From Leptonemataceae bacterium (GTDB lineage Bacteria > Spirochaetota > Leptospiria > Leptospirales > Leptonemataceae): a stretch of DNA of 64,000 nucleotides. The stretch lies in assembly GCA_965227295.1 (NCBI GenBank), contig OZ245742.1, positions 5,696,001 through 5,760,000 on the forward strand. The letters are read 5' to 3'. The position numbers and the translations under genes are program-made. The notes beneath the pieces are model-generated. The model had not been told where the DNA came from, made no database searches, and saw only the letters and a list, made by a program, of their open reading frames with translations. This document shows, one piece after another, positions 1 through 64,000 of the stretch (its first letter is position 1; the number at the start of each line of letters is the position of its first letter).

Positions 1-1178
1 CGAAACTCCCGGCGACGGACGACGCGGCCTTCGCCTGCATCGCCTCGGCGGCGGCCGAACGCTTACATTCTCCTGAAACGCAGTTAAAATTCGAGGTAAA
101 GGCCTCGCCGAAACGCGACGTCGCCGGCGCCGAAGAAAAGCTCAGCCCCGGCGAACGCGATCACGCCGGCGCCCTGCGGGACGTGGCGGAGTTCTTCGCG
201 CGCCACGACGTCTTCGCATCGGAACGACGCCTGGCCGTGGGGCATCGCATCGTGCACGGCGGGCCCACGATTACGAAACCGGCGCGCCTGGATGCGGCGA
301 CGTTGCAAACCATTGAAGCCTGCGCCGAGTTCGCGCCGCTGCACAATCCACCGAACCTGGCCGGCGTACGCGCGGCGCGGGAAATCTTCGGCGAACTGAA
401 CGGCGCCCACGTCGGCGTCTTCGATACGGCCTTCCACGCGACCATGCCGGCGTTCGCCTACACGTACGCTTTACCGCAAGAGATGGCCGAACGCCACGGC
501 TTGCGGCGCTTCGGTTTTCACGGCACGTCTCACGAGTACGTCGGCCGCAAGGCGGCGGAACTTCTTAAGAAGCCTTTCGATGAAGTTAAGGTCATCACGC
601 TGCATCTGGGCAACGGCGCCTCGGCCTGCGCCATCCAACACGGCCGATCCGTGGATACGTCCATGGGTTTCACGCCCCTCGAAGGCCTCGCCATGGGCAC
701 GCGCTGCGGCGACCTCGACCCCGCGATCGTGCCGGTGTTGATGGAAAAAGAAAACCTCGATACCGACGCGGTGGATCTGCTTTTGAACAAACAGAGCGGA
801 CTCAAGGGCCTTGCCGGCGTAAACGACATGCGCGATCTGCTGCAACGCGCAAATGCCGGCGACGAGTCGGCCGAACTCGCCGTGGACGTGTTTTGTTATC
901 GCATTCGCAAGTACGTCGGCGCGTATCTCGCGACGCTCGACGGCGCCGATGCGATCGTGTTCACCGCGGGCATCGGCGAAAACGCCGCGGAGATTCGCCG
1001 ACGCGTGATGTCGGATTTCGAGTATGCCGGGATCTTTCTGGACGAGGGGCGCAACAACGATCCGCGGAAGTTCGGCGGCACGGTTTCGCCGGAACATTCG
1101 AAGACGCTCGTGGCCGTGATTCCCACGGATGAGGAGTTGATGATTGCGAAGAGTGCGGCGGGTGTTGTGGGGGAATAA
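1..1178 (+). CDS. ackA: acetate kinase (5' end outside window)
   Basis: Motifs GHRIVHGG, APLHNP, FDTAFH, GFHGTSH, HLGNGAS, DTSMGFTPLEGL, FTAGIGEN, IPTDEE; frame is open back to position 3. Confidence 0.95.
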   Translation, partial: KLPATDDAAFACIASAAAERLHSPETQLKFEVKASPKRDVAGAEEKLSPGERDHAGALRDVAEFFARHDVFASERRLAVGHRIVHGGPTITKPARLDAATLQTIEACAEFAPLHNPPNLAGVRAAREIFGELNGAHVGVFDTAFHATMPAFAYTYALPQEMAERHGLRRFGFHGTSHEYVGRKAAELLKKPFDEVKVITLHLGNGASACAIQHGRSVDTSMGFTPLEGLAMGTRCGDLDPAIVPVLMEKENLDTDAVDLLLNKQSGLKGLAGVNDMRDLLQRANAGDESAELAVDVFCYRIRKYVGAYLATLDGADAIVFTAGIGENAAEIRRRVMSDFEYAGIFLDEGRNNDPRKFGGTVSPEHSKTLVAVIPTDEELMIAKSAAGVVGE

Positions 1179-1361
1179 TGCACCCGGGTTTTATTCGAAA
1201 AAGAGAGGATCATTCATTCTTTCCGCTTGATTCGAAGTGGTTCCGGGAGGCCAAAATGCTTCGCCCCTGTATTATGGCCATCTGAAGAGTCGTAGAACGA
1301 GAACCTTCGTGAAAATTTGTAGCTAAGGATCCTGTGGAACTCACATCGACGCTCCCACTAA

Positions 1362-2760
1362 CAGGCTGCTGAAAAAGTCATGCGAAAGCGGAATCTGTGA
1401 AATTCATTTGGGCGTTGCGCCCGGCCGGCGCCAACAAGGCCCCGCTGGACGGGGCCGCTGTTCGCTCCTTCCCCTCTGAAGCCGGCCGGGCGCCGGGCTG
1501 CTCCGGGCTCCGCGTTCGCTTCGGTCCTCCGTGCTTCGCACTTCGGACTGCCGCTGCGCGGCACCCTGCACATCCCTAACGCTTGTATTTCGCAAGTTAG
1601 CATTCGCGATCATGTTGCTGCCTCTTGTAGGTTTCTGATTCGCAGCAAGTTGTAGACGGCAACAGCGAAGCGGAAAATCCACCCGACACGATCCGGACCA
1701 CGGAAGCGCATCTTTCGGCAGACCCCTATCGACTTCAACCAGCCAAAAATTTCTTCGACGGCTTTGCGACGACGTTGACTTCTTGCATAGGCGGGGCTCC
1801 GGGCGGTTCGATAATCGACGGCGCTGGAGCGGCTCTTCTGTGCGATGTGCGGCACAATCCGGTTCGCTTTAAGTTCTTCTACGAAAGCTTTAGTATCGTA
1901 GCCTTTGTCGGCGCCCAGAGTTACGCGGGGCCGATGATTGCTTCGGCGTAGTTCCTTCATGAAGATGGCTGCCGCATCGCGTTCCGCCGTTCCGGTTGCG
2001 CGAGTCACGCCGGCCATCACAGCGAGGCAGTTACGGTTTTCCATAAGGACATGCCCTATGTAAACCAGCCGGGCCTCTTTGCCGTTGCCTTTGCGGAATA
2101 GCTTCGCATCTGGATCGGTCGTGGATTCATGTGTATCGTTGCGGCGCTTTTCGCCGTGAAAGCTCACGAACGGATTGCCCGGATCATCATCCGAGGGGGA
2201 TTGCCGACCGTCTTTTTTCTGGAAGCTCTTCAGGCTCGCCGCAGCCTCCAGCAACGTGGCATCCACGGTGAAATGTTCTTCGCTGATCAGCCCGCGATCA
2301 TCCGCCACTTCCAGCACGCCACGAAAGAATTCGTCGGCGATACCGCCTTCCATCAGACGATCACGATTCTTTGAAAAGACGCTCGCATCCCAGACGGGAT
2401 CGTCGGCGCTCAACCCGATGAACCAGCGATAGAGCAGATTGTAGTTCGTTTGCTCCATCAACTGACGTTCGCTGCGGACGCTGAACAACACTTGCAGCAA
2501 CAGAGCGCGCAACAGGTACTCCGGCGGAATCGAGGGCCACCCGAAAGCCGGATACATTTCATCAAATCGATCGCTAAGATTCGCGAGGACCGCATCCGTC
2601 AACTTGCGAATGTCACGCAACGGATGGTTGGCCGGAATCCGGTCCTCCATCGAAACGTGACTCCAGATACTCGGTTGCTTTTCTTCTTCGCCGCGCATGC
2701 GACGAAATCTGAACGGGTACCGCAAAATCGCCAGGAGATTTCGACTTTTTCAGCAGCCTG
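1362..2760 (-). mobile_element. IS5-family insertion sequence, 1399 bp
   Basis: Perfect 18-bp terminal IRs CAGGCTGCTGAAAAAGTC (1362-1379) and GACTTTTTCAGCAGCCTG (2743-2760); CTAA duplicated at 1358-1361 and 2761-2764, matching the IS5 YTAR target. Confidence 0.95.
1610..2698 (-). CDS. IS5-family DDE transposase
   Basis: SERQLMEQ..YNLLYRWF, VDATL, TTDPDA, LGADKGYD, R..VEEIFGWLK; likely start MRGEEEKQ at 2698. Confidence 0.93.
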   Translation of the reverse strand: MRGEEEKQPSIWSHVSMEDRIPANHPLRDIRKLTDAVLANLSDRFDEMYPAFGWPSIPPEYLLRALLLQVLFSVRSERQLMEQTNYNLLYRWFIGLSADDPVWDASVFSKNRDRLMEGGIADEFFRGVLEVADDRGLISEEHFTVDATLLEAAASLKSFQKKDGRQSPSDDDPGNPFVSFHGEKRRNDTHESTTDPDAKLFRKGNGKEARLVYIGHVLMENRNCLAVMAGVTRATGTAERDAAAIFMKELRRSNHRPRVTLGADKGYDTKAFVEELKANRIVPHIAQKSRSSAVDYRTARSPAYARSQRRRKAVEEIFGWLKSIGVCRKMRFRGPDRVGWIFRFAVAVYNLLRIRNLQEAAT

Positions 2761-2777
2761 CTAAAAATTGGATTCTC

Positions 2778-3329
2778 TCAAATCTCCGCTAACATCACAG
2801 TCTTTCCAAACACCGCCAGCCCATCGGCAAACCCCTGCTCGCGTGTCTTCGCATAACCGTCGCTTAGCGGCTCTTCGAATATCTCCACGCGCCTTCCGTC
2901 CAAATCCACAATCCAGTAGACCGGCACGCCGGCCGCGGCGTAGATCGTAGCTTTCGCCCGATCAAACTCAAGCGACGACCGCGCCACTTCGACCACCAGT
3001 TCCGCCGTCGCGGGGTTGCGTTCGCGATACGAGGCCAGGGGCCCCTTCACGATCATGAGATCCGGCTCGACGTCCGAGTTCGCGTGCGTCAGGGTTTTCT
3101 CGGTCATGATCAACAGACCGTCCGGAAGAATAGTGCGCAACTGTTCATAGAGCGCGCCGACGAAGTAGTTATGAGCAGGGCTTTTGGTCATTTTGTCGAC
3201 GATGGCTCCATCGATGAGTTCGGTCCGCTCCGAGACGGCCCCGGCTTCCAGCATGCGATGATAGTCGGCCAGCGTGATAAACGTGGCCCGCTGACGGATG
3301 GCGGGATTGTTCAAAAGCGGAGACATCAC
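2778..3329 (-). CDS. Uma2 (DUF820) family endonuclease-like protein
   Basis: ELIDG, EPDLMIV, LVVEVA.SSL..DR.K...YA.AGVPVYWIVDL. Confidence 0.9.
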   Translation of the reverse strand: MMSPLLNNPAIRQRATFITLADYHRMLEAGAVSERTELIDGAIVDKMTKSPAHNYFVGALYEQLRTILPDGLLIMTEKTLTHANSDVEPDLMIVKGPLASYRERNPATAELVVEVARSSLEFDRAKATIYAAAGVPVYWIVDLDGRRVEIFEEPLSDGYAKTREQGFADGLAVFGKTVMLAEI

Positions 3330-3432
3330 GCCGAAAATCTACTACGGCACCTGCGCCTGTCAATTCCAAACTCCACCGCAGCCCAGCTCCGGAACTTGAT
3401 TGACACGCCCCTCCCTGGAACGACGATCCCTC

Positions 3433-4620
3433 ATGCTCCGCGCATCGGCCTCGCTCCCCCTCCTCTGCCTGGTGATGACACTCATCGCCTGCAATCCTGA
3501 TCCGAACATCGAACGCGAGTCCACGTACCACTCGCCCGTGTTTGCGGTGGACGGAGTCTACAAATCCATGCAGGGTCCCATCGGCTCGGTGGAGTTTGAT
3601 GTGGGCGCCGGGGCGGAACTCCAGCGCGGCCCGGAACTCGTATGGTTGCGCGGCTTTCGCAGTGTCGTCGTCGACGAACGTGCCGAAAAACAACTGCCGC
3701 AGTACTTCATGTGCCATACGAATCTCGTCTACCGCGGCCTGGCCGCGCATCGGAAAATCTTCGGCGGCGGCAGCCCCACATCCCAGGTGGCCAGAGAAAA
3801 GATTTTTACGATCTCCCAGGGCGAAGAACACGTGCGGTTCCCCGAGGGCTTCGGCATTCCCGTCGTCAGCAATCTGCCCGGCCGGAGCTTCGGCGTATAC
3901 AACCAAATGCTCAACGTGAATCACACGGATGCCCGGCCGAATCGCAAAGATAACATTAAGTTACGTTACCAGAACACGGTCTATTACGTGCGCGAGTCCG
4001 AGCGCCGCCGCCCCGTCAAACCGCTCTACCAGGCCCTGGGACAGATCATGGTCGCGCTGAACACGGACAACGCGGTCTACAACATGCCCGTGCCCACCGG
4101 CGTCCACGCCCGGGCAAGCTGCGGCAACGGCAAGGCCGCGTCTCCGCTGCGCTTCACCGACGACTACGGCCAGGAGTTTTCGTACCACTGGAAACTTCCT
4201 CCCGGTCGCGAGGTCCGCAGCACGGTCATAAGCGGCAGCATGCTGAACCTGAAGTACGATACGACGATTCACTACATCATGGCGCACATGCACCCGTACG
4301 GCGAGTCCCTGGCATTGAAGGATCTCACCGAGGACCGCATCATTTTCGAAAGCAAGATGACGGGTTACGCGGATCACATCGGCCTGGAAAAGGTCGAACA
4401 CTACGAGAGCGCCGAGGGCATTCCCGTGTACAGGGACCACAAGTACGCGCTCATCAGCACTTACAACAACACCACGAACGAGACCCACGACGCCATGGCC
4501 ATCATGTACTTCTTCCTGCACGACAAAGACTTCGCCATGCCGGCGAAGGCACAGCTCGAGGCCGCGCGTACCTTTCCACCGCCCCAGGACGGCAATGCCC
4601 ACGCCCACGGGAGCATGTAA
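3433..4620 (+). CDS. lipoprotein with copper type II (PHM/DBH-like) monooxygenase C-terminal domain
   Basis: Lipobox-like LIAC; AHMHPYG and YNN...HDAM motifs resembling the CuM site. Confidence 0.6.
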   Translation: MLRASASLPLLCLVMTLIACNPDPNIERESTYHSPVFAVDGVYKSMQGPIGSVEFDVGAGAELQRGPELVWLRGFRSVVVDERAEKQLPQYFMCHTNLVYRGLAAHRKIFGGGSPTSQVAREKIFTISQGEEHVRFPEGFGIPVVSNLPGRSFGVYNQMLNVNHTDARPNRKDNIKLRYQNTVYYVRESERRRPVKPLYQALGQIMVALNTDNAVYNMPVPTGVHARASCGNGKAASPLRFTDDYGQEFSYHWKLPPGREVRSTVISGSMLNLKYDTTIHYIMAHMHPYGESLALKDLTEDRIIFESKMTGYADHIGLEKVEHYESAEGIPVYRDHKYALISTYNNTTNETHDAMAIMYFFLHDKDFAMPAKAQLEAARTFPPPQDGNAHAHGSM

Positions 4621-4621
4621 C

Positions 4622-5977
4622 ATGATAGGCCGGATCATTTTCATCTCCACCCTGGCGCTCGTGTGCGCAGGCCCGGTAGCGGCCGAAAGCACCACGCTGT
4701 CCATCCTCTACTTTCAAAACACGCGCGGGGAAAAACAACACGACTGGCTGCGCAAGGGCATCACGGACATGCTCATCGGCGACGCGGCCCGCTCACCGGC
4801 GCTCAAAGTAGTGGAACGTGAGGATCTACAAAACGTGCTGAAAGAACAGGCCCTGGCCCAGTCGGGCATCCTGGAAGACGGCCAGGCCCTGGAGCTGGGA
4901 AGATTGCTGCGCGCTAAACTGATTGTCAGTGGAAGTTACATCGTCTCCGGCGGTGTGCTGCGCATCGAAGCGAAGCTCACGGATGTGCAGAGCGGTACGG
5001 TCCGGGACACGGCGCGGGCCGAGGGCAAACTCGCCGACGTCTTCGTCGTGCAACGCCGCCTCGCCGTGGATCTCTTTCGCGCGCTGAAGATCGAGGCGCC
5101 GCCCGGGCTCGGCCCCGCAACCGATCCGCCCACCGAATCCATAGAGGCCGTCGAGAATTACTACCAGGGCCTGGATCTGTTCGATCAGGGCGAGGTCGAG
5201 GCCGCAAAAGACAAATTCGAACAGGCGAGTCGCCTGGATCCGGTCTACGACAAACCGGCCGGAGCCTTAGAAAACGCCTACAAACTGTTAAGCGATCTGG
5301 GTCGCCTCCGCCGGCAGCGGGATTTGCGTAAATTTACGGATCGCATTACGCAACTGCGGCGGCGCCGTAGCGAACAGCCCTTCGTCAGCGCGAGCGACTT
5401 CGCCAAAGAAACCTACGCGCGCGAGGATCTTTCCATCGAAGAAAAGCAGCGCCTGGTTCAAGAACGGTTGCCGCATTTAAATCTTTGCGCGAGTCCGACC
5501 GACTGCGCGGAGAAGCAGTTGCAAACCATGCTGCAGCTCGGCGGTTTTTTCCAGCGCGACATGGAGGATCCGGACACCGCGCACGGCATCTACGAACGCG
5601 TCGTGAGCGGTGCGCGCGCGGCCGCCGGGCGCGCGGCAAAGGACGATCCCCTGCGACCGAAGATCCTGGTCCGCCGGTTGGAGGCCTACGAAAAGCTGGA
5701 GCAGTACGAACAGCAAGAGCAGGTCGTGGCATTGATCGTCCGGGACCACGCCGATTTCCAGGACCTGGGTTACGTCGAGCGCCTGCAACAGCGCGGCCTG
5801 GAACGCCTCGAAGACATTCGCGAACGCTTCGAAGAGATGGCCGAGGAACTCCAGGAGCAGGACTACCGGGGCCTCGACCTTAAGGCCCAACTCTTTTTAG
5901 GATTTTATAAGTACCGGCCGGAACGCGAGCGCGCGCAGAAGTACCGCGAGCTGGCGGCGCAAGAACTCGGGAAGTAG
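4622..5977 (+). CDS. exported CsgG/FlgO-like domain protein with TPR/helical region
   Basis: Signal peptide; VVEREDLQNVLKEQAL..SG, LG.LL.A..IVSGSY, RIEAKL.DV.SG; TPR-like YYQGLDLFDQG...ASRLDP. Confidence 0.7.
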   Translation: MIGRIIFISTLALVCAGPVAAESTTLSILYFQNTRGEKQHDWLRKGITDMLIGDAARSPALKVVEREDLQNVLKEQALAQSGILEDGQALELGRLLRAKLIVSGSYIVSGGVLRIEAKLTDVQSGTVRDTARAEGKLADVFVVQRRLAVDLFRALKIEAPPGLGPATDPPTESIEAVENYYQGLDLFDQGEVEAAKDKFEQASRLDPVYDKPAGALENAYKLLSDLGRLRRQRDLRKFTDRITQLRRRRSEQPFVSASDFAKETYAREDLSIEEKQRLVQERLPHLNLCASPTDCAEKQLQTMLQLGGFFQRDMEDPDTAHGIYERVVSGARAAAGRAAKDDPLRPKILVRRLEAYEKLEQYEQQEQVVALIVRDHADFQDLGYVERLQQRGLERLEDIRERFEEMAEELQEQDYRGLDLKAQLFLGFYKYRPERERAQKYRELAAQELGK

Positions 5978-5988
5978 ATCCGCACGGA

Positions 5989-6405
5989 ATGCGTTACCAT
6001 CGTTACTTCGCCTACACCGTCGCGGCGATCTACGGCCTGGCCGCCGTCGTCGAACTCGTACTGCTCGCTTCGATCTACGTACCGCGGTTCGGCGTCGTAA
6101 CCCCGCAGCATCTGCGTCTGTTGATTCTCGTCGGCCTCGGCCTGGCCGTGCCCGCGTTTTTTACCGGCGGCGCCTTCATCGGCAACACGCCGGACGATCC
6201 GCGCATCTTAAAAAAACTCGGCGACCACACGCTCTTGATTACGCTGGGTCTCTTAGTGTACGGCGGCCTGTTGTTAGTGATCGATCTGGAACTCGCGACC
6301 GTTCTGCGTACGGCGACGCACGCCTGCGCGGCCATCGTCCTGATCTTCGGCGTGCGCGCAGGACGGCGCCTCGCCCGGCGACCGCTGTGGTCCCGGCGCC
6401 GTTGA
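5989..6405 (+). CDS. hypothetical membrane protein (about 4 TM)
   Basis: Four hydrophobic stretches; follows the previous gene closely. Confidence 0.65.
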   Translation: MRYHRYFAYTVAAIYGLAAVVELVLLASIYVPRFGVVTPQHLRLLILVGLGLAVPAFFTGGAFIGNTPDDPRILKKLGDHTLLITLGLLVYGGLLLVIDLELATVLRTATHACAAIVLIFGVRAGRRLARRPLWSRRR

Positions 6406-6420
6406 ATCCGGACATAAAGC

Positions 6421-6918
6421 TCAGCCGCGCTCCCGTTTCCGCCGGTGAAACCAGGAGTCCTTCATCACCCCGCGTTCGCGAAAGATGTCGCACAGCCGTT
6501 CCCACTCTTCGTCCGGGAACGGCGGCGAGGCGATGGTAAAACGACGGCCGTCTTTCAGGCTGAGCTTCAACGCCTCACGCAGGCGATTCTTCGTGGTGCG
6601 CGCAAGCGTAACTTCTTCGAAGCGAACGCTGCGTGTTTCTCCGCCGAACCGCGGTTCCAACAGCAGGCGCTCGGTTTCCACGCGGACCTCGGACCAGCGG
6701 CCGGATTCCAGGACGACAATCACCGCGGTGACGACCAGGATTATCACGCCGATCACGAAGCTTTCTTCACTGAAGAACGATTCCAGCATGCCGTCGCGTT
6801 CTTCCGGATGGCAGCCGTAGACCCAGGCCAGCATCAGAACCAACACCAGAAGCACGCCGAGCAGCAGACGAACGAAGCGGGAGACCATCGACTCCACCTG
6901 CATGGTAAACGGGGACAT
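6421..6918 (-). CDS. hypothetical membrane protein (2 TM plus possible PH-like domain)
   Basis: Two hydrophobic segments followed by a beta-rich soluble domain; start uncertain. Confidence 0.55.
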   Translation of the reverse strand: MSPFTMQVESMVSRFVRLLLGVLLVLVLMLAWVYGCHPEERDGMLESFFSEESFVIGVIILVVTAVIVVLESGRWSEVRVETERLLLEPRFGGETRSVRFEEVTLARTTKNRLREALKLSLKDGRRFTIASPPFPDEEWERLCDIFRERGVMKDSWFHRRKRERG

Positions 6919-7002
6919 GCATCATAGAACCGCGGCCACGAATCATCGCAAGTGATTTCGAAATTTCCTTGAACGCCCCGGCCCGGCCCGGCGGATAGTC
7001 GC

Positions 7003-7794
7003 GTGCAGGAACGCGAACTCGACTGGTACGAAACGCCGCTCTACTACGACATCATCTTCGACACGGACACGCAGATCGAAGCCGACTTCCTGGAAGAAGC
7101 CTATCGCCGGTACGGCGCCGACGGAAAAAAGAGCCGCCGGTTGCTCGAACCCGCCTGCGGCAGCGGACGCCTGGTCCTGGAACTCGCCCGCCGCGGCTGG
7201 AAGGTCACGGGCCTGGATCTTTCCGACGGCATGCTCCGCTTCGCCCGGAGGCGACTCAAGCAAGCCGGCGTTTCGGCAAACCTCAAAAAAGCGGACATGG
7301 CGAACTTCGACTTTCCCGCGGCGAACTCCTTCGATCTGGCGCACAACCTCGTAAGTTCGTTTAAGTATTTGTTAACGGAAGATGACGCGCGTTCGCATCT
7401 CCAATGCGTGGCGCGGGCCCTGCGTCCCGGCGGGCTCTACGTCCTGGGCCTGCATCTCTCCGACTACGACGATCGGGACGTCGGCCGGGAACGCTGGAAG
7501 GGCGAACGCGACGGCGTCTTTGTGGACTGCGTGATTGAAGGCGATCCGCCGAACCGACGGCGCCGCCGGGAGACGGTCCGTTCGATCTTAACGATCCGCG
7601 AAAACGGAGAACGCTTTCGCGCGCGCACGGAATGGACCTTTCGCACGTACGACGACCGCCAGCTCGCGAAGCTGCTCCGCAGCGTGCCGGAGTTCGAAGT
7701 CGCGGCGATCTTCGATTTTCACTATCGCTTCGACCGCCCGCATACGCTCGACGACGATCAACTGGATACGTTGTTGATCTTACGGAAGTTGTAA
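7003..7794 (+). CDS. class I SAM-dependent methyltransferase
   Basis: LLEPACGSGR, GLDLSDGML, ADM, ALRPGGLYVL. Confidence 0.9.
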   Translation: MQERELDWYETPLYYDIIFDTDTQIEADFLEEAYRRYGADGKKSRRLLEPACGSGRLVLELARRGWKVTGLDLSDGMLRFARRRLKQAGVSANLKKADMANFDFPAANSFDLAHNLVSSFKYLLTEDDARSHLQCVARALRPGGLYVLGLHLSDYDDRDVGRERWKGERDGVFVDCVIEGDPPNRRRRRETVRSILTIRENGERFRARTEWTFRTYDDRQLAKLLRSVPEFEVAAIFDFHYRFDRPHTLDDDQLDTLLILRKL

Positions 7795-7880
7795 CGACGG
7801 CGAATCTTTGACGAGTTTTCCTGAATTTCAAGACTACAAGACTTAACCAAGATTCACTTTTCGACCCATCCCTTTTCTCG

Positions 7881-8123
7881 ATGACAGGCTTCGTCTTCGC
7901 CGGGCTTGCTGTTTTCTTTCTACGAAAGGATATGGCCGCGCCATATTTGCAAAATTACGCGCGCGGGCGGCGATGGCAACGGCGGGAGCCGCCACCTAAA
8001 GGTTATGAACAGGGCATGAACATCGCCGATGTGCAAGCGGCGCACGTTCGGGAAATTGACGCGGATCTTGCAGCAGCGTCGCCGGAAATGCTGCGGCTTT
8101 ACCGACAAAAGCAGGCGCAATGA
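7881..8123 (+). CDS. small hypothetical protein (possibly a gene remnant)
   Basis: Stop overlaps the next start (ATGA at 8120); no recognisable motif. Confidence 0.3.
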   Translation: MTGFVFAGLAVFFLRKDMAAPYLQNYARGRRWQRREPPPKGYEQGMNIADVQAAHVREIDADLAAASPEMLRLYRQKQAQ

Positions 8124-9427
8124 AAGATGTATGCACGCGAGTCGTGAGTGTCGGCATTGTTGCCGGGGTACTTTGCGGTGCGCCGGTCTTATGGGCTCAG
8201 CCTGCGCAAAAGGGATTCGTCGATGATGTGGGCGATGTCCTGGAAGGTTCCGCGAATCCGGCTCACTTGTTTGACGGCCCACTCGCAGATCTCATCCAGG
8301 CGGATCTTAACGCGGATATGAATTCGGCCATGTTTGACGGCATTGGCGAAATGATCGTTCTCAAGTACTTTACTGTCCAACCGACTTTTCGCAATCAATG
8401 CGGGTGTAGTCTAAAGGCCGCTCAGCCGCGTTCCGTGAATTTCTTTCGTCCGAATCGACCAGCTTTAGATTCCTATGCCCGTTACGAATCCCCCATCATA
8501 AACAGTTTCGGCGCGGACATTGACGATTCACCGAACCAATACAATAATGTCATGCTTGGCGATTCCATTACGGAACTTGCGGGAGATTTTACCATATACA
8601 CTCCAGGATATGGAATCGTAAATGCTGGAGTGGGCGGCGCTACATCGGAGGATCTGGCCGACTGGTTAGATTTTTGCGCATCTCAGAACCCCGCCCTATG
8701 GACTGGCAAGCCTCATGCACAGGCCGGATGTGGCGACGGTGTGGGGAACGGTGGTCGTTTCGCCTGCAATCCGCCGCCGGGTGCCGCTCCCGGGCAAATA
8801 CCCTTTGGCAGCGCATCGGCGCTATCCGCGCCGGAGAAATATCAAGGTTATGTCCAGTTTCAGAATCGGAATGTCTACATCATGATAGGCGGGAACGATT
8901 TTGCGATCAAACTATACAAGAGCCAAATGGAGACGCTACCGGCTTTGATTCCCTTCAGGCATTTGCACGTTGGGAATCAAATCAACAAAGCGATCACGTA
9001 CGTCCAGCATCAAGCTAATACCAGAGTCACCCTGGTAGGCTATCCTCCTTTCCCTTCATATTATCCGGGCTCTGAACTTGACAATCCGTACTTTAACTTA
9101 CTCGCAACCCTGAGCGGGCTAGGACTGTATCATCGCTTTGACGAGTGGTTCGAAAAATCCGGCCTTGGTTATTCAAATGTCAAAGTTGGATTTCGTGCGC
9201 AGGGCGACAGCTTTAAGCTTATCAACGGCGAGTGTGTAGACACAACGCCACCGCCGCCGCCCGTACATGTTCCGGTCATTGTAGAAAACGCTAACGCCGC
9301 ACCGACGGACCGACCTGATGCGGCTGTTACAAATCCGACATACGAACCACCGCCCGCCGCCGGGTTAACTGACACACATATGCTTTTAATCGCTTTGTGT
9401 TTTCTTACGGGAATCTGTGCGTTCTAA
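8120..9427 (+). CDS. secreted SGNH/GDSL-like hydrolase
   Basis: Signal peptide; block I LGDSITE, block II NAGVGG, block III MIGGND; Pro-rich linker and hydrophobic C-tail. Confidence 0.7.
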   Translation: MKDVCTRVVSVGIVAGVLCGAPVLWAQPAQKGFVDDVGDVLEGSANPAHLFDGPLADLIQADLNADMNSAMFDGIGEMIVLKYFTVQPTFRNQCGCSLKAAQPRSVNFFRPNRPALDSYARYESPIINSFGADIDDSPNQYNNVMLGDSITELAGDFTIYTPGYGIVNAGVGGATSEDLADWLDFCASQNPALWTGKPHAQAGCGDGVGNGGRFACNPPPGAAPGQIPFGSASALSAPEKYQGYVQFQNRNVYIMIGGNDFAIKLYKSQMETLPALIPFRHLHVGNQINKAITYVQHQANTRVTLVGYPPFPSYYPGSELDNPYFNLLATLSGLGLYHRFDEWFEKSGLGYSNVKVGFRAQGDSFKLINGECVDTTPPPPPVHVPVIVENANAAPTDRPDAAVTNPTYEPPPAAGLTDTHMLLIALCFLTGICAF

Positions 9428-9441
9428 AGCAGGAGTAAATC

Positions 9442-9642
9442 ATGCGGCACTTCTTTCTCATTATTGTGATCTTACTGGTTCTCTTCGCCAGGTGCGAAGA
9501 CAAGGACGAGTCATCGCCTGAAGACCGGGCTATCTTGTGCCTCGCTTCAGTTTTGCTGTGCGAGGACGAACCAGAAGAGCAAAAGGGAACCTGTCGAGCA
9601 AACAGAGCGCTCTTGTTTTGCATCGAAGGGGGCACACTATGA
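9442..9642 (+). CDS. small Cys-containing lipoprotein-like protein
   Basis: AGGAG RBS; hydrophobic N-terminus ending FARC; four further Cys. Confidence 0.55.
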   Translation: MRHFFLIIVILLVLFARCEDKDESSPEDRAILCLASVLLCEDEPEEQKGTCRANRALLFCIEGGTL

Positions 9643-9683
9643 ACAAAGCTGTCCTGGAAGAGATCCGCTTAGACACCGAAAAC

Positions 9684-10181
9684 CTAAAACTCCAGCGTGG
9701 CCTTGCCGTAGTAATCAGGGGGAGCGTCGGGGTTCAAAGCGAAGGCCGTTTCGTAGGCTTCCAGCGCTTCCGACAACCGGCCCAGGTTGCGGAGTACGTG
9801 ACCGCGACCGTAGTGCGCGAGGCTGTGCGCGGGATCCAGGGCCACCGCGGCCTCGTAGGCCTGCAGGGCTTCGGGCAACATGCCCAGGTACCGAAAGACA
9901 TGGCCGCGGCCGAGGTGCGGCAGGCAGTAACTCTGATCCAGGCGAATGGCCGTGCCGTAGGATTCCAGGGCGCCGTGAGGTAAATTCAACAGATACAGAA
10001 CGTTGCCGCGGCCGTTATAGAAAGGGGCCCGGGTGGGCTGGAGCCGAATCGTCTCGTCAAAAATTTCCAGGGCCTGGAGGGCCTCCCCGCGATTCGCGAG
10101 GCTGACCGCTTCCTGATAAATATCCTCAATATTTGCCTGCATCTCTACCATCGCCGTTCCTCTTCCGGTTAAATGCCGCAT
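9684..10181 (-). CDS. tetratricopeptide repeat protein
   Basis: 34-aa repeats (FYNGRGNVL, HLGRGHVF, HYGRGHVL, YYGKA); true start probably 10151 or 10142. Confidence 0.85.
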   Translation of the reverse strand: MRHLTGRGTAMVEMQANIEDIYQEAVSLANRGEALQALEIFDETIRLQPTRAPFYNGRGNVLYLLNLPHGALESYGTAIRLDQSYCLPHLGRGHVFRYLGMLPEALQAYEAAVALDPAHSLAHYGRGHVLRNLGRLSEALEAYETAFALNPDAPPDYYGKATLEF

Positions 10182-10305
10182 TCCCCGTGTTTCACGACTA
10201 ACTTTTAGTATTTGTGTTTTTGTTAGATTTTTTGCATGAGCTTGAATGCTTCTGTCACCGGGGCCGGGGACAGAAGAATCGGCAAGATTAATTATGATTG
10301 GCTAT

Positions 10306-10336
10306 AAAAAAAATGCCCCTTCGTGCGAAGGGGCAT
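10306..10336 (-). terminator. rho-independent terminator closing the eCIS operon
   Basis: Minus strand ATGCCCCTTC-GCAC-GAAGGGGCAT followed by a T run, ~80 bp after the stop at 10418. Confidence 0.85.
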
Positions 10337-10417
10337 ACTTTCTGTGCGGGCGAACGCAACCGGCGGTTTCCACCCCGCTTCAATACTACGCGCCGCCCGG
10401 CTTCGAACGGGCCGGAA

Positions 10418-12670
10418 TCATTCTGCGTCGACGCGCGGCACGACGAAGAAGACGCCTGCTTCTTTTCCGAACCGCAGGTACTCGACAATGTTCGTTCGCA
10501 GGTTGCCTTCGCGCTGGGCCTCTTTCAAATGATAGAGGGCGCCCATCTCCGATCCGTCCTCCGCCCCGGTCCGAATCTCTTCCGGTACATCTTCCCGCAG
10601 ACGCATGTACGCCGGATGGCCGAAGTCCGTGGTTACGAAAATCGGACGCACCCGCTCGCGCACGATGGACTCTTCGGTAAAGAGCGTATGCGGTCCTTCG
10701 CCCTGGTTCCAAAGGTTGACGGCCAGGCCGGGCTGGCAGCGGAACCGGCGCGGGGTCAGAGAATTGTCGGCGATGCTGCTGTAACGGATGCATCCGCTCT
10801 GGCGACGCTCGGCATCGATGATGCCCTGGAAGATCGAGTTCTCTGCTTCGAGATAACGCACGTGGGTTTCACCGAGAATGGTCGTCGCCTCGATGTCGGC
10901 GCGACTGCGCTCCGCATCTACGGCGCGTCCGCTGTGAGCGTGCACAATGCTGTCCACGAGCACCAGAGCGGCGGTGGACGTGCCGAACGCAAGTTGCGCG
11001 GCGATGCTGCGTTCAAAAACAACGGTCAGGTTCTCGTTGTATGTACCGGCCACGTTCGGTACGGCGTTCGCCTGCACGGAGAGCACGCCCTCCCCGGAAT
11101 TGGAACCGGTCAGCGTCGAATGCGCGAACCGCAAGCGCCCTAAGTTTCCCTGTACCACAGTTAACGCGCCTTCCACCAGCAGGCCGTCGCACAGCAAACG
11201 CCCCGGCGTGCGACTTTCCGCCGGCGCCGTTCCTTCCACTTCGATGGAACCGACAAGGTGCGGTCGCAGGCCGGCCGGCACCATGACTCCGGTCCGGCGC
11301 TCGCCGGCGATTACGTTGGGAATCTCGCCCGTCACGGGCCAGTCCGCCGCGGCAATCATGAGGCTGGAGCCGTCTTGCATAACGATGCGCGACGCGGCGG
11401 TGAGATCCTCCGCGTAGCTGGAGTTGTCCATGATCGTAATCAGCCCCACGGTACCGGCGGCCCCGGCGTTCCAGGCCGCAACGGCCTCGCCCAGGGTCGC
11501 ATAGATCGTTTCCGTCCCCACCGGCGTATGACTCTTCGAAACGCCGACGTGCCAGGTAACGCTGTCCAGGTCCAGGGCCTCGTCCACGGAGGCGCGACGG
11601 TTGTAGGGGCCGCCGCCGAGGTCGCCGCTGAATCCGTAAGAGTACGTTACGCGTACGTTAGAGGGAGTAGCCGATTCCGGAAAAGCGATGCGACCGAGCA
11701 CCGGGTCCACGGCGACACTGATCGGTTGATCCACGCTTTGTTCGACGCCGTCCTCGTAGTAGATGTATGTCTTCGTAGACGGCGGTTTTTCCCAGGCGCT
11801 CAGATCCGTAACCAGGATCTCCGCCGGAGGAATCACCGTACCGTTGTCGCTTACGACCAGGACCTCGTCGTCTTCGGCGAAGTACAGATACTCGCGGGTG
11901 ATGTCGCCGTCCGGATCGCGCAGGTTTTCGGTTTCGTCGTAGAGCGGGCGACGACGCAGGGGTGTTGGCAGATTCACCTCGCCGGCGAAACTGCTGATGC
12001 TCTCTTCGGTGCGCGGTCGGTTAAACAACGGCAGGTCCATGCCGAGAGGACTGAAGTTATAACAGCCGGGTTGGACTTCAAAGGCCTCGGCGCTACGCAC
12101 CTCGTAGGACGGCACCGGCCAGACGTAGATGCCGACGTTCGGAATGTTGTAGGCCCCGCCACCTTCCGGGCGACGTACATCCACGGTATGCGCCTGGGTA
12201 TCGAAGGCGGTGTACACGAGATCCATGGCATTCGCGTCCCGAATGTTCGCGGTGCCGCCTTTACCGATGCGCGGGTGATTGATGTTCTGGGTCGCACCGA
12301 GCAGCTCGAAAAACTCCACGACCTTCGAAGGCCAGCCGGTGGCGTCCCGGGCCAGTTGTTCGAGCACGGCCGCGGTACCTTTGCGGCGACGATACGCGAG
12401 CGTATTCGCCACGAAGGCGCGCTGACTGAAGATACCGGGAATCCCGGGATACAGACCGCGCAATCCCAACAGATCGCCCAGGTACGGGACGGCCCATTCC
12501 TCGCACGTCTCGACGAACCAGTTTTCGTAGAGGGTATCGAGATCGTCCTCGAAGATCTTCAGTTCTTCTTCCATGACCCCCAGGAGGGCGCGCAGGGGTT
12601 CTCCTTGCGCGGCGTCCCGGCGACGGTGCACGGCCGGTAATAGATTATAGAGTCTTTCGCTGGTTGCCAT
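10418..12670 (-). CDS. eCIS baseplate wedge protein (P2 gpI/T4 gp7-like N-terminus)
   Basis: LYNLLPAVHRRRD, W.VPYLGDLLG, RRRKGT...LE.LA...TGW; C-terminal GAEDGSEMG. Confidence 0.75.
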   Translation of the reverse strand: MATSERLYNLLPAVHRRRDAAQGEPLRALLGVMEEELKIFEDDLDTLYENWFVETCEEWAVPYLGDLLGLRGLYPGIPGIFSQRAFVANTLAYRRRKGTAAVLEQLARDATGWPSKVVEFFELLGATQNINHPRIGKGGTANIRDANAMDLVYTAFDTQAHTVDVRRPEGGGAYNIPNVGIYVWPVPSYEVRSAEAFEVQPGCYNFSPLGMDLPLFNRPRTEESISSFAGEVNLPTPLRRRPLYDETENLRDPDGDITREYLYFAEDDEVLVVSDNGTVIPPAEILVTDLSAWEKPPSTKTYIYYEDGVEQSVDQPISVAVDPVLGRIAFPESATPSNVRVTYSYGFSGDLGGGPYNRRASVDEALDLDSVTWHVGVSKSHTPVGTETIYATLGEAVAAWNAGAAGTVGLITIMDNSSYAEDLTAASRIVMQDGSSLMIAAADWPVTGEIPNVIAGERRTGVMVPAGLRPHLVGSIEVEGTAPAESRTPGRLLCDGLLVEGALTVVQGNLGRLRFAHSTLTGSNSGEGVLSVQANAVPNVAGTYNENLTVVFERSIAAQLAFGTSTAALVLVDSIVHAHSGRAVDAERSRADIEATTILGETHVRYLEAENSIFQGIIDAERRQSGCIRYSSIADNSLTPRRFRCQPGLAVNLWNQGEGPHTLFTEESIVRERVRPIFVTTDFGHPAYMRLREDVPEEIRTGAEDGSEMGALYHLKEAQREGNLRTNIVEYLRFGKEAGVFFVVPRVDAE

Positions 12671-12681
12671 GTCGGATGTCC

Positions 12682-15600
12682 TTAAATGAATTGCATGAGA
12701 ATGATTCCGGCCGTGTCCTCGTTCAGGAGGAGCATCTGTGCCGGCAGGAAGTCCCCGGTGCTGCCGTCCCGGCGCGCCAGTTCCGCCGCCAGGGTGGAGT
12801 CCACCGCCGCCCGGTATTCATAGACGTTCAGGCGGCCGCGTTCCTTCACCACGGCCAGGCCGTCCGCCGCGTCCGGTTCCCGGATCGTCCAGCGCAGACC
12901 GCGTTTTTCCTGGAAGATCAGCGCGTCCGTGGTGGGCACGTCGAAATCCGTGAGACCGAGTTCGGTGACCTTCGCCTGGATGTTGCTTTGCAGATCCGTC
13001 GTTACCGTGCTGGAACTCTCGAGGTAGTTCTGATTCGGTTCGATATCCAGGCCGAAGATGACGCTGGACGTAAGATACAGCTGATCGAGGTCCACGGCCT
13101 CGACGCCGTCCACGGATTCCAGGACCGTCACGATTTCCGCCGCGGAGACCTCCTGGCCGAAGCCGCGATTCCGAAACGCGAAGTGATTGCGCAAGGCCGT
13201 GTTGGCCGCGGCGAAGACTCGCTCCGGTATGTAACTTGCGTCGATTAGAAGTTTGGCCGCGATATTGAAGCGCAGCGGTTCGTAGGACGCCACGCGGACC
13301 GGCTGAAAGGGGTCGCGCACGGAATCGATACTGCGGATCAAATTCTGGTACAGCCCGGAATTCGTGGCCACGCTGCTGCCGCCGTCCCCGGCCACCGTAA
13401 TGTAGACGAGCTGGATCTCATCCTGCCACAGGCTTACGGCCCGGGCCTTACCGATGCCGCCGAAACCGCGGGCGAAGTTTTCGAAATCTTTCAACGAAAC
13501 AATGCGATCCAGGGTCAGCACCGAAAACGGGGCCCGCTCCCGCGCCTCGCCGAGGTCCTCCGGGGCCGAAGCTCCGGTGGCCGGCAACGGATTGTCCACT
13601 TCCGCAATGCCCACGGGCTGCGTTTGCATGAGTCGCAGGGTATTCGCGGAGACCTGACCGTCCGGACCGATGCCCTTGCGATAGGCAGCGGAAATGTTTT
13701 CGATTCCCGTGGGCAGACGTTCGCCGTTCTCGCCGTCACCGAAGATGATGCGAATGGTACCGTCATCGTCGTGGCGGACCGCGTACTTGCGATCCCGGGC
13801 GCCGAGATCGTACAGTGACGGGCTCTCTTCCCAGAGGACGTCATTGACGCGAACCTCCAGGCTGGTCTCCGTTCCCGTCGCCGTCGGCGCGGATACGTAG
13901 GTCAGCGGCGGTTCGCGCAGCGCGAAGACCTGATTCTTCAGCGACGCATCGCCGGAGCCGAGAACCTCGGAGATCGTTTCGCCGTGAGTCGCCGCGACGA
14001 CGTTCGCCTGGATCGTCACCGTAAGTCTATCGTAGCTGAAGTTAAGCGGAGCTTCGAATTGAAGCGTGCTGTACTTCTGGCTTTGCAGTACGTTCTTCAA
14101 AATTACGGCTTCGCTTACGATCTCGTCGTCCTCGTCCGCGGCCAAAGTGACGAAGGGCTCCGCGCCCGGGGCGACGGTGACCGTACCGATGAAACCCTTA
14201 TCCGTTTCCAGGGCCCAGACCGTTTCACCGGCCAGGGTCGTGACCGGGCTTTCGAGTACGGTGAGGATGTCACCGGGCACGAGGCTGATCGTCTGTGAAC
14301 CGTCGTCGGAAATCATGCGCGGCCGATCGATCTCCTGCAGATCTTCCACGACCTGCAGTCGACTGCGTTTGCCGCTGACGATCAGCACCCGACCGGTCTC
14401 AAGCTCCGTAACGATGCCGGCCAGATCGATCTGATCGCCGCCGACGACTTCCGCGCGCTGGATCGGTGCGGCGGCCAATGTCAACTCTTCACTCTGCAAG
14501 TATACGGTGGTGTCGCGCAGGCCGTAGTTGCCGAGGCCGGTCGGCGTATCCAGTTGCAGACGACTCAACCGTTCGCTCAGGAGAAAGTCCTGGCGATTCA
14601 TCGTTAAGTTCTGTTCAATGCGATATAAGCGACGGCCGGCGCTGTTTTCGAGCACCACCCATCCGCCGGCGAGGGCCTGGGTATAGGTGGTGTCCAGGTC
14701 CACGTACGAATCGAAGATCTTAAAGTCCGGCCATTCCTCGGGATAATCGTCCGGAAGCGGAATCGCGAAGCGCAGTTCCACCGGATAACCGGCCTGCTCG
14801 TTCAGAAGCGTGAGCTGGATCTCGTCGTTCGCCGCGGAAAGAACGCGCGCATCGTCCGCCGTATACACGGCCTCGTTCACCGCGAGATCGTGTCCCTCGA
14901 AGACCCGGGCTTCCGGCCAGATGCTGTCGTCCGCCGTCTTTAATTGCCATTCCTGCACCGAGCCGTTCTGCCCGCCGATCAAAATACGATCCGGCCAATC
15001 ACCGTTTGTCGCCGTGCCAATCGTACCGGCCGTGCCCGGAAAAGCGACACTGTTTGCCGGAGCATTCGCCACGATAAAACTGATCGTGGCGTCGTCCTGG
15101 AGCCGGCGGATGACCAGGTTCCGGGCGGCGTCCACGAACGCCAGGTAGGCGTTGTCCGCGGATACGGCGAGGTCGTAGATCACTCCGTAGTCGCCGTCGG
15201 TGAAAGTAGCACCGGCCGCGGCGCTGGAGCCGTTCCAGGTCCAGAAGCTCACGGTCTTGTTGCTGCCGGCCGCAACGATGATGGAACCGCCGCCGTCGGA
15301 GTACCACTTCACCGTGTTTACGGGACTTGTATCGACGACGATCGTGTGCACCAGCGCCCCGTTGCTGCGATTCCATACACGCACCTTTCCGTCCGTGTAG
15401 GCGCCGGCAATGTAGGCGTCGTCCGGAGAAAACGTGACGTCGTACACATAGACCGTAGATCGATCTTCGTCATCGAGGGGGATCGTCGCATCGAACATGC
15501 TTTGCAACGGAGCCGTACTCGTCCCCGTGTTCCAGCTCCACAGCGTTCCGTCAAGACCGCCGGCGGCCACGGTGGTGTTGTCGCCGGACACGGCGACCGC

Positions 15601-16632
15601 CATGATCGCCTGCGCCGTCGGCGCGGGATCGGGCGCGCCGAAGTACGGATCAAACTTCGTCGGTGAACCGCCGCTGAGATTCCATTTGTAGACCAGGCCG
15701 TCGCCGCCGCCGACGAAGAAAGCCGTCGTCGATAACAGGGCGACCGCGTTGCCGTTCAAGGAAGTCGGCCGGATATTATCGCGTTCCTCTTGCGTCAGAT
15801 CGTTCCAGTAGGGAGCGTTGAAGCCGAACAACAACGCGCTCTGCCGGAAGACGAAGACGCGCGGCTTCGCGGGCAGGCGGGCGTCGTCTAACATCGTACT
15901 CCAGGAAACTACGGTGGTGTCCTCTTCGTCGAGGACGGTGACCTTGCTTACGGTGCGCAGTTCGAAGACGTCGTAATCTTCCGGCGCGGCGGCGGCTTCG
16001 CGTTCGCTACCGACGATCAGCAATAGATCGCCCTGCTGGATCAAAACATCGAGGCCGGCGAGGTACAGCGAAGTCGTTGTACCGTCGATCGTTTGCGCCA
16101 CGTTGATCTGCGCGCCGAGAGAGTTGTACTCGTAACGAGCGATGAAGTCTTCCGACGTTTCGAAGGTTTGCGGGGATTGATCCTGGCCCGGAATGGAAAG
16201 GACCTGAGTGCCGCGCGGTACGAGAACCGTATCGGGGGCGTCTTCGCCTTCTTCGACGGAGAACGCAAGATACGTCGACGCGGCGACACCGGGCTTGAGT
16301 TCGTAACCGATGGACCGGGCCAGTTCCAGTACGGAGCGCCGTTCGCCGGCGGTACGCACGTAACCTTCGTTGGCGATTCGTTCCTGATAAAAGGTCAGCA
16401 CGTCCAGCGCCGACGACCAGGCATCCAGAAAGGCCACCGTCGGATCGTCCGCGGCGCGCGTGGTGAGCGCCTGCAACGGCCGCTCACCGGAAGGCGTCTC
16501 GTGCGACGCCAGCCGTGCCAGCATGCGCGCATAAAACGCCGAGTGCGTACCGATGCGATACTTAATCTTAGAAAGTCCGGGGCGATTGAAGCGTTCCGGT
16601 ACTTCCAGTTCGTCCGTTTGATCGGGCGTCAT
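12682..16632 (-). CDS. eCIS baseplate J-like assembly protein with internal WD40 propeller
   Basis: DVLTFYQERIANEG..RTA.ERRS, ANVVAATHGET, FGDG..G.RLPTG, DRIVSL.DFE.FA; WD40 repeats at about 14740-15765. Confidence 0.85.
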   Translation of the reverse strand: MTPDQTDELEVPERFNRPGLSKIKYRIGTHSAFYARMLARLASHETPSGERPLQALTTRAADDPTVAFLDAWSSALDVLTFYQERIANEGYVRTAGERRSVLELARSIGYELKPGVAASTYLAFSVEEGEDAPDTVLVPRGTQVLSIPGQDQSPQTFETSEDFIARYEYNSLGAQINVAQTIDGTTTSLYLAGLDVLIQQGDLLLIVGSEREAAAAPEDYDVFELRTVSKVTVLDEEDTTVVSWSTMLDDARLPAKPRVFVFRQSALLFGFNAPYWNDLTQEERDNIRPTSLNGNAVALLSTTAFFVGGGDGLVYKWNLSGGSPTKFDPYFGAPDPAPTAQAIMAVAVSGDNTTVAAGGLDGTLWSWNTGTSTAPLQSMFDATIPLDDEDRSTVYVYDVTFSPDDAYIAGAYTDGKVRVWNRSNGALVHTIVVDTSPVNTVKWYSDGGGSIIVAAGSNKTVSFWTWNGSSAAAGATFTDGDYGVIYDLAVSADNAYLAFVDAARNLVIRRLQDDATISFIVANAPANSVAFPGTAGTIGTATNGDWPDRILIGGQNGSVQEWQLKTADDSIWPEARVFEGHDLAVNEAVYTADDARVLSAANDEIQLTLLNEQAGYPVELRFAIPLPDDYPEEWPDFKIFDSYVDLDTTYTQALAGGWVVLENSAGRRLYRIEQNLTMNRQDFLLSERLSRLQLDTPTGLGNYGLRDTTVYLQSEELTLAAAPIQRAEVVGGDQIDLAGIVTELETGRVLIVSGKRSRLQVVEDLQEIDRPRMISDDGSQTISLVPGDILTVLESPVTTLAGETVWALETDKGFIGTVTVAPGAEPFVTLAADEDDEIVSEAVILKNVLQSQKYSTLQFEAPLNFSYDRLTVTIQANVVAATHGETISEVLGSGDASLKNQVFALREPPLTYVSAPTATGTETSLEVRVNDVLWEESPSLYDLGARDRKYAVRHDDDGTIRIIFGDGENGERLPTGIENISAAYRKGIGPDGQVSANTLRLMQTQPVGIAEVDNPLPATGASAPEDLGEARERAPFSVLTLDRIVSLKDFENFARGFGGIGKARAVSLWQDEIQLVYITVAGDGGSSVATNSGLYQNLIRSIDSVRDPFQPVRVASYEPLRFNIAAKLLIDASYIPERVFAAANTALRNHFAFRNRGFGQEVSAAEIVTVLESVDGVEAVDLDQLYLTSSVIFGLDIEPNQNYLESSSTVTTDLQSNIQAKVTELGLTDFDVPTTDALIFQEKRGLRWTIREPDAADGLAVVKERGRLNVYEYRAAVDSTLAAELARRDGSTGDFLPAQMLLLNEDTAGIILMQFI

Positions 16633-19118
16633 AATCCACCTTCCATGAGAAATTCGATTTTACCGTTTTCCGGAGCGTTCTGATCGTTATCGACTCGTAC
16701 GATTTCCAGACGCTCCATTTCGATCAGTCCTTCGGTGACCGTTTCCGTAACTTCACCCGGGGCAACATCAACGCCGAAGCGTACGAAACGCACCGTATCC
16801 ACGCGCTCCACGCCGGTGGTTTCCATCGCCGCGGCGATGATGTTCGACAGGTATACCGGCTCGCCGAAGGTATAGTTATCGGGGTGAAAGAAACCGCGGC
16901 TGCCGTCGGGAAGATCTTCACTGGAGAAGAGTTCGAGCAACGATTCTTTCACGGTACTCTTGAGATAACCGTCCTGGACCTGCACGCGCAGGATGATGTC
17001 CAGGCCGACGAAGTTCGGAGCCTCGATCTCCAGGTCGTGCCCGGTGAGTCGATACGGATCGATGAACGCGCGCAGTTCTTCTTTGAATGCATCGTCCACG
17101 TCCAGTCCGCCCTCGCGGTCGATGGACAGAAAGACCGTATGCCAGGAACCGGTCCAGCGCAGGGTCGCCTGGGCCTTCTGTACTTCCGGATGGCGTTCGG
17201 CAATGCGCACGTAATCTTCTTCCGTAACTGCTCTTTCCTGGCTCTTAAAGAAAGTCGGAGCGTACAACTTCACCTGGTCGATGGACTCCGGCTCGTAACC
17301 GCCGGAAGCCGGCAGCGGATTAAAGACGGCGCTCAGTCCGATCAGTTCGGTATCCGGATCGTCCACCACCACGTGGGCGAGGCTGCGCGCGCCGATGTTG
17401 CCGCTCCGCCCGTTGCCGATGCGATAACGCGCCTGAAAACGCGTTCCCGCCGGCGGGCGTTTGCCGAGAACGTTATCACCGAAACGCAGGACCGCCCGGC
17501 CGTCATCCTCGGTTTCCACGACGAAATCGGTGGAGAAACGATCGCTGTTTAAAAGATCGGGCCGGGCCGTCCATTCTTCGTCATCGTCATAGAGCCGGAC
17601 CGCCGGCTCGGCCAGACGCGTGTCCTGAACTGTTGCCTGGCCCGCCGCACGACGCAGCGCCGTTTCGTTGGAGTACGGCTGGCGCTGCGTAATGCGCGGC
17701 AAACGTAACTCAGGGCGATAGCGCGGTGTGTCTTCCGGAACCTCGGCGGGGATTAAGTCTTCATCGGGGATCGTCCGCCCGTGATCTGCAAGGACGACGT
17801 TCGCATAGGCCACGGTAATCGGCGCGAGCGTCGCGGACTCGGTTTCCACATCGCCGAGAAAGAGATCGAAGGGCAGTGCATCGCCCTTGTACCATTCGAT
17901 TTCGATGTAATCTTCGCCGTAGAGATCGTCGGTGCCGGGAGTGCCGTCGCGCTCCAGGCGTACGGCGTGGCGGCGATTCGGATTCGCGTCGAACGTGCGG
18001 CCGCTTTCGGGACTGCGCTTCTCTTCGAAGATGAGCACGTCGCCGGCCTTTAAGTTTATTTCCGTGGCACTTACGTTCGCTTTCAACACGGCGCTGGTGG
18101 CCCCGGCGGGCAGTACCGCCCGGGTTTCCCCCCAGGTATAAAACTCCAGTTCGTTGCGCGCCTCTTTGATTTCGATGGCAAACATCGTCTCAAACACGCG
18201 CGCCCCGCGACTTACCGCCGTACCGATCTGCGCCGACGCGATGCGCGCATCCCCCTCACCTTCGATCTTCGTGAGCAACTGCGTGCGCACGGGTAACACC
18301 GCGCCCTCGGCGTTCTGGCCGCCGACGCTCGTATCCACCTGCAGGGCGACCCAGGTTCGGGCGTTGCAGCCGTCGTGCATGGGATAGTCCAGAACCCGCG
18401 CGTGTCGCCGCACCGAAACCCGGCGACGCGCCGTGCCGAGATAGGCCTCGGTGGATACCGCATCCTGATAATAACTCATGTAATCGGCGGTGTACGCGAG
18501 GAGCTCGACGACGGCCACACCGGTGTCGGCGGCGTTACGCTCCGTCCATTCCGGAACGAGAGACGTCATGCGGTCTAACATCAACCGACGAAAACTTTGA
18601 TAGTCCTTCACCAGGTAATCGATGGCCGGCTCCTGCGGGCGCGCGGCGATCGCCACCTCGTCTTCTTCGCAGTCGAATTCGTTCGGGCATTCCACCTTGA
18701 ACGAAAACGCGACGCTGCTCAGAATGCGATCGATGCCCTCCGGCGGTTCGTCGCTGCGGCGATCGCGCACCAGGCGCAACGTATACTCGGAAAAATCGCC
18801 GGCCTTGTCCAGCTCCACCTCCACGTAACCGCGCACGTCCGCCCCGTCCACCGGGTCGGTGGTCGAGGTATCGATGACGACGTCCACGACCTCGATGTCC
18901 CGGATCCGCTGGCCGCCTTCGATGCGAACATTATCCTTCGTGAGTTCAATGGCGACGTCGAGGGATTTCAAGAAGTGCAGACGCAACTTCTTCTGGCGCA
19001 GGGAGTCCTGGACGCCCACCAACTCCAGGTCCAGGACTTCCAGGTAGTCGATGCCGTTGATCGTTGCGCTCTCAACGACCTTGCGCCGCCGTGATTCGTT
19101 ATCCGTGATGTATTGCAT
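16629..19118 (-). CDS. eCIS baseplate J-like assembly protein
   Basis: IDYL.KDY.SFRRLM, SYYQDAV.TEAYLGTAR.R.SVRRHAR, LRFGD, RAVTEEDY. Confidence 0.88.
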   Translation of the reverse strand: MQYITDNESRRRKVVESATINGIDYLEVLDLELVGVQDSLRQKKLRLHFLKSLDVAIELTKDNVRIEGGQRIRDIEVVDVVIDTSTTDPVDGADVRGYVEVELDKAGDFSEYTLRLVRDRRSDEPPEGIDRILSSVAFSFKVECPNEFDCEEDEVAIAARPQEPAIDYLVKDYQSFRRLMLDRMTSLVPEWTERNAADTGVAVVELLAYTADYMSYYQDAVSTEAYLGTARRRVSVRRHARVLDYPMHDGCNARTWVALQVDTSVGGQNAEGAVLPVRTQLLTKIEGEGDARIASAQIGTAVSRGARVFETMFAIEIKEARNELEFYTWGETRAVLPAGATSAVLKANVSATEINLKAGDVLIFEEKRSPESGRTFDANPNRRHAVRLERDGTPGTDDLYGEDYIEIEWYKGDALPFDLFLGDVETESATLAPITVAYANVVLADHGRTIPDEDLIPAEVPEDTPRYRPELRLPRITQRQPYSNETALRRAAGQATVQDTRLAEPAVRLYDDDEEWTARPDLLNSDRFSTDFVVETEDDGRAVLRFGDNVLGKRPPAGTRFQARYRIGNGRSGNIGARSLAHVVVDDPDTELIGLSAVFNPLPASGGYEPESIDQVKLYAPTFFKSQERAVTEEDYVRIAERHPEVQKAQATLRWTGSWHTVFLSIDREGGLDVDDAFKEELRAFIDPYRLTGHDLEIEAPNFVGLDIILRVQVQDGYLKSTVKESLLELFSSEDLPDGSRGFFHPDNYTFGEPVYLSNIIAAAMETTGVERVDTVRFVRFGVDVAPGEVTETVTEGLIEMERLEIVRVDNDQNAPENGKIEFLMEGGL

Positions 19119-19158
19119 GATTCTGCTCGTTCGTTATTTTCTTAAGTGTGCTCAACCG

Positions 19159-19515
19159 TTAATTAGAGACCGAGAACTCCTCGGTAACCCGTGTTTGATT
19201 CTGAAGTATGACGTACTGCACCGTGACCGTCAGAGTGGAATCCTCGGCGGCAACCCGCACGTCCTCGCAGCGTACGAAATCCCCCAGCCACTGCTGGATC
19301 GCTCCCTGCACCAGGAATTGCGTGGTGGACGCAAGCTCACCGCTGTTCGGCGCGAAGACCAATTGCATCAGGCCGCAGCCGAAGTCGGGTCGGTTCACGC
19401 GTTCGCCGGGCATCGTAAAGAGCAGTTGCTCGAGCATCTCTTTGATGTGGGCCTCGTACTCCGAGTCCGCCGTTTGGCCGTTGCCGTCGATTTGATAGGG
19501 GTACTTGATTTGCAT
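19159..19515 (-). CDS. GPW/gp25 family baseplate protein
   Basis: LFTMPGERVNRPDFGCGL. Confidence 0.92.
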   Translation of the reverse strand: MQIKYPYQIDGNGQTADSEYEAHIKEMLEQLLFTMPGERVNRPDFGCGLMQLVFAPNSGELASTTQFLVQGAIQQWLGDFVRCEDVRVAAEDSTLTVTVQYVILQNQTRVTEEFSVSN

Positions 19516-19536
19516 ATCGTCCTCTGTATTGCTCGT

Positions 19537-19860
19537 TTACTTGCCTTTTACTTTCGTCTGTCCCGCGTCGTCGCACTTCGCGCTGGCCCCCGTGGGGGTA
19601 CAGGAAGCGCGGAAGTCCTTTAAGAGGATCTTCTTTCCGCCGGCCTTGACCTTCGATGAACCGCTTGAAGGCGAGGCTTTCACGCACGGCCCGTTGGCGG
19701 CGATGGGCGGCGGCAAAGAACATCCGGAGACCATGTAACTCGTGGACTTCGGAATCACCTTCGAACCGTTCACCTTTACCTTCGCTACCTTCTCCGTGGC
19801 GGTACACGAACCCGAATGCGTACACTGCACGGTGGACGACGATGTCACCAGCTCCGGCAT
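19537..19860 (-). CDS. PAAR-like spike tip protein
   Basis: 107 aa; C.H.G start; six Cys; directly after the spike gene. Confidence 0.72.
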   Translation of the reverse strand: MPELVTSSSTVQCTHSGSCTATEKVAKVKVNGSKVIPKSTSYMVSGCSLPPPIAANGPCVKASPSSGSSKVKAGGKKILLKDFRASCTPTGASAKCDDAGQTKVKGK

Positions 19861-20585
19861 CAGCTGACCTCCAGGGAGCTTTTGTTGATCTTGACCTTCG
19901 CGGAGCCGAGATCCACCGAGGAGCCGCCGTTCTTAAGATTGATTCCGGAACTCTTAACGTTCATCTTCGCACCGCCGTTCTTCACTTCCACATTCGAAGG
20001 CGAAATCAACGCTTCGGCGGCTTTGGACTTCATCTTCACGCTGGCGGGACTTACATCCACGGTGGACTGAGCATTCAGCTTCACCGCGGTCGCCTTCACG
20101 GAAGCACTGGAGCTGTTATAGGAAAGCTTCGCGTCGGAAGCGCTGAGATTCATCTTCGCGGCCTTGTTTTTTACCTCGACCCCCTTTGCATCGAAGGTCA
20201 TACCGAGGGTCGGCGCCGGTCCGACCTGGAGTTTTGCGCTCCTTTTGAGGTCGTTCAGTTCGAAGGTGTTCAGTTTCGTCTGAATGACGAACTGCGAAGA
20301 AGACTTCACCTTTATGGGAAACTCGGCGAGTCCCCAGAAGCAGCCGGTCCAGATGGGTTTATTGATGTCCCCTTCCTCGAATTCGATCCAGACCTTCGCA
20401 CCCCGCGGCGGACGCATGACGAAACCCACCTGCGGCCCGGCGTAAGGAACGCAGGGCATGGCCCAGACGCTCGTGGCCAGCCCGTAAACCTTCGGGCATT
20501 TAATCTTAATGCGCCCGATCTGTTTTTTATCCGCCGTGGGGCTGTTTTCGACGACGATGCCTCGATATTTTCCGAAGTATTTCAT
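19860..20585 (-). CDS. spike protein (gp5/gpV OB-fold plus beta-helix)
   Basis: YFGKYRG.V, WAMPCVPYAG, P..GA.VWIEFEEGD...PIWTGCFW; repetitive beta C-terminus. Confidence 0.88.
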   Translation of the reverse strand: MKYFGKYRGIVVENSPTADKKQIGRIKIKCPKVYGLATSVWAMPCVPYAGPQVGFVMRPPRGAKVWIEFEEGDINKPIWTGCFWGLAEFPIKVKSSSQFVIQTKLNTFELNDLKRSAKLQVGPAPTLGMTFDAKGVEVKNKAAKMNLSASDAKLSYNSSSASVKATAVKLNAQSTVDVSPASVKMKSKAAEALISPSNVEVKNGGAKMNVKSSGINLKNGGSSVDLGSAKVKINKSSLEVS

Positions 20586-21784
20586 ACAGGTAACACCGGT
20601 GTAATCGATCCGATTCCTTCCCGAATCAATTGAAAAGATTGCGTATAAGTAGCGGAAGACGGCTTAATGTTATGCGTAACGCTCTTAACGTAGTAGAGGC
20701 CGTCGTAGGTAAAACCGACGCCGCGCAGCCCGACCAGCAGCCGGGGCATCAGAATATGCCCGTAGCTCGCCACGTCCAGCTCGCCGGAAGCACTGACGGC
20801 TTCCTGATTGGATTTGTTGCTTTCATCGAAGAGCCGGGTAATGATTTCTTGCGTGGCATTGTCCGTCCCGGCCTTGCGATCCTGGGCCTTCAGTGCCTTG
20901 AGCTCCTCATCCTGACTTAAATCCAGAAAGCGTTCCTTGTAGTACGGAAGATTGTTCAACCATGCCGGAATCGGAGCCAGGGGCGGCAAGTAGGCCAGCG
21001 GCGGAATGAAGTTCTTAAACGAAAAAGGCACGTTGAAGTTCTCGTCCTGGTACGTGGTCTTAAAGTGCGTCGGCGCCTTGAAGTTGTTCGAAAAGTTTAT
21101 CGATTTAACGTTCGTATTCGCGCCCATATTCACGGTCAGGGCCGGCTGGGGGATCGGAATCCGTACTTTAGGACCGAAGTAAGCGATGTTCGTGGCCGGC
21201 AAAGGCCCCGGCTGTAAATAGAACGCGTAGCCTACGCTGCTCGCCAGTTCCTGAAGAAATTTCAGGTCGGTGCCGCGTTGAAACTTAAAGTCCTTCGGAA
21301 GCGGGACTTTTTCCGGAATCGGCAGGGGTCTGATTCCGTAACGAAGATAGCGGGTCAGAACAGTTGAGGCGATGGAGAAGACCGGCTGTTGTTTGAACGG
21401 CTGCACGCGCTCGGTTTCATCCATCATCACTGTGAGGTCTTCACAATTGATCGAAACCTTCGACTGCCCCGGTTCGTTCGAAGGCGTGAGGCTCTGCGTG
21501 GTAATCACACCGTCAAAGAGAACACGTGGAAAAGCCCGCACGGTCATCATGATGATCACCCGGTTGAACGGCCGCAGGTACTGGCGGATCAAATGCGGGT
21601 AGTCCAGGAGATCCCGCGCGCCGTTCCGGCCGGTTGCAAAGCTTAACTGCGCCCCGGACGTTCCGTAGTCCTGAAGACTGACACTGATGCTCTCCAGGCT
21701 GTCCACCAGCCATACCGGCGCCGGCACGGGCACGGTCGGCCCTATCAGTAATGTTAAATTTGTTCCGAGCATAACTTCATTCAC
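20582..21784 (-). CDS. baseplate hub protein (gp27/gpD-like)
   Basis: LFDGVIT, EDLTVMMD, TDL.FL..LA...GY.FY, GELD...YG..L, GVG..YDGLYYVKSVTH. Confidence 0.78.
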   Translation of the reverse strand: MNEVMLGTNLTLLIGPTVPVPAPVWLVDSLESISVSLQDYGTSGAQLSFATGRNGARDLLDYPHLIRQYLRPFNRVIIMMTVRAFPRVLFDGVITTQSLTPSNEPGQSKVSINCEDLTVMMDETERVQPFKQQPVFSIASTVLTRYLRYGIRPLPIPEKVPLPKDFKFQRGTDLKFLQELASSVGYAFYLQPGPLPATNIAYFGPKVRIPIPQPALTVNMGANTNVKSINFSNNFKAPTHFKTTYQDENFNVPFSFKNFIPPLAYLPPLAPIPAWLNNLPYYKERFLDLSQDEELKALKAQDRKAGTDNATQEIITRLFDESNKSNQEAVSASGELDVASYGHILMPRLLVGLRGVGFTYDGLYYVKSVTHNIKPSSATYTQSFQLIREGIGSITPVLPV

Positions 21785-21826
21785 TTCAGCGACCGGACGG
21801 GGTCGCTAATATCACTTCATATATAC

Positions 21827-22135
21827 TTAACCAAAGCTCGCGTCCGGCACCGGAATGCGAATGCGCCGGCCGGGCATTTCCGTAAGCGCGAACGGATTCA
21901 TGGCGTTGTTCGCGTCCGCCACCCGCCAGAATTGCTCCGGGTTCCCGAGCGTTCTCGTAACGACCTGATCCAGACGGTCCCCCTGACCGATTTCGGATTC
22001 GGTAAGGAGCTGCATTTTCTCACCGCGCGGAAGAAAGCGGCGTTTCTTGTACGCGATCTCTCGCGTTCCGGTGACGGCGGCGGAGACCTTCACGGTCTCG
22101 ACGTTATAGTAACGGCTTTCGGTATCGAACATCAC
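21827..22135 (-). CDS. LysM/gpX-like tail protein
   Basis: GDRLD......LG.PEQFWRVADAN, PGRRIRIP. Confidence 0.82.
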   Translation of the reverse strand: MMFDTESRYYNVETVKVSAAVTGTREIAYKKRRFLPRGEKMQLLTESEIGQGDRLDQVVTRTLGNPEQFWRVADANNAMNPFALTEMPGRRIRIPVPDASFG

Positions 22136-22767
22136 AGGCCTCCCAGGCTGTTGATACTGCCGATGGCCGCCATAACCTCTTTCGTCACCTGGTGACTGAG
22201 GAAGATATGAAAGCCCGGCTGCGTAATGCTGAAGTCGTTGTAACTCAACACCTGCATGCTGAGATCAACCTTAGCGCGAATCGGATTCAGGTGCGTGTCG
22301 TGCTGTTCCTCGGTCACCGAGAAACTGGAGATGCGCACCGGCAACACCCGACGATCGCCCCAGATGAAGAGCGTCATAATGGGCTCCGGCGGAACGACTT
22401 CGATCGTACCCAGGGCCGCCAGGGCGGCGTTGGATATTACCGAAATCGCACGCGGATACATGAACATTTCCAGAGCCGCGAGTTGCGGGTGCACCCCCAG
22501 GCGCGTCGCCGTGGAGTCCGCCTCTTCCAGTTGATCGGTGGCGTCGATTTCGACGTTCACCTTGATCGTTTCTTTCGGCGCGCCGGAGATGCGATACTGC
22601 TCCGCCTTCGAAGCGCTCCCGGAACCGCCGGTGCCGGTGGTTTCGAGCGAGCGCGTCAGCGACTCCGGGTTGTACTGAAAAACAATGACGTTCGCGATCG
22701 GACTCAAAGGATCGATGCCGACGATGGCTCCCTTTGTGACTCGCGGAGATCCAGGAAAACCGGTCAT
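22132..22767 (-). CDS. CIS tube-initiator-like protein (Afp7-like)
   Basis: FQYNPESLTR, LFIWG.R..PV.I.S.SVTEE, LNPIRAKV.L. Confidence 0.8.
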   Translation of the reverse strand: MTGFPGSPRVTKGAIVGIDPLSPIANVIVFQYNPESLTRSLETTGTGGSGSASKAEQYRISGAPKETIKVNVEIDATDQLEEADSTATRLGVHPQLAALEMFMYPRAISVISNAALAALGTIEVVPPEPIMTLFIWGDRRVLPVRISSFSVTEEQHDTHLNPIRAKVDLSMQVLSYNDFSITQPGFHIFLSHQVTKEVMAAIGSINSLGGL

Positions 22768-22772
22768 AATGT

Positions 22773-23513
22773 TTACACGCCTCCTTGTTGAATTACGTGA
22801 GTCAGTTCGTGAGCCAGGAGACGTTTACCGTTCGTGGAATCGGGATCGAACTGGCCGTCGTTGAAAACGATGTCGCGTTTGGATGCGAAGGCCCGGGCGT
22901 TCAAGGAACGCGCCGTTTCCGAAGCGCGGGCCCCGGTGTGAATCCGCACATTGCTGAAGTCATAACCGAAGCGAGGCTCCATGTATGCACGCACGCCGTC
23001 CGAAAGCGGCCGGCCGCCGCCGCGCATACTGCGCAGTCCGCTTTTTACCGTAGCTTCGGCTGAGCTATTCTTGGCGGGAGCCGCGGCGGCCGCGCCCTCA
23101 CCTTTGGCGTTCAGTGAGTCGACTTCATCCTCGCGTTTGTCCTCGTCGCGAGGATCCCGGGTTTCGCGCATGAGCTTCGTGTCCGCCTCTTCCTCTTCCA
23201 TGTCGCTCTGGCGCATAAGCTTCATGCCGACTTCCTCGTCTTCTTCGGTCATGCCTTCGCGCATGATCATGCGCTGGGTTGCGTCTTTGTCCTCGGACTC
23301 GCAGGCGGCGCACTTGCGCTGGATCATGGGACGAGACTGCGATACCCTGCCCGCGTCCTGCATGGACACGACACGATCCGCCACCTGATCGGCTTCTTGC
23401 TCGAAGGCGTCTCCCGGTCGGCTGACTTTCAGTTTCGTCTGCACCCGAAAACCGGAGACAGGTGCGCTGGAAACGTTGAGTGGGTTTTGATAATCCGGAA
23501 TCGTACTTCTCAT
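22773..23513 (-). CDS. DUF4157 (eCIS core) domain protein
   Basis: QTKL.V..PGD.FEQEAD.VAD.V; MEPRFGYDFSNVRIH, LNARAF, LLAHELTHVIQQ. Confidence 0.9.
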   Translation of the reverse strand: MRSTIPDYQNPLNVSSAPVSGFRVQTKLKVSRPGDAFEQEADQVADRVVSMQDAGRVSQSRPMIQRKCAACESEDKDATQRMIMREGMTEEDEEVGMKLMRQSDMEEEEADTKLMRETRDPRDEDKREDEVDSLNAKGEGAAAAAPAKNSSAEATVKSGLRSMRGGGRPLSDGVRAYMEPRFGYDFSNVRIHTGARASETARSLNARAFASKRDIVFNDGQFDPDSTNGKRLLAHELTHVIQQGGV

Positions 23514-23788
23514 TATTTCATCCTCCCATTGCCGAAATTGCCGTAGACCGCCCGCGCCGATTGTCGGCCCAGGCCCGACGCCCCGCCCGGGGCGCTACCC
23601 CGCACCGTACCGGCGTCGATGAAGTCGCTGTTGCGTAAGTGAAATGATTGATTCAGACCGCGCGCGGCGACGAGTCGTTCGAGTTCCGCACGAAAGGCCG
23701 CCGCAAAGGCGCGACCGTCGCGCCGCGAAAAATTCGGCCCGGCCTCGATCACGAGTTCCTCGATGTTCAATTCAATCGTCTTTGCCAC
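23513..23788 (-). CDS. small eCIS-associated hypothetical protein
   Basis: IELNIEELVIE...AELERL...GLGRQ.ARAVY; TAATG coupling to the DUF4157 gene. Confidence 0.7.
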   Translation of the reverse strand: MAKTIELNIEELVIEAGPNFSRRDGRAFAAAFRAELERLVAARGLNQSFHLRNSDFIDAGTVRGSAPGGASGLGRQSARAVYGNFGNGRMK

Positions 23789-23792
23789 GGTC

Positions 23793-25799
23793 TTACTTAC
23801 CCCAATCCCTGAATTCAGTGCCGCTGATGGTTTTTTCGAGTTTCATGTACTCGCCCTTCGCGGCCTGTAAAAGATGATTCATGTTCACCGGCGCATCGTC
23901 TTCGGCGGCGAGAAAGGCCGCCGACATGGCGATGTTCTTAATATTCCCTCCCGCAACATTCAGCTGCGCCAGGCGTTTATAGTTCAATTCGCCGAGGGGC
24001 ATCGCCGCGGGGAACGCCTTGCGCCAGATCTCCTCGCGCTGCCCCGCGTCCGGAAACGGAAACTGCACCACGAAACGGATGCGTCGCAGAAAGGCCGTAT
24101 CCAGGGAATTCTTCAGGTTCGTCGTTAAAACGGCCAGGCCGCGATAGCTTTCCATGCGTTGCAGTAGATAGCTGACTTCGATGTTCGCATGGCGGTCGTG
24201 ACTGTCCTTGACCTCACTGCGTTTTCCAAACAGAGCGTCCGCTTCATCAAAGAGTAGGATTGCTCCGCCGCTTTCCGCGGCGTCGAAGACCTTGCGCAGG
24301 TTCTTCTCCGTCTCGCCGATGTATTTGCTGACAACCTGACTCAGATCAATGCGAAAGAGATCCAGATCCAGTTCCCGGGCCAGCACTTCACCGGCCATGG
24401 TCTTACCGGTCCCGCTCGGCCCGGCGAATAGAGCACTGATGCCGAGGCCGCGATTGCTGCGATTGCCGAAGCCCCATTCCTCGTAGACCCGGGCGCGATG
24501 TTTCACCTGCACGGCCACATCCCGCAACATCTGCATTTGCAGCGGCGGGAGCACCAGATCGTCCCAGCCCGAGCGCACGTCGATGGGCTGCGCAAGATCT
24601 TCCAGGGCCGGCCGGGCCAGGGCGCGACAGGAACGCCAGAGGGCGCGGCCGATGTCATTGTCTTCGGGAGCGTTGCGCATCTCCCGCACCGTGGCCGCCC
24701 CGGCTTCGCGAATGCGTTCCACACCCAGGTTAAACTGAGACGTAATCAAACTGAGCACCTGATCGGCGCCACCGTTCATCGCCTGCCATTCCGGATACGC
24801 GCTCAGTTCCCGGCGCCAGATCTCGCGCTGCTCCATCGCGCTCGGCTTGCTAACTTCGATTCGTTGCATATTACCGGCCGGAATCAACGCCGGCACGGAT
24901 AGAATGCGCGGCACGCTCAAATCTTCGAAGAAGGCCAGAACGCTTGCGGCCGGATTGCGTTCCTCGGGAACTTCCACGAAGAGCACGAAACCTCCGAGCA
25001 CAACCTCGCGTTCCCACAAACGTGCCAGGGCCTCGCGCTCATCCGCCGCGGCGGGGACGGCCGTGGCCTGCATTTCCATGAGCCGCAGACCGGCGCGCGC
25101 CGCCGCGAAAGCCGCAAGGCTACGCTTATCCGCTTCGGCGCTTCCGTAGAGCTGGACGGCAGGCAAACCGGCGAGCCCGCCGACCGGAGCGCCCCACAGC
25201 TCGTTCATGAGCCCGGCGCTACGAAGACGTTCCCCGGATAACATCTCCGGTGCGGGGACGGGACGGATCATGCCGGCCAGCAGTTCGTCGCGGCTGGCAA
25301 GACCGAGTAAGTAATGCAGGACACGCTCCGGAATGCGCAGGCGGCGATGAATGAGTACGTCACCCGGTTCGCATTCAATCAAACGCCAGCGACGCAGCGG
25401 GGCATCGGGCAGGAGCGCGCTCCAGTGAGCTTCGGCAAGGGCGTCGAGGGCGACAGCGAAGGTCAGGCGCGCATGTCCCTGGGGATGGAAAGCGGCACAC
25501 AGCTCCGCGATCCTGGCATCCAGCTCAATGCCGGCGCACAGCAAAAGCAGATCGCGCTCGAAATTCGAAAGCTGAAATTCCTGGGTTATTTTTTCCAGGG
25601 CCGGCAGCATCCCGGAATCACTGTTCGATGCAGGCGTCCTCCCCGGAAGAGGAGCCGCATCGAAGGCCAGGTTCGGCACGTCCTGTTCACGCAGGGCGTC
25701 CAGGCGCCGCGAAAGCCTTTCGCGCACTTCCTCCAGGCGACCGCGCAGGTACAGCCGGTTCTCCTGCTCCCAGTTCGTATGTGTAAGACTGTTCTGCAT
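23793..25799 (-). CDS. eCIS AAA+ ATPase (Afp15/Pvc15-like)
   Basis: Walker A GPSGTGKT, Walker B LFDEADALFGKR, SKYIGETEKNL; degenerate N-terminal AAA module. Confidence 0.9.
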   Translation of the reverse strand: MQNSLTHTNWEQENRLYLRGRLEEVRERLSRRLDALREQDVPNLAFDAAPLPGRTPASNSDSGMLPALEKITQEFQLSNFERDLLLLCAGIELDARIAELCAAFHPQGHARLTFAVALDALAEAHWSALLPDAPLRRWRLIECEPGDVLIHRRLRIPERVLHYLLGLASRDELLAGMIRPVPAPEMLSGERLRSAGLMNELWGAPVGGLAGLPAVQLYGSAEADKRSLAAFAAARAGLRLMEMQATAVPAAADEREALARLWEREVVLGGFVLFVEVPEERNPAASVLAFFEDLSVPRILSVPALIPAGNMQRIEVSKPSAMEQREIWRRELSAYPEWQAMNGGADQVLSLITSQFNLGVERIREAGAATVREMRNAPEDNDIGRALWRSCRALARPALEDLAQPIDVRSGWDDLVLPPLQMQMLRDVAVQVKHRARVYEEWGFGNRSNRGLGISALFAGPSGTGKTMAGEVLARELDLDLFRIDLSQVVSKYIGETEKNLRKVFDAAESGGAILLFDEADALFGKRSEVKDSHDRHANIEVSYLLQRMESYRGLAVLTTNLKNSLDTAFLRRIRFVVQFPFPDAGQREEIWRKAFPAAMPLGELNYKRLAQLNVAGGNIKNIAMSAAFLAAEDDAPVNMNHLLQAAKGEYMKLEKTISGTEFRDWGK

Positions 25800-25829
25800 T
25801 ATCTTCTAACTTAGCTCTGCTAACTTCTA

Positions 25830-27089
25830 TTACGGAGCATCCAGGTCCACGGTCGGCCCGTTGAAGTCTCCACCGCCGTCCTGGCTCAGCAAACTCTGTA
25901 CGCCGTCGACTTCCACGCGCATGAGGTACTCTCCGCGCAGGACGTTCGTGATGGAGAAGCCCACCGTGCTGCTCGCCGTCGTCACCGGATCGGAGGGAAT
26001 CACGTACGATTCACCGTCCGTACTGCCGGTGCCCGTTAAGAGCAGGCTCACGGCCTGGCCGGCTTCGACATCCGGGGAAAGCGTGAGCGTCAGTGTGGCC
26101 GTAACGAGATCGTCACCGTCGACACTGAGGCCGGAGGTACTCTGTCCGCTAATCGCCGGGCGCAACAAAATCGGACACGGATTCGAAGTCGCCCGGACCC
26201 GCGTGACGGCGCCGTCCAGGTACTTGTGCACGATCCGCACGGCCCGCTGGCCGGCGGAGAGCCCCGAGGGCAACGTGAACTCCACACGTCCGGCCGCGGA
26301 GGCCGAAGGCGTCGTCTCCACGCTATCCACACGCACGTGAACCGTATCGCCCGCGACGGAGGGTGTTAACTTTGTACCAATGACACTTAAGTCGTCGCCG
26401 GCCAGGATGGCCGTATTCTGGCCCCCCGGAGGATGGACCTTCTCCACCAGCGGCCCGGAGAACTGCTCCAGGGCAATGCGACGCTCGTAGACCGGCAGCG
26501 GGGGCTTCGGCACCGCCGAATCCGGCTCCAGGAAGACCGCCGAGGCCCGGTAGGCGATGGACAGGGCGTGGGGCACCTGAAAGAACACCGACCAGATCTT
26601 CGACATCTCCTCTAAGTTTAGAGTGATCGGAGTTAAGCGGATCGATTCCGGCTGTTGGGCCAGGTCCGAATTCCCCAGGTAATGCGTGGGATCGTTCGTC
26701 AGGATCTTTTGAATCACCGCTTCAATGAACTCCGCGCTCAAGAGCGGTTGCGCGTGCAACAACGTGACCACGCCGCCCATCAAACGCTGGTGTTCCAGCA
26801 ACGAATGATCGCCGTAGAACGAAAGAATGAAGTCCAGGTCCAGGACGGCCTGCGGTTTGTTGCGCAGATCGCCGTTGCCGGCCCGCGTCGGAAGATCGTT
26901 GTTGCGGAACGCCGGATTCGGAATACTCTGATACAGATACAGATTCACCCGGGCTGCCGGGGGATCCGTATCCGCGTCTTTGGGACGCAGCGACGAAACC
27001 GTGACACCGGGCACCACCGAACTCACACTGTCGGCGATGGCCTCTTTCAGGATTTCCGTAACCGCGGCGATGGAAAGATAATTGCTCAC
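25830..27089 (-). CDS. DUF4255 cap/tail-terminator protein (Afp16/Pvc16-like) with C-terminal Ig-like domains
   Basis: MSNYL.IAAVT, VNLYLYQ...N..FRN.DLP, LEEMSKIWS.F...LS.AY.AS.V. Confidence 0.85.
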   Translation of the reverse strand: MSNYLSIAAVTEILKEAIADSVSSVVPGVTVSSLRPKDADTDPPAARVNLYLYQSIPNPAFRNNDLPTRAGNGDLRNKPQAVLDLDFILSFYGDHSLLEHQRLMGGVVTLLHAQPLLSAEFIEAVIQKILTNDPTHYLGNSDLAQQPESIRLTPITLNLEEMSKIWSVFFQVPHALSIAYRASAVFLEPDSAVPKPPLPVYERRIALEQFSGPLVEKVHPPGGQNTAILAGDDLSVIGTKLTPSVAGDTVHVRVDSVETTPSASAAGRVEFTLPSGLSAGQRAVRIVHKYLDGAVTRVRATSNPCPILLRPAISGQSTSGLSVDGDDLVTATLTLTLSPDVEAGQAVSLLLTGTGSTDGESYVIPSDPVTTASSTVGFSITNVLRGEYLMRVEVDGVQSLLSQDGGGDFNGPTVDLDAP

Positions 27090-28153
27090 AGGGCCTCTCC
27101 GTTAACTCGCTTAAGATATTCTTCGAGTGACATTGGACGATGACTCGACTGTTCCGCGGCCGGCGCCGGAGCGGAATGAGCCGTCTCGGAAACCGAACGC
27201 ACTTCAATACGGCCGATGTGAATGCGCACCGCCGGCTCGTTCGACGGCGACTGATCCAGCCCGCGCACCGCGGGCGGCGCAGCGTTCGGTCGATGCAGCA
27301 GCGGCGGCGCTTCAAAGAACGCGCTCTTACCGGGACGTACGGGCGGCAACAACGGAGCGTCGTTGATCCCGGACGGGGTCCGGCCGGAAACGCCGACAGG
27401 CGAATCATCAAAAAATGTCTGCTTATGAAAGTTTTCCACTTCTCCGACTTCGGTGGAACGCGGAGCTTCGTAACGGGGTTCGACTCCCGACATCTCATCG
27501 CCCCGGGTGTTAACCGGCGGCATGAGATCACCGGCGAAAGAATCGACGATCGACGCCGATGAATCCCGGGTCTCCAGCGGAACTGCGCCCGCGCGCATCG
27601 AAGACTGCGGCCCGAGATCGGAAAAATCACGGCGCTGCGTCGGTCCGGCAGGGGAAGCCGGCAACACTCCGCTCTCGTTCGCGGCCGGAGTACCCGGAGC
27701 GGACGGAGTGCCCGGAGCGGTCGGAGCATTCGCAGCCAGGCCGGACAATGCAGCCGGCGCCGCGGACGGTGCCGCGCGACGTTGCACAGGCAGGTCCGCG
27801 TTGCCGTCACTCCGCGGCATGAGGTCACCGACTGGTGACTCTTTCCGCTCATTTTCTTCGGAAGCGGTTGCGGGTTCACCGCTCGCCCGTCGCAGAGTAC
27901 TGGCGTCGGCCTGGATCTTGCGTTGCACGGACGGCGCGGCTTCCTCGGTTTCTTCCGGTTCGGCCTCCGGGGAACGTGCGAGGCGCTGCGCTCCGTTTCC
28001 GACAATCGGTGCACCGCCCTCTTCGATGGAAGCATCCCCTCCCTCTTCCCGGGCGTAGCGCGAGACGAAAAGCGGTCGGGCCTTCGGCAGACTGCCGAGA
28101 TTTCGCTGAACCATTCGTTTAATAAAATTACTCATGATCGTACTTACGCTCAT
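27086..28153 (-). CDS. low-complexity (P/A/E/S-rich) eCIS-associated protein
   Basis: ATGA coupling at both ends; C-terminal VRIHIGRIEVR...SLEEYLKR. Confidence 0.7.
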   Translation of the reverse strand: MSVSTIMSNFIKRMVQRNLGSLPKARPLFVSRYAREEGGDASIEEGGAPIVGNGAQRLARSPEAEPEETEEAAPSVQRKIQADASTLRRASGEPATASEENERKESPVGDLMPRSDGNADLPVQRRAAPSAAPAALSGLAANAPTAPGTPSAPGTPAANESGVLPASPAGPTQRRDFSDLGPQSSMRAGAVPLETRDSSASIVDSFAGDLMPPVNTRGDEMSGVEPRYEAPRSTEVGEVENFHKQTFFDDSPVGVSGRTPSGINDAPLLPPVRPGKSAFFEAPPLLHRPNAAPPAVRGLDQSPSNEPAVRIHIGRIEVRSVSETAHSAPAPAAEQSSHRPMSLEEYLKRVNGEAL

Positions 28154-28908
28154 GCGCCCAACATCGCCATGTAGGATCGCCTGCGCCGGACGCTCATGCG
28201 CAGGATCTCCGCTTCGCTCCAGCCGTAGTACCGCGCCAGGCTGTGAACTTCGTAGAGAAGCTCTTTGGCCCGGGACGACAGTTCGGCCCAGAGAAAGTCG
28301 GCCACGTCCAGAAGTTGCTGAAACTCCCGCTCGCAGACCGGACACTGAAGATTCAAAAGAATCTCCGCCTGGGGATCGGCCTCGGCCATGGCCGCCGCCG
28401 CCAATCCCTGTTCGAAATCCGTAAGCTCATCCACACTAACTTCTTGCGAATGTGAATCAGCTTCCGTCTTCGAACGTTTCGCTTTGGTTACGCATCGGCG
28501 TAACAGCGTGCGGTACGCTTCGTTCTCGGTTCCCGTGCTCAGGGCCGCCGCCAGATCGAATGAATCCGGCAGGCGAAACTCCACGCTCAGGTTTCCCCAT
28601 TCACGCCGCAGGACCTCGTCGTTTTCACGCGTCTCTACGTTGGCCCGAACGTCCCCGGTCTCCAGTTGGAGCTCCATCGGCTCCTGGCAGCCGGGGCATT
28701 CGGCGTAAACATTTAGTTCGCGTCCGAACAAACGTTCGCGAACATCCAGGAGCAACTCGTCCCGCCGGCCGATACTCAACGCCGCGAATTCGCGGCGCGG
28801 AGTATCCGGTGCGTTCAGGCTGAGCAGAGCCAGTGCCCGATCCACGGGATGCCGACTCTGCCCGTCTTCCCAGATCCGCAGTACGGCGGCGGCGGAAAGA
28901 GAGCTCAT
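28150..28908 (-). CDS. T4 gp26-like baseplate/tail assembly protein with two CxxC motifs
   Basis: CPGC and CPVC; EVH.LA..YGWSE.EIL.M...RR. Confidence 0.75.
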   Translation of the reverse strand: MSSLSAAAVLRIWEDGQSRHPVDRALALLSLNAPDTPRREFAALSIGRRDELLLDVRERLFGRELNVYAECPGCQEPMELQLETGDVRANVETRENDEVLRREWGNLSVEFRLPDSFDLAAALSTGTENEAYRTLLRRCVTKAKRSKTEADSHSQEVSVDELTDFEQGLAAAAMAEADPQAEILLNLQCPVCEREFQQLLDVADFLWAELSSRAKELLYEVHSLARYYGWSEAEILRMSVRRRRSYMAMLGA

Positions 28909-28926
28909 ACGATCGCCTGGGCGAAA

Positions 28927-29451
28927 TTACGCCGGTGCCAGGAAGGAAGGCTCAGCGGGTTCTACGACTTCTACGTCGCGCTCCCAGCCTTCGTTCTCGA
29001 GCTTGATGCTCTGGATCGCGATGGCGTTGCCGTTCGCGTCCAGTTCCGGCAGAGCCTGGAAATCCGAAACCCAGCAACGGTAGATCTTGTACGAGATCGC
29101 GAGCTGACCGGCTTCGTTGTAAACTTCCAGGATGATGTCCTTACGGAAATCCTGAAGGGACGTCTCGGCACCGAGACCGGCGCCGTAGTTCCAGACTTTG
29201 TTCGCCCACTGCTCGAAGTCTTTATCGTGAGTGACGCCGCGTTCGAGCATGATCGCTTCGAAATCGGACTTACCCGGAGACTTGCGCGTAGAGCTGGGAT
29301 CGCCGCCTTCGCGGTGTTTTACGACTTCCGTCGTCCGCTTGAGGGCGCCGACCTTGGAAACACCGGCGACGTAGCGGCCGTCCCATTTGACCCGGAACTT
29401 GAAGTTCTTGTAAGGGTCGAATCGGTTTGCATTAACACTGAATTGTGCCAT
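28927..29451 (-). CDS. tail tube protein (T4 gp19-like, Afp1/5)
   Basis: RFDPYKNFKFRV, REGGD...RKSPG, LERGVT.D..FE.WA; GGAGG RBS. Confidence 0.93.
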   Translation of the reverse strand: MAQFSVNANRFDPYKNFKFRVKWDGRYVAGVSKVGALKRTTEVVKHREGGDPSSTRKSPGKSDFEAIMLERGVTHDKDFEQWANKVWNYGAGLGAETSLQDFRKDIILEVYNEAGQLAISYKIYRCWVSDFQALPELDANGNAIAIQSIKLENEGWERDVEVVEPAEPSFLAPA

Positions 29452-29488
29452 CTAAGTTATCCTCCAATAAACCTTACGAAGCCGGCGA

Positions 29489-30709
29489 TTAAGCCTGCCC
29501 CGCGATCTGCTGCAGCTGGATGATCACGAATTCCGCCGGCTTGAGCGGCGCGAAACCTACGATCACGTTGACGATACCCTTATCGATATCGCTCTGCGGA
29601 TTCACCTCGGCGTCGCACTTCACGAAGTACGCTTCCCGCGGGGAAGTTCCCTGGAACGCTCCCTGACGGAAGAGATCCTGCATGAACGAACCGACATTCA
29701 GGCGCAGTTCGGCCCACAGCGGTGCGTCGTTCGGTTCGAAGACGGCCCACTGCGTTCCGCGGAAAAGGCTCTCCTCGATGTAGAGGGCCAGACGGCGAAC
29801 GGGCAGATACTTCCACTCGCTCGCGGCCGCATCGGTACCGGCCAGAGTCCGCGCGCCCCATACGATACGACCGGCCGGCGGCTTGGAACGCAGGCAGTTA
29901 ACCGCCAGCGGATTCAAGTTACCGTTCTCGGCATCCGTCAGAGGAACGCTGAGCGCGGGCACGCCGTTGAGTCCGGCTTCAATACCGGCGGGCGCTTTCC
30001 ATACGCCCCGGTTCGCATCGGTGGTGGCGATGACGCCGGCGACGGCACCGGAAGGCGCGTAAGTCTTGATCTGGTTGCTGTCGAGGGGATCGGGTTGACG
30101 CAGCCGCGGGAAATACAACGCCGCGTTCTTCTTCTGAGTCGCGCCGATCGTGATGTCCGTGCCGACGTTGGAAACGGCGGTTGCGCTGTCGGTCCAGGTG
30201 GACGGCGGATCAACGAGCAGCATCGCACGACGTTCCTCGCAGTAGGTGGCTGCCGTAGCATATACGGAAGCATCTACTTCGTTGAAGGTGTACGAGCCGT
30301 CACCGTTGTCGGTGGAATCCGGCAGGATGCAGAGTAAGTTAAAGAGATCCGCATCTTCCAATGCATAGATCCCGGTTTTGCTCGCCTGCGAACCGTTGTA
30401 TTCGGTTGCTCCGGCTTCGGAACCGGAAAGCTGTCCGGACTCCGCCACACTGACGATGATTGCGGTAGAACCGCCGTTTACGTAGTAGTCACGAACCGCG
30501 TAGCTCAGAGGGCTCGAGGCATCGAGACCGCCGAAGATTCGTTCATACTCGCCGAAGCTGTTCACCTGTACGGGCGTATTGGTCAGCTCTGCATCGCTGA
30601 CCGGCGTCGTGCCGACGAACGCGGTAATCGACGTGGCCACACCGACTAAGGTGCGCACGCCGCTGGGAATTTCCTGAATATAAACTCCAGGATAGGAAGT
30701 TGTAACCAT
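29489..30709 (-). CDS. contractile tail sheath protein
   Basis: YPGVYIQE, TSITAFVG, RGVWKAPAG, VWGARTL, WAVFEPN, GFAPLKPAEFV; start at 30709 with GGAG RBS. Confidence 0.95.
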   Translation of the reverse strand: MVTTSYPGVYIQEIPSGVRTLVGVATSITAFVGTTPVSDAELTNTPVQVNSFGEYERIFGGLDASSPLSYAVRDYYVNGGSTAIIVSVAESGQLSGSEAGATEYNGSQASKTGIYALEDADLFNLLCILPDSTDNGDGSYTFNEVDASVYATAATYCEERRAMLLVDPPSTWTDSATAVSNVGTDITIGATQKKNAALYFPRLRQPDPLDSNQIKTYAPSGAVAGVIATTDANRGVWKAPAGIEAGLNGVPALSVPLTDAENGNLNPLAVNCLRSKPPAGRIVWGARTLAGTDAAASEWKYLPVRRLALYIEESLFRGTQWAVFEPNDAPLWAELRLNVGSFMQDLFRQGAFQGTSPREAYFVKCDAEVNPQSDIDKGIVNVIVGFAPLKPAEFVIIQLQQIAGQA

Positions 30710-31258
30710 AAGGCTCTCTCTCCAAAAGTGGTCTTGCTGAACTTGCGAGGACGACTCTACACTTTCGGATTTTCGTTCGCAGCCACATTTTGGAACGGGG
30801 CTGCGCGAGACGGCGTTTATTTGCGTTATTATAAGATTGTGAAGCGGCTTAACTTGCGATACACATACTCTTAAGGATTTTGATACTCCGCGACATGCAG
30901 CGGGAACAGTGTTTCGTAAATCGAAGACGGGCTGCAAATATTGAAACAGGGAATTCCTCAATCATGAGGAGGCTCTGCGACGGGGATCGCAGGAGATTCA
31001 CCCTCGGGGGCATGGCCTCGCCCTGGCTCTGAGGTTCAATACGAAAAGCGAAGCTCCACTACCGACGTTCCAGGCCGAAGGCAATCCTCTATTGAAAACG
31101 ACATTCCTCATCTCCCACCGGTTGCGACCATAACCACACGCTCCACGTCCGAATCGTATCATGCGGATATGGGGCCCGGCGAAGAGCGATTGAGCCAGCC
31201 GGGAACGTCACGGCCATAGCTCCCGGGTCAAAAACTCGCTTCCGGCAGGATCTTTTTC

Positions 31259-31286
31259 TTTACACATAACACAAGTGTTATATAAT
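31259..31286 (+). promoter_or_regulatory. sigma70-like promoter with overlapping palindromic operator for the ArsR gene
   Basis: TTTACA-16 bp-TATAAT; ATAACAC-AA-GTGTTAT at 31266-31281. Confidence 0.7.
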
Positions 31287-31297
31287 GAAATTATTAT

Positions 31298-31675
31298 ATG
31301 TCCACGACTCAGCTCGATCGCACCTTTGCCGCCCTGGCGGACCCTACCCGGCGGGCCATTCTCGCGCGTCTGGCCCGGGGAGAGGCCACGGTCATGGAAC
31401 TGGTGGAACCCTTCGCCATCAGCCAGCCGGCCGTTTCGCGGCATCTCAAGGTTCTGGAAGAGGCCGGCCTCATCTCTCGCGGTATCGAAGGCCAGACCCG
31501 GCCGTGCCGCATCGAAACGGAACCGCTGGAAGAGATTACGGACTGGCTGGAAAATTACCGGCGCATCCTGGAACACAACTACCGGCGCCTGGACGTGCTC
31601 TTAAAAAAGATGCAGGTCGCCACCGCGCCGAAGCCGGGCCCCCGCACGAAAAAGAAACGAACCAAAAAGAAGTGA
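31298..31675 (+). CDS. ArsR/SmtB family transcriptional regulator
   Basis: FAALADPTRRAIL..L, ISQPAVSRHLKVLEEAGLI. Confidence 0.93.
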   Translation: MSTTQLDRTFAALADPTRRAILARLARGEATVMELVEPFAISQPAVSRHLKVLEEAGLISRGIEGQTRPCRIETEPLEEITDWLENYRRILEHNYRRLDVLLKKMQVATAPKPGPRTKKKRTKKK

Positions 31676-31685
31676 GGTTTCCGAA

Positions 31686-31853
31686 ATGGAACAGGTCAAA
31701 CGACTCCACATTCAAAAGTCCGGCGAGCGCGAGTTAGTGATCACACGCACCTTCGCGGCTCCGCGGCAACTCGGCGCGGGCACCTCGCGCTCCACGATTG
31801 TATGCCGCGCGGCCGGACGACACGGAATAAACCCATGGCCCTGGATTCCGTAA
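31686..31853 (+). pseudogene. truncated SRPBCC/AHSA1-family gene
   Basis: GAGG RBS; MEQVKRLHIQKSGERELVITRTFAAPRQL, then similarity is lost and the frame stops at 55 aa. Confidence 0.7.
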
Positions 31854-32092
31854 GTCTCATCCTGAGCGTCGAAGCGCGTTTTTCGATTCACATATCCGGC
31901 GAGGAGGCGGCGCGGATTCACACTGTCGGCGATTTGCACGCGACAGTCTGCGAGAAACTCGGCGCAGCGGAACCGCACCAGGGGGCGGCAATCTACAACG
32001 AACTGGCGCAGTTGATCGCCGAAGAGTTGGGCATTCCGGAGGAAAAAATCACACCGACCGCGCGATTCGTCGAAGACCTGCGGATTGACTGA
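31835..32092 (+). CDS. acyl carrier protein-like protein (apparently circularly permuted)
   Basis: LDSVSLILSVEARF.I.I..EEA..I.TV precedes IAEELGI.EEKITP.ARFVEDL.ID. Confidence 0.72.
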   Translation: MALDSVSLILSVEARFSIHISGEEAARIHTVGDLHATVCEKLGAAEPHQGAAIYNELAQLIAEELGIPEEKITPTARFVEDLRID

Positions 32093-32128
32093 ACTTGCGC
32101 AGTAGGATGATTGGCCGGCCGCGCATCA

Positions 32129-32734
32129 TCAAAAAATGTCGCGCGCGATTTCAATCCAGACCTGCACCGTGAAGAAGAGCACGATCAGCAGCGCATACAG
32201 CGCGAAGATGACGAGGCCCAGGAGAACGGTCAGGCCGAGCATGAACGAATACACTCGCAAGAGAAAGAGCCAATTGTTTCCGCGGCGAACGGGATGCACC
32301 GATTCCAGCGCGGCCATAACGTCTCCGTGGCGGAGCAAATACTTCGGAACGGAGATGAGCCGGTCGCCGCCGCGGATGCGCAGGATGTGACCCGTGAGCA
32401 AAATATCCTGCACATCGTCCCGGTTGATGTTTACGTCGGCCATGCCGTCACAGCGTTGCCGCATTTCCGTATCGTCGATGGTCAGAGTGTAGCTGAAGTA
32501 CTTGCGGTGTTCGGTTCGCAGCGAGTGCAGCGACGTCCACACCATGATCAAAAGGACTATGGCCGTCGTAACGCCGGCGGCCATACGGTGCATGTCGAGA
32601 CCGAAAGGGATTGCGAGGACTGCGGCGCCGACGGCGATCAAGACGGCGATGACAAAGGCCGCCAGGACCAACACCAGCATGCGATTGCGCATGACCGGCC
32701 ACCACGCGGGATCGCTACGAAATTCCTGTGTCAT
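32129..32734 (-). CDS. hypothetical membrane protein
   Basis: Three to four hydrophobic segments around a small beta domain. Confidence 0.6.
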   Translation of the reverse strand: MTQEFRSDPAWWPVMRNRMLVLVLAAFVIAVLIAVGAAVLAIPFGLDMHRMAAGVTTAIVLLIMVWTSLHSLRTEHRKYFSYTLTIDDTEMRQRCDGMADVNINRDDVQDILLTGHILRIRGGDRLISVPKYLLRHGDVMAALESVHPVRRGNNWLFLLRVYSFMLGLTVLLGLVIFALYALLIVLFFTVQVWIEIARDIF

Positions 32735-32755
32735 CGATCCGCCTGTTCAACCTTC

Positions 32756-34042
32756 TTACGGTTCCACCATCGATCCCGGAAACGTCACCGTAAACACGGA
32801 TCCCTCTCCCGGTTCGCTCTGCACGTCGATGCGCGCGCCGTGGGCGTCGACGATCTTCTTTACGATGGACAGCCCGAGGCCGGCACCCTTTTCCCCGGCG
32901 GTGGGTTTCGCGCCGGTCTGGTGAAACGGTTCAAACAAAGCCGCCTGATCCTTCACCGCGATGCCCGGGCCCGTGTCACGGACGCGGATGCTCAAACCCC
33001 CGTCACCGTTTTGCGCCGCCACGGTCACCGCGTCCCCCTCGCGGGAAAACTTAAGCGCGTTTACGATTAAGTTGTTCAGGACCTGCTCGATCTTCACGGC
33101 GTCGGCCCGAAGCGCGGGCAGGTTCTCGGGCACCTCGGACTTCAGCACAATGCCCTTGCGGTCCGCGGCAATGCGATGCACGGTCAGGGAGTTATGGATC
33201 ACGTCGCTTAAGTTTACTGAAGATAACCTTAGCTGCAAACGTCCGGATTCGATGGCGGAAATGTCCAGCAGATCGTCGACCAGGCGCAGCATAAATCGCG
33301 AGGACTCGCGAATTTTGTGGAGGATGGGCACGCGGTCCTCCGGGTCCAACTCCGGCAAACCGGACTTGCCGCTTTCCAGCAGCAGCGTGGTGAAACCTTC
33401 GATGACGCCCAGGGGATTGCGCAGGTCGTGGGCGGCCATGCCCAGAAAGCGGTTCTTCTCTTCGTTGAGTTCGGCCAGTCGATCGTTTTGTTTTTCGAGC
33501 TGAGAACGCACCAGGCGCAGGGCCTCGTTCACCATTTCCAGCTCCCGGTTTTTCTGGAGCGCGTTTTCGTACGTGGCGAACAGCAGGTCCAGCATCTGTC
33601 GCGGCTCGGAGCCGATGTGATACGTACGCCCCGCGAAGTAGACCTGGATGCCGAAGTCCGACTCCATGCCGCGCAGGTCCTGGTTGCGCATCATGCTGTC
33701 GATCTGAGAAACGAGAAACTCTTCTTCGTACGGTTTCGTAACGAAACCGTTCGCGCCCACGCGCAGCGCCTCGATAATGTCCTGGGGATCGGAGAGTACC
33801 GTCAACAGGAGGACGGGAACGTCTTTGAGATCGTCGTCGTTTTTAATGCGCGCGCAAAGTTCGAAGCCGTTCATGCCCGGCATGATGATGTCCGAGATCA
33901 CCAGCTCCGGCTTATGCTCACGCATGAGCTTGAGGGCCTCTTCGCCTTCGAAGGCGCAACGCACGGAATGTCCCTGTTCGTTCAGGATCCGCCGCAGCAT
34001 AATTTCCTGAACCTTACTGTCCTCGACGATCAGAACGTTCAT
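32756..34042 (-). CDS. hybrid response regulator/sensor histidine kinase
   Basis: REC (LIVEDS, SDIIMPGMNG, KP), H-box AHDLRNPL, NLIVNALKFS, DTGPGI, GAGLGL. Confidence 0.92.
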   Translation of the reverse strand: MNVLIVEDSKVQEIMLRRILNEQGHSVRCAFEGEEALKLMREHKPELVISDIIMPGMNGFELCARIKNDDDLKDVPVLLLTVLSDPQDIIEALRVGANGFVTKPYEEEFLVSQIDSMMRNQDLRGMESDFGIQVYFAGRTYHIGSEPRQMLDLLFATYENALQKNRELEMVNEALRLVRSQLEKQNDRLAELNEEKNRFLGMAAHDLRNPLGVIEGFTTLLLESGKSGLPELDPEDRVPILHKIRESSRFMLRLVDDLLDISAIESGRLQLRLSSVNLSDVIHNSLTVHRIAADRKGIVLKSEVPENLPALRADAVKIEQVLNNLIVNALKFSREGDAVTVAAQNGDGGLSIRVRDTGPGIAVKDQAALFEPFHQTGAKPTAGEKGAGLGLSIVKKIVDAHGARIDVQSEPGEGSVFTVTFPGSMVEP

Positions 34043-34130
34043 ACTCGCGCACCGCGCAGGCGACTTTATATGACGCAAAGGGAGTCGCGTCCAGCGGAAA
34101 GACGAACCCCGGGCAATAGAAAAGTTTATT

Positions 34131-35018
34131 CTAAGGACCGGCGTGCGGCTCCCGGAGCTCGCGAAACTGAGCGGGCCAGTCGTGAAAATTGAAGACCTGG
34201 CCTTCGACGCGCACCCGCCGCGGACGCTCCGAATCCAGGTCGGCGTAGACCCAACCGGGCCGATCCAGCTCACCGGCAACGAGCACGCCGTCGTCCGGAA
34301 AGCCGTGGTCCACGGGAGTAAACACGCCGGCCGCGCCCACATTCACGTCCACGGCCTCGGACCAGGCCGCCGTGCCCACGGTCGAAGACTGCACAACGTA
34401 GCATTGATTTTCCAGGGCCCGGGCCTGACAGCCGATGCGCACGCGATGATAACCGGCCAATCGGTCCGTACAGCTCGGGACCAGGATCAGATCGGCGCCG
34501 GCCTCGACCTGGCGGCGCGCGAAGGCGGGAAACTCGCAGTCATAACAAATGTTCACGGCAATGCGACCGAGGGCCGTATCGAAGACGCGCAGTTCCCGGC
34601 CCGCGCTGATGTTCCAGCGCTCGTTCTCGAACCGCGTCATCTGGAGCTTTTCCTGAAAGTCCGCGCGACCGTCCGGATCGAAGAAGTACGATCGATTGCG
34701 AAACGATCCGTCGTCCAATCGCACCGGAAACGAACCCGCCAGAATGTGGAGGCCGTGCATCGTCGCCGCGTGGCGAAAGCATTCCAGGAACTCCGGGAGC
34801 AGTGCCTGCATCGCTTCGATCTGCAACAAGAGCGACGCCCGGGTCCGCGCGTCGAAGAGCGACACCAGTTCCATGCTGAAGTACTCGGGAAACACCAGCA
34901 ACTGCGCTTCACCACGCACGGCCTCGTCGATCCAGGCACGGATCTTCGCGCGATACTCGTCCAGATTTCGAAACGTGCCGATGTCGTACTGCGCCGCGGC
35001 GACGCGCACAATACTCAT
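34131..35018 (-). CDS. carbon-nitrogen hydrolase (nitrilase superfamily)
   Basis: LLVFPEY, QEKL, ICYDCEFP, RALENQ. Confidence 0.9.
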   Translation of the reverse strand: MSIVRVAAAQYDIGTFRNLDEYRAKIRAWIDEAVRGEAQLLVFPEYFSMELVSLFDARTRASLLLQIEAMQALLPEFLECFRHAATMHGLHILAGSFPVRLDDGSFRNRSYFFDPDGRADFQEKLQMTRFENERWNISAGRELRVFDTALGRIAVNICYDCEFPAFARRQVEAGADLILVPSCTDRLAGYHRVRIGCQARALENQCYVVQSSTVGTAAWSEAVDVNVGAAGVFTPVDHGFPDDGVLVAGELDRPGWVYADLDSERPRRVRVEGQVFNFHDWPAQFRELREPHAGP

Positions 35019-35617
35019 GAATCGGAACCGAGCCTGCGCGTCCAGAATACCATCGGCTTCGCGGATTCGGCCGGCTCATCGACTTCCTTCCAGGCGAAGC
35101 GCGTTTGCAGTTCCGGCCGTTCTTCGTAACCGAAGTGCCGCCAGACCCCGTCCAGGGGTTCGTACTCCGGCGGGCGCCGGGGATGATCGGCCGGCCGCTG
35201 CACGCAACAGAATGCGCACAGCTCAAAACCGCCCAGTTGCCGCGCGTGATTTTCCCGCCCCGCAAAGAATTGCCGGTAGACCCCGCCGCCGCGATAGTCT
35301 TTCAACAGGACGGACTCGCCGCAGTAAAAGACGCGCGTGAGATCGTAGCCGTGTTCGCGAAACGGCGCCTGGAATTCCGCCGTCTCTTCGATCAGCGGCA
35401 ACCCCGTGGAAGCGCCCACCACCGTATCGCCGTCCAATGCCAGAACGGCAACGCTGTTCTCGCTGCGCAGGTAAGTTTCGAGGTACTCTTCTTCGTACTC
35501 CGCGGAGCCGTCGTAGAGGTACGGGTATTCCCGGAAGACCGTTATACGCAAACGGGCCAGATCCTTCACGTAGGGTGAAAGATCCGGCCCGGCAACAGAC
35601 TTGACGTTAAGTGTCAA
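35015..35617 (-). CDS. GNAT family N-acetyltransferase
   Basis: LRITVFREYPYLYDG, ESVLL..YRG.G; overlaps the nitrilase start. Confidence 0.82.
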   Translation of the reverse strand: MTLNVKSVAGPDLSPYVKDLARLRITVFREYPYLYDGSAEYEEEYLETYLRSENSVAVLALDGDTVVGASTGLPLIEETAEFQAPFREHGYDLTRVFYCGESVLLKDYRGGGVYRQFFAGRENHARQLGGFELCAFCCVQRPADHPRRPPEYEPLDGVWRHFGYEERPELQTRFAWKEVDEPAESAKPMVFWTRRLGSDS

Positions 35618-35627
35618 TTTCGCAAAG

Positions 35628-37391
35628 TTAAGCGACGACCGCCGCGCCGGTTTCGGCGCGTTCCATTTTGACCAGGTTCGCCGCGGCGACGCTCAGGCTG
35701 TCGATGTTGTAATCGATGGCCAGGGCCGCGCGGTGCTTCCGCTCTTCGCCTTCGAGTTTCGTCAACGAACGCTCGAAGAGCATGCCCACGATGAAACGCG
35801 TGGTGATCTCCACCATCTCGAAGGCCAGGCGGTCTTTCGTCTGGCGATCGGCGTAACCGGTGAAGAGTTCCAGCGCCCGCTCCACGTTGTCGAACATGCG
35901 CTTGAGATCCGCGGAGGGTTCGAAGCCCGCCATCTGTTCGTTGATGTAAGCGCGCAGATAACCGGTGGGCGACATGCCCGCCACGATACCGCCGATGACA
36001 CCGACCACCTGGAGCTGCGTGGTGCCCTCGTAGATGGTGGTGATGCGTGCGTCACGATAGATGCGCGCGACGTCGTATTCCTCGGTGTAGCCCGCGCCGC
36101 CGTGAATCTGAATCGCGTGCGAAGAAACTTCGATGCACGCTTCGGTGGTGTAGTACTTCGTCATGGGCGTGAAGACGTCGGCGATCTTTTCCCAGCGCGC
36201 CAGGTTCTCGTTCTTCTTCACGTCCCGCTCGGATTGGCCCTCGTGGTTCATGAGATAGGACTTGCGCCATTGATAGTTGTCCACCGCGCGACAGGCTTCC
36301 AGCAAGAGCATGCGCGATCCCACCGTCTCCCGCTCCATGCGATCCAGCATCTTGCGCACGGCCGGAATGTTTTCGATGGTCTTGCCGAACTGCTCGCGCT
36401 CCGAGGCATACTTGCGTCCTTCGGCGAGCGCCGCCGCGCTGACGCCGACGCCCTGAGCCGCGATGCTGAGCCGCGCGGCGTTCATCATGCCCATGGAGTA
36501 CTTCACCAGGCCGTAGCCGGTCTTGCCGATGAGCTTGCCCGGGCTGTTGTCGTAAACAACCTCGCACGTCGGCGAGATATGCAGACCCATCTTCTTTTCG
36601 ATGCCGGCAATCTCCACGTCTTTGCCTTCGACCAGGAAGAACGACAGACCGCGCGCGCCGCTGGTGGACGAGCCGGTGCGGGCCAGCGTAAGAATGACGG
36701 ACGGCATGCCGTCGTAGCCGCAGCCGTGCGTAATGAAACGCTTCGCGCCGGTAATGCGCCAGGTACCGTCGGCATCCTGCACGGCCTTCGTTTGAATGTC
36801 CGGAAGATTGGAACCGTAGTTCGGTTCGGTGAGCGCCATGGCGCAGGACAGTTCGCCGGCGGCCAGGCGCGGCAGGTACTCCTTGCAGAGTTCTTCGGAG
36901 CCGTAGTGTTCGACAATGTCGGCGATGTTGCAGGAACCGACGGCCAGGGCGAAGGCCGAGTCGGCGCGCGCGGCAATCTCGGTGATCATGGCCTGCACCG
37001 TCATGGGCAGACCGAGGCCGCCGAAGTGCCGGCCGAGACCGGTGGGCATGAGCCCCGCCTCTTTCACGGTGTTCATGCAATGCATAAGATCTTTCGGGAA
37101 TGTGACTTTGCCGTCGCTGTATTTGAGGCCCTCTTTGTCCATGCCGGCGGCGCGGGGCGCGACCTCTTTGCCCATGAGTTCGCCGAAACTTTCCAGGACC
37201 GATTTGTAGAACTCAATGCCTTCTTCGACGTTGTTCGGTGCGAAGGCGAGCTTCTCGTCGCCGCTTTCTTTGTAAGCTTTCGCGTCGACATAGTCGTTCT
37301 CGTAGGCCGGCACGATCTGATCCCACTCGATGAGGTTCTGCATGCACAGTTGGATGTCTTCGTTATCGCTGAAGTAGTTGTTCTGAATCAT
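35628..37391 (-). CDS. acyl-CoA dehydrogenase family protein
   Basis: MALTEPNYGS, G.KRFIT, KMGLH.SPTC, YA.ER.QFGK.I, QIHGGAGY, IYEGT. Confidence 0.93.
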   Translation of the reverse strand: MIQNNYFSDNEDIQLCMQNLIEWDQIVPAYENDYVDAKAYKESGDEKLAFAPNNVEEGIEFYKSVLESFGELMGKEVAPRAAGMDKEGLKYSDGKVTFPKDLMHCMNTVKEAGLMPTGLGRHFGGLGLPMTVQAMITEIAARADSAFALAVGSCNIADIVEHYGSEELCKEYLPRLAAGELSCAMALTEPNYGSNLPDIQTKAVQDADGTWRITGAKRFITHGCGYDGMPSVILTLARTGSSTSGARGLSFFLVEGKDVEIAGIEKKMGLHISPTCEVVYDNSPGKLIGKTGYGLVKYSMGMMNAARLSIAAQGVGVSAAALAEGRKYASEREQFGKTIENIPAVRKMLDRMERETVGSRMLLLEACRAVDNYQWRKSYLMNHEGQSERDVKKNENLARWEKIADVFTPMTKYYTTEACIEVSSHAIQIHGGAGYTEEYDVARIYRDARITTIYEGTTQLQVVGVIGGIVAGMSPTGYLRAYINEQMAGFEPSADLKRMFDNVERALELFTGYADRQTKDRLAFEMVEITTRFIVGMLFERSLTKLEGEERKHRAALAIDYNIDSLSVAAANLVKMERAETGAAVVA

Positions 37392-37541
37392 AGTTGAGCT
37401 CCACTCTCCCTTCTCCGGCGGAAGCGCGTCTTCGCTTCGCGTTACGGTACTATTACGGACATCCAGCCACGCATGTCGAAGTTTGATTTTCAAGCACTTT
37501 TTTTCTTACCGATCGGTCAGGGAATGCTAAAACTACAATGT

Positions 37542-37579
37542 GTCGCAAAAAAGATGAACGCGTTCATTTTTTTTGCGAC
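37542..37579. repeat. 38-bp near-perfect palindrome (hairpin or operator)
   Basis: GTCGCAAAAAAGATGAACG|CGTTCATTTTTTTTGCGAC, one mismatch. Confidence 0.75.
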
Positions 37580-37645
37580 CGGAACGCGGCACGACAAAGC
37601 TGCGGCGCTCGACGCCTGGATTTACCGGAACCTGAAGCAATCGAA

Positions 37646-38209
37646 CTAAAACACGAACTTCGCTACAACAGCTTTCCCGGTGCTGAGTACCGAAAGTACG
37701 TAAGCCACCGGTTGACTCGAAGAGTTTTGCCCGGCGGCCACGACCACGCCCGCGGAGTCCGCGGCGATGGCCCGCCCCTGGAGGTCGGCCAAACCCTGGT
37801 CCGCGAAGGCGAGCGTCGACGGGTCCGTAGACACGGCGACCCCGCCGCCGAATACGGCGTAGAACGTTTGGTTCGCGAAGGTCATGCCATTGATACCGGA
37901 GGCCGGTCCGGTGGCCGGCGCACTCCAGGTCAGGCCGTCCGTCGAAGTTCGGACGAGCGGCGTACTGCCCCCGCCGCTGGACGCCACGAACAGGCCGTTG
38001 CCGTAGGCCATCGCTTCCAGGGCCAGGAAGCTCACCGGCGCCGGGCATTCGCGCTGCGTCCAGGTCCGGCGATCCGTACTTGTATAAATGCCGCAATCGA
38101 GATTGCTATTCGCCGCTCCGACGCTGACGTAGTGTGTGCAGTCCGTGGACGGGCCGGTGCAGGCAACGGCCGATACGGCGATCATGAACAAAACGAGGGC
38201 ACGCACCAT
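37646..38209 (-). CDS. lipoprotein with Asp-box/BNR-like repeats
   Basis: Lipobox AVAC; STDRRTW, YGNGLFVA, STDGLTW. Confidence 0.65.
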   Translation of the reverse strand: MVRALVLFMIAVSAVACTGPSTDCTHYVSVGAANSNLDCGIYTSTDRRTWTQRECPAPVSFLALEAMAYGNGLFVASSGGGSTPLVRTSTDGLTWSAPATGPASGINGMTFANQTFYAVFGGGVAVSTDPSTLAFADQGLADLQGRAIAADSAGVVVAAGQNSSSQPVAYVLSVLSTGKAVVAKFVF

Positions 38210-38336
38210 CTATTTAGACAGATCAAACTAAATCGCGCTCTTTCTCGCCACACTTTTTAGCACAAATACCGGCTACCCGTGTCGCCGATTTCTCTTGCGC
38301 GATTTTCCGAAACATTCCGAAATCAGCCTGAGAACC

Positions 38337-41300
38337 ATGAGCACAGCCACTTCCGATTCCCCCGAGTCCGCACCGAATTCTACTAATGCAAAGCGCCGAC
38401 CTTCGCGCTGGATCACGGCCGCCGCGGCAGCTTCCGCCGGCCTGCTGAGCGTCGTCGGGATACTTGTCGCCCTGTGGCCCGGCGAACACCTGGCCATCGA
38501 TCTACCGCTGGAGACATTCTCCGAACCGCCCATCTACTCCACCAACGACAACGAGCTCCAGGTCGTACAGGGCTCACCCATCGGCGAACTGAGCGTAAAC
38601 GATCTTACGAAAGAAATCGTCGTCGTGTTCAACAAGCCCATGGTCCCCCTGGCGAAACTCGAAGAAAGTACGCGCGGCGTCTTCAGCATTACGCCGAAAG
38701 TGGCGGGCAAGTTTCGTTGGTACGGCTCCCGGGTGAATGCCTTCGTTCCGAAGGAGCCGCTGCGTCCGGGCACGAAGTACCAGGTCACCGTGGCCGCGGG
38801 CATCAAAGCGTTGAACGGCGCGAAGCTTGACGAAGTCCACGCCTTCGCCTTCGAGACGCCGCCGCTCAAGCTTGTCTCCCATCGTCCGTATCGCAACAAC
38901 ACCATCGAGTACGACTCCAACTTCCAGCTCTACTTCAACTATCCCGTTTCCCTCGCCGATGTACAACGGCGCATCAGTCTCCAGGTGAACGGCAGTCGCG
39001 TGCGTTTTCAGGCGAGCTACGTTGAGAACAAGAGCGAAGATGAGGAACGCCTGGACGTACAGCAACGCGAGGCCCGGCGCGGGGTGATCCTCAAGCCCGT
39101 GGCGAAGCTGCCCCGGGGCGCGAAAGTTCGCTTGAGCCTGGCGAAAGGGCTGCCGCCCCTCGGCGGCAACAAGGGCCTGGAAAAACAGGTCGTGCTGAAC
39201 TACGAGACCTACGGCCCGCTGCGCGCGAAGCTCGTAAGCGATGCGAAGTTCTTTCAAGAACTCTGGGGCCTGCGCCTGCAATTCAACAACCCCGTGAACC
39301 TGAAGGACGTGGCGAAACACGTGCGCTTCGATCCGCCGGCGGAGTTCATTGAACGCGAGGGCGGCGCCACCACGCGCACGTCCTTCGCCTACTGGACCGT
39401 AAAACCTTCGCAGGAATACACCGTCACCATTTCGCCGCAACTCAAAGATCGCTACGGCAACCGCATTACCGGCGAGCGCAGTTTTACGGCGACGACGCCG
39501 CGACTGCGCCGCGAATTTTCCGCGTACGGCGGCGTGCAGGCCATCGAAGCCGAAGCCGGCCTGCGTTTGCCCGTGGACGTGGCGGCCATCCCCGAACTCA
39601 AAGTAAAACTCGGTAACTTCGACGTAGATGATCTTAAGAAATACGTGGCCGGCGGCTACAAGGTGCGGGACATCCCGCATCGTGACGGCAAAGACGTTTC
39701 GTTCACCACGGGCTTCGATGCACTCGATCGCGGTCGGGTCGGCTTTGCCCTCGAACCGCACCTGGAAAACAAACGCGGCTGGACCGCGGTCTCCGTAACC
39801 GGCGACATCGAAGAATGGGACGGGGACATCGCCACGCGTACGAACCGGCGCTTCGTACAGGCCACAGACCTCGGCCTCACGATCAAACAGGGTTCCGGCG
39901 GAGCTTACGCTTACGTACATTCGCTGAGCACCGCGCGGGCCGTGGCCGGGGTCAAGGTGGACGCCTACGACGGCCAGAGCAGCCTCGGATCGTGCAAAAC
40001 GAACGCGGACGGGTTTTGTGAAATCCAGTACCGCGACATCATTCCACCGGACAAGGCCCTCTACGTCGCCGCCAGAACGGACGGCACCGCTGACCGCGCC
40101 TTCGTTACGAAGCGCAATCATCAGGTGAGCATGTACGGGGTCGCGCGCAACTTCGACGCCGAAGCCGCCGCCCCGCGCCTGAACGGACAAATCGTCTTCG
40201 ATCGCAAGTTGTATCGTCCGGGGGACAAGGTGGGCATCAAGGCCGTTCTGGGCATTCGTCGCGACGGCAAGATTCTGACACAGGGCTCCGGCGATCTGGG
40301 CAGCATCAGCCTGAAGATTACCGACGCCGCCGGGCAAACCCTCAAAGAACAGAACTTAAGCGCTTCGAACGAAGGCGGCGTCTGGGCCGAGTTCACCGTG
40401 CCGAAGGACGCGAAACTCGGCCACTACAGCGTCACGTTCTCATCGTCGAAGATCGCCCACAACTGGCGTAATCGCATCCAGGACACGTTTCAGGTCGAAG
40501 AGTTCCGCCCGGTGGAGTTTACCGTGGAAAGCGAGGGCCTGCGCGACGGTCGTTCCGGCGAGATCCTGGACGTAAAGATCGCCGGCACGTACCTGTTCGG
40601 CGCGCCCATGAAAGAAGCGCGCCTCGAGTACACTGTCAACCGCCGACCGAAAAACGTCTACTTTCCGAACTATCCGCGCTACTTCTTCGGCGACGACGAC
40701 TACGGCGATGCCTGGGAACCGCCGACCTTCTCGTACATGACCGGCGGCACGGGCAATCTGAACGCCGCCGGGCGTTACGCCTTTCAACTGAAACTCGCCG
40801 AACTGGAAGGCAAGGGCTTTGATCATAAGGGCAGCGTGGCCGCACCGCTGCGCGTCTACGATCTGGAACTGGAGGCCCGGGTCCGGGATGTCAACGATCG
40901 TACCGTGGCGAACAAGAGTACCGCCGTCGTTTATCCCGGCGACGTGTTGCCCGGCATTCAGACGAAGGATCGGTACCGCCACTTTGAACGACCGTTCGAA
41001 TTCGAGTTGATGGCCGCGAAAACCGACGGCAGTGCGGCCCCGCGTACGCCGGCCACGGTCATCGTCAGCCGCAAAGAATGGAAGACGATTCAGACGAAAG
41101 GCCCCGGCGGCAGTCTTCAGCGTAAGAACAGTTTGGTTCGCACCGACGTTTCGAAAAAGAACGTTACGTTAAGTTCCGATCCGCAGAAGTTTACATTCAC
41201 GCCGGAAAAACCCGGCAACTACACCGTCACCGTCATCGCCGGTCGCGCCTATGCCCGGGTCAACGTCTACGCCTACGGCGGCGGCTACATCGGCTGGAAC

Positions 41301-44300
41301 TTCCGGAACGACGACACCGTCGAACTCGTGGCCGACCGTCCCGAGTACAAACCGGGCGACACCGCGAAGATTCTGATCCAGTCCCCGTTCAAACGCTGCC
41401 GCGCCGTGGTGAGCCTGGAGCGTGAGGGCGTCATCTGGCAGAAGAGCTACGATCTCGAAGGCAACGGAGAACCCATCGAGATTCCCCTCACCGCCGAACA
41501 CGTGCCGAACGTCTACGTGAGCGTCATCCTCATCCGTCCCCGGGTGCCGGCCGAGGCCGCGGCGGACGCCGATCCCACGGACGAGTACGCCGAGGATGTG
41601 GGCCGGCCGCGCTTTAAGATGGGATCAGTCCAACTTACGGTGGACGCGTCGAGCAAACGTCTGCCGCTTACGATTTCAACGAACCGCAAACAGTACGGCC
41701 CGGGCGACGAAGTGGAGCTAACGTTACAAACGGCACCTAACGCCGAGATCGCGCTGAGCGTCGCCGACCGCGCCGTGCTGGATCTTGTAAACTATCGCTA
41801 CGCCGATCCCGTGGCGCGCTTTTATACGAACTGGCCCCTGGGCGTCGGCGTAATTGAAAATCGCCGTACGTTAATCAAACAGGTCTCGTACGCCCTGAAG
41901 GGCCGCGAGCCCGGCGGCAAAGGAGCCGACGACGCCCGGGTGAGCGGCGACGGCGGTTTCTCCTACGATTCCGAGGACGGGGCACGCCGGGACTTTCGCC
42001 ACACGGCGCACTGGCAACCGAACCTGGTCGCCGATGGTTCCGGCAAGGCCGTGGTGAAGTTCAGGCTGCCCGAAAATCTTACCACGTTCCGTGTGCAGGC
42101 CCTGGCCGCAAAGAGCGCGAACTTCGCCGTGTCCGAAAAAGAGTTTCGCGTCCGCCAGCCCGTCGTCATCCGGCCGTTCCTGCCGCGTTTCCTGCGTCCC
42201 GGCGACGCGCTGGAGATGGGTGCGGTGGTCATCAATCAAACCGGAACCGCCGGAAAATTTCGGGTGGCCATGCAATCCAAACTGCTGCGCTTCGACAAAC
42301 AACCGCGCTCCGGCGACGAGATCGCGCCCGCCGGTGACGCCGCCGCGCGCATCGTCACGCTGAAACCCGGCGAGTCCGTGGAAGTCAGCTTCCCGGTGGA
42401 GATCGATCCGCAGAAGTACATGGTGGAACGCGCGAACGCCACGCAAAGGTTTCGTGAGCGTGTGTTAAAGGATCCCGACGACGCCGAACAGAAGGCCTTT
42501 CAAATCGAAGCGGCACAGGTCAAGGGGCTGATTTCTCTGCGCCCGGTAAACGCGGCGCAGTTCCAGGGTTTCAGTGAGGATGAGTTAAGCGATAAGACCG
42601 CTTTCGCCTTCCCGGTACGCGAGCATCCGCCCGTCGAGGCGTTCGCCATCGCCGGTTACGCCGGCGGCCCGGGCGACGACGGCACCGTCACCGAAGAAGA
42701 GGGCGTGGTCCTGCCGAAGGCGGACGAGATCATGGGCGGCCTCGGCCACCTCCAGGTGGACGTGAGTTCCACGGCCCTCACCGGTGTTTCCAATGCCTTC
42801 GAGTTTTATAAAAGCAACCCGTACTTCTGTCTCGAACAACGCGCGTCGGCTTTTCTCGTACGCATGGCCGCGGGCAACCTGACGGCGAAGTACGGCGAGG
42901 CCCCGGCGAAGGACGGCTATGACTTTCGCACGGTGGATCGTTTGTTCTTAAAAGAAGCGCGCTTCTTCCAGAATCGCGACGGCGGCTTTCGCCCCTGGAA
43001 CGACTTCAAAGAACCCAGCCGTCCGTATCTTACGGCATACATCGCCTTCGTGATGCAGGCGGCCCGGGAATCGAATCGTTACCACGGCACGAACTACGAG
43101 ATCGACGAGGACTCCTACAATCGTGCGCTCGGTTACCTGCGGGCGTACGTGCGCAAACCTCCGAAGGACGGCCGCATGTATGTCCTGGAAAGCTTCGCGA
43201 TGGTTCAGTACGTGCTCGCCCGTGCCGGCCAGGCCGAGGCCGGCCTCGAAAAGTTTCTCATGGAAAACGAGAAGTCCCTGTCGCTACGCGGCCGCGGACA
43301 CCTCATGCTCGCCGTGGCCCTGCGTCGCGGCGTTTCGAACTACAGCGAGGACCCGGATCTGAAGCGCAACATGGAGTTCCTGCGCAGCCGCATGGAAGTA
43401 AACACCCGCAAGGTCTCGTTCAAAGAAGCGTCGCGTGGTTCGTACCTGCGCGCCTACTATGCCCGGGGCGCGACCCTGGCCGTGCTCCTGGAAAGCATGG
43501 TGAGTCTCGATCCCAATCACCCGCTGATCCCGCAGATGGTGCGCTACGCCGTCGCCACTGAAGACAAACTGTGGAGTGACAGCCACAGCTCCGGCCGCCT
43601 GGCCTACGGCCTGGATCGTTACGCCCGGGTCTTCGAAAAGGACGATCCGAATTTCACGGCCAGAGTTACGATTGCTAACAGTCAGTTGTTCGAACATAAG
43701 TTCACGTCGCTGAAGGACCGGAACAACCAGGCCGCGAAGCGCCTGCCCATGACGGACCTTTACAAACTCGAGAAGCCCGGGGTCAGCCATCCGTTGCGTT
43801 TTACCCGCCAGGGCCGCGGTCGCATGTACTACAGCGCCACCATGACCTACGCCCCCACCCTGCGCACGGCAAAACCCAGGGACGAGGGCATCGAAGTTCG
43901 CCGGGACATCATCTCGCTCGAACGCCCGGATCAGCCGCTGAAAGACGGCACCCCCCTGAAGCGCGGCGAGGTCTATCTGTATCGCCTCACCGTCGTGAGT
44001 CCGAAGCCGGTCTTCGATTTTCTCCTGCAAGATCCGCTGCCCTCCAACGTCGAGGCGGTGCAGACGGCCTTCGCCACCGAGAGCGCGAGCTACGGTCGCT
44101 TCCTGCGCAAACAGGAACGCGAATCCGGCGGCGGCTACTACTGGTGGATGCGGTCCGCGCCGCGCCAGGAACTCCGCGACGACAAAGTTGTCTTCGTACA
44201 AAGTTACCTCGGAGCCGGCATCCACGAGTTTTTCTATCTGGGCCGGGCCACCCTGCACGGCCGCGCCGGGGCCCCGGCCGGACGGGCCTTCGCCATGTAT

Positions 44301-44351
44301 GAACCGGAGATCTTCGGCCGCACCGGCTCCGGCGCCCAGGATGTTCGCTAA
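38337..44351 (+). CDS. bacterial alpha-2-macroglobulin
   Basis: DR.LYRPGD, FQVEEFRP, DRPEYKPGD, LPENLTTFR, thioester PYFCLEQ, MYEPEIFGR; upstream of pbpC. Confidence 0.93.
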   Translation: MSTATSDSPESAPNSTNAKRRPSRWITAAAAASAGLLSVVGILVALWPGEHLAIDLPLETFSEPPIYSTNDNELQVVQGSPIGELSVNDLTKEIVVVFNKPMVPLAKLEESTRGVFSITPKVAGKFRWYGSRVNAFVPKEPLRPGTKYQVTVAAGIKALNGAKLDEVHAFAFETPPLKLVSHRPYRNNTIEYDSNFQLYFNYPVSLADVQRRISLQVNGSRVRFQASYVENKSEDEERLDVQQREARRGVILKPVAKLPRGAKVRLSLAKGLPPLGGNKGLEKQVVLNYETYGPLRAKLVSDAKFFQELWGLRLQFNNPVNLKDVAKHVRFDPPAEFIEREGGATTRTSFAYWTVKPSQEYTVTISPQLKDRYGNRITGERSFTATTPRLRREFSAYGGVQAIEAEAGLRLPVDVAAIPELKVKLGNFDVDDLKKYVAGGYKVRDIPHRDGKDVSFTTGFDALDRGRVGFALEPHLENKRGWTAVSVTGDIEEWDGDIATRTNRRFVQATDLGLTIKQGSGGAYAYVHSLSTARAVAGVKVDAYDGQSSLGSCKTNADGFCEIQYRDIIPPDKALYVAARTDGTADRAFVTKRNHQVSMYGVARNFDAEAAAPRLNGQIVFDRKLYRPGDKVGIKAVLGIRRDGKILTQGSGDLGSISLKITDAAGQTLKEQNLSASNEGGVWAEFTVPKDAKLGHYSVTFSSSKIAHNWRNRIQDTFQVEEFRPVEFTVESEGLRDGRSGEILDVKIAGTYLFGAPMKEARLEYTVNRRPKNVYFPNYPRYFFGDDDYGDAWEPPTFSYMTGGTGNLNAAGRYAFQLKLAELEGKGFDHKGSVAAPLRVYDLELEARVRDVNDRTVANKSTAVVYPGDVLPGIQTKDRYRHFERPFEFELMAAKTDGSAAPRTPATVIVSRKEWKTIQTKGPGGSLQRKNSLVRTDVSKKNVTLSSDPQKFTFTPEKPGNYTVTVIAGRAYARVNVYAYGGGYIGWNFRNDDTVELVADRPEYKPGDTAKILIQSPFKRCRAVVSLEREGVIWQKSYDLEGNGEPIEIPLTAEHVPNVYVSVILIRPRVPAEAAADADPTDEYAEDVGRPRFKMGSVQLTVDASSKRLPLTISTNRKQYGPGDEVELTLQTAPNAEIALSVADRAVLDLVNYRYADPVARFYTNWPLGVGVIENRRTLIKQVSYALKGREPGGKGADDARVSGDGGFSYDSEDGARRDFRHTAHWQPNLVADGSGKAVVKFRLPENLTTFRVQALAAKSANFAVSEKEFRVRQPVVIRPFLPRFLRPGDALEMGAVVINQTGTAGKFRVAMQSKLLRFDKQPRSGDEIAPAGDAAARIVTLKPGESVEVSFPVEIDPQKYMVERANATQRFRERVLKDPDDAEQKAFQIEAAQVKGLISLRPVNAAQFQGFSEDELSDKTAFAFPVREHPPVEAFAIAGYAGGPGDDGTVTEEEGVVLPKADEIMGGLGHLQVDVSSTALTGVSNAFEFYKSNPYFCLEQRASAFLVRMAAGNLTAKYGEAPAKDGYDFRTVDRLFLKEARFFQNRDGGFRPWNDFKEPSRPYLTAYIAFVMQAARESNRYHGTNYEIDEDSYNRALGYLRAYVRKPPKDGRMYVLESFAMVQYVLARAGQAEAGLEKFLMENEKSLSLRGRGHLMLAVALRRGVSNYSEDPDLKRNMEFLRSRMEVNTRKVSFKEASRGSYLRAYYARGATLAVLLESMVSLDPNHPLIPQMVRYAVATEDKLWSDSHSSGRLAYGLDRYARVFEKDDPNFTARVTIANSQLFEHKFTSLKDRNNQAAKRLPMTDLYKLEKPGVSHPLRFTRQGRGRMYYSATMTYAPTLRTAKPRDEGIEVRRDIISLERPDQPLKDGTPLKRGEVYLYRLTVVSPKPVFDFLLQDPLPSNVEAVQTAFATESASYGRFLRKQERESGGGYYWWMRSAPRQELRDDKVVFVQSYLGAGIHEFFYLGRATLHGRAGAPAGRAFAMYEPEIFGRTGSGAQDVR

Positions 44352-46572
44352 GCTTTCACTGAAAAGCACTTACGAACGACTGCGCCGGAACGCCCCGCTG
44401 ATCGCGGCCCTGGCCGTGGTGGGCATCCCGGCTGTGCTCTTCCTGCTGCCGCCGCGCCAGGATCGTTTGCACGGCGGCGGTTCGTTGATCCTGCTGGACG
44501 CCGGGGGCACGGAGCTCCGGCAGTTTCGCAGCAGTGACGACGGTTCCTACAACGTGGCGCTGCCGTTCGAAGAGTACCCGGATCATGTGATTCGCGCGGT
44601 CCTCACGGCCGAGGACGGGCGTTTTTATTTTCACCCGGGCGTCGATCCCGCGGCGATTCTCCGGGCGGCGTACCAGAACGCACGCGCCGGGCGCATCGTC
44701 TCCGGCGGCTCGACGATCACGCAGCAACTGGTCCGCCTGGTCTACCGCGAAGAACTGCCGGTTCGCCCGGCGCTGCGCAAAATCGTCGAGGCGGTGCTCG
44801 CCCTGCGCCTTGAGGTTCATGCGTCGAAACAAGAAATACTTACGGCCTACTTGAATCGAGTGCCCATGCCGGAAAACCGCACGGGACTCGCGGCGGCGGC
44901 GCAGCGGCTCTTCGGCCGCGACGTACGTTTTCTTTCCGAAGATGAAGCCCTCGCCCTGGCCGTATTGATTCGCCGCAACCGCGTCACTCCGGAAGCCTTC
45001 ACGGAACGATACCGTCGCCTGCATGCGGCCGTGCACGGCAGGGCCGCCGATCCTCCGAACGAGCTTCTGGCCGCGGTCTTCGAGAGCCGGGACGACGACT
45101 CATTAACATCATCTCGCAACACATTAACAAGGGCCCCGCATTTCACGCAGTGGCTGCGCGAACTCTATCCGAACGCGAGCGGCACCATCCGCACGGAAAT
45201 CTCGGCGGACTTCAACAACGCCGTCGCCGAAATTCTGGATCGAGAACTGCAAACCCTTTCCGAAAACAAAGGCGACAACGCCGCGGCCGTCGTGCTGAGC
45301 ATCGACGACTCCGGCTTCACGCTGCGCGGCCTCGTGGGCTCCCGGGATTTTCACGAGGATCGCGACGGCCAGGTCAACGGCGCCCTGGCGATTCGCAGCG
45401 CCGGCAGTACGCTGAAGCCGTTTCTCTACGGCCTGGCCTTCGAAGAACAGGGACTCCGCCCGTATACGATTCTGGAGGATAGCGAGGGCGGTCTACCGTT
45501 GTCCGACGGCACCGTCTATCGCCCGCGCAACTACGACCTGAACTACTGGGGCCGCCTCACCGCCCGCGAGGCCCTGGCCACATCGCGAAATATTCCGGCG
45601 GTTCGCCTCGTGGAATCCGTCGGTGAAGATCGGCTCATTCGGCTCTTCGAAAACGCGCGCCTGCTACCGTTGCACGACGGCGAACGCCACGGACCCGGCA
45701 TTGCCCTGGGTACCGCCGGGGTTCGACTCATCGATCTCACCCGGGCCTACGCCGCCCTGGGCAACGGCGGGCGCCTGCGCCCCGTTCGCCTCGGGCGACT
45801 AACTTCTACTGGAAGATCCTTAGAATACGGCGATGAGCGCGTGCTATTCCAGGAGCAGACCGCGCATCTGTTGAGTCACGTCCTGGCTGATCGTCCCATG
45901 CGGCGCAAGGCCTTCGGCGAGCGCAGCTTCCTGGACTTTCCGTTCGACGTGGCGGCGAAGACCGGCACATCCAAGGATTACCGCGACGCCTGGACCGTGG
46001 GTTATACGCAGCATCACGCCGTAGGCGTTTGGGTCGGCAACTTTTCCGGCGAAGAGATGGTGAACGTCTCCGGCGCCTTCGGTGCCGGCCGCATCTTTCA
46101 GCAGATCATGCGCCTGGTCGAAGACGATCGGCGCAGCCAGGGCGCGGGGCCGCATCGCTTTTCGTATCCGTCCGGCTGGCGGGAGTTGCCGCTGTGTCGT
46201 CACACCGGCCTCGTCGCCCGGCCGACCTGCCCGGCCCAAACGGAACTGATCCCCGCCGGCGAAGGCGCGCCGGCACAGTGTGACGGCCGGCACGATCATG
46301 CAGACACCTTCGCCGGGGGCGCGCGTTTGATCGAGTCGCCGCTGCCCGGCGAGGTCTACGTGCTGGACCCGCATTTGCCGGACGATGTGCAGCAAATTCC
46401 CCTGCGCTTCGCCGACGACGCGCCGGCAGATTGCAGCTATGCCGTCGACGGCGAGCAACGCGGTCCGCTAACTTACGGTACGATCGCATTAACGCCGCGG
46501 CGCGGGCGTCATGAACTCAGCGTACGCTGTCCGGACGGTCGGCGGGATAGCGTGGAGTTCTTTGTGGAGTAA
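44341..46572 (+). CDS. pbpC: penicillin-binding protein 1C
   Basis: EDGRFYFHPGVD, GGSTITQQ, GSTLKPF (SxxK), SRN, KTG; coupled to the A2M gene. Confidence 0.9.
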   Translation: MFAKLSLKSTYERLRRNAPLIAALAVVGIPAVLFLLPPRQDRLHGGGSLILLDAGGTELRQFRSSDDGSYNVALPFEEYPDHVIRAVLTAEDGRFYFHPGVDPAAILRAAYQNARAGRIVSGGSTITQQLVRLVYREELPVRPALRKIVEAVLALRLEVHASKQEILTAYLNRVPMPENRTGLAAAAQRLFGRDVRFLSEDEALALAVLIRRNRVTPEAFTERYRRLHAAVHGRAADPPNELLAAVFESRDDDSLTSSRNTLTRAPHFTQWLRELYPNASGTIRTEISADFNNAVAEILDRELQTLSENKGDNAAAVVLSIDDSGFTLRGLVGSRDFHEDRDGQVNGALAIRSAGSTLKPFLYGLAFEEQGLRPYTILEDSEGGLPLSDGTVYRPRNYDLNYWGRLTAREALATSRNIPAVRLVESVGEDRLIRLFENARLLPLHDGERHGPGIALGTAGVRLIDLTRAYAALGNGGRLRPVRLGRLTSTGRSLEYGDERVLFQEQTAHLLSHVLADRPMRRKAFGERSFLDFPFDVAAKTGTSKDYRDAWTVGYTQHHAVGVWVGNFSGEEMVNVSGAFGAGRIFQQIMRLVEDDRRSQGAGPHRFSYPSGWRELPLCRHTGLVARPTCPAQTELIPAGEGAPAQCDGRHDHADTFAGGARLIESPLPGEVYVLDPHLPDDVQQIPLRFADDAPADCSYAVDGEQRGPLTYGTIALTPRRGRHELSVRCPDGRRDSVEFFVE

Positions 46573-47287
46573 GATCCGCCGCCGCGAGCAGTCGCGTAAT
46601 GCTGACCACGTGTCCCAGCAAGGCTGCCATCACCAACAACACCGGCAGGTAGATGTACGGAAATTCCAGGACCAGCACGTTGGGTTGTTCAAAGGCGAGG
46701 CGTTGCACCGGCGTGGGCAGCGAAAGCACGGCGTGCGTGACGATGTTCCCGAGCAAGGCCAGGCCCGCGACATTCCAGGCGAGTAAAAAACGCGCACCGA
46801 GGACTGCGCGCTCGAACACCAGCCAGGCAACCAGCGGCGCGGTCAGACCGACGAGCAGATCAAAGTTCCGCCCGGAGAACGTCATGAGTTCCGGAATGAG
46901 GCCGTGTTCTAAAGCGCTGTAAAACAAAACGGTTTCCACGAGCACCCGAAACGTCTGCAGGTAAGTCAACCGGCGCAATGAGAGCGACCGGAAAAACGCA
47001 CCGTGCCGGAAGAAGGCGACCCAGAGCAGCAACGTGAACACCGGCAGCGGCACGATGAGAACGATCGGCAGCATGTTGCTGTGAACGTTCGCATAAACAC
47101 CGGCAACGGCCAGTACGCCGTGCAACACGAGATACAACAGCAAACACGCGCCGGCCGCTAAGAGATACACGCGGGGAATGCCGGACTTTTTCGCGGCGCG
47201 GCGGGCGACGTCCGCCAGCATAAAAAGAACAAAGACCATGCAAACATAGAACGAAAGCTCCGTATACCAGGGCAATTTTCCGAACAT
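46517..47287 (-). CDS. hypothetical multi-pass membrane protein
   Basis: About 7 TM; LQTFRV.VE, GRNFDLLVGLTAP; GGAGG RBS. Confidence 0.75.
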   Translation of the reverse strand: MFGKLPWYTELSFYVCMVFVLFMLADVARRAAKKSGIPRVYLLAAGACLLLYLVLHGVLAVAGVYANVHSNMLPIVLIVPLPVFTLLLWVAFFRHGAFFRSLSLRRLTYLQTFRVLVETVLFYSALEHGLIPELMTFSGRNFDLLVGLTAPLVAWLVFERAVLGARFLLAWNVAGLALLGNIVTHAVLSLPTPVQRLAFEQPNVLVLEFPYIYLPVLLVMAALLGHVVSITRLLAAADLTPQRTPRYPADRPDSVR

Positions 47288-47381
47288 AAAGGACCTCCTG
47301 AATCGAAGTCATCTTACATCGCGGAGCGAAAATCGCCGAGATACGCGCGTCACGTCCGCCGATTTTGGGGCATGACGTACG

Positions 47382-48515
47382 TCACGTTTGTCGTTGCAAA
47401 TCGCGCAGAAAGACCGTGAGGCGTTGCAGGCGATCGCCGGCACCGCGGCTCTCCGGTTCGTTTTCGTCCAGCAGGAGTTCGTAGATGTGGCTCAGATGAT
47501 TGCGCAACGTACCGTCCGTAATGCCGAGGCTTTCCCGGATGGCGGGGCGAGACTTGCCGGCGTCCACCAGTTCACAGATGCGCGCCTGTTGATAGCTGAG
47601 ACCGAAGCGCGTTTGCAGCACCGTAAACAACGGACGGTCTTCGCGGCGTGCAATCATGGCCCCCGAACGAAACCAGAACTCGAAGGCGAGGACCGCCGCG
47701 GCTCCGCCGGCAAAACCTCCGACGGCGATCCATGTCGCATCGTAGAGCGAATCATCCGGCATAAACAAGAGCAGCAGCCACATCAGCAACAGCGCGCACG
47801 CCAGTGATGCAAGCAAAGCCGTGAGAAACAAAAAGAACCGGCCGGCCGGGCGCAGCGCGAATCGTTTCGTCAGGAGCGACGCCAGTACAACGGTGAGCAT
47901 CGTATCGATCACACTACCGAGCGGCAAACCGTTCAGTCCGAGCAACGCCAGGAGATTCGTTGCGAAACCGAACCACCACAGGAGCGCGAGCAACGCCACG
48001 CTCATCGTTGAAACAACACCGGCCGGCGTACGCGGGCGCAGCAGCACATAGATCCCCAGGCCGCCGCAGAGTAGCGCGAACGGAACGAAGACATACCGCG
48101 CGCCCGCCCCCGCTATGGGGAAGTAGCCCCAATCATACAAACGCGCGCCTTCAATCAACACACGCGAACCGCCCCAGTAAGCCAGGTTCACGGCGATCGT
48201 CAATAGAGCGGCGCAGGCATACAACACGCCCGGCAGCCGTCGATCCGCGCGACCGGAGAGACGCATCGCAAAATGCACAAAGACCGGCATCGCAAAAAAG
48301 AGCGCATGCCTCAGAAGATAAAAACGAAACAGCGCCGCCTCTTCGTTGGGCGCCACGGCTATACCGGCAAGTCCGGCGGCCACGCCGGCCATAAGCAGCG
48401 AGAGCGTGGCCAGCAAACGCACGTATGCGGGGGCGCGCGGCACGGCGAACAAAAACGCCGCGGCCGCCAGGTGCGCCAGACAACCCGCCGCGGGAATCAA
48501 AAACGAAAACCGCAC
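47382..48515 (-). CDS. multi-TM protein with C-terminal LuxR-type HTH
   Basis: About 9 hydrophobic segments, then FGLS.Q..RICEL...GKS...I...L.IT.GTLRNHLSHIY. Confidence 0.75.
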   Translation of the reverse strand: MRFSFLIPAAGCLAHLAAAAFLFAVPRAPAYVRLLATLSLLMAGVAAGLAGIAVAPNEEAALFRFYLLRHALFFAMPVFVHFAMRLSGRADRRLPGVLYACAALLTIAVNLAYWGGSRVLIEGARLYDWGYFPIAGAGARYVFVPFALLCGGLGIYVLLRPRTPAGVVSTMSVALLALLWWFGFATNLLALLGLNGLPLGSVIDTMLTVVLASLLTKRFALRPAGRFFLFLTALLASLACALLLMWLLLLFMPDDSLYDATWIAVGGFAGGAAAVLAFEFWFRSGAMIARREDRPLFTVLQTRFGLSYQQARICELVDAGKSRPAIRESLGITDGTLRNHLSHIYELLLDENEPESRGAGDRLQRLTVFLRDLQRQT

Positions 48516-49136
48516 CTACTCGGTCTCCCGGAAGAATCCGACGGCCTTCACTAACTCATTGTGATATACGATTAGCGCGTCCCCGGGATGTTCGCGTTTA
48601 TAGCGCTCGAACTCCGGTCGCGCGATGGAGTGCACCAGGGCGGGACGATCACCCTGGACCCGGGCGGCGGTCACGCACGGCCCGCGATCGAAAAAGGAAT
48701 AGTCGGAGAAAAACATGCCCGCCTCCGGTGCCGCAATCACCCGGCCGCCCTTCAGTACTTCCACCAGGCCGCGTTCCAGCAGATAGAGCACGGCATGTTC
48801 GTTCGCATCGTTCTCGTAGATGATCCTGCCGGGTTCGTACTCCGCGGCTTCGCAGTAGGACAACAACGTGCGGTGCGACTGTTCGCTCAGCCCGTCGAAG
48901 ACCGGACTGGCCTTCATGAATGCGCGGGGACTCGCGTCGAACAACCAGTCGATGCTGACCTCAACGGCGGCGGCCAAATCGGCCAGGATTTGAATGTCCG
49001 GTGCGTTCTCCCCGCGCTCCCACTTCGACACGGCCTGGAAGCTCACGTCCAGGCGACGCGCCAGTTCCGTCTGTGAAAGACCGAGCTCCTCCCGGCGGCG
49101 ACGAATGCGCCCGCCGATGCGCGCGGCGAGGCTCAC
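48516..49136 (-). CDS. XRE-family HTH fused to a cNMP-binding-like domain
   Basis: LSQTELARRL.VSFQAVSKWERG; then YEPG.IIY.E...LYLLERG.VEV..G.FF.D.SFFD.GP. Confidence 0.8.
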   Translation of the reverse strand: MSLAARIGGRIRRRREELGLSQTELARRLDVSFQAVSKWERGENAPDIQILADLAAAVEVSIDWLFDASPRAFMKASPVFDGLSEQSHRTLLSYCEAAEYEPGRIIYENDANEHAVLYLLERGLVEVLKGGRVIAAPEAGMFFSDYSFFDRGPCVTAARVQGDRPALVHSIARPEFERYKREHPGDALIVYHNELVKAVGFFRETE

Positions 49137-49224
49137 GCTTCCCCTCCGCGTAGAATCGATTCGCCTCCGCCGTTATGGACGCAGTCCGGCGTCGTGATAT
49201 ACTCCGGAACATCTACGAGGACAT

Positions 49225-50055
49225 ATGAATCACAAAACCACCGCATTCGTTGACAAACATCCGATGAGCGTATATTTAGCACTGACCTTCGCGCTCGGGT
49301 TGCCCCTGCTCAGCCTGGCCTGCCTGCGTCCCAGCCTGGCGGCTCCGGAGAGCCCGGCAAGCCTGATTCTCTGGATTCCCCTTACCTGGACACCGAATCT
49401 CGCCGCGCTGCTGACCGCGGCCCTCCTCGGACGCGGACACGTTCGGGAAATCCTCGCGGCCTTTGTACGTTTTCGCATCGGCGCCTGGAAGTACGCCGCC
49501 GCGCTGCTTCCGCTCGGCGTCGCCGCAGCAATCATCGCCGCCGCACACATCACCCAAAACACGACGCCCCCACCGCCCGCCTGGCCGATGTTGGTATTTA
49601 CGGCGGTGTTGCATTTGATTCTCGGTCCCCTGGGCGAGGAAGGCGGATGGCGCGGTTTTCTTCTGCCCCGTTGCAATGCGCACTTCGGACCCGCCGCCGG
49701 AGCGCTGATCGTCGGCATCATTTGGGCGCTGTGGCACTTGCCGCTGTGGTGGTTGCCCGCTTCGCCCCAGGCGGCGATCCCGTTCGGCTGGTTCGCACTG
49801 AACGTGGTTTCGTTTTCGATCGTGATGGCCTGGTTGTACCGGCGCTCCCACCGAAGCCTGGTGCCGATGGTTCTCTTTCACTGGGCGATCAACTACGGCG
49901 CGGGCCTCGTAGAGATTTTTACCGGCCTGGAAACCGCGCTGATCTTTCAATACACCGGAGTGATCTACGCCGTGCTCGCACTGCCTGCCATGACGGCGCT
50001 GCTGCGAACGCGTGAACGCGACGTCGCTTTCAGGGGCCGCACGACGGCAACGTAA
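49225..50055 (+). CDS. CPBP (CAAX) family intramembrane metalloprotease
   Basis: GEEGGWRGFLL, WALWHLP, FHWAIN. Confidence 0.9.
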   Translation: MNHKTTAFVDKHPMSVYLALTFALGLPLLSLACLRPSLAAPESPASLILWIPLTWTPNLAALLTAALLGRGHVREILAAFVRFRIGAWKYAAALLPLGVAAAIIAAAHITQNTTPPPPAWPMLVFTAVLHLILGPLGEEGGWRGFLLPRCNAHFGPAAGALIVGIIWALWHLPLWWLPASPQAAIPFGWFALNVVSFSIVMAWLYRRSHRSLVPMVLFHWAINYGAGLVEIFTGLETALIFQYTGVIYAVLALPAMTALLRTRERDVAFRGRTTAT

Positions 50056-50905
50056 ACGCACCGGATGGCCGGCCGCTCTCCGTGTGAAAGGATCGCAGTT
50101 CTCCGGCGCGGCTCCCGCCGGTGACAATGTAGATGCACGATTCTCCCGTGGCGTTCGCACACGGCGCGCGCATGAGTCCGGCCCCGGTGTCCACGTCCGA
50201 AGCGTTCAGGGCCAATCGACGCAGCACACGCCCGCGGTCCACATCGATCCAGAGGAGCGTGCCGCCGTCACCGCTCGCAAAGGCGAAGCGCGCGTCGTCC
50301 AGGCGCAGGACGTCACCCCCGTACAGGTTGGCGTCGATCTTCGCGAGCACCCGACCGCTGACCGCTTCGATGAGCAGTCCTTCGCAGCCCGGTCCGGCGC
50401 CGACACAGTTTCGTACGAACAGGGAATTCTTTAACATGGTAATCGGAGATGCAAACACCGACGCCAGGGGAATCGAGTACTCCCAGACCAGATCGCGGCC
50501 CGGCAAAGAACGCACGCTCACCGGAAGTGCGGCGGCGTCCGTTTCCTGTTCGGCGACGCTTGCGTAGTGCAGAGTGATGGCGTGCGACCCGCTTTCCGTA
50601 TTCAGCTCCACGTCCCCGCGCTGCACCCGGTCATCCCAGGCCGGGGGAAGATCCGTAGCGTCGGCCAGGCGATGGAATTTCCGGGCGGTCGGTAAGAACG
50701 CGAAGCAGCGGCGGTCGTCCGGTACACCGGAAGCCGCGTAGCAAAAGCGCGGTACATCTCCCGACTGCCGCCCGGCCAACCACGCTTGTTCGAAGTTTCG
50801 CGGCAGGCAGGCCGGACTTTCCAGGAGCGGCGCCGCCGGAAAAGCGCAGCCGCCTGCCAACGCCAGTACACTCGCACCCATCCGCAGCATCCCGAAGTAC
50901 TTCAT
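50030..50905 (-). CDS. hypothetical lipoprotein
   Basis: Lipobox-like AGGC; beta-rich and Cys-containing. Confidence 0.5.
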   Translation of the reverse strand: MKYFGMLRMGASVLALAGGCAFPAAPLLESPACLPRNFEQAWLAGRQSGDVPRFCYAASGVPDDRRCFAFLPTARKFHRLADATDLPPAWDDRVQRGDVELNTESGSHAITLHYASVAEQETDAAALPVSVRSLPGRDLVWEYSIPLASVFASPITMLKNSLFVRNCVGAGPGCEGLLIEAVSGRVLAKIDANLYGGDVLRLDDARFAFASGDGGTLLWIDVDRGRVLRRLALNASDVDTGAGLMRAPCANATGESCIYIVTGGSRAGELRSFHTESGRPSGAFTLPSCGP

Positions 50906-50952
50906 CCCAACAGCATCGACGCTCCGCCCGCATTCGTCACGAAGATATCTTC

Positions 50953-50966
50953 TTGATAATAATCAA
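50953..50966 (+). promoter_or_regulatory. FNR-type box
   Basis: Perfect TTGAT-AATA-ATCAA, centred ~40 bp upstream of the ATG at 50999. Confidence 0.75.
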
Positions 50967-50998
50967 TGCTCCGCGTCCGTTCTATGGTAGGATTCCGT

Positions 50999-52369
50999 AT
51001 GAGCACAATCAGTACGCACACCGTCGTAGTGGGAGCGGGCATCGCCGGGCTGACGGCGGCCCGGGAACTTCAGAAGGCCGGACGCGCCGTTGCCGTGGTC
51101 GAGGCCCGGGACCGCGTCGGCGGCCGCAGCACCGAGGGCAGCCTGCTGGGCCGGCCCTTCGATCTCGGCGGGCAGTGGCTCGGCCCCACCCAGCATCGCA
51201 TGATGAAACTCTGCGCGGAGCTGGGCCTTAAGACGTTTCCACAATACATTAGCGGCAAACAGGTCCTCGAAATGAAAGGACGCCTCAGTCGTTACGCCGG
51301 GGTCATTCCGAAACTGCCGATCTTCTCGCTGCTTTCCCTGGACCGCGCCATCAAAACCATCAACCGTCTCGCCGCCGACATCGATGCGGAACGCCCCTGG
51401 AGCCTGCGCGAGGCCGCGGAGTTCGACAAGCTCACCGTCGAAGACTGGATGCGCTCGAACGTCTTCACGGAGCGGGCCCGGGAGTTTTTGCGCATCGCGG
51501 TGCGGGCGATCTGGTCCGCCGAGGCGAACGAAATATCAATGCTCTTTTTTCTAACGTACATTCGGGCCGCCGGCACCCTGGAAACGTTGGGCGACGTCGA
51601 AGGCGCCGCTCAGCAGGATCGCGTGGAAGGCGGCGCCTTTCAAATCGCCCGGCGCCTCGCCGATCAGATCGGACGCGCACACATCCACCTGCGTCAACCG
51701 GTGCGGCGCATCGAACAAAGCGAAGACGGTGTCTCCGTAATTTGCGATGACCTTACCTTAACGGCGGAACACGTCATCGTCGCCCTCTCACCGATCCTGT
51801 GCCTGCGCATCGACTTTTCCCGCGCCTATCCCACGAAACGCGCGAACCTCAGCCGCCGCATGCCCATGGGTTCCGTAACGAAGGTCATTGTCGCTTACGA
51901 GCGCCCGTTCTGGCGCGACGCCGGTCTCGCCGGCATGGTGGTCAGTGACCGCGGGCCGTTCGGGCCGGTCTTCGACGCCTGCGTGCCGGGGGCTCCGGAG
52001 GGATTCCTCGTGGGTTTCCTGGAAGGCGAGGCGGACCGGGTGTTGGCCCTGCGCACGGAGGATGAACGTCGCGCCGCGGTGGTGGATTCCGTCGCGCGCT
52101 ACTTCGGCCCGAAGGGACGTGAGACGCTCGGTTACGTCGAAAAAAACTGGAGCCTCGATGAATGGAGCGGCGGCTGTTACACGGGGGTGATGCTGCCGGG
52201 AACGCTGAGTACGTTCGGCGAGCACTTAAGAAAACCCTTCGGACGCGTGCACTGGGCCGGCACCGAAACGGCCGTGGAGTGGATGGGATACTTCGAAGGC
52301 GCCGCGGAGTCCGGCGAACGCGCGGCGGCGGAGATTCTGAGCCGCACCGCCGCGACACCGGTGCGCTGA
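50999..52369 (+). CDS. flavin monoamine oxidase family protein
   Basis: GAGIAGL, EARDRVGGR, DLGGQW, HWAGTETA..W.GYFEGA.ESG. Confidence 0.92.
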   Translation: MSTISTHTVVVGAGIAGLTAARELQKAGRAVAVVEARDRVGGRSTEGSLLGRPFDLGGQWLGPTQHRMMKLCAELGLKTFPQYISGKQVLEMKGRLSRYAGVIPKLPIFSLLSLDRAIKTINRLAADIDAERPWSLREAAEFDKLTVEDWMRSNVFTERAREFLRIAVRAIWSAEANEISMLFFLTYIRAAGTLETLGDVEGAAQQDRVEGGAFQIARRLADQIGRAHIHLRQPVRRIEQSEDGVSVICDDLTLTAEHVIVALSPILCLRIDFSRAYPTKRANLSRRMPMGSVTKVIVAYERPFWRDAGLAGMVVSDRGPFGPVFDACVPGAPEGFLVGFLEGEADRVLALRTEDERRAAVVDSVARYFGPKGRETLGYVEKNWSLDEWSGGCYTGVMLPGTLSTFGEHLRKPFGRVHWAGTETAVEWMGYFEGAAESGERAAAEILSRTAATPVR

Positions 52370-52993
52370 ATGTACTTGCCGGCTCATCGTCCTCATACTC
52401 TGCTGAGAGGCGAGGACGATGCGGTGGAGTTACTCGAATATTTTGCACGCTTCCAGCAACTCGATGCGGAAGATGTAGAGGCCATCCGGCGCTGTTCGCA
52501 GGAATTCCGCATCCGGCGCGGCGATCACCTCGCGGCCCTGGACGAGGTCGCAAACGATTTCTACTTTCTGCACACGGGCATCGGGCGCTCGTACTATCTT
52601 TTAAATGACCGCGAGGTCACGAGCTGGCTCGCCTTCGAAGGGCAACTCACCGCGGCCTTCGCGAGCATGGTCACCGGCGAACCCACGATCGAGGCCGTGC
52701 AGATGATTGAAGACGGGCACGTAACGGCCCTGAACTACCGCCGCCTGGTGGACGAAGGCGAACGACGACCCAACATTCTAAAGCTTTCGTTGCGCCTGCT
52801 GGAACTGAACTTCCTTCGCATGGAACGACGCGCCTATACCCTTCAGTGCACCTCCGCCGGGGAACGCCTGCGCATCTTACTCGACGATGAACCGCACGTA
52901 CTCGAACGCGTGCCGCATTTCCAGGTGGCGAGTTACCTGGGCATCACTCCGGAAACGTTAAGCAGAATCCGCTCGAAAATGTTTCAGGCCTGA
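52370..52993 (+). CDS. Crp/Fnr family transcriptional regulator
   Basis: cNMP-binding fold plus ASYLGITPETLSRIR HTH. Confidence 0.9.
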   Translation: MYLPAHRPHTLLRGEDDAVELLEYFARFQQLDAEDVEAIRRCSQEFRIRRGDHLAALDEVANDFYFLHTGIGRSYYLLNDREVTSWLAFEGQLTAAFASMVTGEPTIEAVQMIEDGHVTALNYRRLVDEGERRPNILKLSLRLLELNFLRMERRAYTLQCTSAGERLRILLDDEPHVLERVPHFQVASYLGITPETLSRIRSKMFQA

Positions 52994-54525
52994 GCCGCGG
53001 CGCGTACCCGTTCCAGGATTTCCGCGGCGGATCGTTCACCGGACTCCAGAGCGCCCTCGATGTAGCTGCGCCACTCTCGCGCGGTTTCCGTACCGGCGAA
53101 GTGCACCCGCCCGTGCGGACGGCTGAGCGCGTCGGCGCTACTCCAATCACCGATGCCGCGACGGCCCGCGTATCCACCGAGGGTCAGCGGGTCCGTCGAC
53201 CAATCGTGAGAGAACCCATCGAGCAACGGGGCCCCGGCATCACCGAGGGTTTTGCGCACGGTATCTTCAAAGGCCGTCTGCTTCGTGTGCAGGTCCGCGC
53301 CGATGAGGGCGTCGGCGCGAGGCCCGCCCACGAGCCCGGCCAGGATTCCCGGGCCTGTCTGCCCGGCGTCACTGCGATCCGCCCGCCGGCCGTCGAAGCT
53401 CGTATCGCCCAGATAATCGAAGGCCAGGTCCGTTCCGATGACCTTGCCGCTGAGCCCGCGCTCCCGCCACCAGGGCTTAGCATATACTCCGATGAACTTA
53501 ACAATCCGGCCCCGCTGGAATCCTGCGCTAAGCCGCTTGCGCTCTTCCGGCCAATCCGGCGTACAGCGAATCCCGCCGACCACCGGCGGCGGAACGGCCA
53601 CGATGACGAAGCGCGAGCGAAACGAACCCCGGGGCGTGCGCAAACGAACGCCGGCCCCGTCCTGTACCAGGCCGGAAACGGGATGATGGAACTTCACAAC
53701 GCCCGGCATTTCCGCGCTCATCTTCTCGAAGATCGACATGAGCCCCTCGCGAACGTACATGGCGTCCGCGACTTCCAGGGCCTCTACGCTGCCCCCTTCC
53801 ATCGTGGCGAATTGTTCGAACAACTCGTAGGCGGATACCCGGCTCAGGTCCGTACACATGGCCTGCTCGACGAACGCATCCCAGAACGAGCCGGCCTTAC
53901 CGGACCAGGCCCGTTCCTCGAACCATTGCCGCGCGCTGATGGAATCGAAACGCTTGACCATTACTGGATTGGAGCGGCCGGGCGTAATGTCTCCGGCATG
54001 GCGCTGTAGAAGGCCGGACAGGCGCAACGCATCCAGGCCGGCCCAGAATGAGAGGTCCACGCCGCCGTCATCGAGGAGCACGCGGCGTCCGGCCTGGCGA
54101 CAGACCGTGCTTCCCACGGAATGATTTTCATACGTGGTCAGTCCGTAGCGGCGCACGAGATTCATCAGGCGATCCTGGCCCAGGGCGCCGATCCATTGCG
54201 CGCCGAATTCAATGTGACTGCCGTCGCCCAGATCGCGGCTGAATACCCGGCCGCCCACGCGATTCCGTGCTTCGAGAACGAGCACCCGAAGGCCGGCTTC
54301 GCGCAACGTCCAGGCGGCGGAAAGGCCCGCGGGCCCGCCACCGATGACGATTACATCCGCGTCGAAACGCGAGTCCCGGGGAAGATGGACTGTGCCAGGA
54401 TCGGCCGACGGCGCGGCAGGCGAAGATCGCAACGGTTTGCCCGTGATTGCGACAGCGCCGGTGACGGCCGCGAGTTTGAGGAAGGTCTTGCGATGAAGGA
54501 GATCGGAGCGGTTGCGTTGAATCAT
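52984..54525 (-). CDS. flavin monoamine oxidase family protein with Tat-like signal
   Basis: HRKTFLK leader; GGGPAGL, EARNRVGGR, HFAGTETA..W.SYIEGALESG. Confidence 0.88.
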   Translation of the reverse strand: MIQRNRSDLLHRKTFLKLAAVTGAVAITGKPLRSSPAAPSADPGTVHLPRDSRFDADVIVIGGGPAGLSAAWTLREAGLRVLVLEARNRVGGRVFSRDLGDGSHIEFGAQWIGALGQDRLMNLVRRYGLTTYENHSVGSTVCRQAGRRVLLDDGGVDLSFWAGLDALRLSGLLQRHAGDITPGRSNPVMVKRFDSISARQWFEERAWSGKAGSFWDAFVEQAMCTDLSRVSAYELFEQFATMEGGSVEALEVADAMYVREGLMSIFEKMSAEMPGVVKFHHPVSGLVQDGAGVRLRTPRGSFRSRFVIVAVPPPVVGGIRCTPDWPEERKRLSAGFQRGRIVKFIGVYAKPWWRERGLSGKVIGTDLAFDYLGDTSFDGRRADRSDAGQTGPGILAGLVGGPRADALIGADLHTKQTAFEDTVRKTLGDAGAPLLDGFSHDWSTDPLTLGGYAGRRGIGDWSSADALSRPHGRVHFAGTETAREWRSYIEGALESGERSAAEILERVRAAAQA

Positions 54526-54558
54526 GCCTTTAGTTTACATGATGCAACGCAACCTTCC

Positions 54559-54572
54559 TTGATGGATGTCAA
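54559..54572 (-). promoter_or_regulatory. FNR-type box
   Basis: Minus strand TTGAC-ATCC-ATCAA, centred ~40 bp upstream of the ATG at 54525. Confidence 0.7.
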
Positions 54573-54583
54573 AAACGCCAGGC

Positions 54584-56359
54584 TCAGCCCCGGGCGATCT
54601 TACTCGTCCGCACCAATCGGCCCGGACGCGCGCCGGTAAGCTGATCGTTCTCGATGACCGGCACGCCGGAGACCAGCGTCGCGATGTAACCTTCCACGCC
54701 CTGGAGCAAACGCTGCCCGCCGGCCGGCAGATCCTGGACCATGCGCGGCGCTTTCAAATGCAACGCGTCGTAGTTGATGACGTTGATGTCGGCCTTCTTG
54801 CCGGGCACGAGGACACCGCGATCGCTGTACCCCATATGCGCGGCGGTGTCGTGGGTGATCATGCGCACCGCGGTTTCGAGATCCATCTTCGGTCCGCGTT
54901 CGCGGTCCCGGGTCCAGTAGGAAATCAGATACGTCCAGAACGAGGCGTCGCAAACGGTACCGACGTGGGCGCCGCCGTCCGAGAGCCCGGGGATCGATTG
55001 CGGATGCCGCATCATCTTCAGTACGTTTTCGTAAGAGAACTCGGTGTAGTTGTAGATCGGAAAGTAGATCAGCGCCTTGCCGTCTTCTTTTAACATGGTA
55101 TCGTAAACGAGTTCCAGCGGCGCCATGCCGCGGCCCTTCGCCTGCGCCCCGATACTGCGTTCCATGGGTTGTTCGTAGTCGGGATCCTCGCCGAGCTCGA
55201 ACAACTTAAAGGCGAGTTGGTCAATCTGTGCCAGGAACTTGTCGACGAGCGGCGGAATCGGCGTGCCGTCACCGGCCAGTTGCGCGCTCTTTTCTTCGAT
55301 GATCTTCTTACGCAGTTCCGGATCGCGCATCTTCGCGACGCGTTCGGACAGCGGCAGGCCGGCGATGGCCTGGTAGGACGGCTTGCCCATGAACGGATGA
55401 AACGTGCACTGCAATCCCAGGTTCACGCCGATGGCGCGCGGGGCCACCTGAAACCGGAAGTTCAGACCGCGAGCGTGGGCGTCTTCGCCCTTTTTCAGAA
55501 TGCGCTGCCAGAGATCCGGCCAGAAGTCGCGTTGATTCAACGATAGCGAGAACGGACGGCCGCCGGCGGCGGCGACGAAACGTTCCAGAATCTCGAACTC
55601 TTTGTCGAAGAGTTCGTTGGTGCGCTCCATGTCGAAGTCCGACACCGCCTGGATTACCCCGTAACTTCTGTTCGCAAACACCGAGGCAAGTTCGGTTAGT
55701 TCTTCAATGCTCGCCTCGGAGGCCGGCGTCCAGTTGCCCGAGGCCGAACGATGGACGTCGCTGCGCCCGGTGGTGAAACCCGCGGCGCCGGCGTCCAGGG
55801 ACTCGGCGAGCAAGGCCTTCATTTTCTTGAGGTCGTCTTCATTCGCGGGGCTCTGATCGAGGGCGCGCTCGCGCATGACGTACACCCGCAACGCATCGTG
55901 CGGGACCTGAGCCGCAAAGTCGATGGCGTGCGGCATGGCGTCGAGCGCGTCCATGTACTCCGGGAAACTTTCCCATTGCCAGTTGATGCCCTCGGCCAGG
56001 GCCGCGCCGGGAATGTCCTCGACGCCTTCCATGAGGTCGATCAGCCGATCGCGGTCGTCCTTGTGCACCGGCGCAAAACCCACGCCGCAGGAACCCATGA
56101 CCGCCGTCGTGGTCCCGTGGTTCACCGACGGTGAGAACTGCTCGTCCCAGGAGACCTGGCCGTCGTAGTGCGTGTGCACGTCCACGAATCCCGGCGTCAC
56201 CACGGCCCCGCTCGCATCGATGGTGCGATCCGCGTCGCCGTTCAGGCTGCCGATTTCGGCGATTTTCCCGTCTTTGATGCCGATGTCGGCCGTGTAGCGG
56301 TCTTTGCCGCTGCCGTCGACGATGGTGCCGCCGGTGATTTTTACGTCGTACTTGCTCAT
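54584..56359 (-). CDS. N-acyl-D-amino-acid deacylase family amidohydrolase
   Basis: PGFVDVHTHYD, GSCGVGFAP, SDGGAH, G...PGKKADIN. Confidence 0.88.
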   Translation of the reverse strand: MSKYDVKITGGTIVDGSGKDRYTADIGIKDGKIAEIGSLNGDADRTIDASGAVVTPGFVDVHTHYDGQVSWDEQFSPSVNHGTTTAVMGSCGVGFAPVHKDDRDRLIDLMEGVEDIPGAALAEGINWQWESFPEYMDALDAMPHAIDFAAQVPHDALRVYVMRERALDQSPANEDDLKKMKALLAESLDAGAAGFTTGRSDVHRSASGNWTPASEASIEELTELASVFANRSYGVIQAVSDFDMERTNELFDKEFEILERFVAAAGGRPFSLSLNQRDFWPDLWQRILKKGEDAHARGLNFRFQVAPRAIGVNLGLQCTFHPFMGKPSYQAIAGLPLSERVAKMRDPELRKKIIEEKSAQLAGDGTPIPPLVDKFLAQIDQLAFKLFELGEDPDYEQPMERSIGAQAKGRGMAPLELVYDTMLKEDGKALIYFPIYNYTEFSYENVLKMMRHPQSIPGLSDGGAHVGTVCDASFWTYLISYWTRDRERGPKMDLETAVRMITHDTAAHMGYSDRGVLVPGKKADINVINYDALHLKAPRMVQDLPAGGQRLLQGVEGYIATLVSGVPVIENDQLTGARPGRLVRTSKIARG

Positions 56360-56730
56360 GACTGCTTCCCCCTCCGCGCCGCCCGCGGAATGAATGTTCA
56401 TACAGGCATGTATGATTCTGCCTGGCAAGCGTTTTTTGTTACAATATTGAAATGCAGGAACTCCTACAAAGGCCGGAGAAACCGGGGCGGAAACTCAGAA
56501 GACGATGTTTTTCTGGGCGCATCGCCGCCAGAGCGGCGACCGGGCTTTCCAGGGCTCCGCTATCGGCCAGTGGGGAACATCTACCGCGGCGCCGACGAGC
56601 GGCGCCTTGCTGGTCCCCGCTTCGCGGTGACTCGCGGCTAACGCCGCGACCCTTCCAATCCCTTGCGCGAAGAGCCGTTAAACTGCGCCTGGAGTTGACA
56701 CACGGGAGCGCAACAGATCATCTCGCGACG

Positions 56731-58326
56731 ATGCACCGCCCCGTCTATCTTGCCGCCGCCGTTCCGGCTCTCATCAAACTCGGCCTGCACCTCTACGCGA
56801 TCCAGGCCTACGGCTACTTCATCGATGAGTTCTACTACCTGGCCTGCGCCGCCCGGCCGGACTTCGGTTACGTCGATCACCCGCCTCTGGCCGCCTGGTT
56901 CCTCGGCCTGGTCGTCACGATCTTCGGCGACAGCCTGATCGCCATCCGCCTGCCCGTCGCCCTGGCCGGAGCGGCCACCGTTTTTCTCACGGGCATCATC
57001 GCCGCACGCCTGTATACGCACGGCGAGGTCGGTCGACCGGGCGCGACCTTCGCGGCCCTGCTGGCGTCCGTCGCCGCGCTGATTGCGCCGATCTACCTGG
57101 GCATCAATAAGTTCTACTCGCCGAACTCTTACGAAATCCTTTTGTGGACCACGGCAGTCTATGTGCTCCTGAATATTCGGCAACAGGATGATGCGCCGGC
57201 CGGCAAAGCCGGCGAACGGCGGCTCCGGGACTGGTTCGCGCTGGGCGTTGTCCTCGGCCTGGGCTTGCAGAACAAACACTCGTTTCTGTTTCTCGGCTTC
57301 GGCATCGCCGCGGGCCTGCTCGTAACTTCTGCTCGCCGCACATTAAAGACGCCCGGCCCGTATCTCGCCGCCGCTGTCGCCGGGCTGATCTTTCTGCCGC
57401 ACCTGCTCTGGCAATTCGCCTACGGCGGGCCGACCCTGGAGTTCATGGCCAACGCCCGGGCCTACAAGAACTACTTCGATCCCGTGGACTTCGTCACCGG
57501 CCAGATCCTGGAGATGCACCCGCTGCTGTTACCGCTCTGGCTCGCCGGACTCGCGTATTTCTTCTTCACCCGGCGCGGCCGGCCGTTTCGATTGTTCGGC
57601 TGGATCTACGTCGCCCTCTTCGCCCTGTTCATGATCACGGGCGGCAAGACCTACTACCTCTCCCCGGCCTATCCGGTCCTTCTCGCGGGCGGGGCGTGTC
57701 TGCTGGCGGGTTGGCTCGCGAATACCGCGCCGACCCTGCGGATTAGCCTCCAGCCACTAACGATTACTCTTATGCTCCTTGCCGGAGCCGTGCTCGCGCC
57801 GCTCAGTCTTCCGTTGCTGTCTCCCGAACGTTACATCGCCTACGAACAATGGCTGGGCCTCGCGCCGCCGAAGCTGGAAAAGAATTCCGGCGGAAAGCTC
57901 CCGCAGCATTTTTCGGACATGTTCGGCTGGCAGGAACTCGCCGCCGGCATGCAGCGCGCCCACGCCGCCGTCGCCGACAACCACGACGGCGATCTTTTGA
58001 TCTTCACCGTGAACTACGGCCAGGCCGGAGCCCTCGAACATCATCTGCCGAAAGATTTTCCGGTACCCGTTCTTTCGGCGCACAACAATTACTATTACTG
58101 GGGACGCGAATTCTTCGCGCAACATCCGGAGCAGGAATTCACGGCCGCCCTGGTGTCGGGCTACAGCGCGGAGCGATTGCGCAAATACTTCGCAGAAGTC
58201 CGCGTCGTGGAAACGGTGTCGTGTGAGTACTGCCGGGAAGGCCGCATCCATTTGAAAATACACTACGCGACGAAACCGAAACAGCCCATGCGCGAAATCT
58301 TCGAACAAGCGCGGCGCTTCATCTAA
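56731..58326 (+). CDS. GT-C fold glycosyltransferase (family 39/PMT_2-like)
   Basis: DEFYY, GYVDHPPL, many TM segments, NYGQAGAL. Confidence 0.85.
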   Translation: MHRPVYLAAAVPALIKLGLHLYAIQAYGYFIDEFYYLACAARPDFGYVDHPPLAAWFLGLVVTIFGDSLIAIRLPVALAGAATVFLTGIIAARLYTHGEVGRPGATFAALLASVAALIAPIYLGINKFYSPNSYEILLWTTAVYVLLNIRQQDDAPAGKAGERRLRDWFALGVVLGLGLQNKHSFLFLGFGIAAGLLVTSARRTLKTPGPYLAAAVAGLIFLPHLLWQFAYGGPTLEFMANARAYKNYFDPVDFVTGQILEMHPLLLPLWLAGLAYFFFTRRGRPFRLFGWIYVALFALFMITGGKTYYLSPAYPVLLAGGACLLAGWLANTAPTLRISLQPLTITLMLLAGAVLAPLSLPLLSPERYIAYEQWLGLAPPKLEKNSGGKLPQHFSDMFGWQELAAGMQRAHAAVADNHDGDLLIFTVNYGQAGALEHHLPKDFPVPVLSAHNNYYYWGREFFAQHPEQEFTAALVSGYSAERLRKYFAEVRVVETVSCEYCREGRIHLKIHYATKPKQPMREIFEQARRFI

Positions 58327-58343
58327 GAAATCATCTCAAAACC

Positions 58344-58760
58344 ATGCATGAGACCCAACGAACATCAGACGGCGGCAGCGCCCGCACACTCTTGATCGCG
58401 GCAGGCATTGCCACGGCGATTGTCGCGCCGATTTGCGCGGCCCTGGTGGGATTGATCACGTTCGCCCTGGCGGCCCTCCCTGCTGCGGAAATCGGCATGG
58501 AAGGCGCCGTCGTCGCCGCGCTGATGGCGCTCTTGATCTTCGCAGGATTGCCGGCCATCGCGCTGGGCTACGGCGTCTTTGCATACCGCGCCGGGCAGTA
58601 CCGGCCGGCGTTCGTCAGCGCCATCATCGCCCTGATCACGGCCGCACTGCCGGCCACGCTGTTGTTCGTGCTGAGTTTCGGCATCGGCCTGTTTTTTACG
58701 CCGGCATCCGAAGAACTGCCGCTACGACCGCCACCGCCGGAATTGCAGGCCCCACCGTAA
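58344..58760 (+). CDS. hypothetical membrane protein
   Basis: Three hydrophobic segments and a Pro-rich tail. Confidence 0.6.
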   Translation: MHETQRTSDGGSARTLLIAAGIATAIVAPICAALVGLITFALAALPAAEIGMEGAVVAALMALLIFAGLPAIALGYGVFAYRAGQYRPAFVSAIIALITAALPATLLFVLSFGIGLFFTPASEELPLRPPPPELQAPP

Positions 58761-58887
58761 GATCGAACCATATTCAGTTACAACGCCGCTTCGGTTGTCC
58801 GGCCTCAGTCACGCGGCGCGCTTCACAATGGAACGAGGAATGTCCGGGCTATCCGGATGCGGAGTCACCGCACAAAAAGTCCGGAAC

Positions 58888-59979
58888 CTACTCAATGCTC
58901 AGCATCTCACCGGGGCGCGGTTGTTTGTACTCCACTCCGCCCCGCGCGGTGGCCTCTTTCAACAAGCGCATGGGTTCGTCCCAGGCGTGAAAGGCAAGAT
59001 CAAACGTTCCGTAATGTACGGGCAGCATAAGTTTACCGCGCACGTCCTTATGTGCGCGCACGCCTTCCTCGGGCGTCATGTGAATGTTCGGCCACAGCTC
59101 GCCGTATGCGCCGATCTGCATCAACGTGGCGTCGAAGGGACCGAGGCGCTCGCCGATCTCTGCAAAGCCGGGATGATAGCCGGTGTCGCCGCTGTAGTAA
59201 ATACGTTTACCGCCCGCTTTCGTATCGAGAATCGCCCAGGACGCCCATAACGTCATGTTTTCGTCGGTTAAGCCCCGGCCGGAGAAATGCCGCGCGGGCG
59301 TACAGACGTAACGCACCCCATCGATGGTACGTTCCTCCCACCAGTCCATTTCAATGATCTTTTCCGCCGGCACCCCCCAGCCTTCCAGGTGCGCACCGAC
59401 CCCCAGCGGCACGAGAAAGACCTGCGTCTTTTCCGTAAGCCGGATGATGCTGTCCATATCGAGATGATCATAGTGATCGTGGGAGATTACCACGACGTCC
59501 ACGTCGGGCAGGTCCTGGACTTCGATGGGCGTCTTGTGAAAACGCTTCGGCCCGATCCATGAAAACGGCGAAACCCGCAGGCTGAACACGGGATCGATCA
59601 ACACCACGCGACCGGCGATTTCCAGCACCGCCGTGGAGTGGCCGAGCCAGGTCAACCGCGCCACGGCATCCGAACGCCCGGCCCCGAAGTCTCCACCGCT
59701 GCGCTCTTCAACCACCGGGCGTTCGTACTCCGCGGGCTGGCGACGCGTATGTCCTCCGAAGAAAAATTCCCACGCGAGACTCCACTGACTCCGATCCTCC
59801 ACCAACAGCGGCGTTTCGATCTCATTCACGAAGATGCCCGAACCGGTGTCGTAGTTCGGTGAGGCCTGCATGCGCGCCAGGCGCTCCCCATCCGCCGAAG
59901 AACCGAACGAAGAGCAATGCAGCAGGCATACGAAAATCGCGCAGAGGAGCGGGGCGAGACGAAGCAGCGGAGGATTCAT
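58888..59979 (-). CDS. MBL-fold metallo-hydrolase (NAPE-PLD/RomA-like)
   Basis: WLGHS, ISHDHYDHLD, PARHFSGRG, GDTGY, PVHYGTF. Confidence 0.9.
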   Translation of the reverse strand: MNPPLLRLAPLLCAIFVCLLHCSSFGSSADGERLARMQASPNYDTGSGIFVNEIETPLLVEDRSQWSLAWEFFFGGHTRRQPAEYERPVVEERSGGDFGAGRSDAVARLTWLGHSTAVLEIAGRVVLIDPVFSLRVSPFSWIGPKRFHKTPIEVQDLPDVDVVVISHDHYDHLDMDSIIRLTEKTQVFLVPLGVGAHLEGWGVPAEKIIEMDWWEERTIDGVRYVCTPARHFSGRGLTDENMTLWASWAILDTKAGGKRIYYSGDTGYHPGFAEIGERLGPFDATLMQIGAYGELWPNIHMTPEEGVRAHKDVRGKLMLPVHYGTFDLAFHAWDEPMRLLKEATARGGVEYKQPRPGEMLSIE

Positions 59980-60157
59980 ACGACGAAAGTTGGACCACCG
60001 GTCCGAAAGTCAAGCCGACGCCCATCTTCCGAGAAAAAGACGGCAACCGGCAGGTTTGTTCAAAGAATACGGCAATTTTCCGAAAACGCCGACACCTACG
60101 TTCAAGCGGCACACCTTGCGATGTGTTACTTTCCACGCATCACAGGAGGATATCATC

Positions 60158-60688
60158 ATGCAACACACCATCGTCGAACGAATGGGGGCCTACTCGGCCT
60201 ATCACCAGGACGCCCGCTGCCAGGCCACGCACCTCTTCGGCGTACCCATGGTCTTTTATGCCCCGCTGATCCCGCTCGCCTGGCTCAGCGCGGACCTCGG
60301 CGGCTTTACCGTAACTCTCGGCGCCGTAATCTTAGCGGCGATTCTGATCTGGTACTTCACCCTCGACGCGATCTTCGCGACGATCATGACCCTGGTATCC
60401 ATACCCGCCGCCTACGCCGCGCACCTGGCGGCCGCCCTGCCCTGGCAGCAAGGGCTCGCCATTTTTCTCGCGATCAAGCTCGGCGGCTGGGCCATTCAAC
60501 TGGTCGGCCACGCCTACGAGGGACGGCGCCCGGCCCTGGCCGACAATCTCACGCAATCGCTCATGGGCCCGCTCTTCGTCGTGGCGGAAATCACCTTCGC
60601 CCTGGGCTTCCGGAAAAAACTCAAGGCCGCCGTGGAAGAGCGCGTGGAACAGCACGTCTTCCCGGAACAACAAGCCGCACAAGCTTAA
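60158..60688 (+). CDS. DUF962/Mpo1-like membrane protein
   Basis: AGGAGG RBS; Y...H......H.FGVP, GW.IQLVGH.YEGRRPAL.DN. Confidence 0.85.
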   Translation: MQHTIVERMGAYSAYHQDARCQATHLFGVPMVFYAPLIPLAWLSADLGGFTVTLGAVILAAILIWYFTLDAIFATIMTLVSIPAAYAAHLAAALPWQQGLAIFLAIKLGGWAIQLVGHAYEGRRPALADNLTQSLMGPLFVVAEITFALGFRKKLKAAVEERVEQHVFPEQQAAQA

Positions 60689-61160
60689 TCTGCGCGAGAC
60701 TTAAGAATCGCAAAGGCGTCGATGATCGCATCCCGGAACGCGCCGGAGTGGAGCAGCACCGCTCTGACGTGTCCGGCATCGACCCAGCGCAGTTGCGACC
60801 CCGGCCAGTGTTCGTGGAGGCCCTCGGCCGTATCCGGCGGGACGTACTCGTCGTGACGGCCGGCCGGCGCCTTCGTCCGGCGCAAATCCGGAACGTCCAG
60901 CAAATCGCTCACGAACTCCCGCGCATCCACGTCCGCCCGCAAAGTACCGCGCACGTCCGCTTCCAACGCCTGCCAGTCCAGCCCCGAACTCAAAACGCCG
61001 CGCAGGTACGCCGGGGCCGGTCCGTAGGGCGCCAGACACGGAACGATGGCCAGAGGTTCGTCCACCCGCGGACCGACGGAGGCGGCCATACTGCCGCCCA
61101 TGCTCACACCAGTAACTCCCAGGTGTTGAATGTTAGCGTGGCGAAGCCAGGCGAGGGGTG
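60685..61160 (-). pseudogene. 3' fragment of an alpha/beta hydrolase (ABHD18/DUF2048-like)
   Basis: LAWLRHANIQHLGVTGVSMGG nucleophile elbow, DEYVP, GHV; in-frame stop just upstream and no N-terminus. Confidence 0.7.
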
Positions 61161-61470
61161 CTCAGCAAGGTCGCCCGGCGCGCCGGGATCAGCACCACGG
61201 CCATCTATCGTCACTACGAATCCAAAGAGGCTCTGCTGGCCGCCGTGGGGGAACAGGGATTTCGCATGCTGGGCGGAAGTGCGGCGGCATTGCGGACCGC
61301 AGGGCCTATCCGGACTTTGAGACCGCCGGGCGTGAGAGCTTCGCCCGCCTCATAGAAACCGTGAAACTCTTGCAGAATGACGGCTACTTTCGCCGGGGAC
61401 GCCCGCTGCTGACAGCCTTCGCCGTGTGGAGCGCTCTGCACGGCCTGGTCAACCTGTATCGCGAAGATCT
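61161..61470 (+). pseudogene. fragmented TetR-family regulator (WHG-type)
   Basis: LSKVARRAGISTTAIYRHYESKEALL in one frame and WSALHG in another; N-terminus missing. Confidence 0.72.
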
Positions 61471-63777
61471 CGGCCCGGAATCGGATCAGGGAGACGAACC
61501 GGAACGCATCGCCGTGAGTGACCCGTACTCCGGCCTGCCGATTCTGCCGCTGCCGTCCGCCACGGAGTTGCCTCAGCCCGAGGGTAGCGCCGCCGATTAC
61601 ACCATGACCATCAACGACGTGCGCGGCCGTAAGCCGTCCGCGTTCAAAAGCTGGAATTCACGGCCAACGCGCGATCTTACAGCGTGCCGGTGGACACGCG
61701 AGATCTGCTGAAGATCGATCGCAGCATCGAAATGCGCAGCACCGCCACGTCGCTGTCGGCCGGCGAGGCCCCCGCCGACAGCGACGGTGACGGCATTCCG
61801 GATTCCGTGGACGACTTCCCGAACGATCCACGACGCGCCACTACGAAGGCGGCAACGGCCCGTCGGCCGGAGACCTCCTGGAAACGGTAACGGATCGCGT
61901 CGATGCCTTCACGGACGTGGCGCTTACCGCGCGCAGCGATCGTACCATCACCTCGCAGAACGCCCGGCCGGGGCGGGCACTACGTTCCCATCGGCTCCAT
62001 CTACGACATCAGTCCGAACGGCGGCGGCTCGATCACCTTTGCCGGCGAGCCCGCGCGCATCGAGTACTCTTACAACGAAGCCAGCCTGCGCGACGCGGGT
62101 TACTTTAGAAGAATTCGCCGCCTACTACTACGACGCACTGAGCGATTCCTGGAAGCCGGTGGATCGCGTCGTCGCCGATCCCGAAAACGATCGGGTCGTC
62201 GTGTATACTTCGCATCTGACGCCGTTTGTGTTGGCCGCCCTGCCCGCGAACATCGGCGGCAACACCGCCGCGGGTCCCGGCTGTCTCGCGGCGGCGGGTT
62301 TTACGGATACCGGCTACGTCGTGGAAACGACGGACGCCGTTCAATTTGTGGGTCGCCGTCTCCGGCGACGGACTACGCCGGCATGGTCATCCGCCGTTCG
62401 ACGACAACCTATCCCCTGGACATCAACGAGGGCGAAGCGGTGAACGGTACGCAGTTGCATGCCCAGGCCTTCCGCGACGAAGGCCTTACGGTGGATACGC
62501 AATACTTCTACACGTTATTCGCTCTCGATGTAAACAACAACTATCTGAAACCGGGGGGCTACGTCTCCATTCGCACGCGCGCGGACAGCGACGGCGACGG
62601 GTTGAACGATAACTACGAGAACTCTTACAACTATGCGTTGATCTTCCCGGGCAGTCCGCTGCCGAACCAGAGCTGCGCGGCGGCTCCGTGTCCGGGCGGC
62701 GTCGATCCCACGGACACCGACGGTGACGGCATCGGTGACGGCATCGGTGACGGCATCGGCGACGGCCTCGAGGTCGCCGCGGGCACCGATCCCACGAACC
62801 CGGAGACCAACGCTCCGGTGATTACGGACTTCAGCCGCACTTCGCCGGCCCAGGGAGTGAGCGCAACGGTGAACTTCACACTGAGCGCGAATGATGACTC
62901 GGCCGTAACCGGATATCAGTTTACATTAACAGACGATGCGCCGCTCGCGACACACTCCGTGTGGACCGGCACTCTGCCGACGAGTTTCGCGGTGCCCTCG
63001 GATCCGGGTGTCTATCAGATCTACGCGTGGGTCCGCGACGTCGCGGAACGGCCGATCTTACCGTCGAAGCCGGCTTTGGTACCGGCACGGACCCGACCAC
63101 GTACACCTACGTGCCCATCGCCCACGATCCCGGCGGTCAGGTTTCTTTCTTTAATAACTTCCCGTATGCCGGCAACCTCTACGCCGTGGAACCGCCGGAG
63201 GGCACGTATCGTTTCGTCACCCGTGTCCGTCGCACGGACGAACCCTACGCCTGGACCTACTGCGATAACAACTTCGAACGCGGCCCGGTCATTCCGGAGG
63301 ACATCGGCACGCTGGAAGTGCGCAGCCTGCCCACGGCCTCCGGGATTTTTGCCGTATCTCAAGAAGAGAACAACGGCATCGAAGTCTACTGGAACCCGGC
63401 CGTCGGCGCGGACGGATATACCATCTACTACGACACGACACCGGGGCTGAGCACGTCTTCGCCGTCGGTCTCCATCGCGAGCGGAACCGCAAGCGTCATC
63501 ACCGGGCTCACTCCTGGCACGACTTACTATGTCGCCGTGGCCGCCACCTTCGGCGGGCTGCCGGGACCGCTCTCCGCGGAAACCAGTGCCGTGGCCGGAA
63601 AAAACCTGGTGCACTAAGGAAGGCACCGCCTATGCAACACCGCCGGCGCCGGGAACCTACACTGTCCTCACCCGCGCGCGCCGGGCGGACCAGCCGGGCG
63701 CCTGGAGATACTGCGATGCAAACGTGGCGCTGCCGTTCGACTACGCCGACATCACGATCATGACGGTGGCGCCGTAG
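61470..63777 (+). pseudogene. frameshifted fragments of large surface protein gene(s)
   Basis: DSDGDG Ca-binding motifs and ZU5-like, Ig-like and FN3-like pieces spread over several frames. Confidence 0.6.
62722..62769 (+). repeat. 12-bp tandem repeat (GGTGACGGCATC x3 plus one variant)
   Basis: Directly visible; encodes GDGI x3 and GDGL. Confidence 0.85.
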
Positions 63778-63805
63778 CTTGCGGACGGAGCGGCAGCGGA
63801 TCCTC

Positions 63806-64000
63806 CTAACAATTCCCTAACAAAGTAGTCCTTTCAGGCAGGGCATCTAGACCGCGGGTCGTATTGTAAACTTTTGCCAATCGGGTAGATTTCAGGACAA
63901 TGGATCTTCCCGGATCATCTTTGTTTCTGAAGACGTTTCGCTTCACCATTCGAGTGAAGTTACTGCTTGTGACGAGCGTGATCGTGACCACGGCTCTCGT
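63806..64000 (-). CDS. possible 3' end of an unknown gene
   Basis: Frame is open to the window edge; no motif. Confidence 0.3.
   Translation of the reverse strand, partial: TRAVVTITLVTSSNFTRMVKRNVFRNKDDPGRSIVLKSTRLAKVYNTTRGLDALPERTTLLGNC

Follow-up and report, generated by a model that had tools for sequence, protein, structure and literature searches.

Seventeen tightly packed, intact genes on the minus strand (positions 10418-30709 of the window, meaning the whole 64,000-nt stretch of Leptonemataceae bacterium DNA analysed here) almost certainly make up one operon encoding the chassis of a IIc-type contractile injection system (CIS), a lineage-II eCIS with two Afp11 proteins and a split spike. 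The fibre gene found beside this operon in relatives is missing from the window, and on balance we lean towards an explanation in which orphan DUF6519 fibres encoded elsewhere in the genome are supplied to the chassis in trans, giving an extracellular particle.

All 17 ORFs are uninterrupted, and by their coordinates neighbouring genes either overlap by 1-4 nt or stand no more than 42 nt apart. A strong intrinsic terminator (10313..10336, minus strand; 10-bp stem with 6 GC pairs, 4-nt loop, T7 run) closes the operon ~80 nt past the stop of its last gene, g17. Syntenic orthologues of 17/17 ORFs, at 30-87% identity, are present in two same-genus genomes, G001 and G002; G001 is a Leptospirales bacterium MAG, in agreement with the spirochaete-like host suggested by the first-pass annotation. 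Pfam and NCBIfam searches recovered a single sheath (PF04984/PF17482), a single gp19 tube (PF06841), a gp51-like protein (PF12322), Pvc16_N/DUF4255, an AAA ATPase with a winged-helix domain, eCIS_core/DUF4157, one CIS_tube protein (PF19266), a spike OB domain (PF04717), gp25, two Baseplate_J/TIGR02243 proteins and a Tail_P2_I protein. None of the 17 proteins matched a Pfam family of fibres, tape measures, holins or endolysins. ORFs, families and orthologues thus confirm the first-pass description of 17 apparently intact genes with one sheath, one gp19 tube and a terminator after the last gene. Its gene list overlooked the second tube-family protein (g09, CIS_tube), and the operon end needs correcting, the last three genes encoding two gp6/J-like proteins and one gpI-like protein.

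The arrangement of the sheath, tube, gp25, gpJ, gpI, gpV and gpX-like genes resembles that of P2 and could also be read as the tail of a prophage, an R-type tailocin or a classical T6SS. We hold this to be extremely improbable: the eCIS markers Pvc16_N/DUF4255, Afp15-like ATPase, DUF4157 and CIS_tube are all present and bear out the earlier assignment to the eCIS superfamily. The 35 other window ORFs scanned contain no capsid, portal, terminase or integrase family, the sheath is one single chain in place of a TssB/TssC pair, and no membrane-complex family was seen in the window.

The locus is of dbeCIS subtype IIc, and of the Tail_P2_I/eBAP5 baseplate type in the newer fibre scheme. Chen 2019 reports two afp11 copies in IIa and IIc and a split afp8 in IIa, IIb and IIc, and the window shows the published marks of IIc (two Afp11 copies, split spike, no Afp14 homologue). 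Absence of Afp14 is in the same study a property of all lineage II loci, so the lack of such a homologue does not set this locus apart as had been proposed. Nor does the claim of an uncharacterised subtype survive, because in its architecture the operon corresponds gene by gene to A0409, the locus on plasmid pMYCSM01 of Mycobacterium sp. JS623 listed as IIc in the Chen 2019 supplement. This best plasmid match (38.8% identity over 97% of g11) is annotated, in order, as sheath, tube, 247 aa, 254 aa, DUF4255, ATPase, 75 aa, DUF4157 (two genes), 218 aa, 121 aa, 374 aa, gpV, 111 aa, gp25, J, 925 aa and 886 aa. Known from sequence only, it equals the operon in order and content from sheath to gpI-like gene, including the two afp11 copies, the split afp8 and the missing afp14 homologue. 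Among the shared genes are a gp51-like one, a short variable one, a long DUF4255 gene, a small ORF past the ATPase, gpX-like, hub and tip genes and a large gpI-like gene. JS623 carries two genes that the window does not: a second DUF4157 gene (1819 aa) and, immediately past the gpI-like gene, a DUF6519-Kelch fibre gene.

The operon genes are common to ~25 loci from many phyla, with a wide and patchy distribution. When the 17 proteins were compared by tblastn with 26 related loci retrieved by a g11 profile, g15 was matched in 25/26, g16 and g17 in 24/26, and sheath, tube and g03 in 17/26, the remaining loci being truncated at contig ends or at the limit of the 10-kb flank. Gene order was identical in all five related loci for which it was laid out.

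The sheath gene g01 (29489..30709; PF04984 + PF17482) encodes 406 aa from the ATG at 30709; a TTG ORF reaching 30961 was discarded as the start because orthologues align only from residue 81. Its nearest solved sheaths are 8bky (E 2e-72), which is S. coelicolor Cis2 as cited by Casu 2023 and Zachs 2024, and 8bl4 (E 1e-69). Next comes the inner tube protein g02 (28927..29451; 174 aa; gp19 family, PF06841 E 1e-43, TIGR02241), with 70-87% identity across phyla. The cap/terminator g05 (25830..27089; Pvc16_N/DUF4255, PF14065 E 1.7e-37 at residues 9-197) bears a ~220-aa C-terminal extension, and its orthologues span 401-532 aa. The Afp15-like AAA ATPase g06 (23793..25799; 668 aa; PF22977 + PF00004) combines a winged-helix with one AAA domain and has three paralogues elsewhere in the genome. 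It is followed by the small conserved protein g07 (23513..23788; 91 aa; no family match), with orthologues in G001, G002 and related locus L040 and a 75-aa gene at the corresponding place in JS623.

Between tube and cap lie g03 and g04. The former (28150..28908; 252 aa) is a gp51-like assembly chaperone by family (PF12322 E 6.5e-13), carrying two CxxC pairs and a C-terminus that resembles DUF6760; it also matches phrog_150 'baseplate hub' and Atlas clusters auto-named 'T4 family baseplate hub assembly chaperone'. At the two other complete CIS loci of this genome (A and B), its equivalent is a pair of overlapping ORFs, the second with DUF6760, flanked by the tube gene on one side and a tape-measure candidate on the other. 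The ruler-like protein g04 (27086..28153; 355 aa), whose start codon overlaps the stop of g03 in an ATGA, belongs to no Pfam, PHROG or PDB-related family. Across 16 aligned relatives its ends are conserved (~30 aa at the N-terminus, ~50 aa at the C-terminus, IGRxEVR...SLxxYLxRR) and its middle is variable and P/A/S-rich, and predicted to be disordered rather than helical. Conserved ends, variable middle and a place directly after chaperone-like g03 make g04 the best tape-measure candidate, and a reasonably probable one. Against it count the disordered P/A/S-rich middle, the lack of detectable similarity to any tape measure and a length spread of 238 to 1040 aa among relatives, as well as the DUF4157 gene g08, which sits immediately ahead of the initiator, where a tape-measure gene classically lies; a DUF4157 protein at this place in S. 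davawensis is tape-measure-related.

g08 itself (22773..23513; 246 aa) carries an HExxH-like motif and a C-terminal DUF4157/eCIS_core domain (PF13699 E 1.8e-31, residues 169-245), a cargo-type layout, but no toxin domain was found in it. DUF4157 likewise occurs in AlgoCIS cargos, which according to the available text of 10.64898/2026.05.27.728243 are loaded by the ATPase and have DUF4157 between a disordered N-terminal part and a C-terminal domain. To list the locus as having no effector, as was done at first, is to overlook that DUF4157 is itself cargo-associated; ~14 further DUF4157 matches lie elsewhere in the genome.

Hub and spike are encoded by g09 to g13. The CIS_tube protein g09 (22132..22767; 211 aa; PF19266; 50-68% identity in relatives) is probably the tube initiator, and g10 (21827..22135; 102 aa) is a gpX-like small baseplate protein matching phrog_7145 'baseplate wedge subunit' (E 5e-4); the g10 orthologue of an S. 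europaeiscabiei plasmid carries the annotation 'tail protein X'. The gp27/gpD-like hub g11 (20582..21784; 400 aa; weak VgrG_rel and VgrG PDB matches, phrog_1887; 37-49% identity in 26 loci) represents the split-off half of Afp8. After the spike g12 (19860..20585; 241 aa; gp5/gpV OB domain, PF04717 E 6e-20) comes g13 (19537..19860; 107 aa), a Cys-rich protein with a match in 25/26 related loci and none to PAAR, any other family or the PDB, whose position makes it the probable spike tip.

The baseplate follows, with the gp25/gpW wedge protein g14 (19159..19515; PF04965 E 1.5e-18), the first Afp11/gp6/gpJ-like protein g15 (16629..19118; 829 aa; TIGR02243 E 5e-82, phrog_219), the second Afp11-like protein g16 (12682..16632; 1316 aa; TIGR02243 E 1.5e-66, PF00400) and the Tail_P2_I (gpI/TssG-like) adaptor g17 (10418..12670; 750 aa; PF09684 and TIGR02242, both sub-cut-off). 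Two predicted features are newly described here: g16 contains a WD40 propeller, and g17 a tailspike-like beta-helix. In the AF2 model of g16 (pLDDT 74.6), ~residues 296-610 form a seven-bladed propeller, and Foldseek matched the model to WD40 domains (5yzv_B, TM 0.84) and to the CIS baseplate chains 9gtp_1G and 7b5h_AH. This insertion is common only to G001, G002, L040 and L041, the second J-like protein of JS623 (925 aa) being too short for it. In the g17 model (pLDDT 67), residues ~360-715 form a right-handed beta-helix that VIA-align places near 7dmk_A (Z 21.1) and tailspike 7eea_A (Z 16.2). Fibre-like folds are thus predicted inside these ORFs, which the first pass had itself named as grounds for refuting its reading.

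As to a dedicated fibre gene, its absence from the locus was correctly noted, the 17 proteins matching zero Pfam fibre families. The available part of PMC12923769 describes DUF6519 (eBAP5) as the baseplate-anchor domain of eCIS fibres, paired with Tail_P2_I adaptors, and such a gene follows the last gene in 7/7 relatives examined. In G001, G002, Variovorax humicola and Methylocapsa polymorpha no more than ~100 nt separate it from the g17 stop, in a SAR324 MAG ~2 kb (5/5 genomes searched); two plasmid records also carry it at this place. That a gene universal in these relatives is lost here, with operon flanks that do not align with G001 or G002, an IS transposase ~8 kb away and a possible redundancy with two further complete CIS loci in the genome, might mean that fibre loss was the first step towards inactivation of a locus making no working particles. 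We think such decay improbable, in view of 17/17 intact ORFs with coupled starts and stops, catalytic and structural motifs that are all present, and no DUF6519 remnant in the window (best tblastn E 0.023, inside another gene).

A genome-wide DUF6519 search, proposed in the first pass, gave 14 matched stretches in seven ORFs of 1218-1988 aa, with zero in the window; together with the dispersed DUF4157 matches, this favours its alternative of unlinked fibre and cargo genes. All seven genes are solitary and lie at least 78 kb from the operon. DUF6519 is present in 7/7 and DUF2341 with Laminin_G_3 in 6/7, and the tips vary (FG-GAP repeats, EPTP, Collar in three strong matches and one weak, C1q); inspection of the N-termini revealed a hydrophobic signal-like stretch in 0/7. 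Their anchor domains share 41-49% identity with the locus-linked fibres of G001 and G002, and none of the seven is an obvious orthologue of the lost gene. A complex fold of three copies of orphan residues 1-230 with g17 residues 1-300 scored 0.69, against 0.06 for the best of three controls, and passed a mark attained by 116/157 solved complexes and 2/215 mismatched pairs, with partner pLDDT at least 66, one of the three runs at 0.00 and runs agreeing in at least 0% of contacts. In this model each of the three orphan copies uses its invariant QQGR motif (residues 21-30) to contact g17 residues 124-177, which are low-confidence loops in the monomer model; loop and motif are both conserved. The pass could be memory of likeness to a TssK-TssG-like solved complex, and the two other CIS loci, each with its own Tail_P2_I protein, could be the orphans' users instead. 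Weighing these points, we lean slightly towards use of the orphans by this chassis.

The available sections of PMC12923769 fit the locus in several respects: Tail_P2_I is the last baseplate gene, DUF6519 proteins carry lectin-like and propeller domains, and loop-mediated TssG/TssK-like attachment is reproduced in our complex model. There, however, fibre genes lie downstream of Tail_P2_I or Afp11/12 in ~90%, whereas all seven here are solitary; loci without a fibre were set aside, and the word 'orphan' was not found in that paper. It also remarks that loci without fibre genes may act intracellularly. A particle left fibre-less by DUF6519 loss could bind through the g17 beta-helix or g16 propeller, or act in the producer or from its membrane, the orphans serving other loci or roles. 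The terminator directly after g17, the nearest solved sheath being that of the cytoplasmic S. coelicolor CIS, the membrane-bound clade IIa system with its two cis11 genes, the tailspike-type helix and the restriction of the g16 propeller to a subclade would suit this, and we consider it possible though rather unlikely. Relatives with a linked fibre also have the g17 beta-helix region, which is conserved throughout the subtype and is therefore no substitute for a fibre; G001, G002 and L040 combine the WD40 insertion with linked DUF6519 genes; the operon encodes no transmembrane-segment protein, and the 3-TM ORF nearby has no conserved counterpart next to the loci of relatives; and the g17 loop and orphan motif are conserved and dock in the model.

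With orphan fibres supplied in trans, assembly might run as follows. Chaperone-like g03 and ruler-like g04 would set up and measure the tube on the hub of g09-g13, g14-g17 would form the wedges, g01 and g02 would polymerise and g05 would cap the particle. The ATPase g06 would load DUF4157-tagged cargo, candidates being minimal g08 and possibly some other genomic DUF4157 proteins. The conserved N-terminal trimer of the seven solitary DUF6519 proteins would clamp the g17 loop (residues ~124-177), and the particle would be freed by lysis and act outside the cell. If true, one chassis would have several alternative target specificities. Action outside the cell seems to us somewhat probable; counted against it are the lack of any lysis or release gene among the 17 operon proteins and the other window ORFs scanned, and the lineage II members studied so far, which act intracellularly or from the membrane (S. 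coelicolor cytoplasmic, H. borinquense membrane-bound). Three of the four parts first called missing (fibre, tape measure, cargo) can be accounted for, lysis being the exception.

Comparison with known systems places the locus beside several others. The S. coelicolor CIS (IId; 8bky, 9gtp) also lacks conventional Afp13 and Afp14 but has a single afp11 and an unsplit afp8 (Chen 2019), another gene order and a sheath of 534 aa, ~130 aa longer than that of the window. The archaeal T6SS-like CIS of Halogeometricum borinquense (IIa; 9ezm, sheath similarity E 1.9e-61) has no recognisable cis14 or cis6 and differs by a conserved six-TM protein encoded upstream, the window locus being accompanied by no conserved membrane protein. 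Lineage I (Afp, PVC, AlgoCIS) has sheath, tube, cap, ATPase, spike, gp25 and gp6-like proteins in common with the window and differs in its several sheath or tube paralogues, unsplit Afp8, Afp12, helical Afp14/Alg14 tape measures and linked Afp13/Alg19 fibres. According to the accessible text of Nagakubo et al. 2024 (PMC11126660), the S. davawensis-type sheath clade spans Actinobacteria, Proteobacteria, Chloroflexota, Acidobacteriota and Bacteroidota keeps its synteny and includes one plasmid-borne member, with a DUF4157 gene immediately ahead of those for initiator, spike and tip. Distribution and layout agree with those of the window locus, which may belong to the same clade. The S. davawensis group is defined by a very large tme-like ORF with N-terminal DUF4157 and nuclease activity, compared with 246 aa and a C-terminal DUF4157 in g08, and the S. 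davawensis locus ends with a receptor-binding-protein-like and a peptidoglycan-binding gene.

The window (positions 5696001-5760000 of contig C1 of the genome under study, G000) is part of a single 5.94-Mb contig, and its contractile injection system (CIS) locus is real and intact. Seventeen minus-strand ORFs, numbered g01 to g17 from the sheath to the gpI-like adaptor, lie between 10418 and 30709, neighbours overlapping by 1-4 nt or standing no more than 42 nt apart. The operon is closed by a terminator (10336-10313) that has a 10-bp stem and a T7 run. Pfam and NCBIfam identify a sheath (g01, PF04984/PF17482), a gp19-type tube (g02, PF06841), a 'T4 baseplate' protein (g03, PF12322), a 419-aa Afp16-like cap with a Pvc16_N/DUF4255 domain (g05, PF14065, E 1.7e-37), an Afp15-like AAA ATPase with a winged-helix domain (g06, PF22977 and PF00004), an eCIS_core/DUF4157 protein whose domain covers residues 169-245 of 246 (g08), a CIS_tube protein (g09), a gpV/gp5 OB-domain protein (g12, PF04717), gp25 (g14), two Baseplate_J/TIGR02243 proteins (g15, 829 aa; g16, 1316 aa) and a 750-aa Tail_P2_I protein (g17) that stays below the cut-offs of both PF09684 (19.3 bits against 20.6) and TIGR02242. 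For g04, g07, g10, g11 and g13 neither collection returned a family above threshold. Transmembrane-like segments were found in none of the operon proteins, and Rfam gave 0 matches in the window at gathering thresholds. The first-pass annotation of a compact, intact operon with one sheath, one gp19 tube and a terminator after g17 is thus confirmed by ORF coordinates, protein families and the stem-T7 structure. Its guess of a spirochaete-like host was right as well: G001, from the same genus, is a Leptospirales bacterium. Synteny of 17/17 genes is kept in G001 and in G002, the other genome of the genus, and the operon flanks gave no blastn alignment to either.

The extracellular CIS (eCIS) markers sheath, gp19-type tube and Baseplate_J (Afp11) all occur in this one locus, together with the DUF4255 cap and the Afp15-like ATPase. 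Two afp11 copies are present (g15 and g16, each passing TIGR02243), an arrangement of subtypes IIa and IIc, and afp8 is split, as in IIa, IIb and IIc (Chen et al. 2019), into a gp27-like hub with weak VgrG-related matches (g11) and the gp5-like g12 (PF04717). At the spike-tip position, where IIc expects a PAAR-like afp10, lies g13, which is matched in 25/26 related loci and resembles no PAAR family and no PDB chain. PDB sequence searches were also uninformative for g03 (chance-level matches only) and for g11 (E 0.059 to a VgrG). Among plasmids, the best relative of g11 is found on Mycobacterium sp. JS623 pMYCSM01 (38.8% identity; only 28% for pSA1, a second IIc-listed plasmid); these identities and the gene order shared with pMYCSM01 serve as a proxy for Afp11-tree placement. 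The annotation of pMYCSM01 reproduces the operon gene for gene, and its locus is entry A0409, subtype IIc, in the supplementary data of Chen et al. (2019), so that the earlier proposal of an uncharacterised CIS subtype has to be dropped. On sequence grounds, the locus very probably belongs to eCIS subtype IIc, a known and widely transferred one, with a Tail_P2_I/eBAP5 baseplate. Chen et al. (2019) also describe 2 or 3 conserved genes of unknown function per subtype; here these subtype-specific unknowns are g03, g04 and g07. No classical T6SS TssB/TssC pair, ClpV or TssJLM was found among the window's proteins, and the sheath is single-chain.

Related loci (26) were retrieved with a g11 profile and searched by tblastn with all 17 proteins. 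They span Chloroflexia, Dehalococcoidales, Caldilineaceae, several Variovorax species, Methylocapsa polymorpha, Bacteroidetes, Actinomycetota, Haliangium, Acidobacteriota, SAR324, Neomarinimicrobiota and Gemmatimonadaceae, among others. Matches to g15 occur in 25/26 loci, to g16 and g17 in 24/26, and to sheath, tube and g03 in 17/26, the loci lacking the latter three being truncated, either at a contig end or by the limit of the 10-kb flank; gene order was identical in 5/5 loci whose order was laid out. Within the order, g11 homologues (E <= 1e-10) were detected in 5/61 sampled genomes, namely the three of the genus (G000 included) and two other genera of the family, with 0/24 in the sister family. 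Such a patchy distribution is of the kind expected from horizontal transfer. The locus appears to bring eCIS of this type to Leptospirales, a literature search for 'contractile injection system' and 'Leptospira' having returned passing mentions only.

The solved sheaths nearest to g01 are Cis2 of S. coelicolor (8bky, E 2e-72) and of H. borinquense (9ezm, E 1.9e-61), compared with E 1e-36 to 1e-45 for PVC, Afp, AlgoCIS and tCIS sheaths. By its published description rather than by sequence, the S. davawensis CIS (Nagakubo 2024, PMC11126660) is probably the nearest experimentally studied relative: its sheath clade is described as covering the same odd mix of phyla with conserved synteny and one plasmid-borne member, and a DUF4157 gene immediately precedes the genes for initiator, spike and tip, as in the window. 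The tme-containing group of that study is described with a very large ORF with N-terminal DUF4157 directly before the baseplate genes, whereas g08 is only 246 aa long with the domain C-terminal; the JS623 plasmid has a 1819-aa ORF of the tme-group kind, which the window lacks.

Some proteins differ in size from their counterparts. The sheath of this genus (window 29489-30709, minus strand) is short, at 401-412 aa, and probably lacks the outer, variable domain; most related loci have sheaths of about 510-550 aa, and S. coelicolor one of 534 aa. The g05 cap (25830-27089, minus strand) is extended at its C-terminus by about 220 aa, for which the sole match, a weak one, is to an Ig-like adhesin repeat; such extensions are general in the subtype (401-532 aa). 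A 437-aa ORF at 26722-28035 was discarded as spurious, since it runs across g04 and g05 in a different frame and is conserved only where it shadows the g05 N-terminus.

What sets the locus apart is its fibre. As reported in PMC12923769 (2026), fibre genes lie downstream of baseplate genes in about 90% of cases, and eCIS fibres use five baseplate-anchor domains, among them DUF6519, named eBAP5. The last baseplate gene, the Tail_P2_I adaptor g17, is homologous to the gene preceding DUF6519 in 7 relatives. On the JS623 plasmid the g17 homologue is followed by a gene with a DUF6519 N-terminus and then Kelch repeats, and on a Streptomyces europaeiscabiei plasmid by a gene annotated as DUF6519. All five related genomes searched have a downstream DUF6519 (5/5): in G001, G002, Variovorax humicola and Methylocapsa the matches begin no more than about 100 nt past the g17 stop, and in the SAR324 MAG some 2 kb beyond it. 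In both G001 and G002 the g17 orthologue is immediately followed by a tandem array of three DUF6519 genes (G001:C2:1316899-1331005; G002:C10:268832-282961); one of these tandem genes lies in an open frame of about 5460-5500 aa. Downstream of g17 in the window there is no such gene, only the terminator and then unrelated genes, and no DUF6519 match or remnant fragment was found anywhere within the window. The initial claim of no recognisable fibre therefore holds for fibre genes in the locus and fails for its ORFs, two of which contain fibre-like folds (the g17 beta-helix and the g16 propeller discussed below).

Elsewhere, the genome encodes seven intact, solitary DUF6519 ORFs of 1218-1988 aa, hereafter orphan fibres, at 0.44, 0.62, 1.72, 2.62, 3.68, 5.47 and 5.80 Mb. 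DUF6519 is present in 7/7, with DUF2341 and Laminin_G_3 in 6/7, and the tips differ: seven FG-GAP repeats, EPTP, phage Collar in three and weakly in a fourth, and C1q. Anchor regions share 43-58% identity among the orphans and 41-49% with the linked fibres of G001 and G002, and the motif QQGR..DAD.NE is invariant in 11/11 aligned DUF6519 sequences. Neither a conserved neighbour gene beside the seven orphans nor a signal-like N-terminus among them was found. The shortest (1218 aa) is followed by an overlapping same-strand ORF of 449 aa, and the two (G000:C1:618743-623567, L063:1743-6567) may be one gene split by a frameshift. DUF6519 libraries of 7 to 10 members occur within the genus, with 20 matched stretches in total in G001 and 14 in G002.

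A fibre gene both unlinked and multiplied, with seven orphans here, remains noteworthy. We tentatively suggest, without holding it for the probable case, that one eCIS chassis (the products of the 17 genes) might use a dispersed library of seven interchangeable DUF6519 fibres with a shared anchor and different tips, encoded in trans. With fibres away from the operon, target range would depend on fibre combinations or on regulating the fibre genes separately. If true, this would be the first eCIS with a specificity module unlinked from the machine and multiplied. Should the orphans serve this chassis, eCIS target range would not be readable from the operon alone, and surveys discarding "fibre-less" loci would miss systems with distant fibres. 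A shared anchor with varied tips also offers a natural counterpart to the fibre swapping that is being engineered in PVC and AlgoCIS.

Attachment of eBAP3 and eBAP5 is tied in PMC12923769 to Tail_P2_I adaptors through a loop-mediated, TssG/TssK-like contact. A complex of three copies of the orphan at 5.80 Mb (residues 1-230) with g17 residues 1-300 was folded and scored 0.69 against 0.06 for the best of three controls, the mark being reached by 116/157 solved complexes and 2/215 mismatched pairs; the runs gave 0.69, 0.71 and 0.00, with partner pLDDT of at least 66 and a reported run agreement of at least 0% of contacts. Confident contacts in the model join residues 21-30 and 135-141 of all three orphan copies to g17 residues 124-177, a stretch that is a low-confidence loop in the monomer model and holds conserved positions. 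The pass may be partly owed to solved TssK-TssG-like complexes, and the model supports a predicted binding of the orphan N-terminus to g17, short of proof.

Could g17 itself replace the fibre? Its model (pLDDT 67, better at residues ~240-630) contains a right-handed parallel beta-helix at ~360-715, which VIA-align matches to the PL6 alginate lyase 7dmk_A (Z 21.1, rmsd 3.1, 256 aligned), to tailspikes of cyanophage Pam1 (7eea_A, Z 16.2) and an Acinetobacter phage (6c72_A, Z 15.7) and to many pectate lyases; Foldseek was weak, with no match at E <= 0.001, so that the clear beta-helix matches come from VIA-align only. This region is conserved subtype-wide, which makes it a standing feature of the adaptor and no substitute for a lost fibre. 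In the g16 model (residues 1-1190, pLDDT 74.6), about 26 strands at 296-610 make up a seven-bladed propeller. By Foldseek the model resembles WD40 domains (5yzv_B, target TM 0.84) as well as two CIS baseplate chains, 9gtp_1G of S. coelicolor and 7b5h_AH of Anabaena, and g16 is accordingly a Cis11/Afp11 paralogue with an inserted propeller. In the alignment, the WD40 insertion and two smaller ones are restricted to the three genomes of the genus and the SAR324 (L040) and Neomarinimicrobiota (L041) loci; most relatives have a counterpart of about 900-1000 aa without it. The WD40 insertion in the second Afp11 copy also remains noteworthy, and apart from such points this is an unremarkable representative of a catalogued subtype.

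A tape measure had likewise been reported missing, and indeed none of the 17 proteins resembles a tape-measure family in Pfam, NCBIfam or PHROG. This is not peculiar to the locus: Chen et al. (2019) describe afp14 homologues as generally missing throughout lineage II, which makes the absence of a recognisable tape measure a known lineage trait. Two proteins come into question. The first, g04 (355 aa, also in the stored annotation), begins with an ATG overlapping the g03 stop as ATGA, and its family occupies the same place in relatives, with 16 aligned sequences of 238 to 647 aa (a 1040-aa member, L035, was left out and no ORF was found for L032). Conservation is confined to the N-terminus (MSxFLxRLxxR...RPRxxSRFE) and the C-terminus (VxIGRxEVRA...SLxxYLxRR), with a P/A/S/E-rich middle; a ruler requires just such conserved ends around a variable spacer. 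By our own estimate of about 0.35 nm per residue in an extended chain, g04 could span about 120 nm. The preceding g03 is gp51-like, auto-named 'baseplate hub assembly chaperone' and DUF6760-like at its C-terminus. In two further CIS loci of this genome, A and B, its equivalent is an overlapping ORF pair, the second with DUF6760, between the tube gene and a tape-measure candidate. In locus A this pair (G000:C1:1578062-1578648, L016:12063-12649) consists of 127 aa and 86 aa (DUF6760) with a 58-nt overlap in different frames; the stretch concerned in locus B is L018:14566-14853. Phages have a frameshifted tail-chaperone pair, and the locus A pair looks like such a phage-type pair joined by programmed frameshift, with its parts fused in g03. 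Given its gene order and chaperone-like g03, the module of sheath, tube, chaperone and g04 mirrors the phage order of sheath, tube, chaperones and tape measure.

Based on position and ruler-like layout, we propose, with moderate confidence, that g04 is the tape measure. Against this, g04 is not predicted to be helical, and the candidates of loci A and B carry another C-terminal motif, which places them outside the g04 family. A genome-wide scan with the g04 C-terminal motif found g04 itself and one chance match only, an Atlas search returned unnamed clusters only, and a profile search returned only 15 proteins, which says little on family range because low-complexity words saturated the candidate list. 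The second protein, g08, is encoded immediately before the initiator, where a tape measure classically lies, and in S. davawensis the gene at that place is described as a tape-measure-related effector; we regard g08 as an improbable tape measure. The g04 family is thus a concrete, testable candidate for lineage II, where no tape measure is known by homology.

The DUF4157 protein also bears on cargo. It has a typical DUF4157 N-terminal motif and an HExxH-like C-terminus, and no toxin domain was detected in it, so the original statement that effectors are lacking is correct as regards toxin domains and overlooks g08 as another form of the part. AlgoCIS cargos are described in a preprint (10.64898/2026.05.27.728243) as having a disordered N-terminal part, through which the ATPase loads them, DUF4157 and a C-terminal domain. 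About 14 DUF4157 matches lie outside the window in this genome, including three in locus B and four clustered at 2.466-2.474 Mb, which makes unlinked cargo for the chassis plausible. One, a 1254-aa ORF, adjoins an orphan Afp15-like ATPase of 721 aa away from sheath genes (G000:C1:4783075-4789018, L020). As first noted, lysis genes are missing: no holin or endolysin family was found among the operon proteins and the 35 neighbouring ORFs scanned. A 201-aa ORF at 32129-32734 (minus strand, as the operon, 1.4 kb upstream of the sheath) has three strongly hydrophobic/transmembrane segments and a weak SLATT match (E 6e-4), and was not found beside related loci. Lectin-like tips on orphan fibres without secretion signals would favour their mounting on a particle before it encounters a target outside the cell. 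Lineage II systems examined to date, which differ in mode of action, work from within the cell.

Loci A (G000:C1:1571912-1594306; L016, L021) and B (G000:C1:2793954-2818434; L018, L022) are both complete. In each, the ATPase and a short DUF4255 gene precede the sheath, and there are two gp19 tubes but one J-like protein (1131-1333 aa). The last genes of locus A encode two Collar-domain fibres, and locus B has three DUF4157 genes. Their caps measure 191-208 aa, and after that of locus A comes a separate protein bearing Ig-like and CarboxypepD_reg domains. Within the window, a 2018-aa bacterial alpha-2-macroglobulin followed by a PBP1C-type penicillin-binding protein (38295-46572, plus strand) forms a classical pairing. 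An IS transposase (DUF772 and DDE_Tnp_1) and a Uma2-family endonuclease lie about 8 kb past the operon end (1610-3329, minus strand), and GC content falls to 0.54 at 8001-10000, just beyond the terminator.
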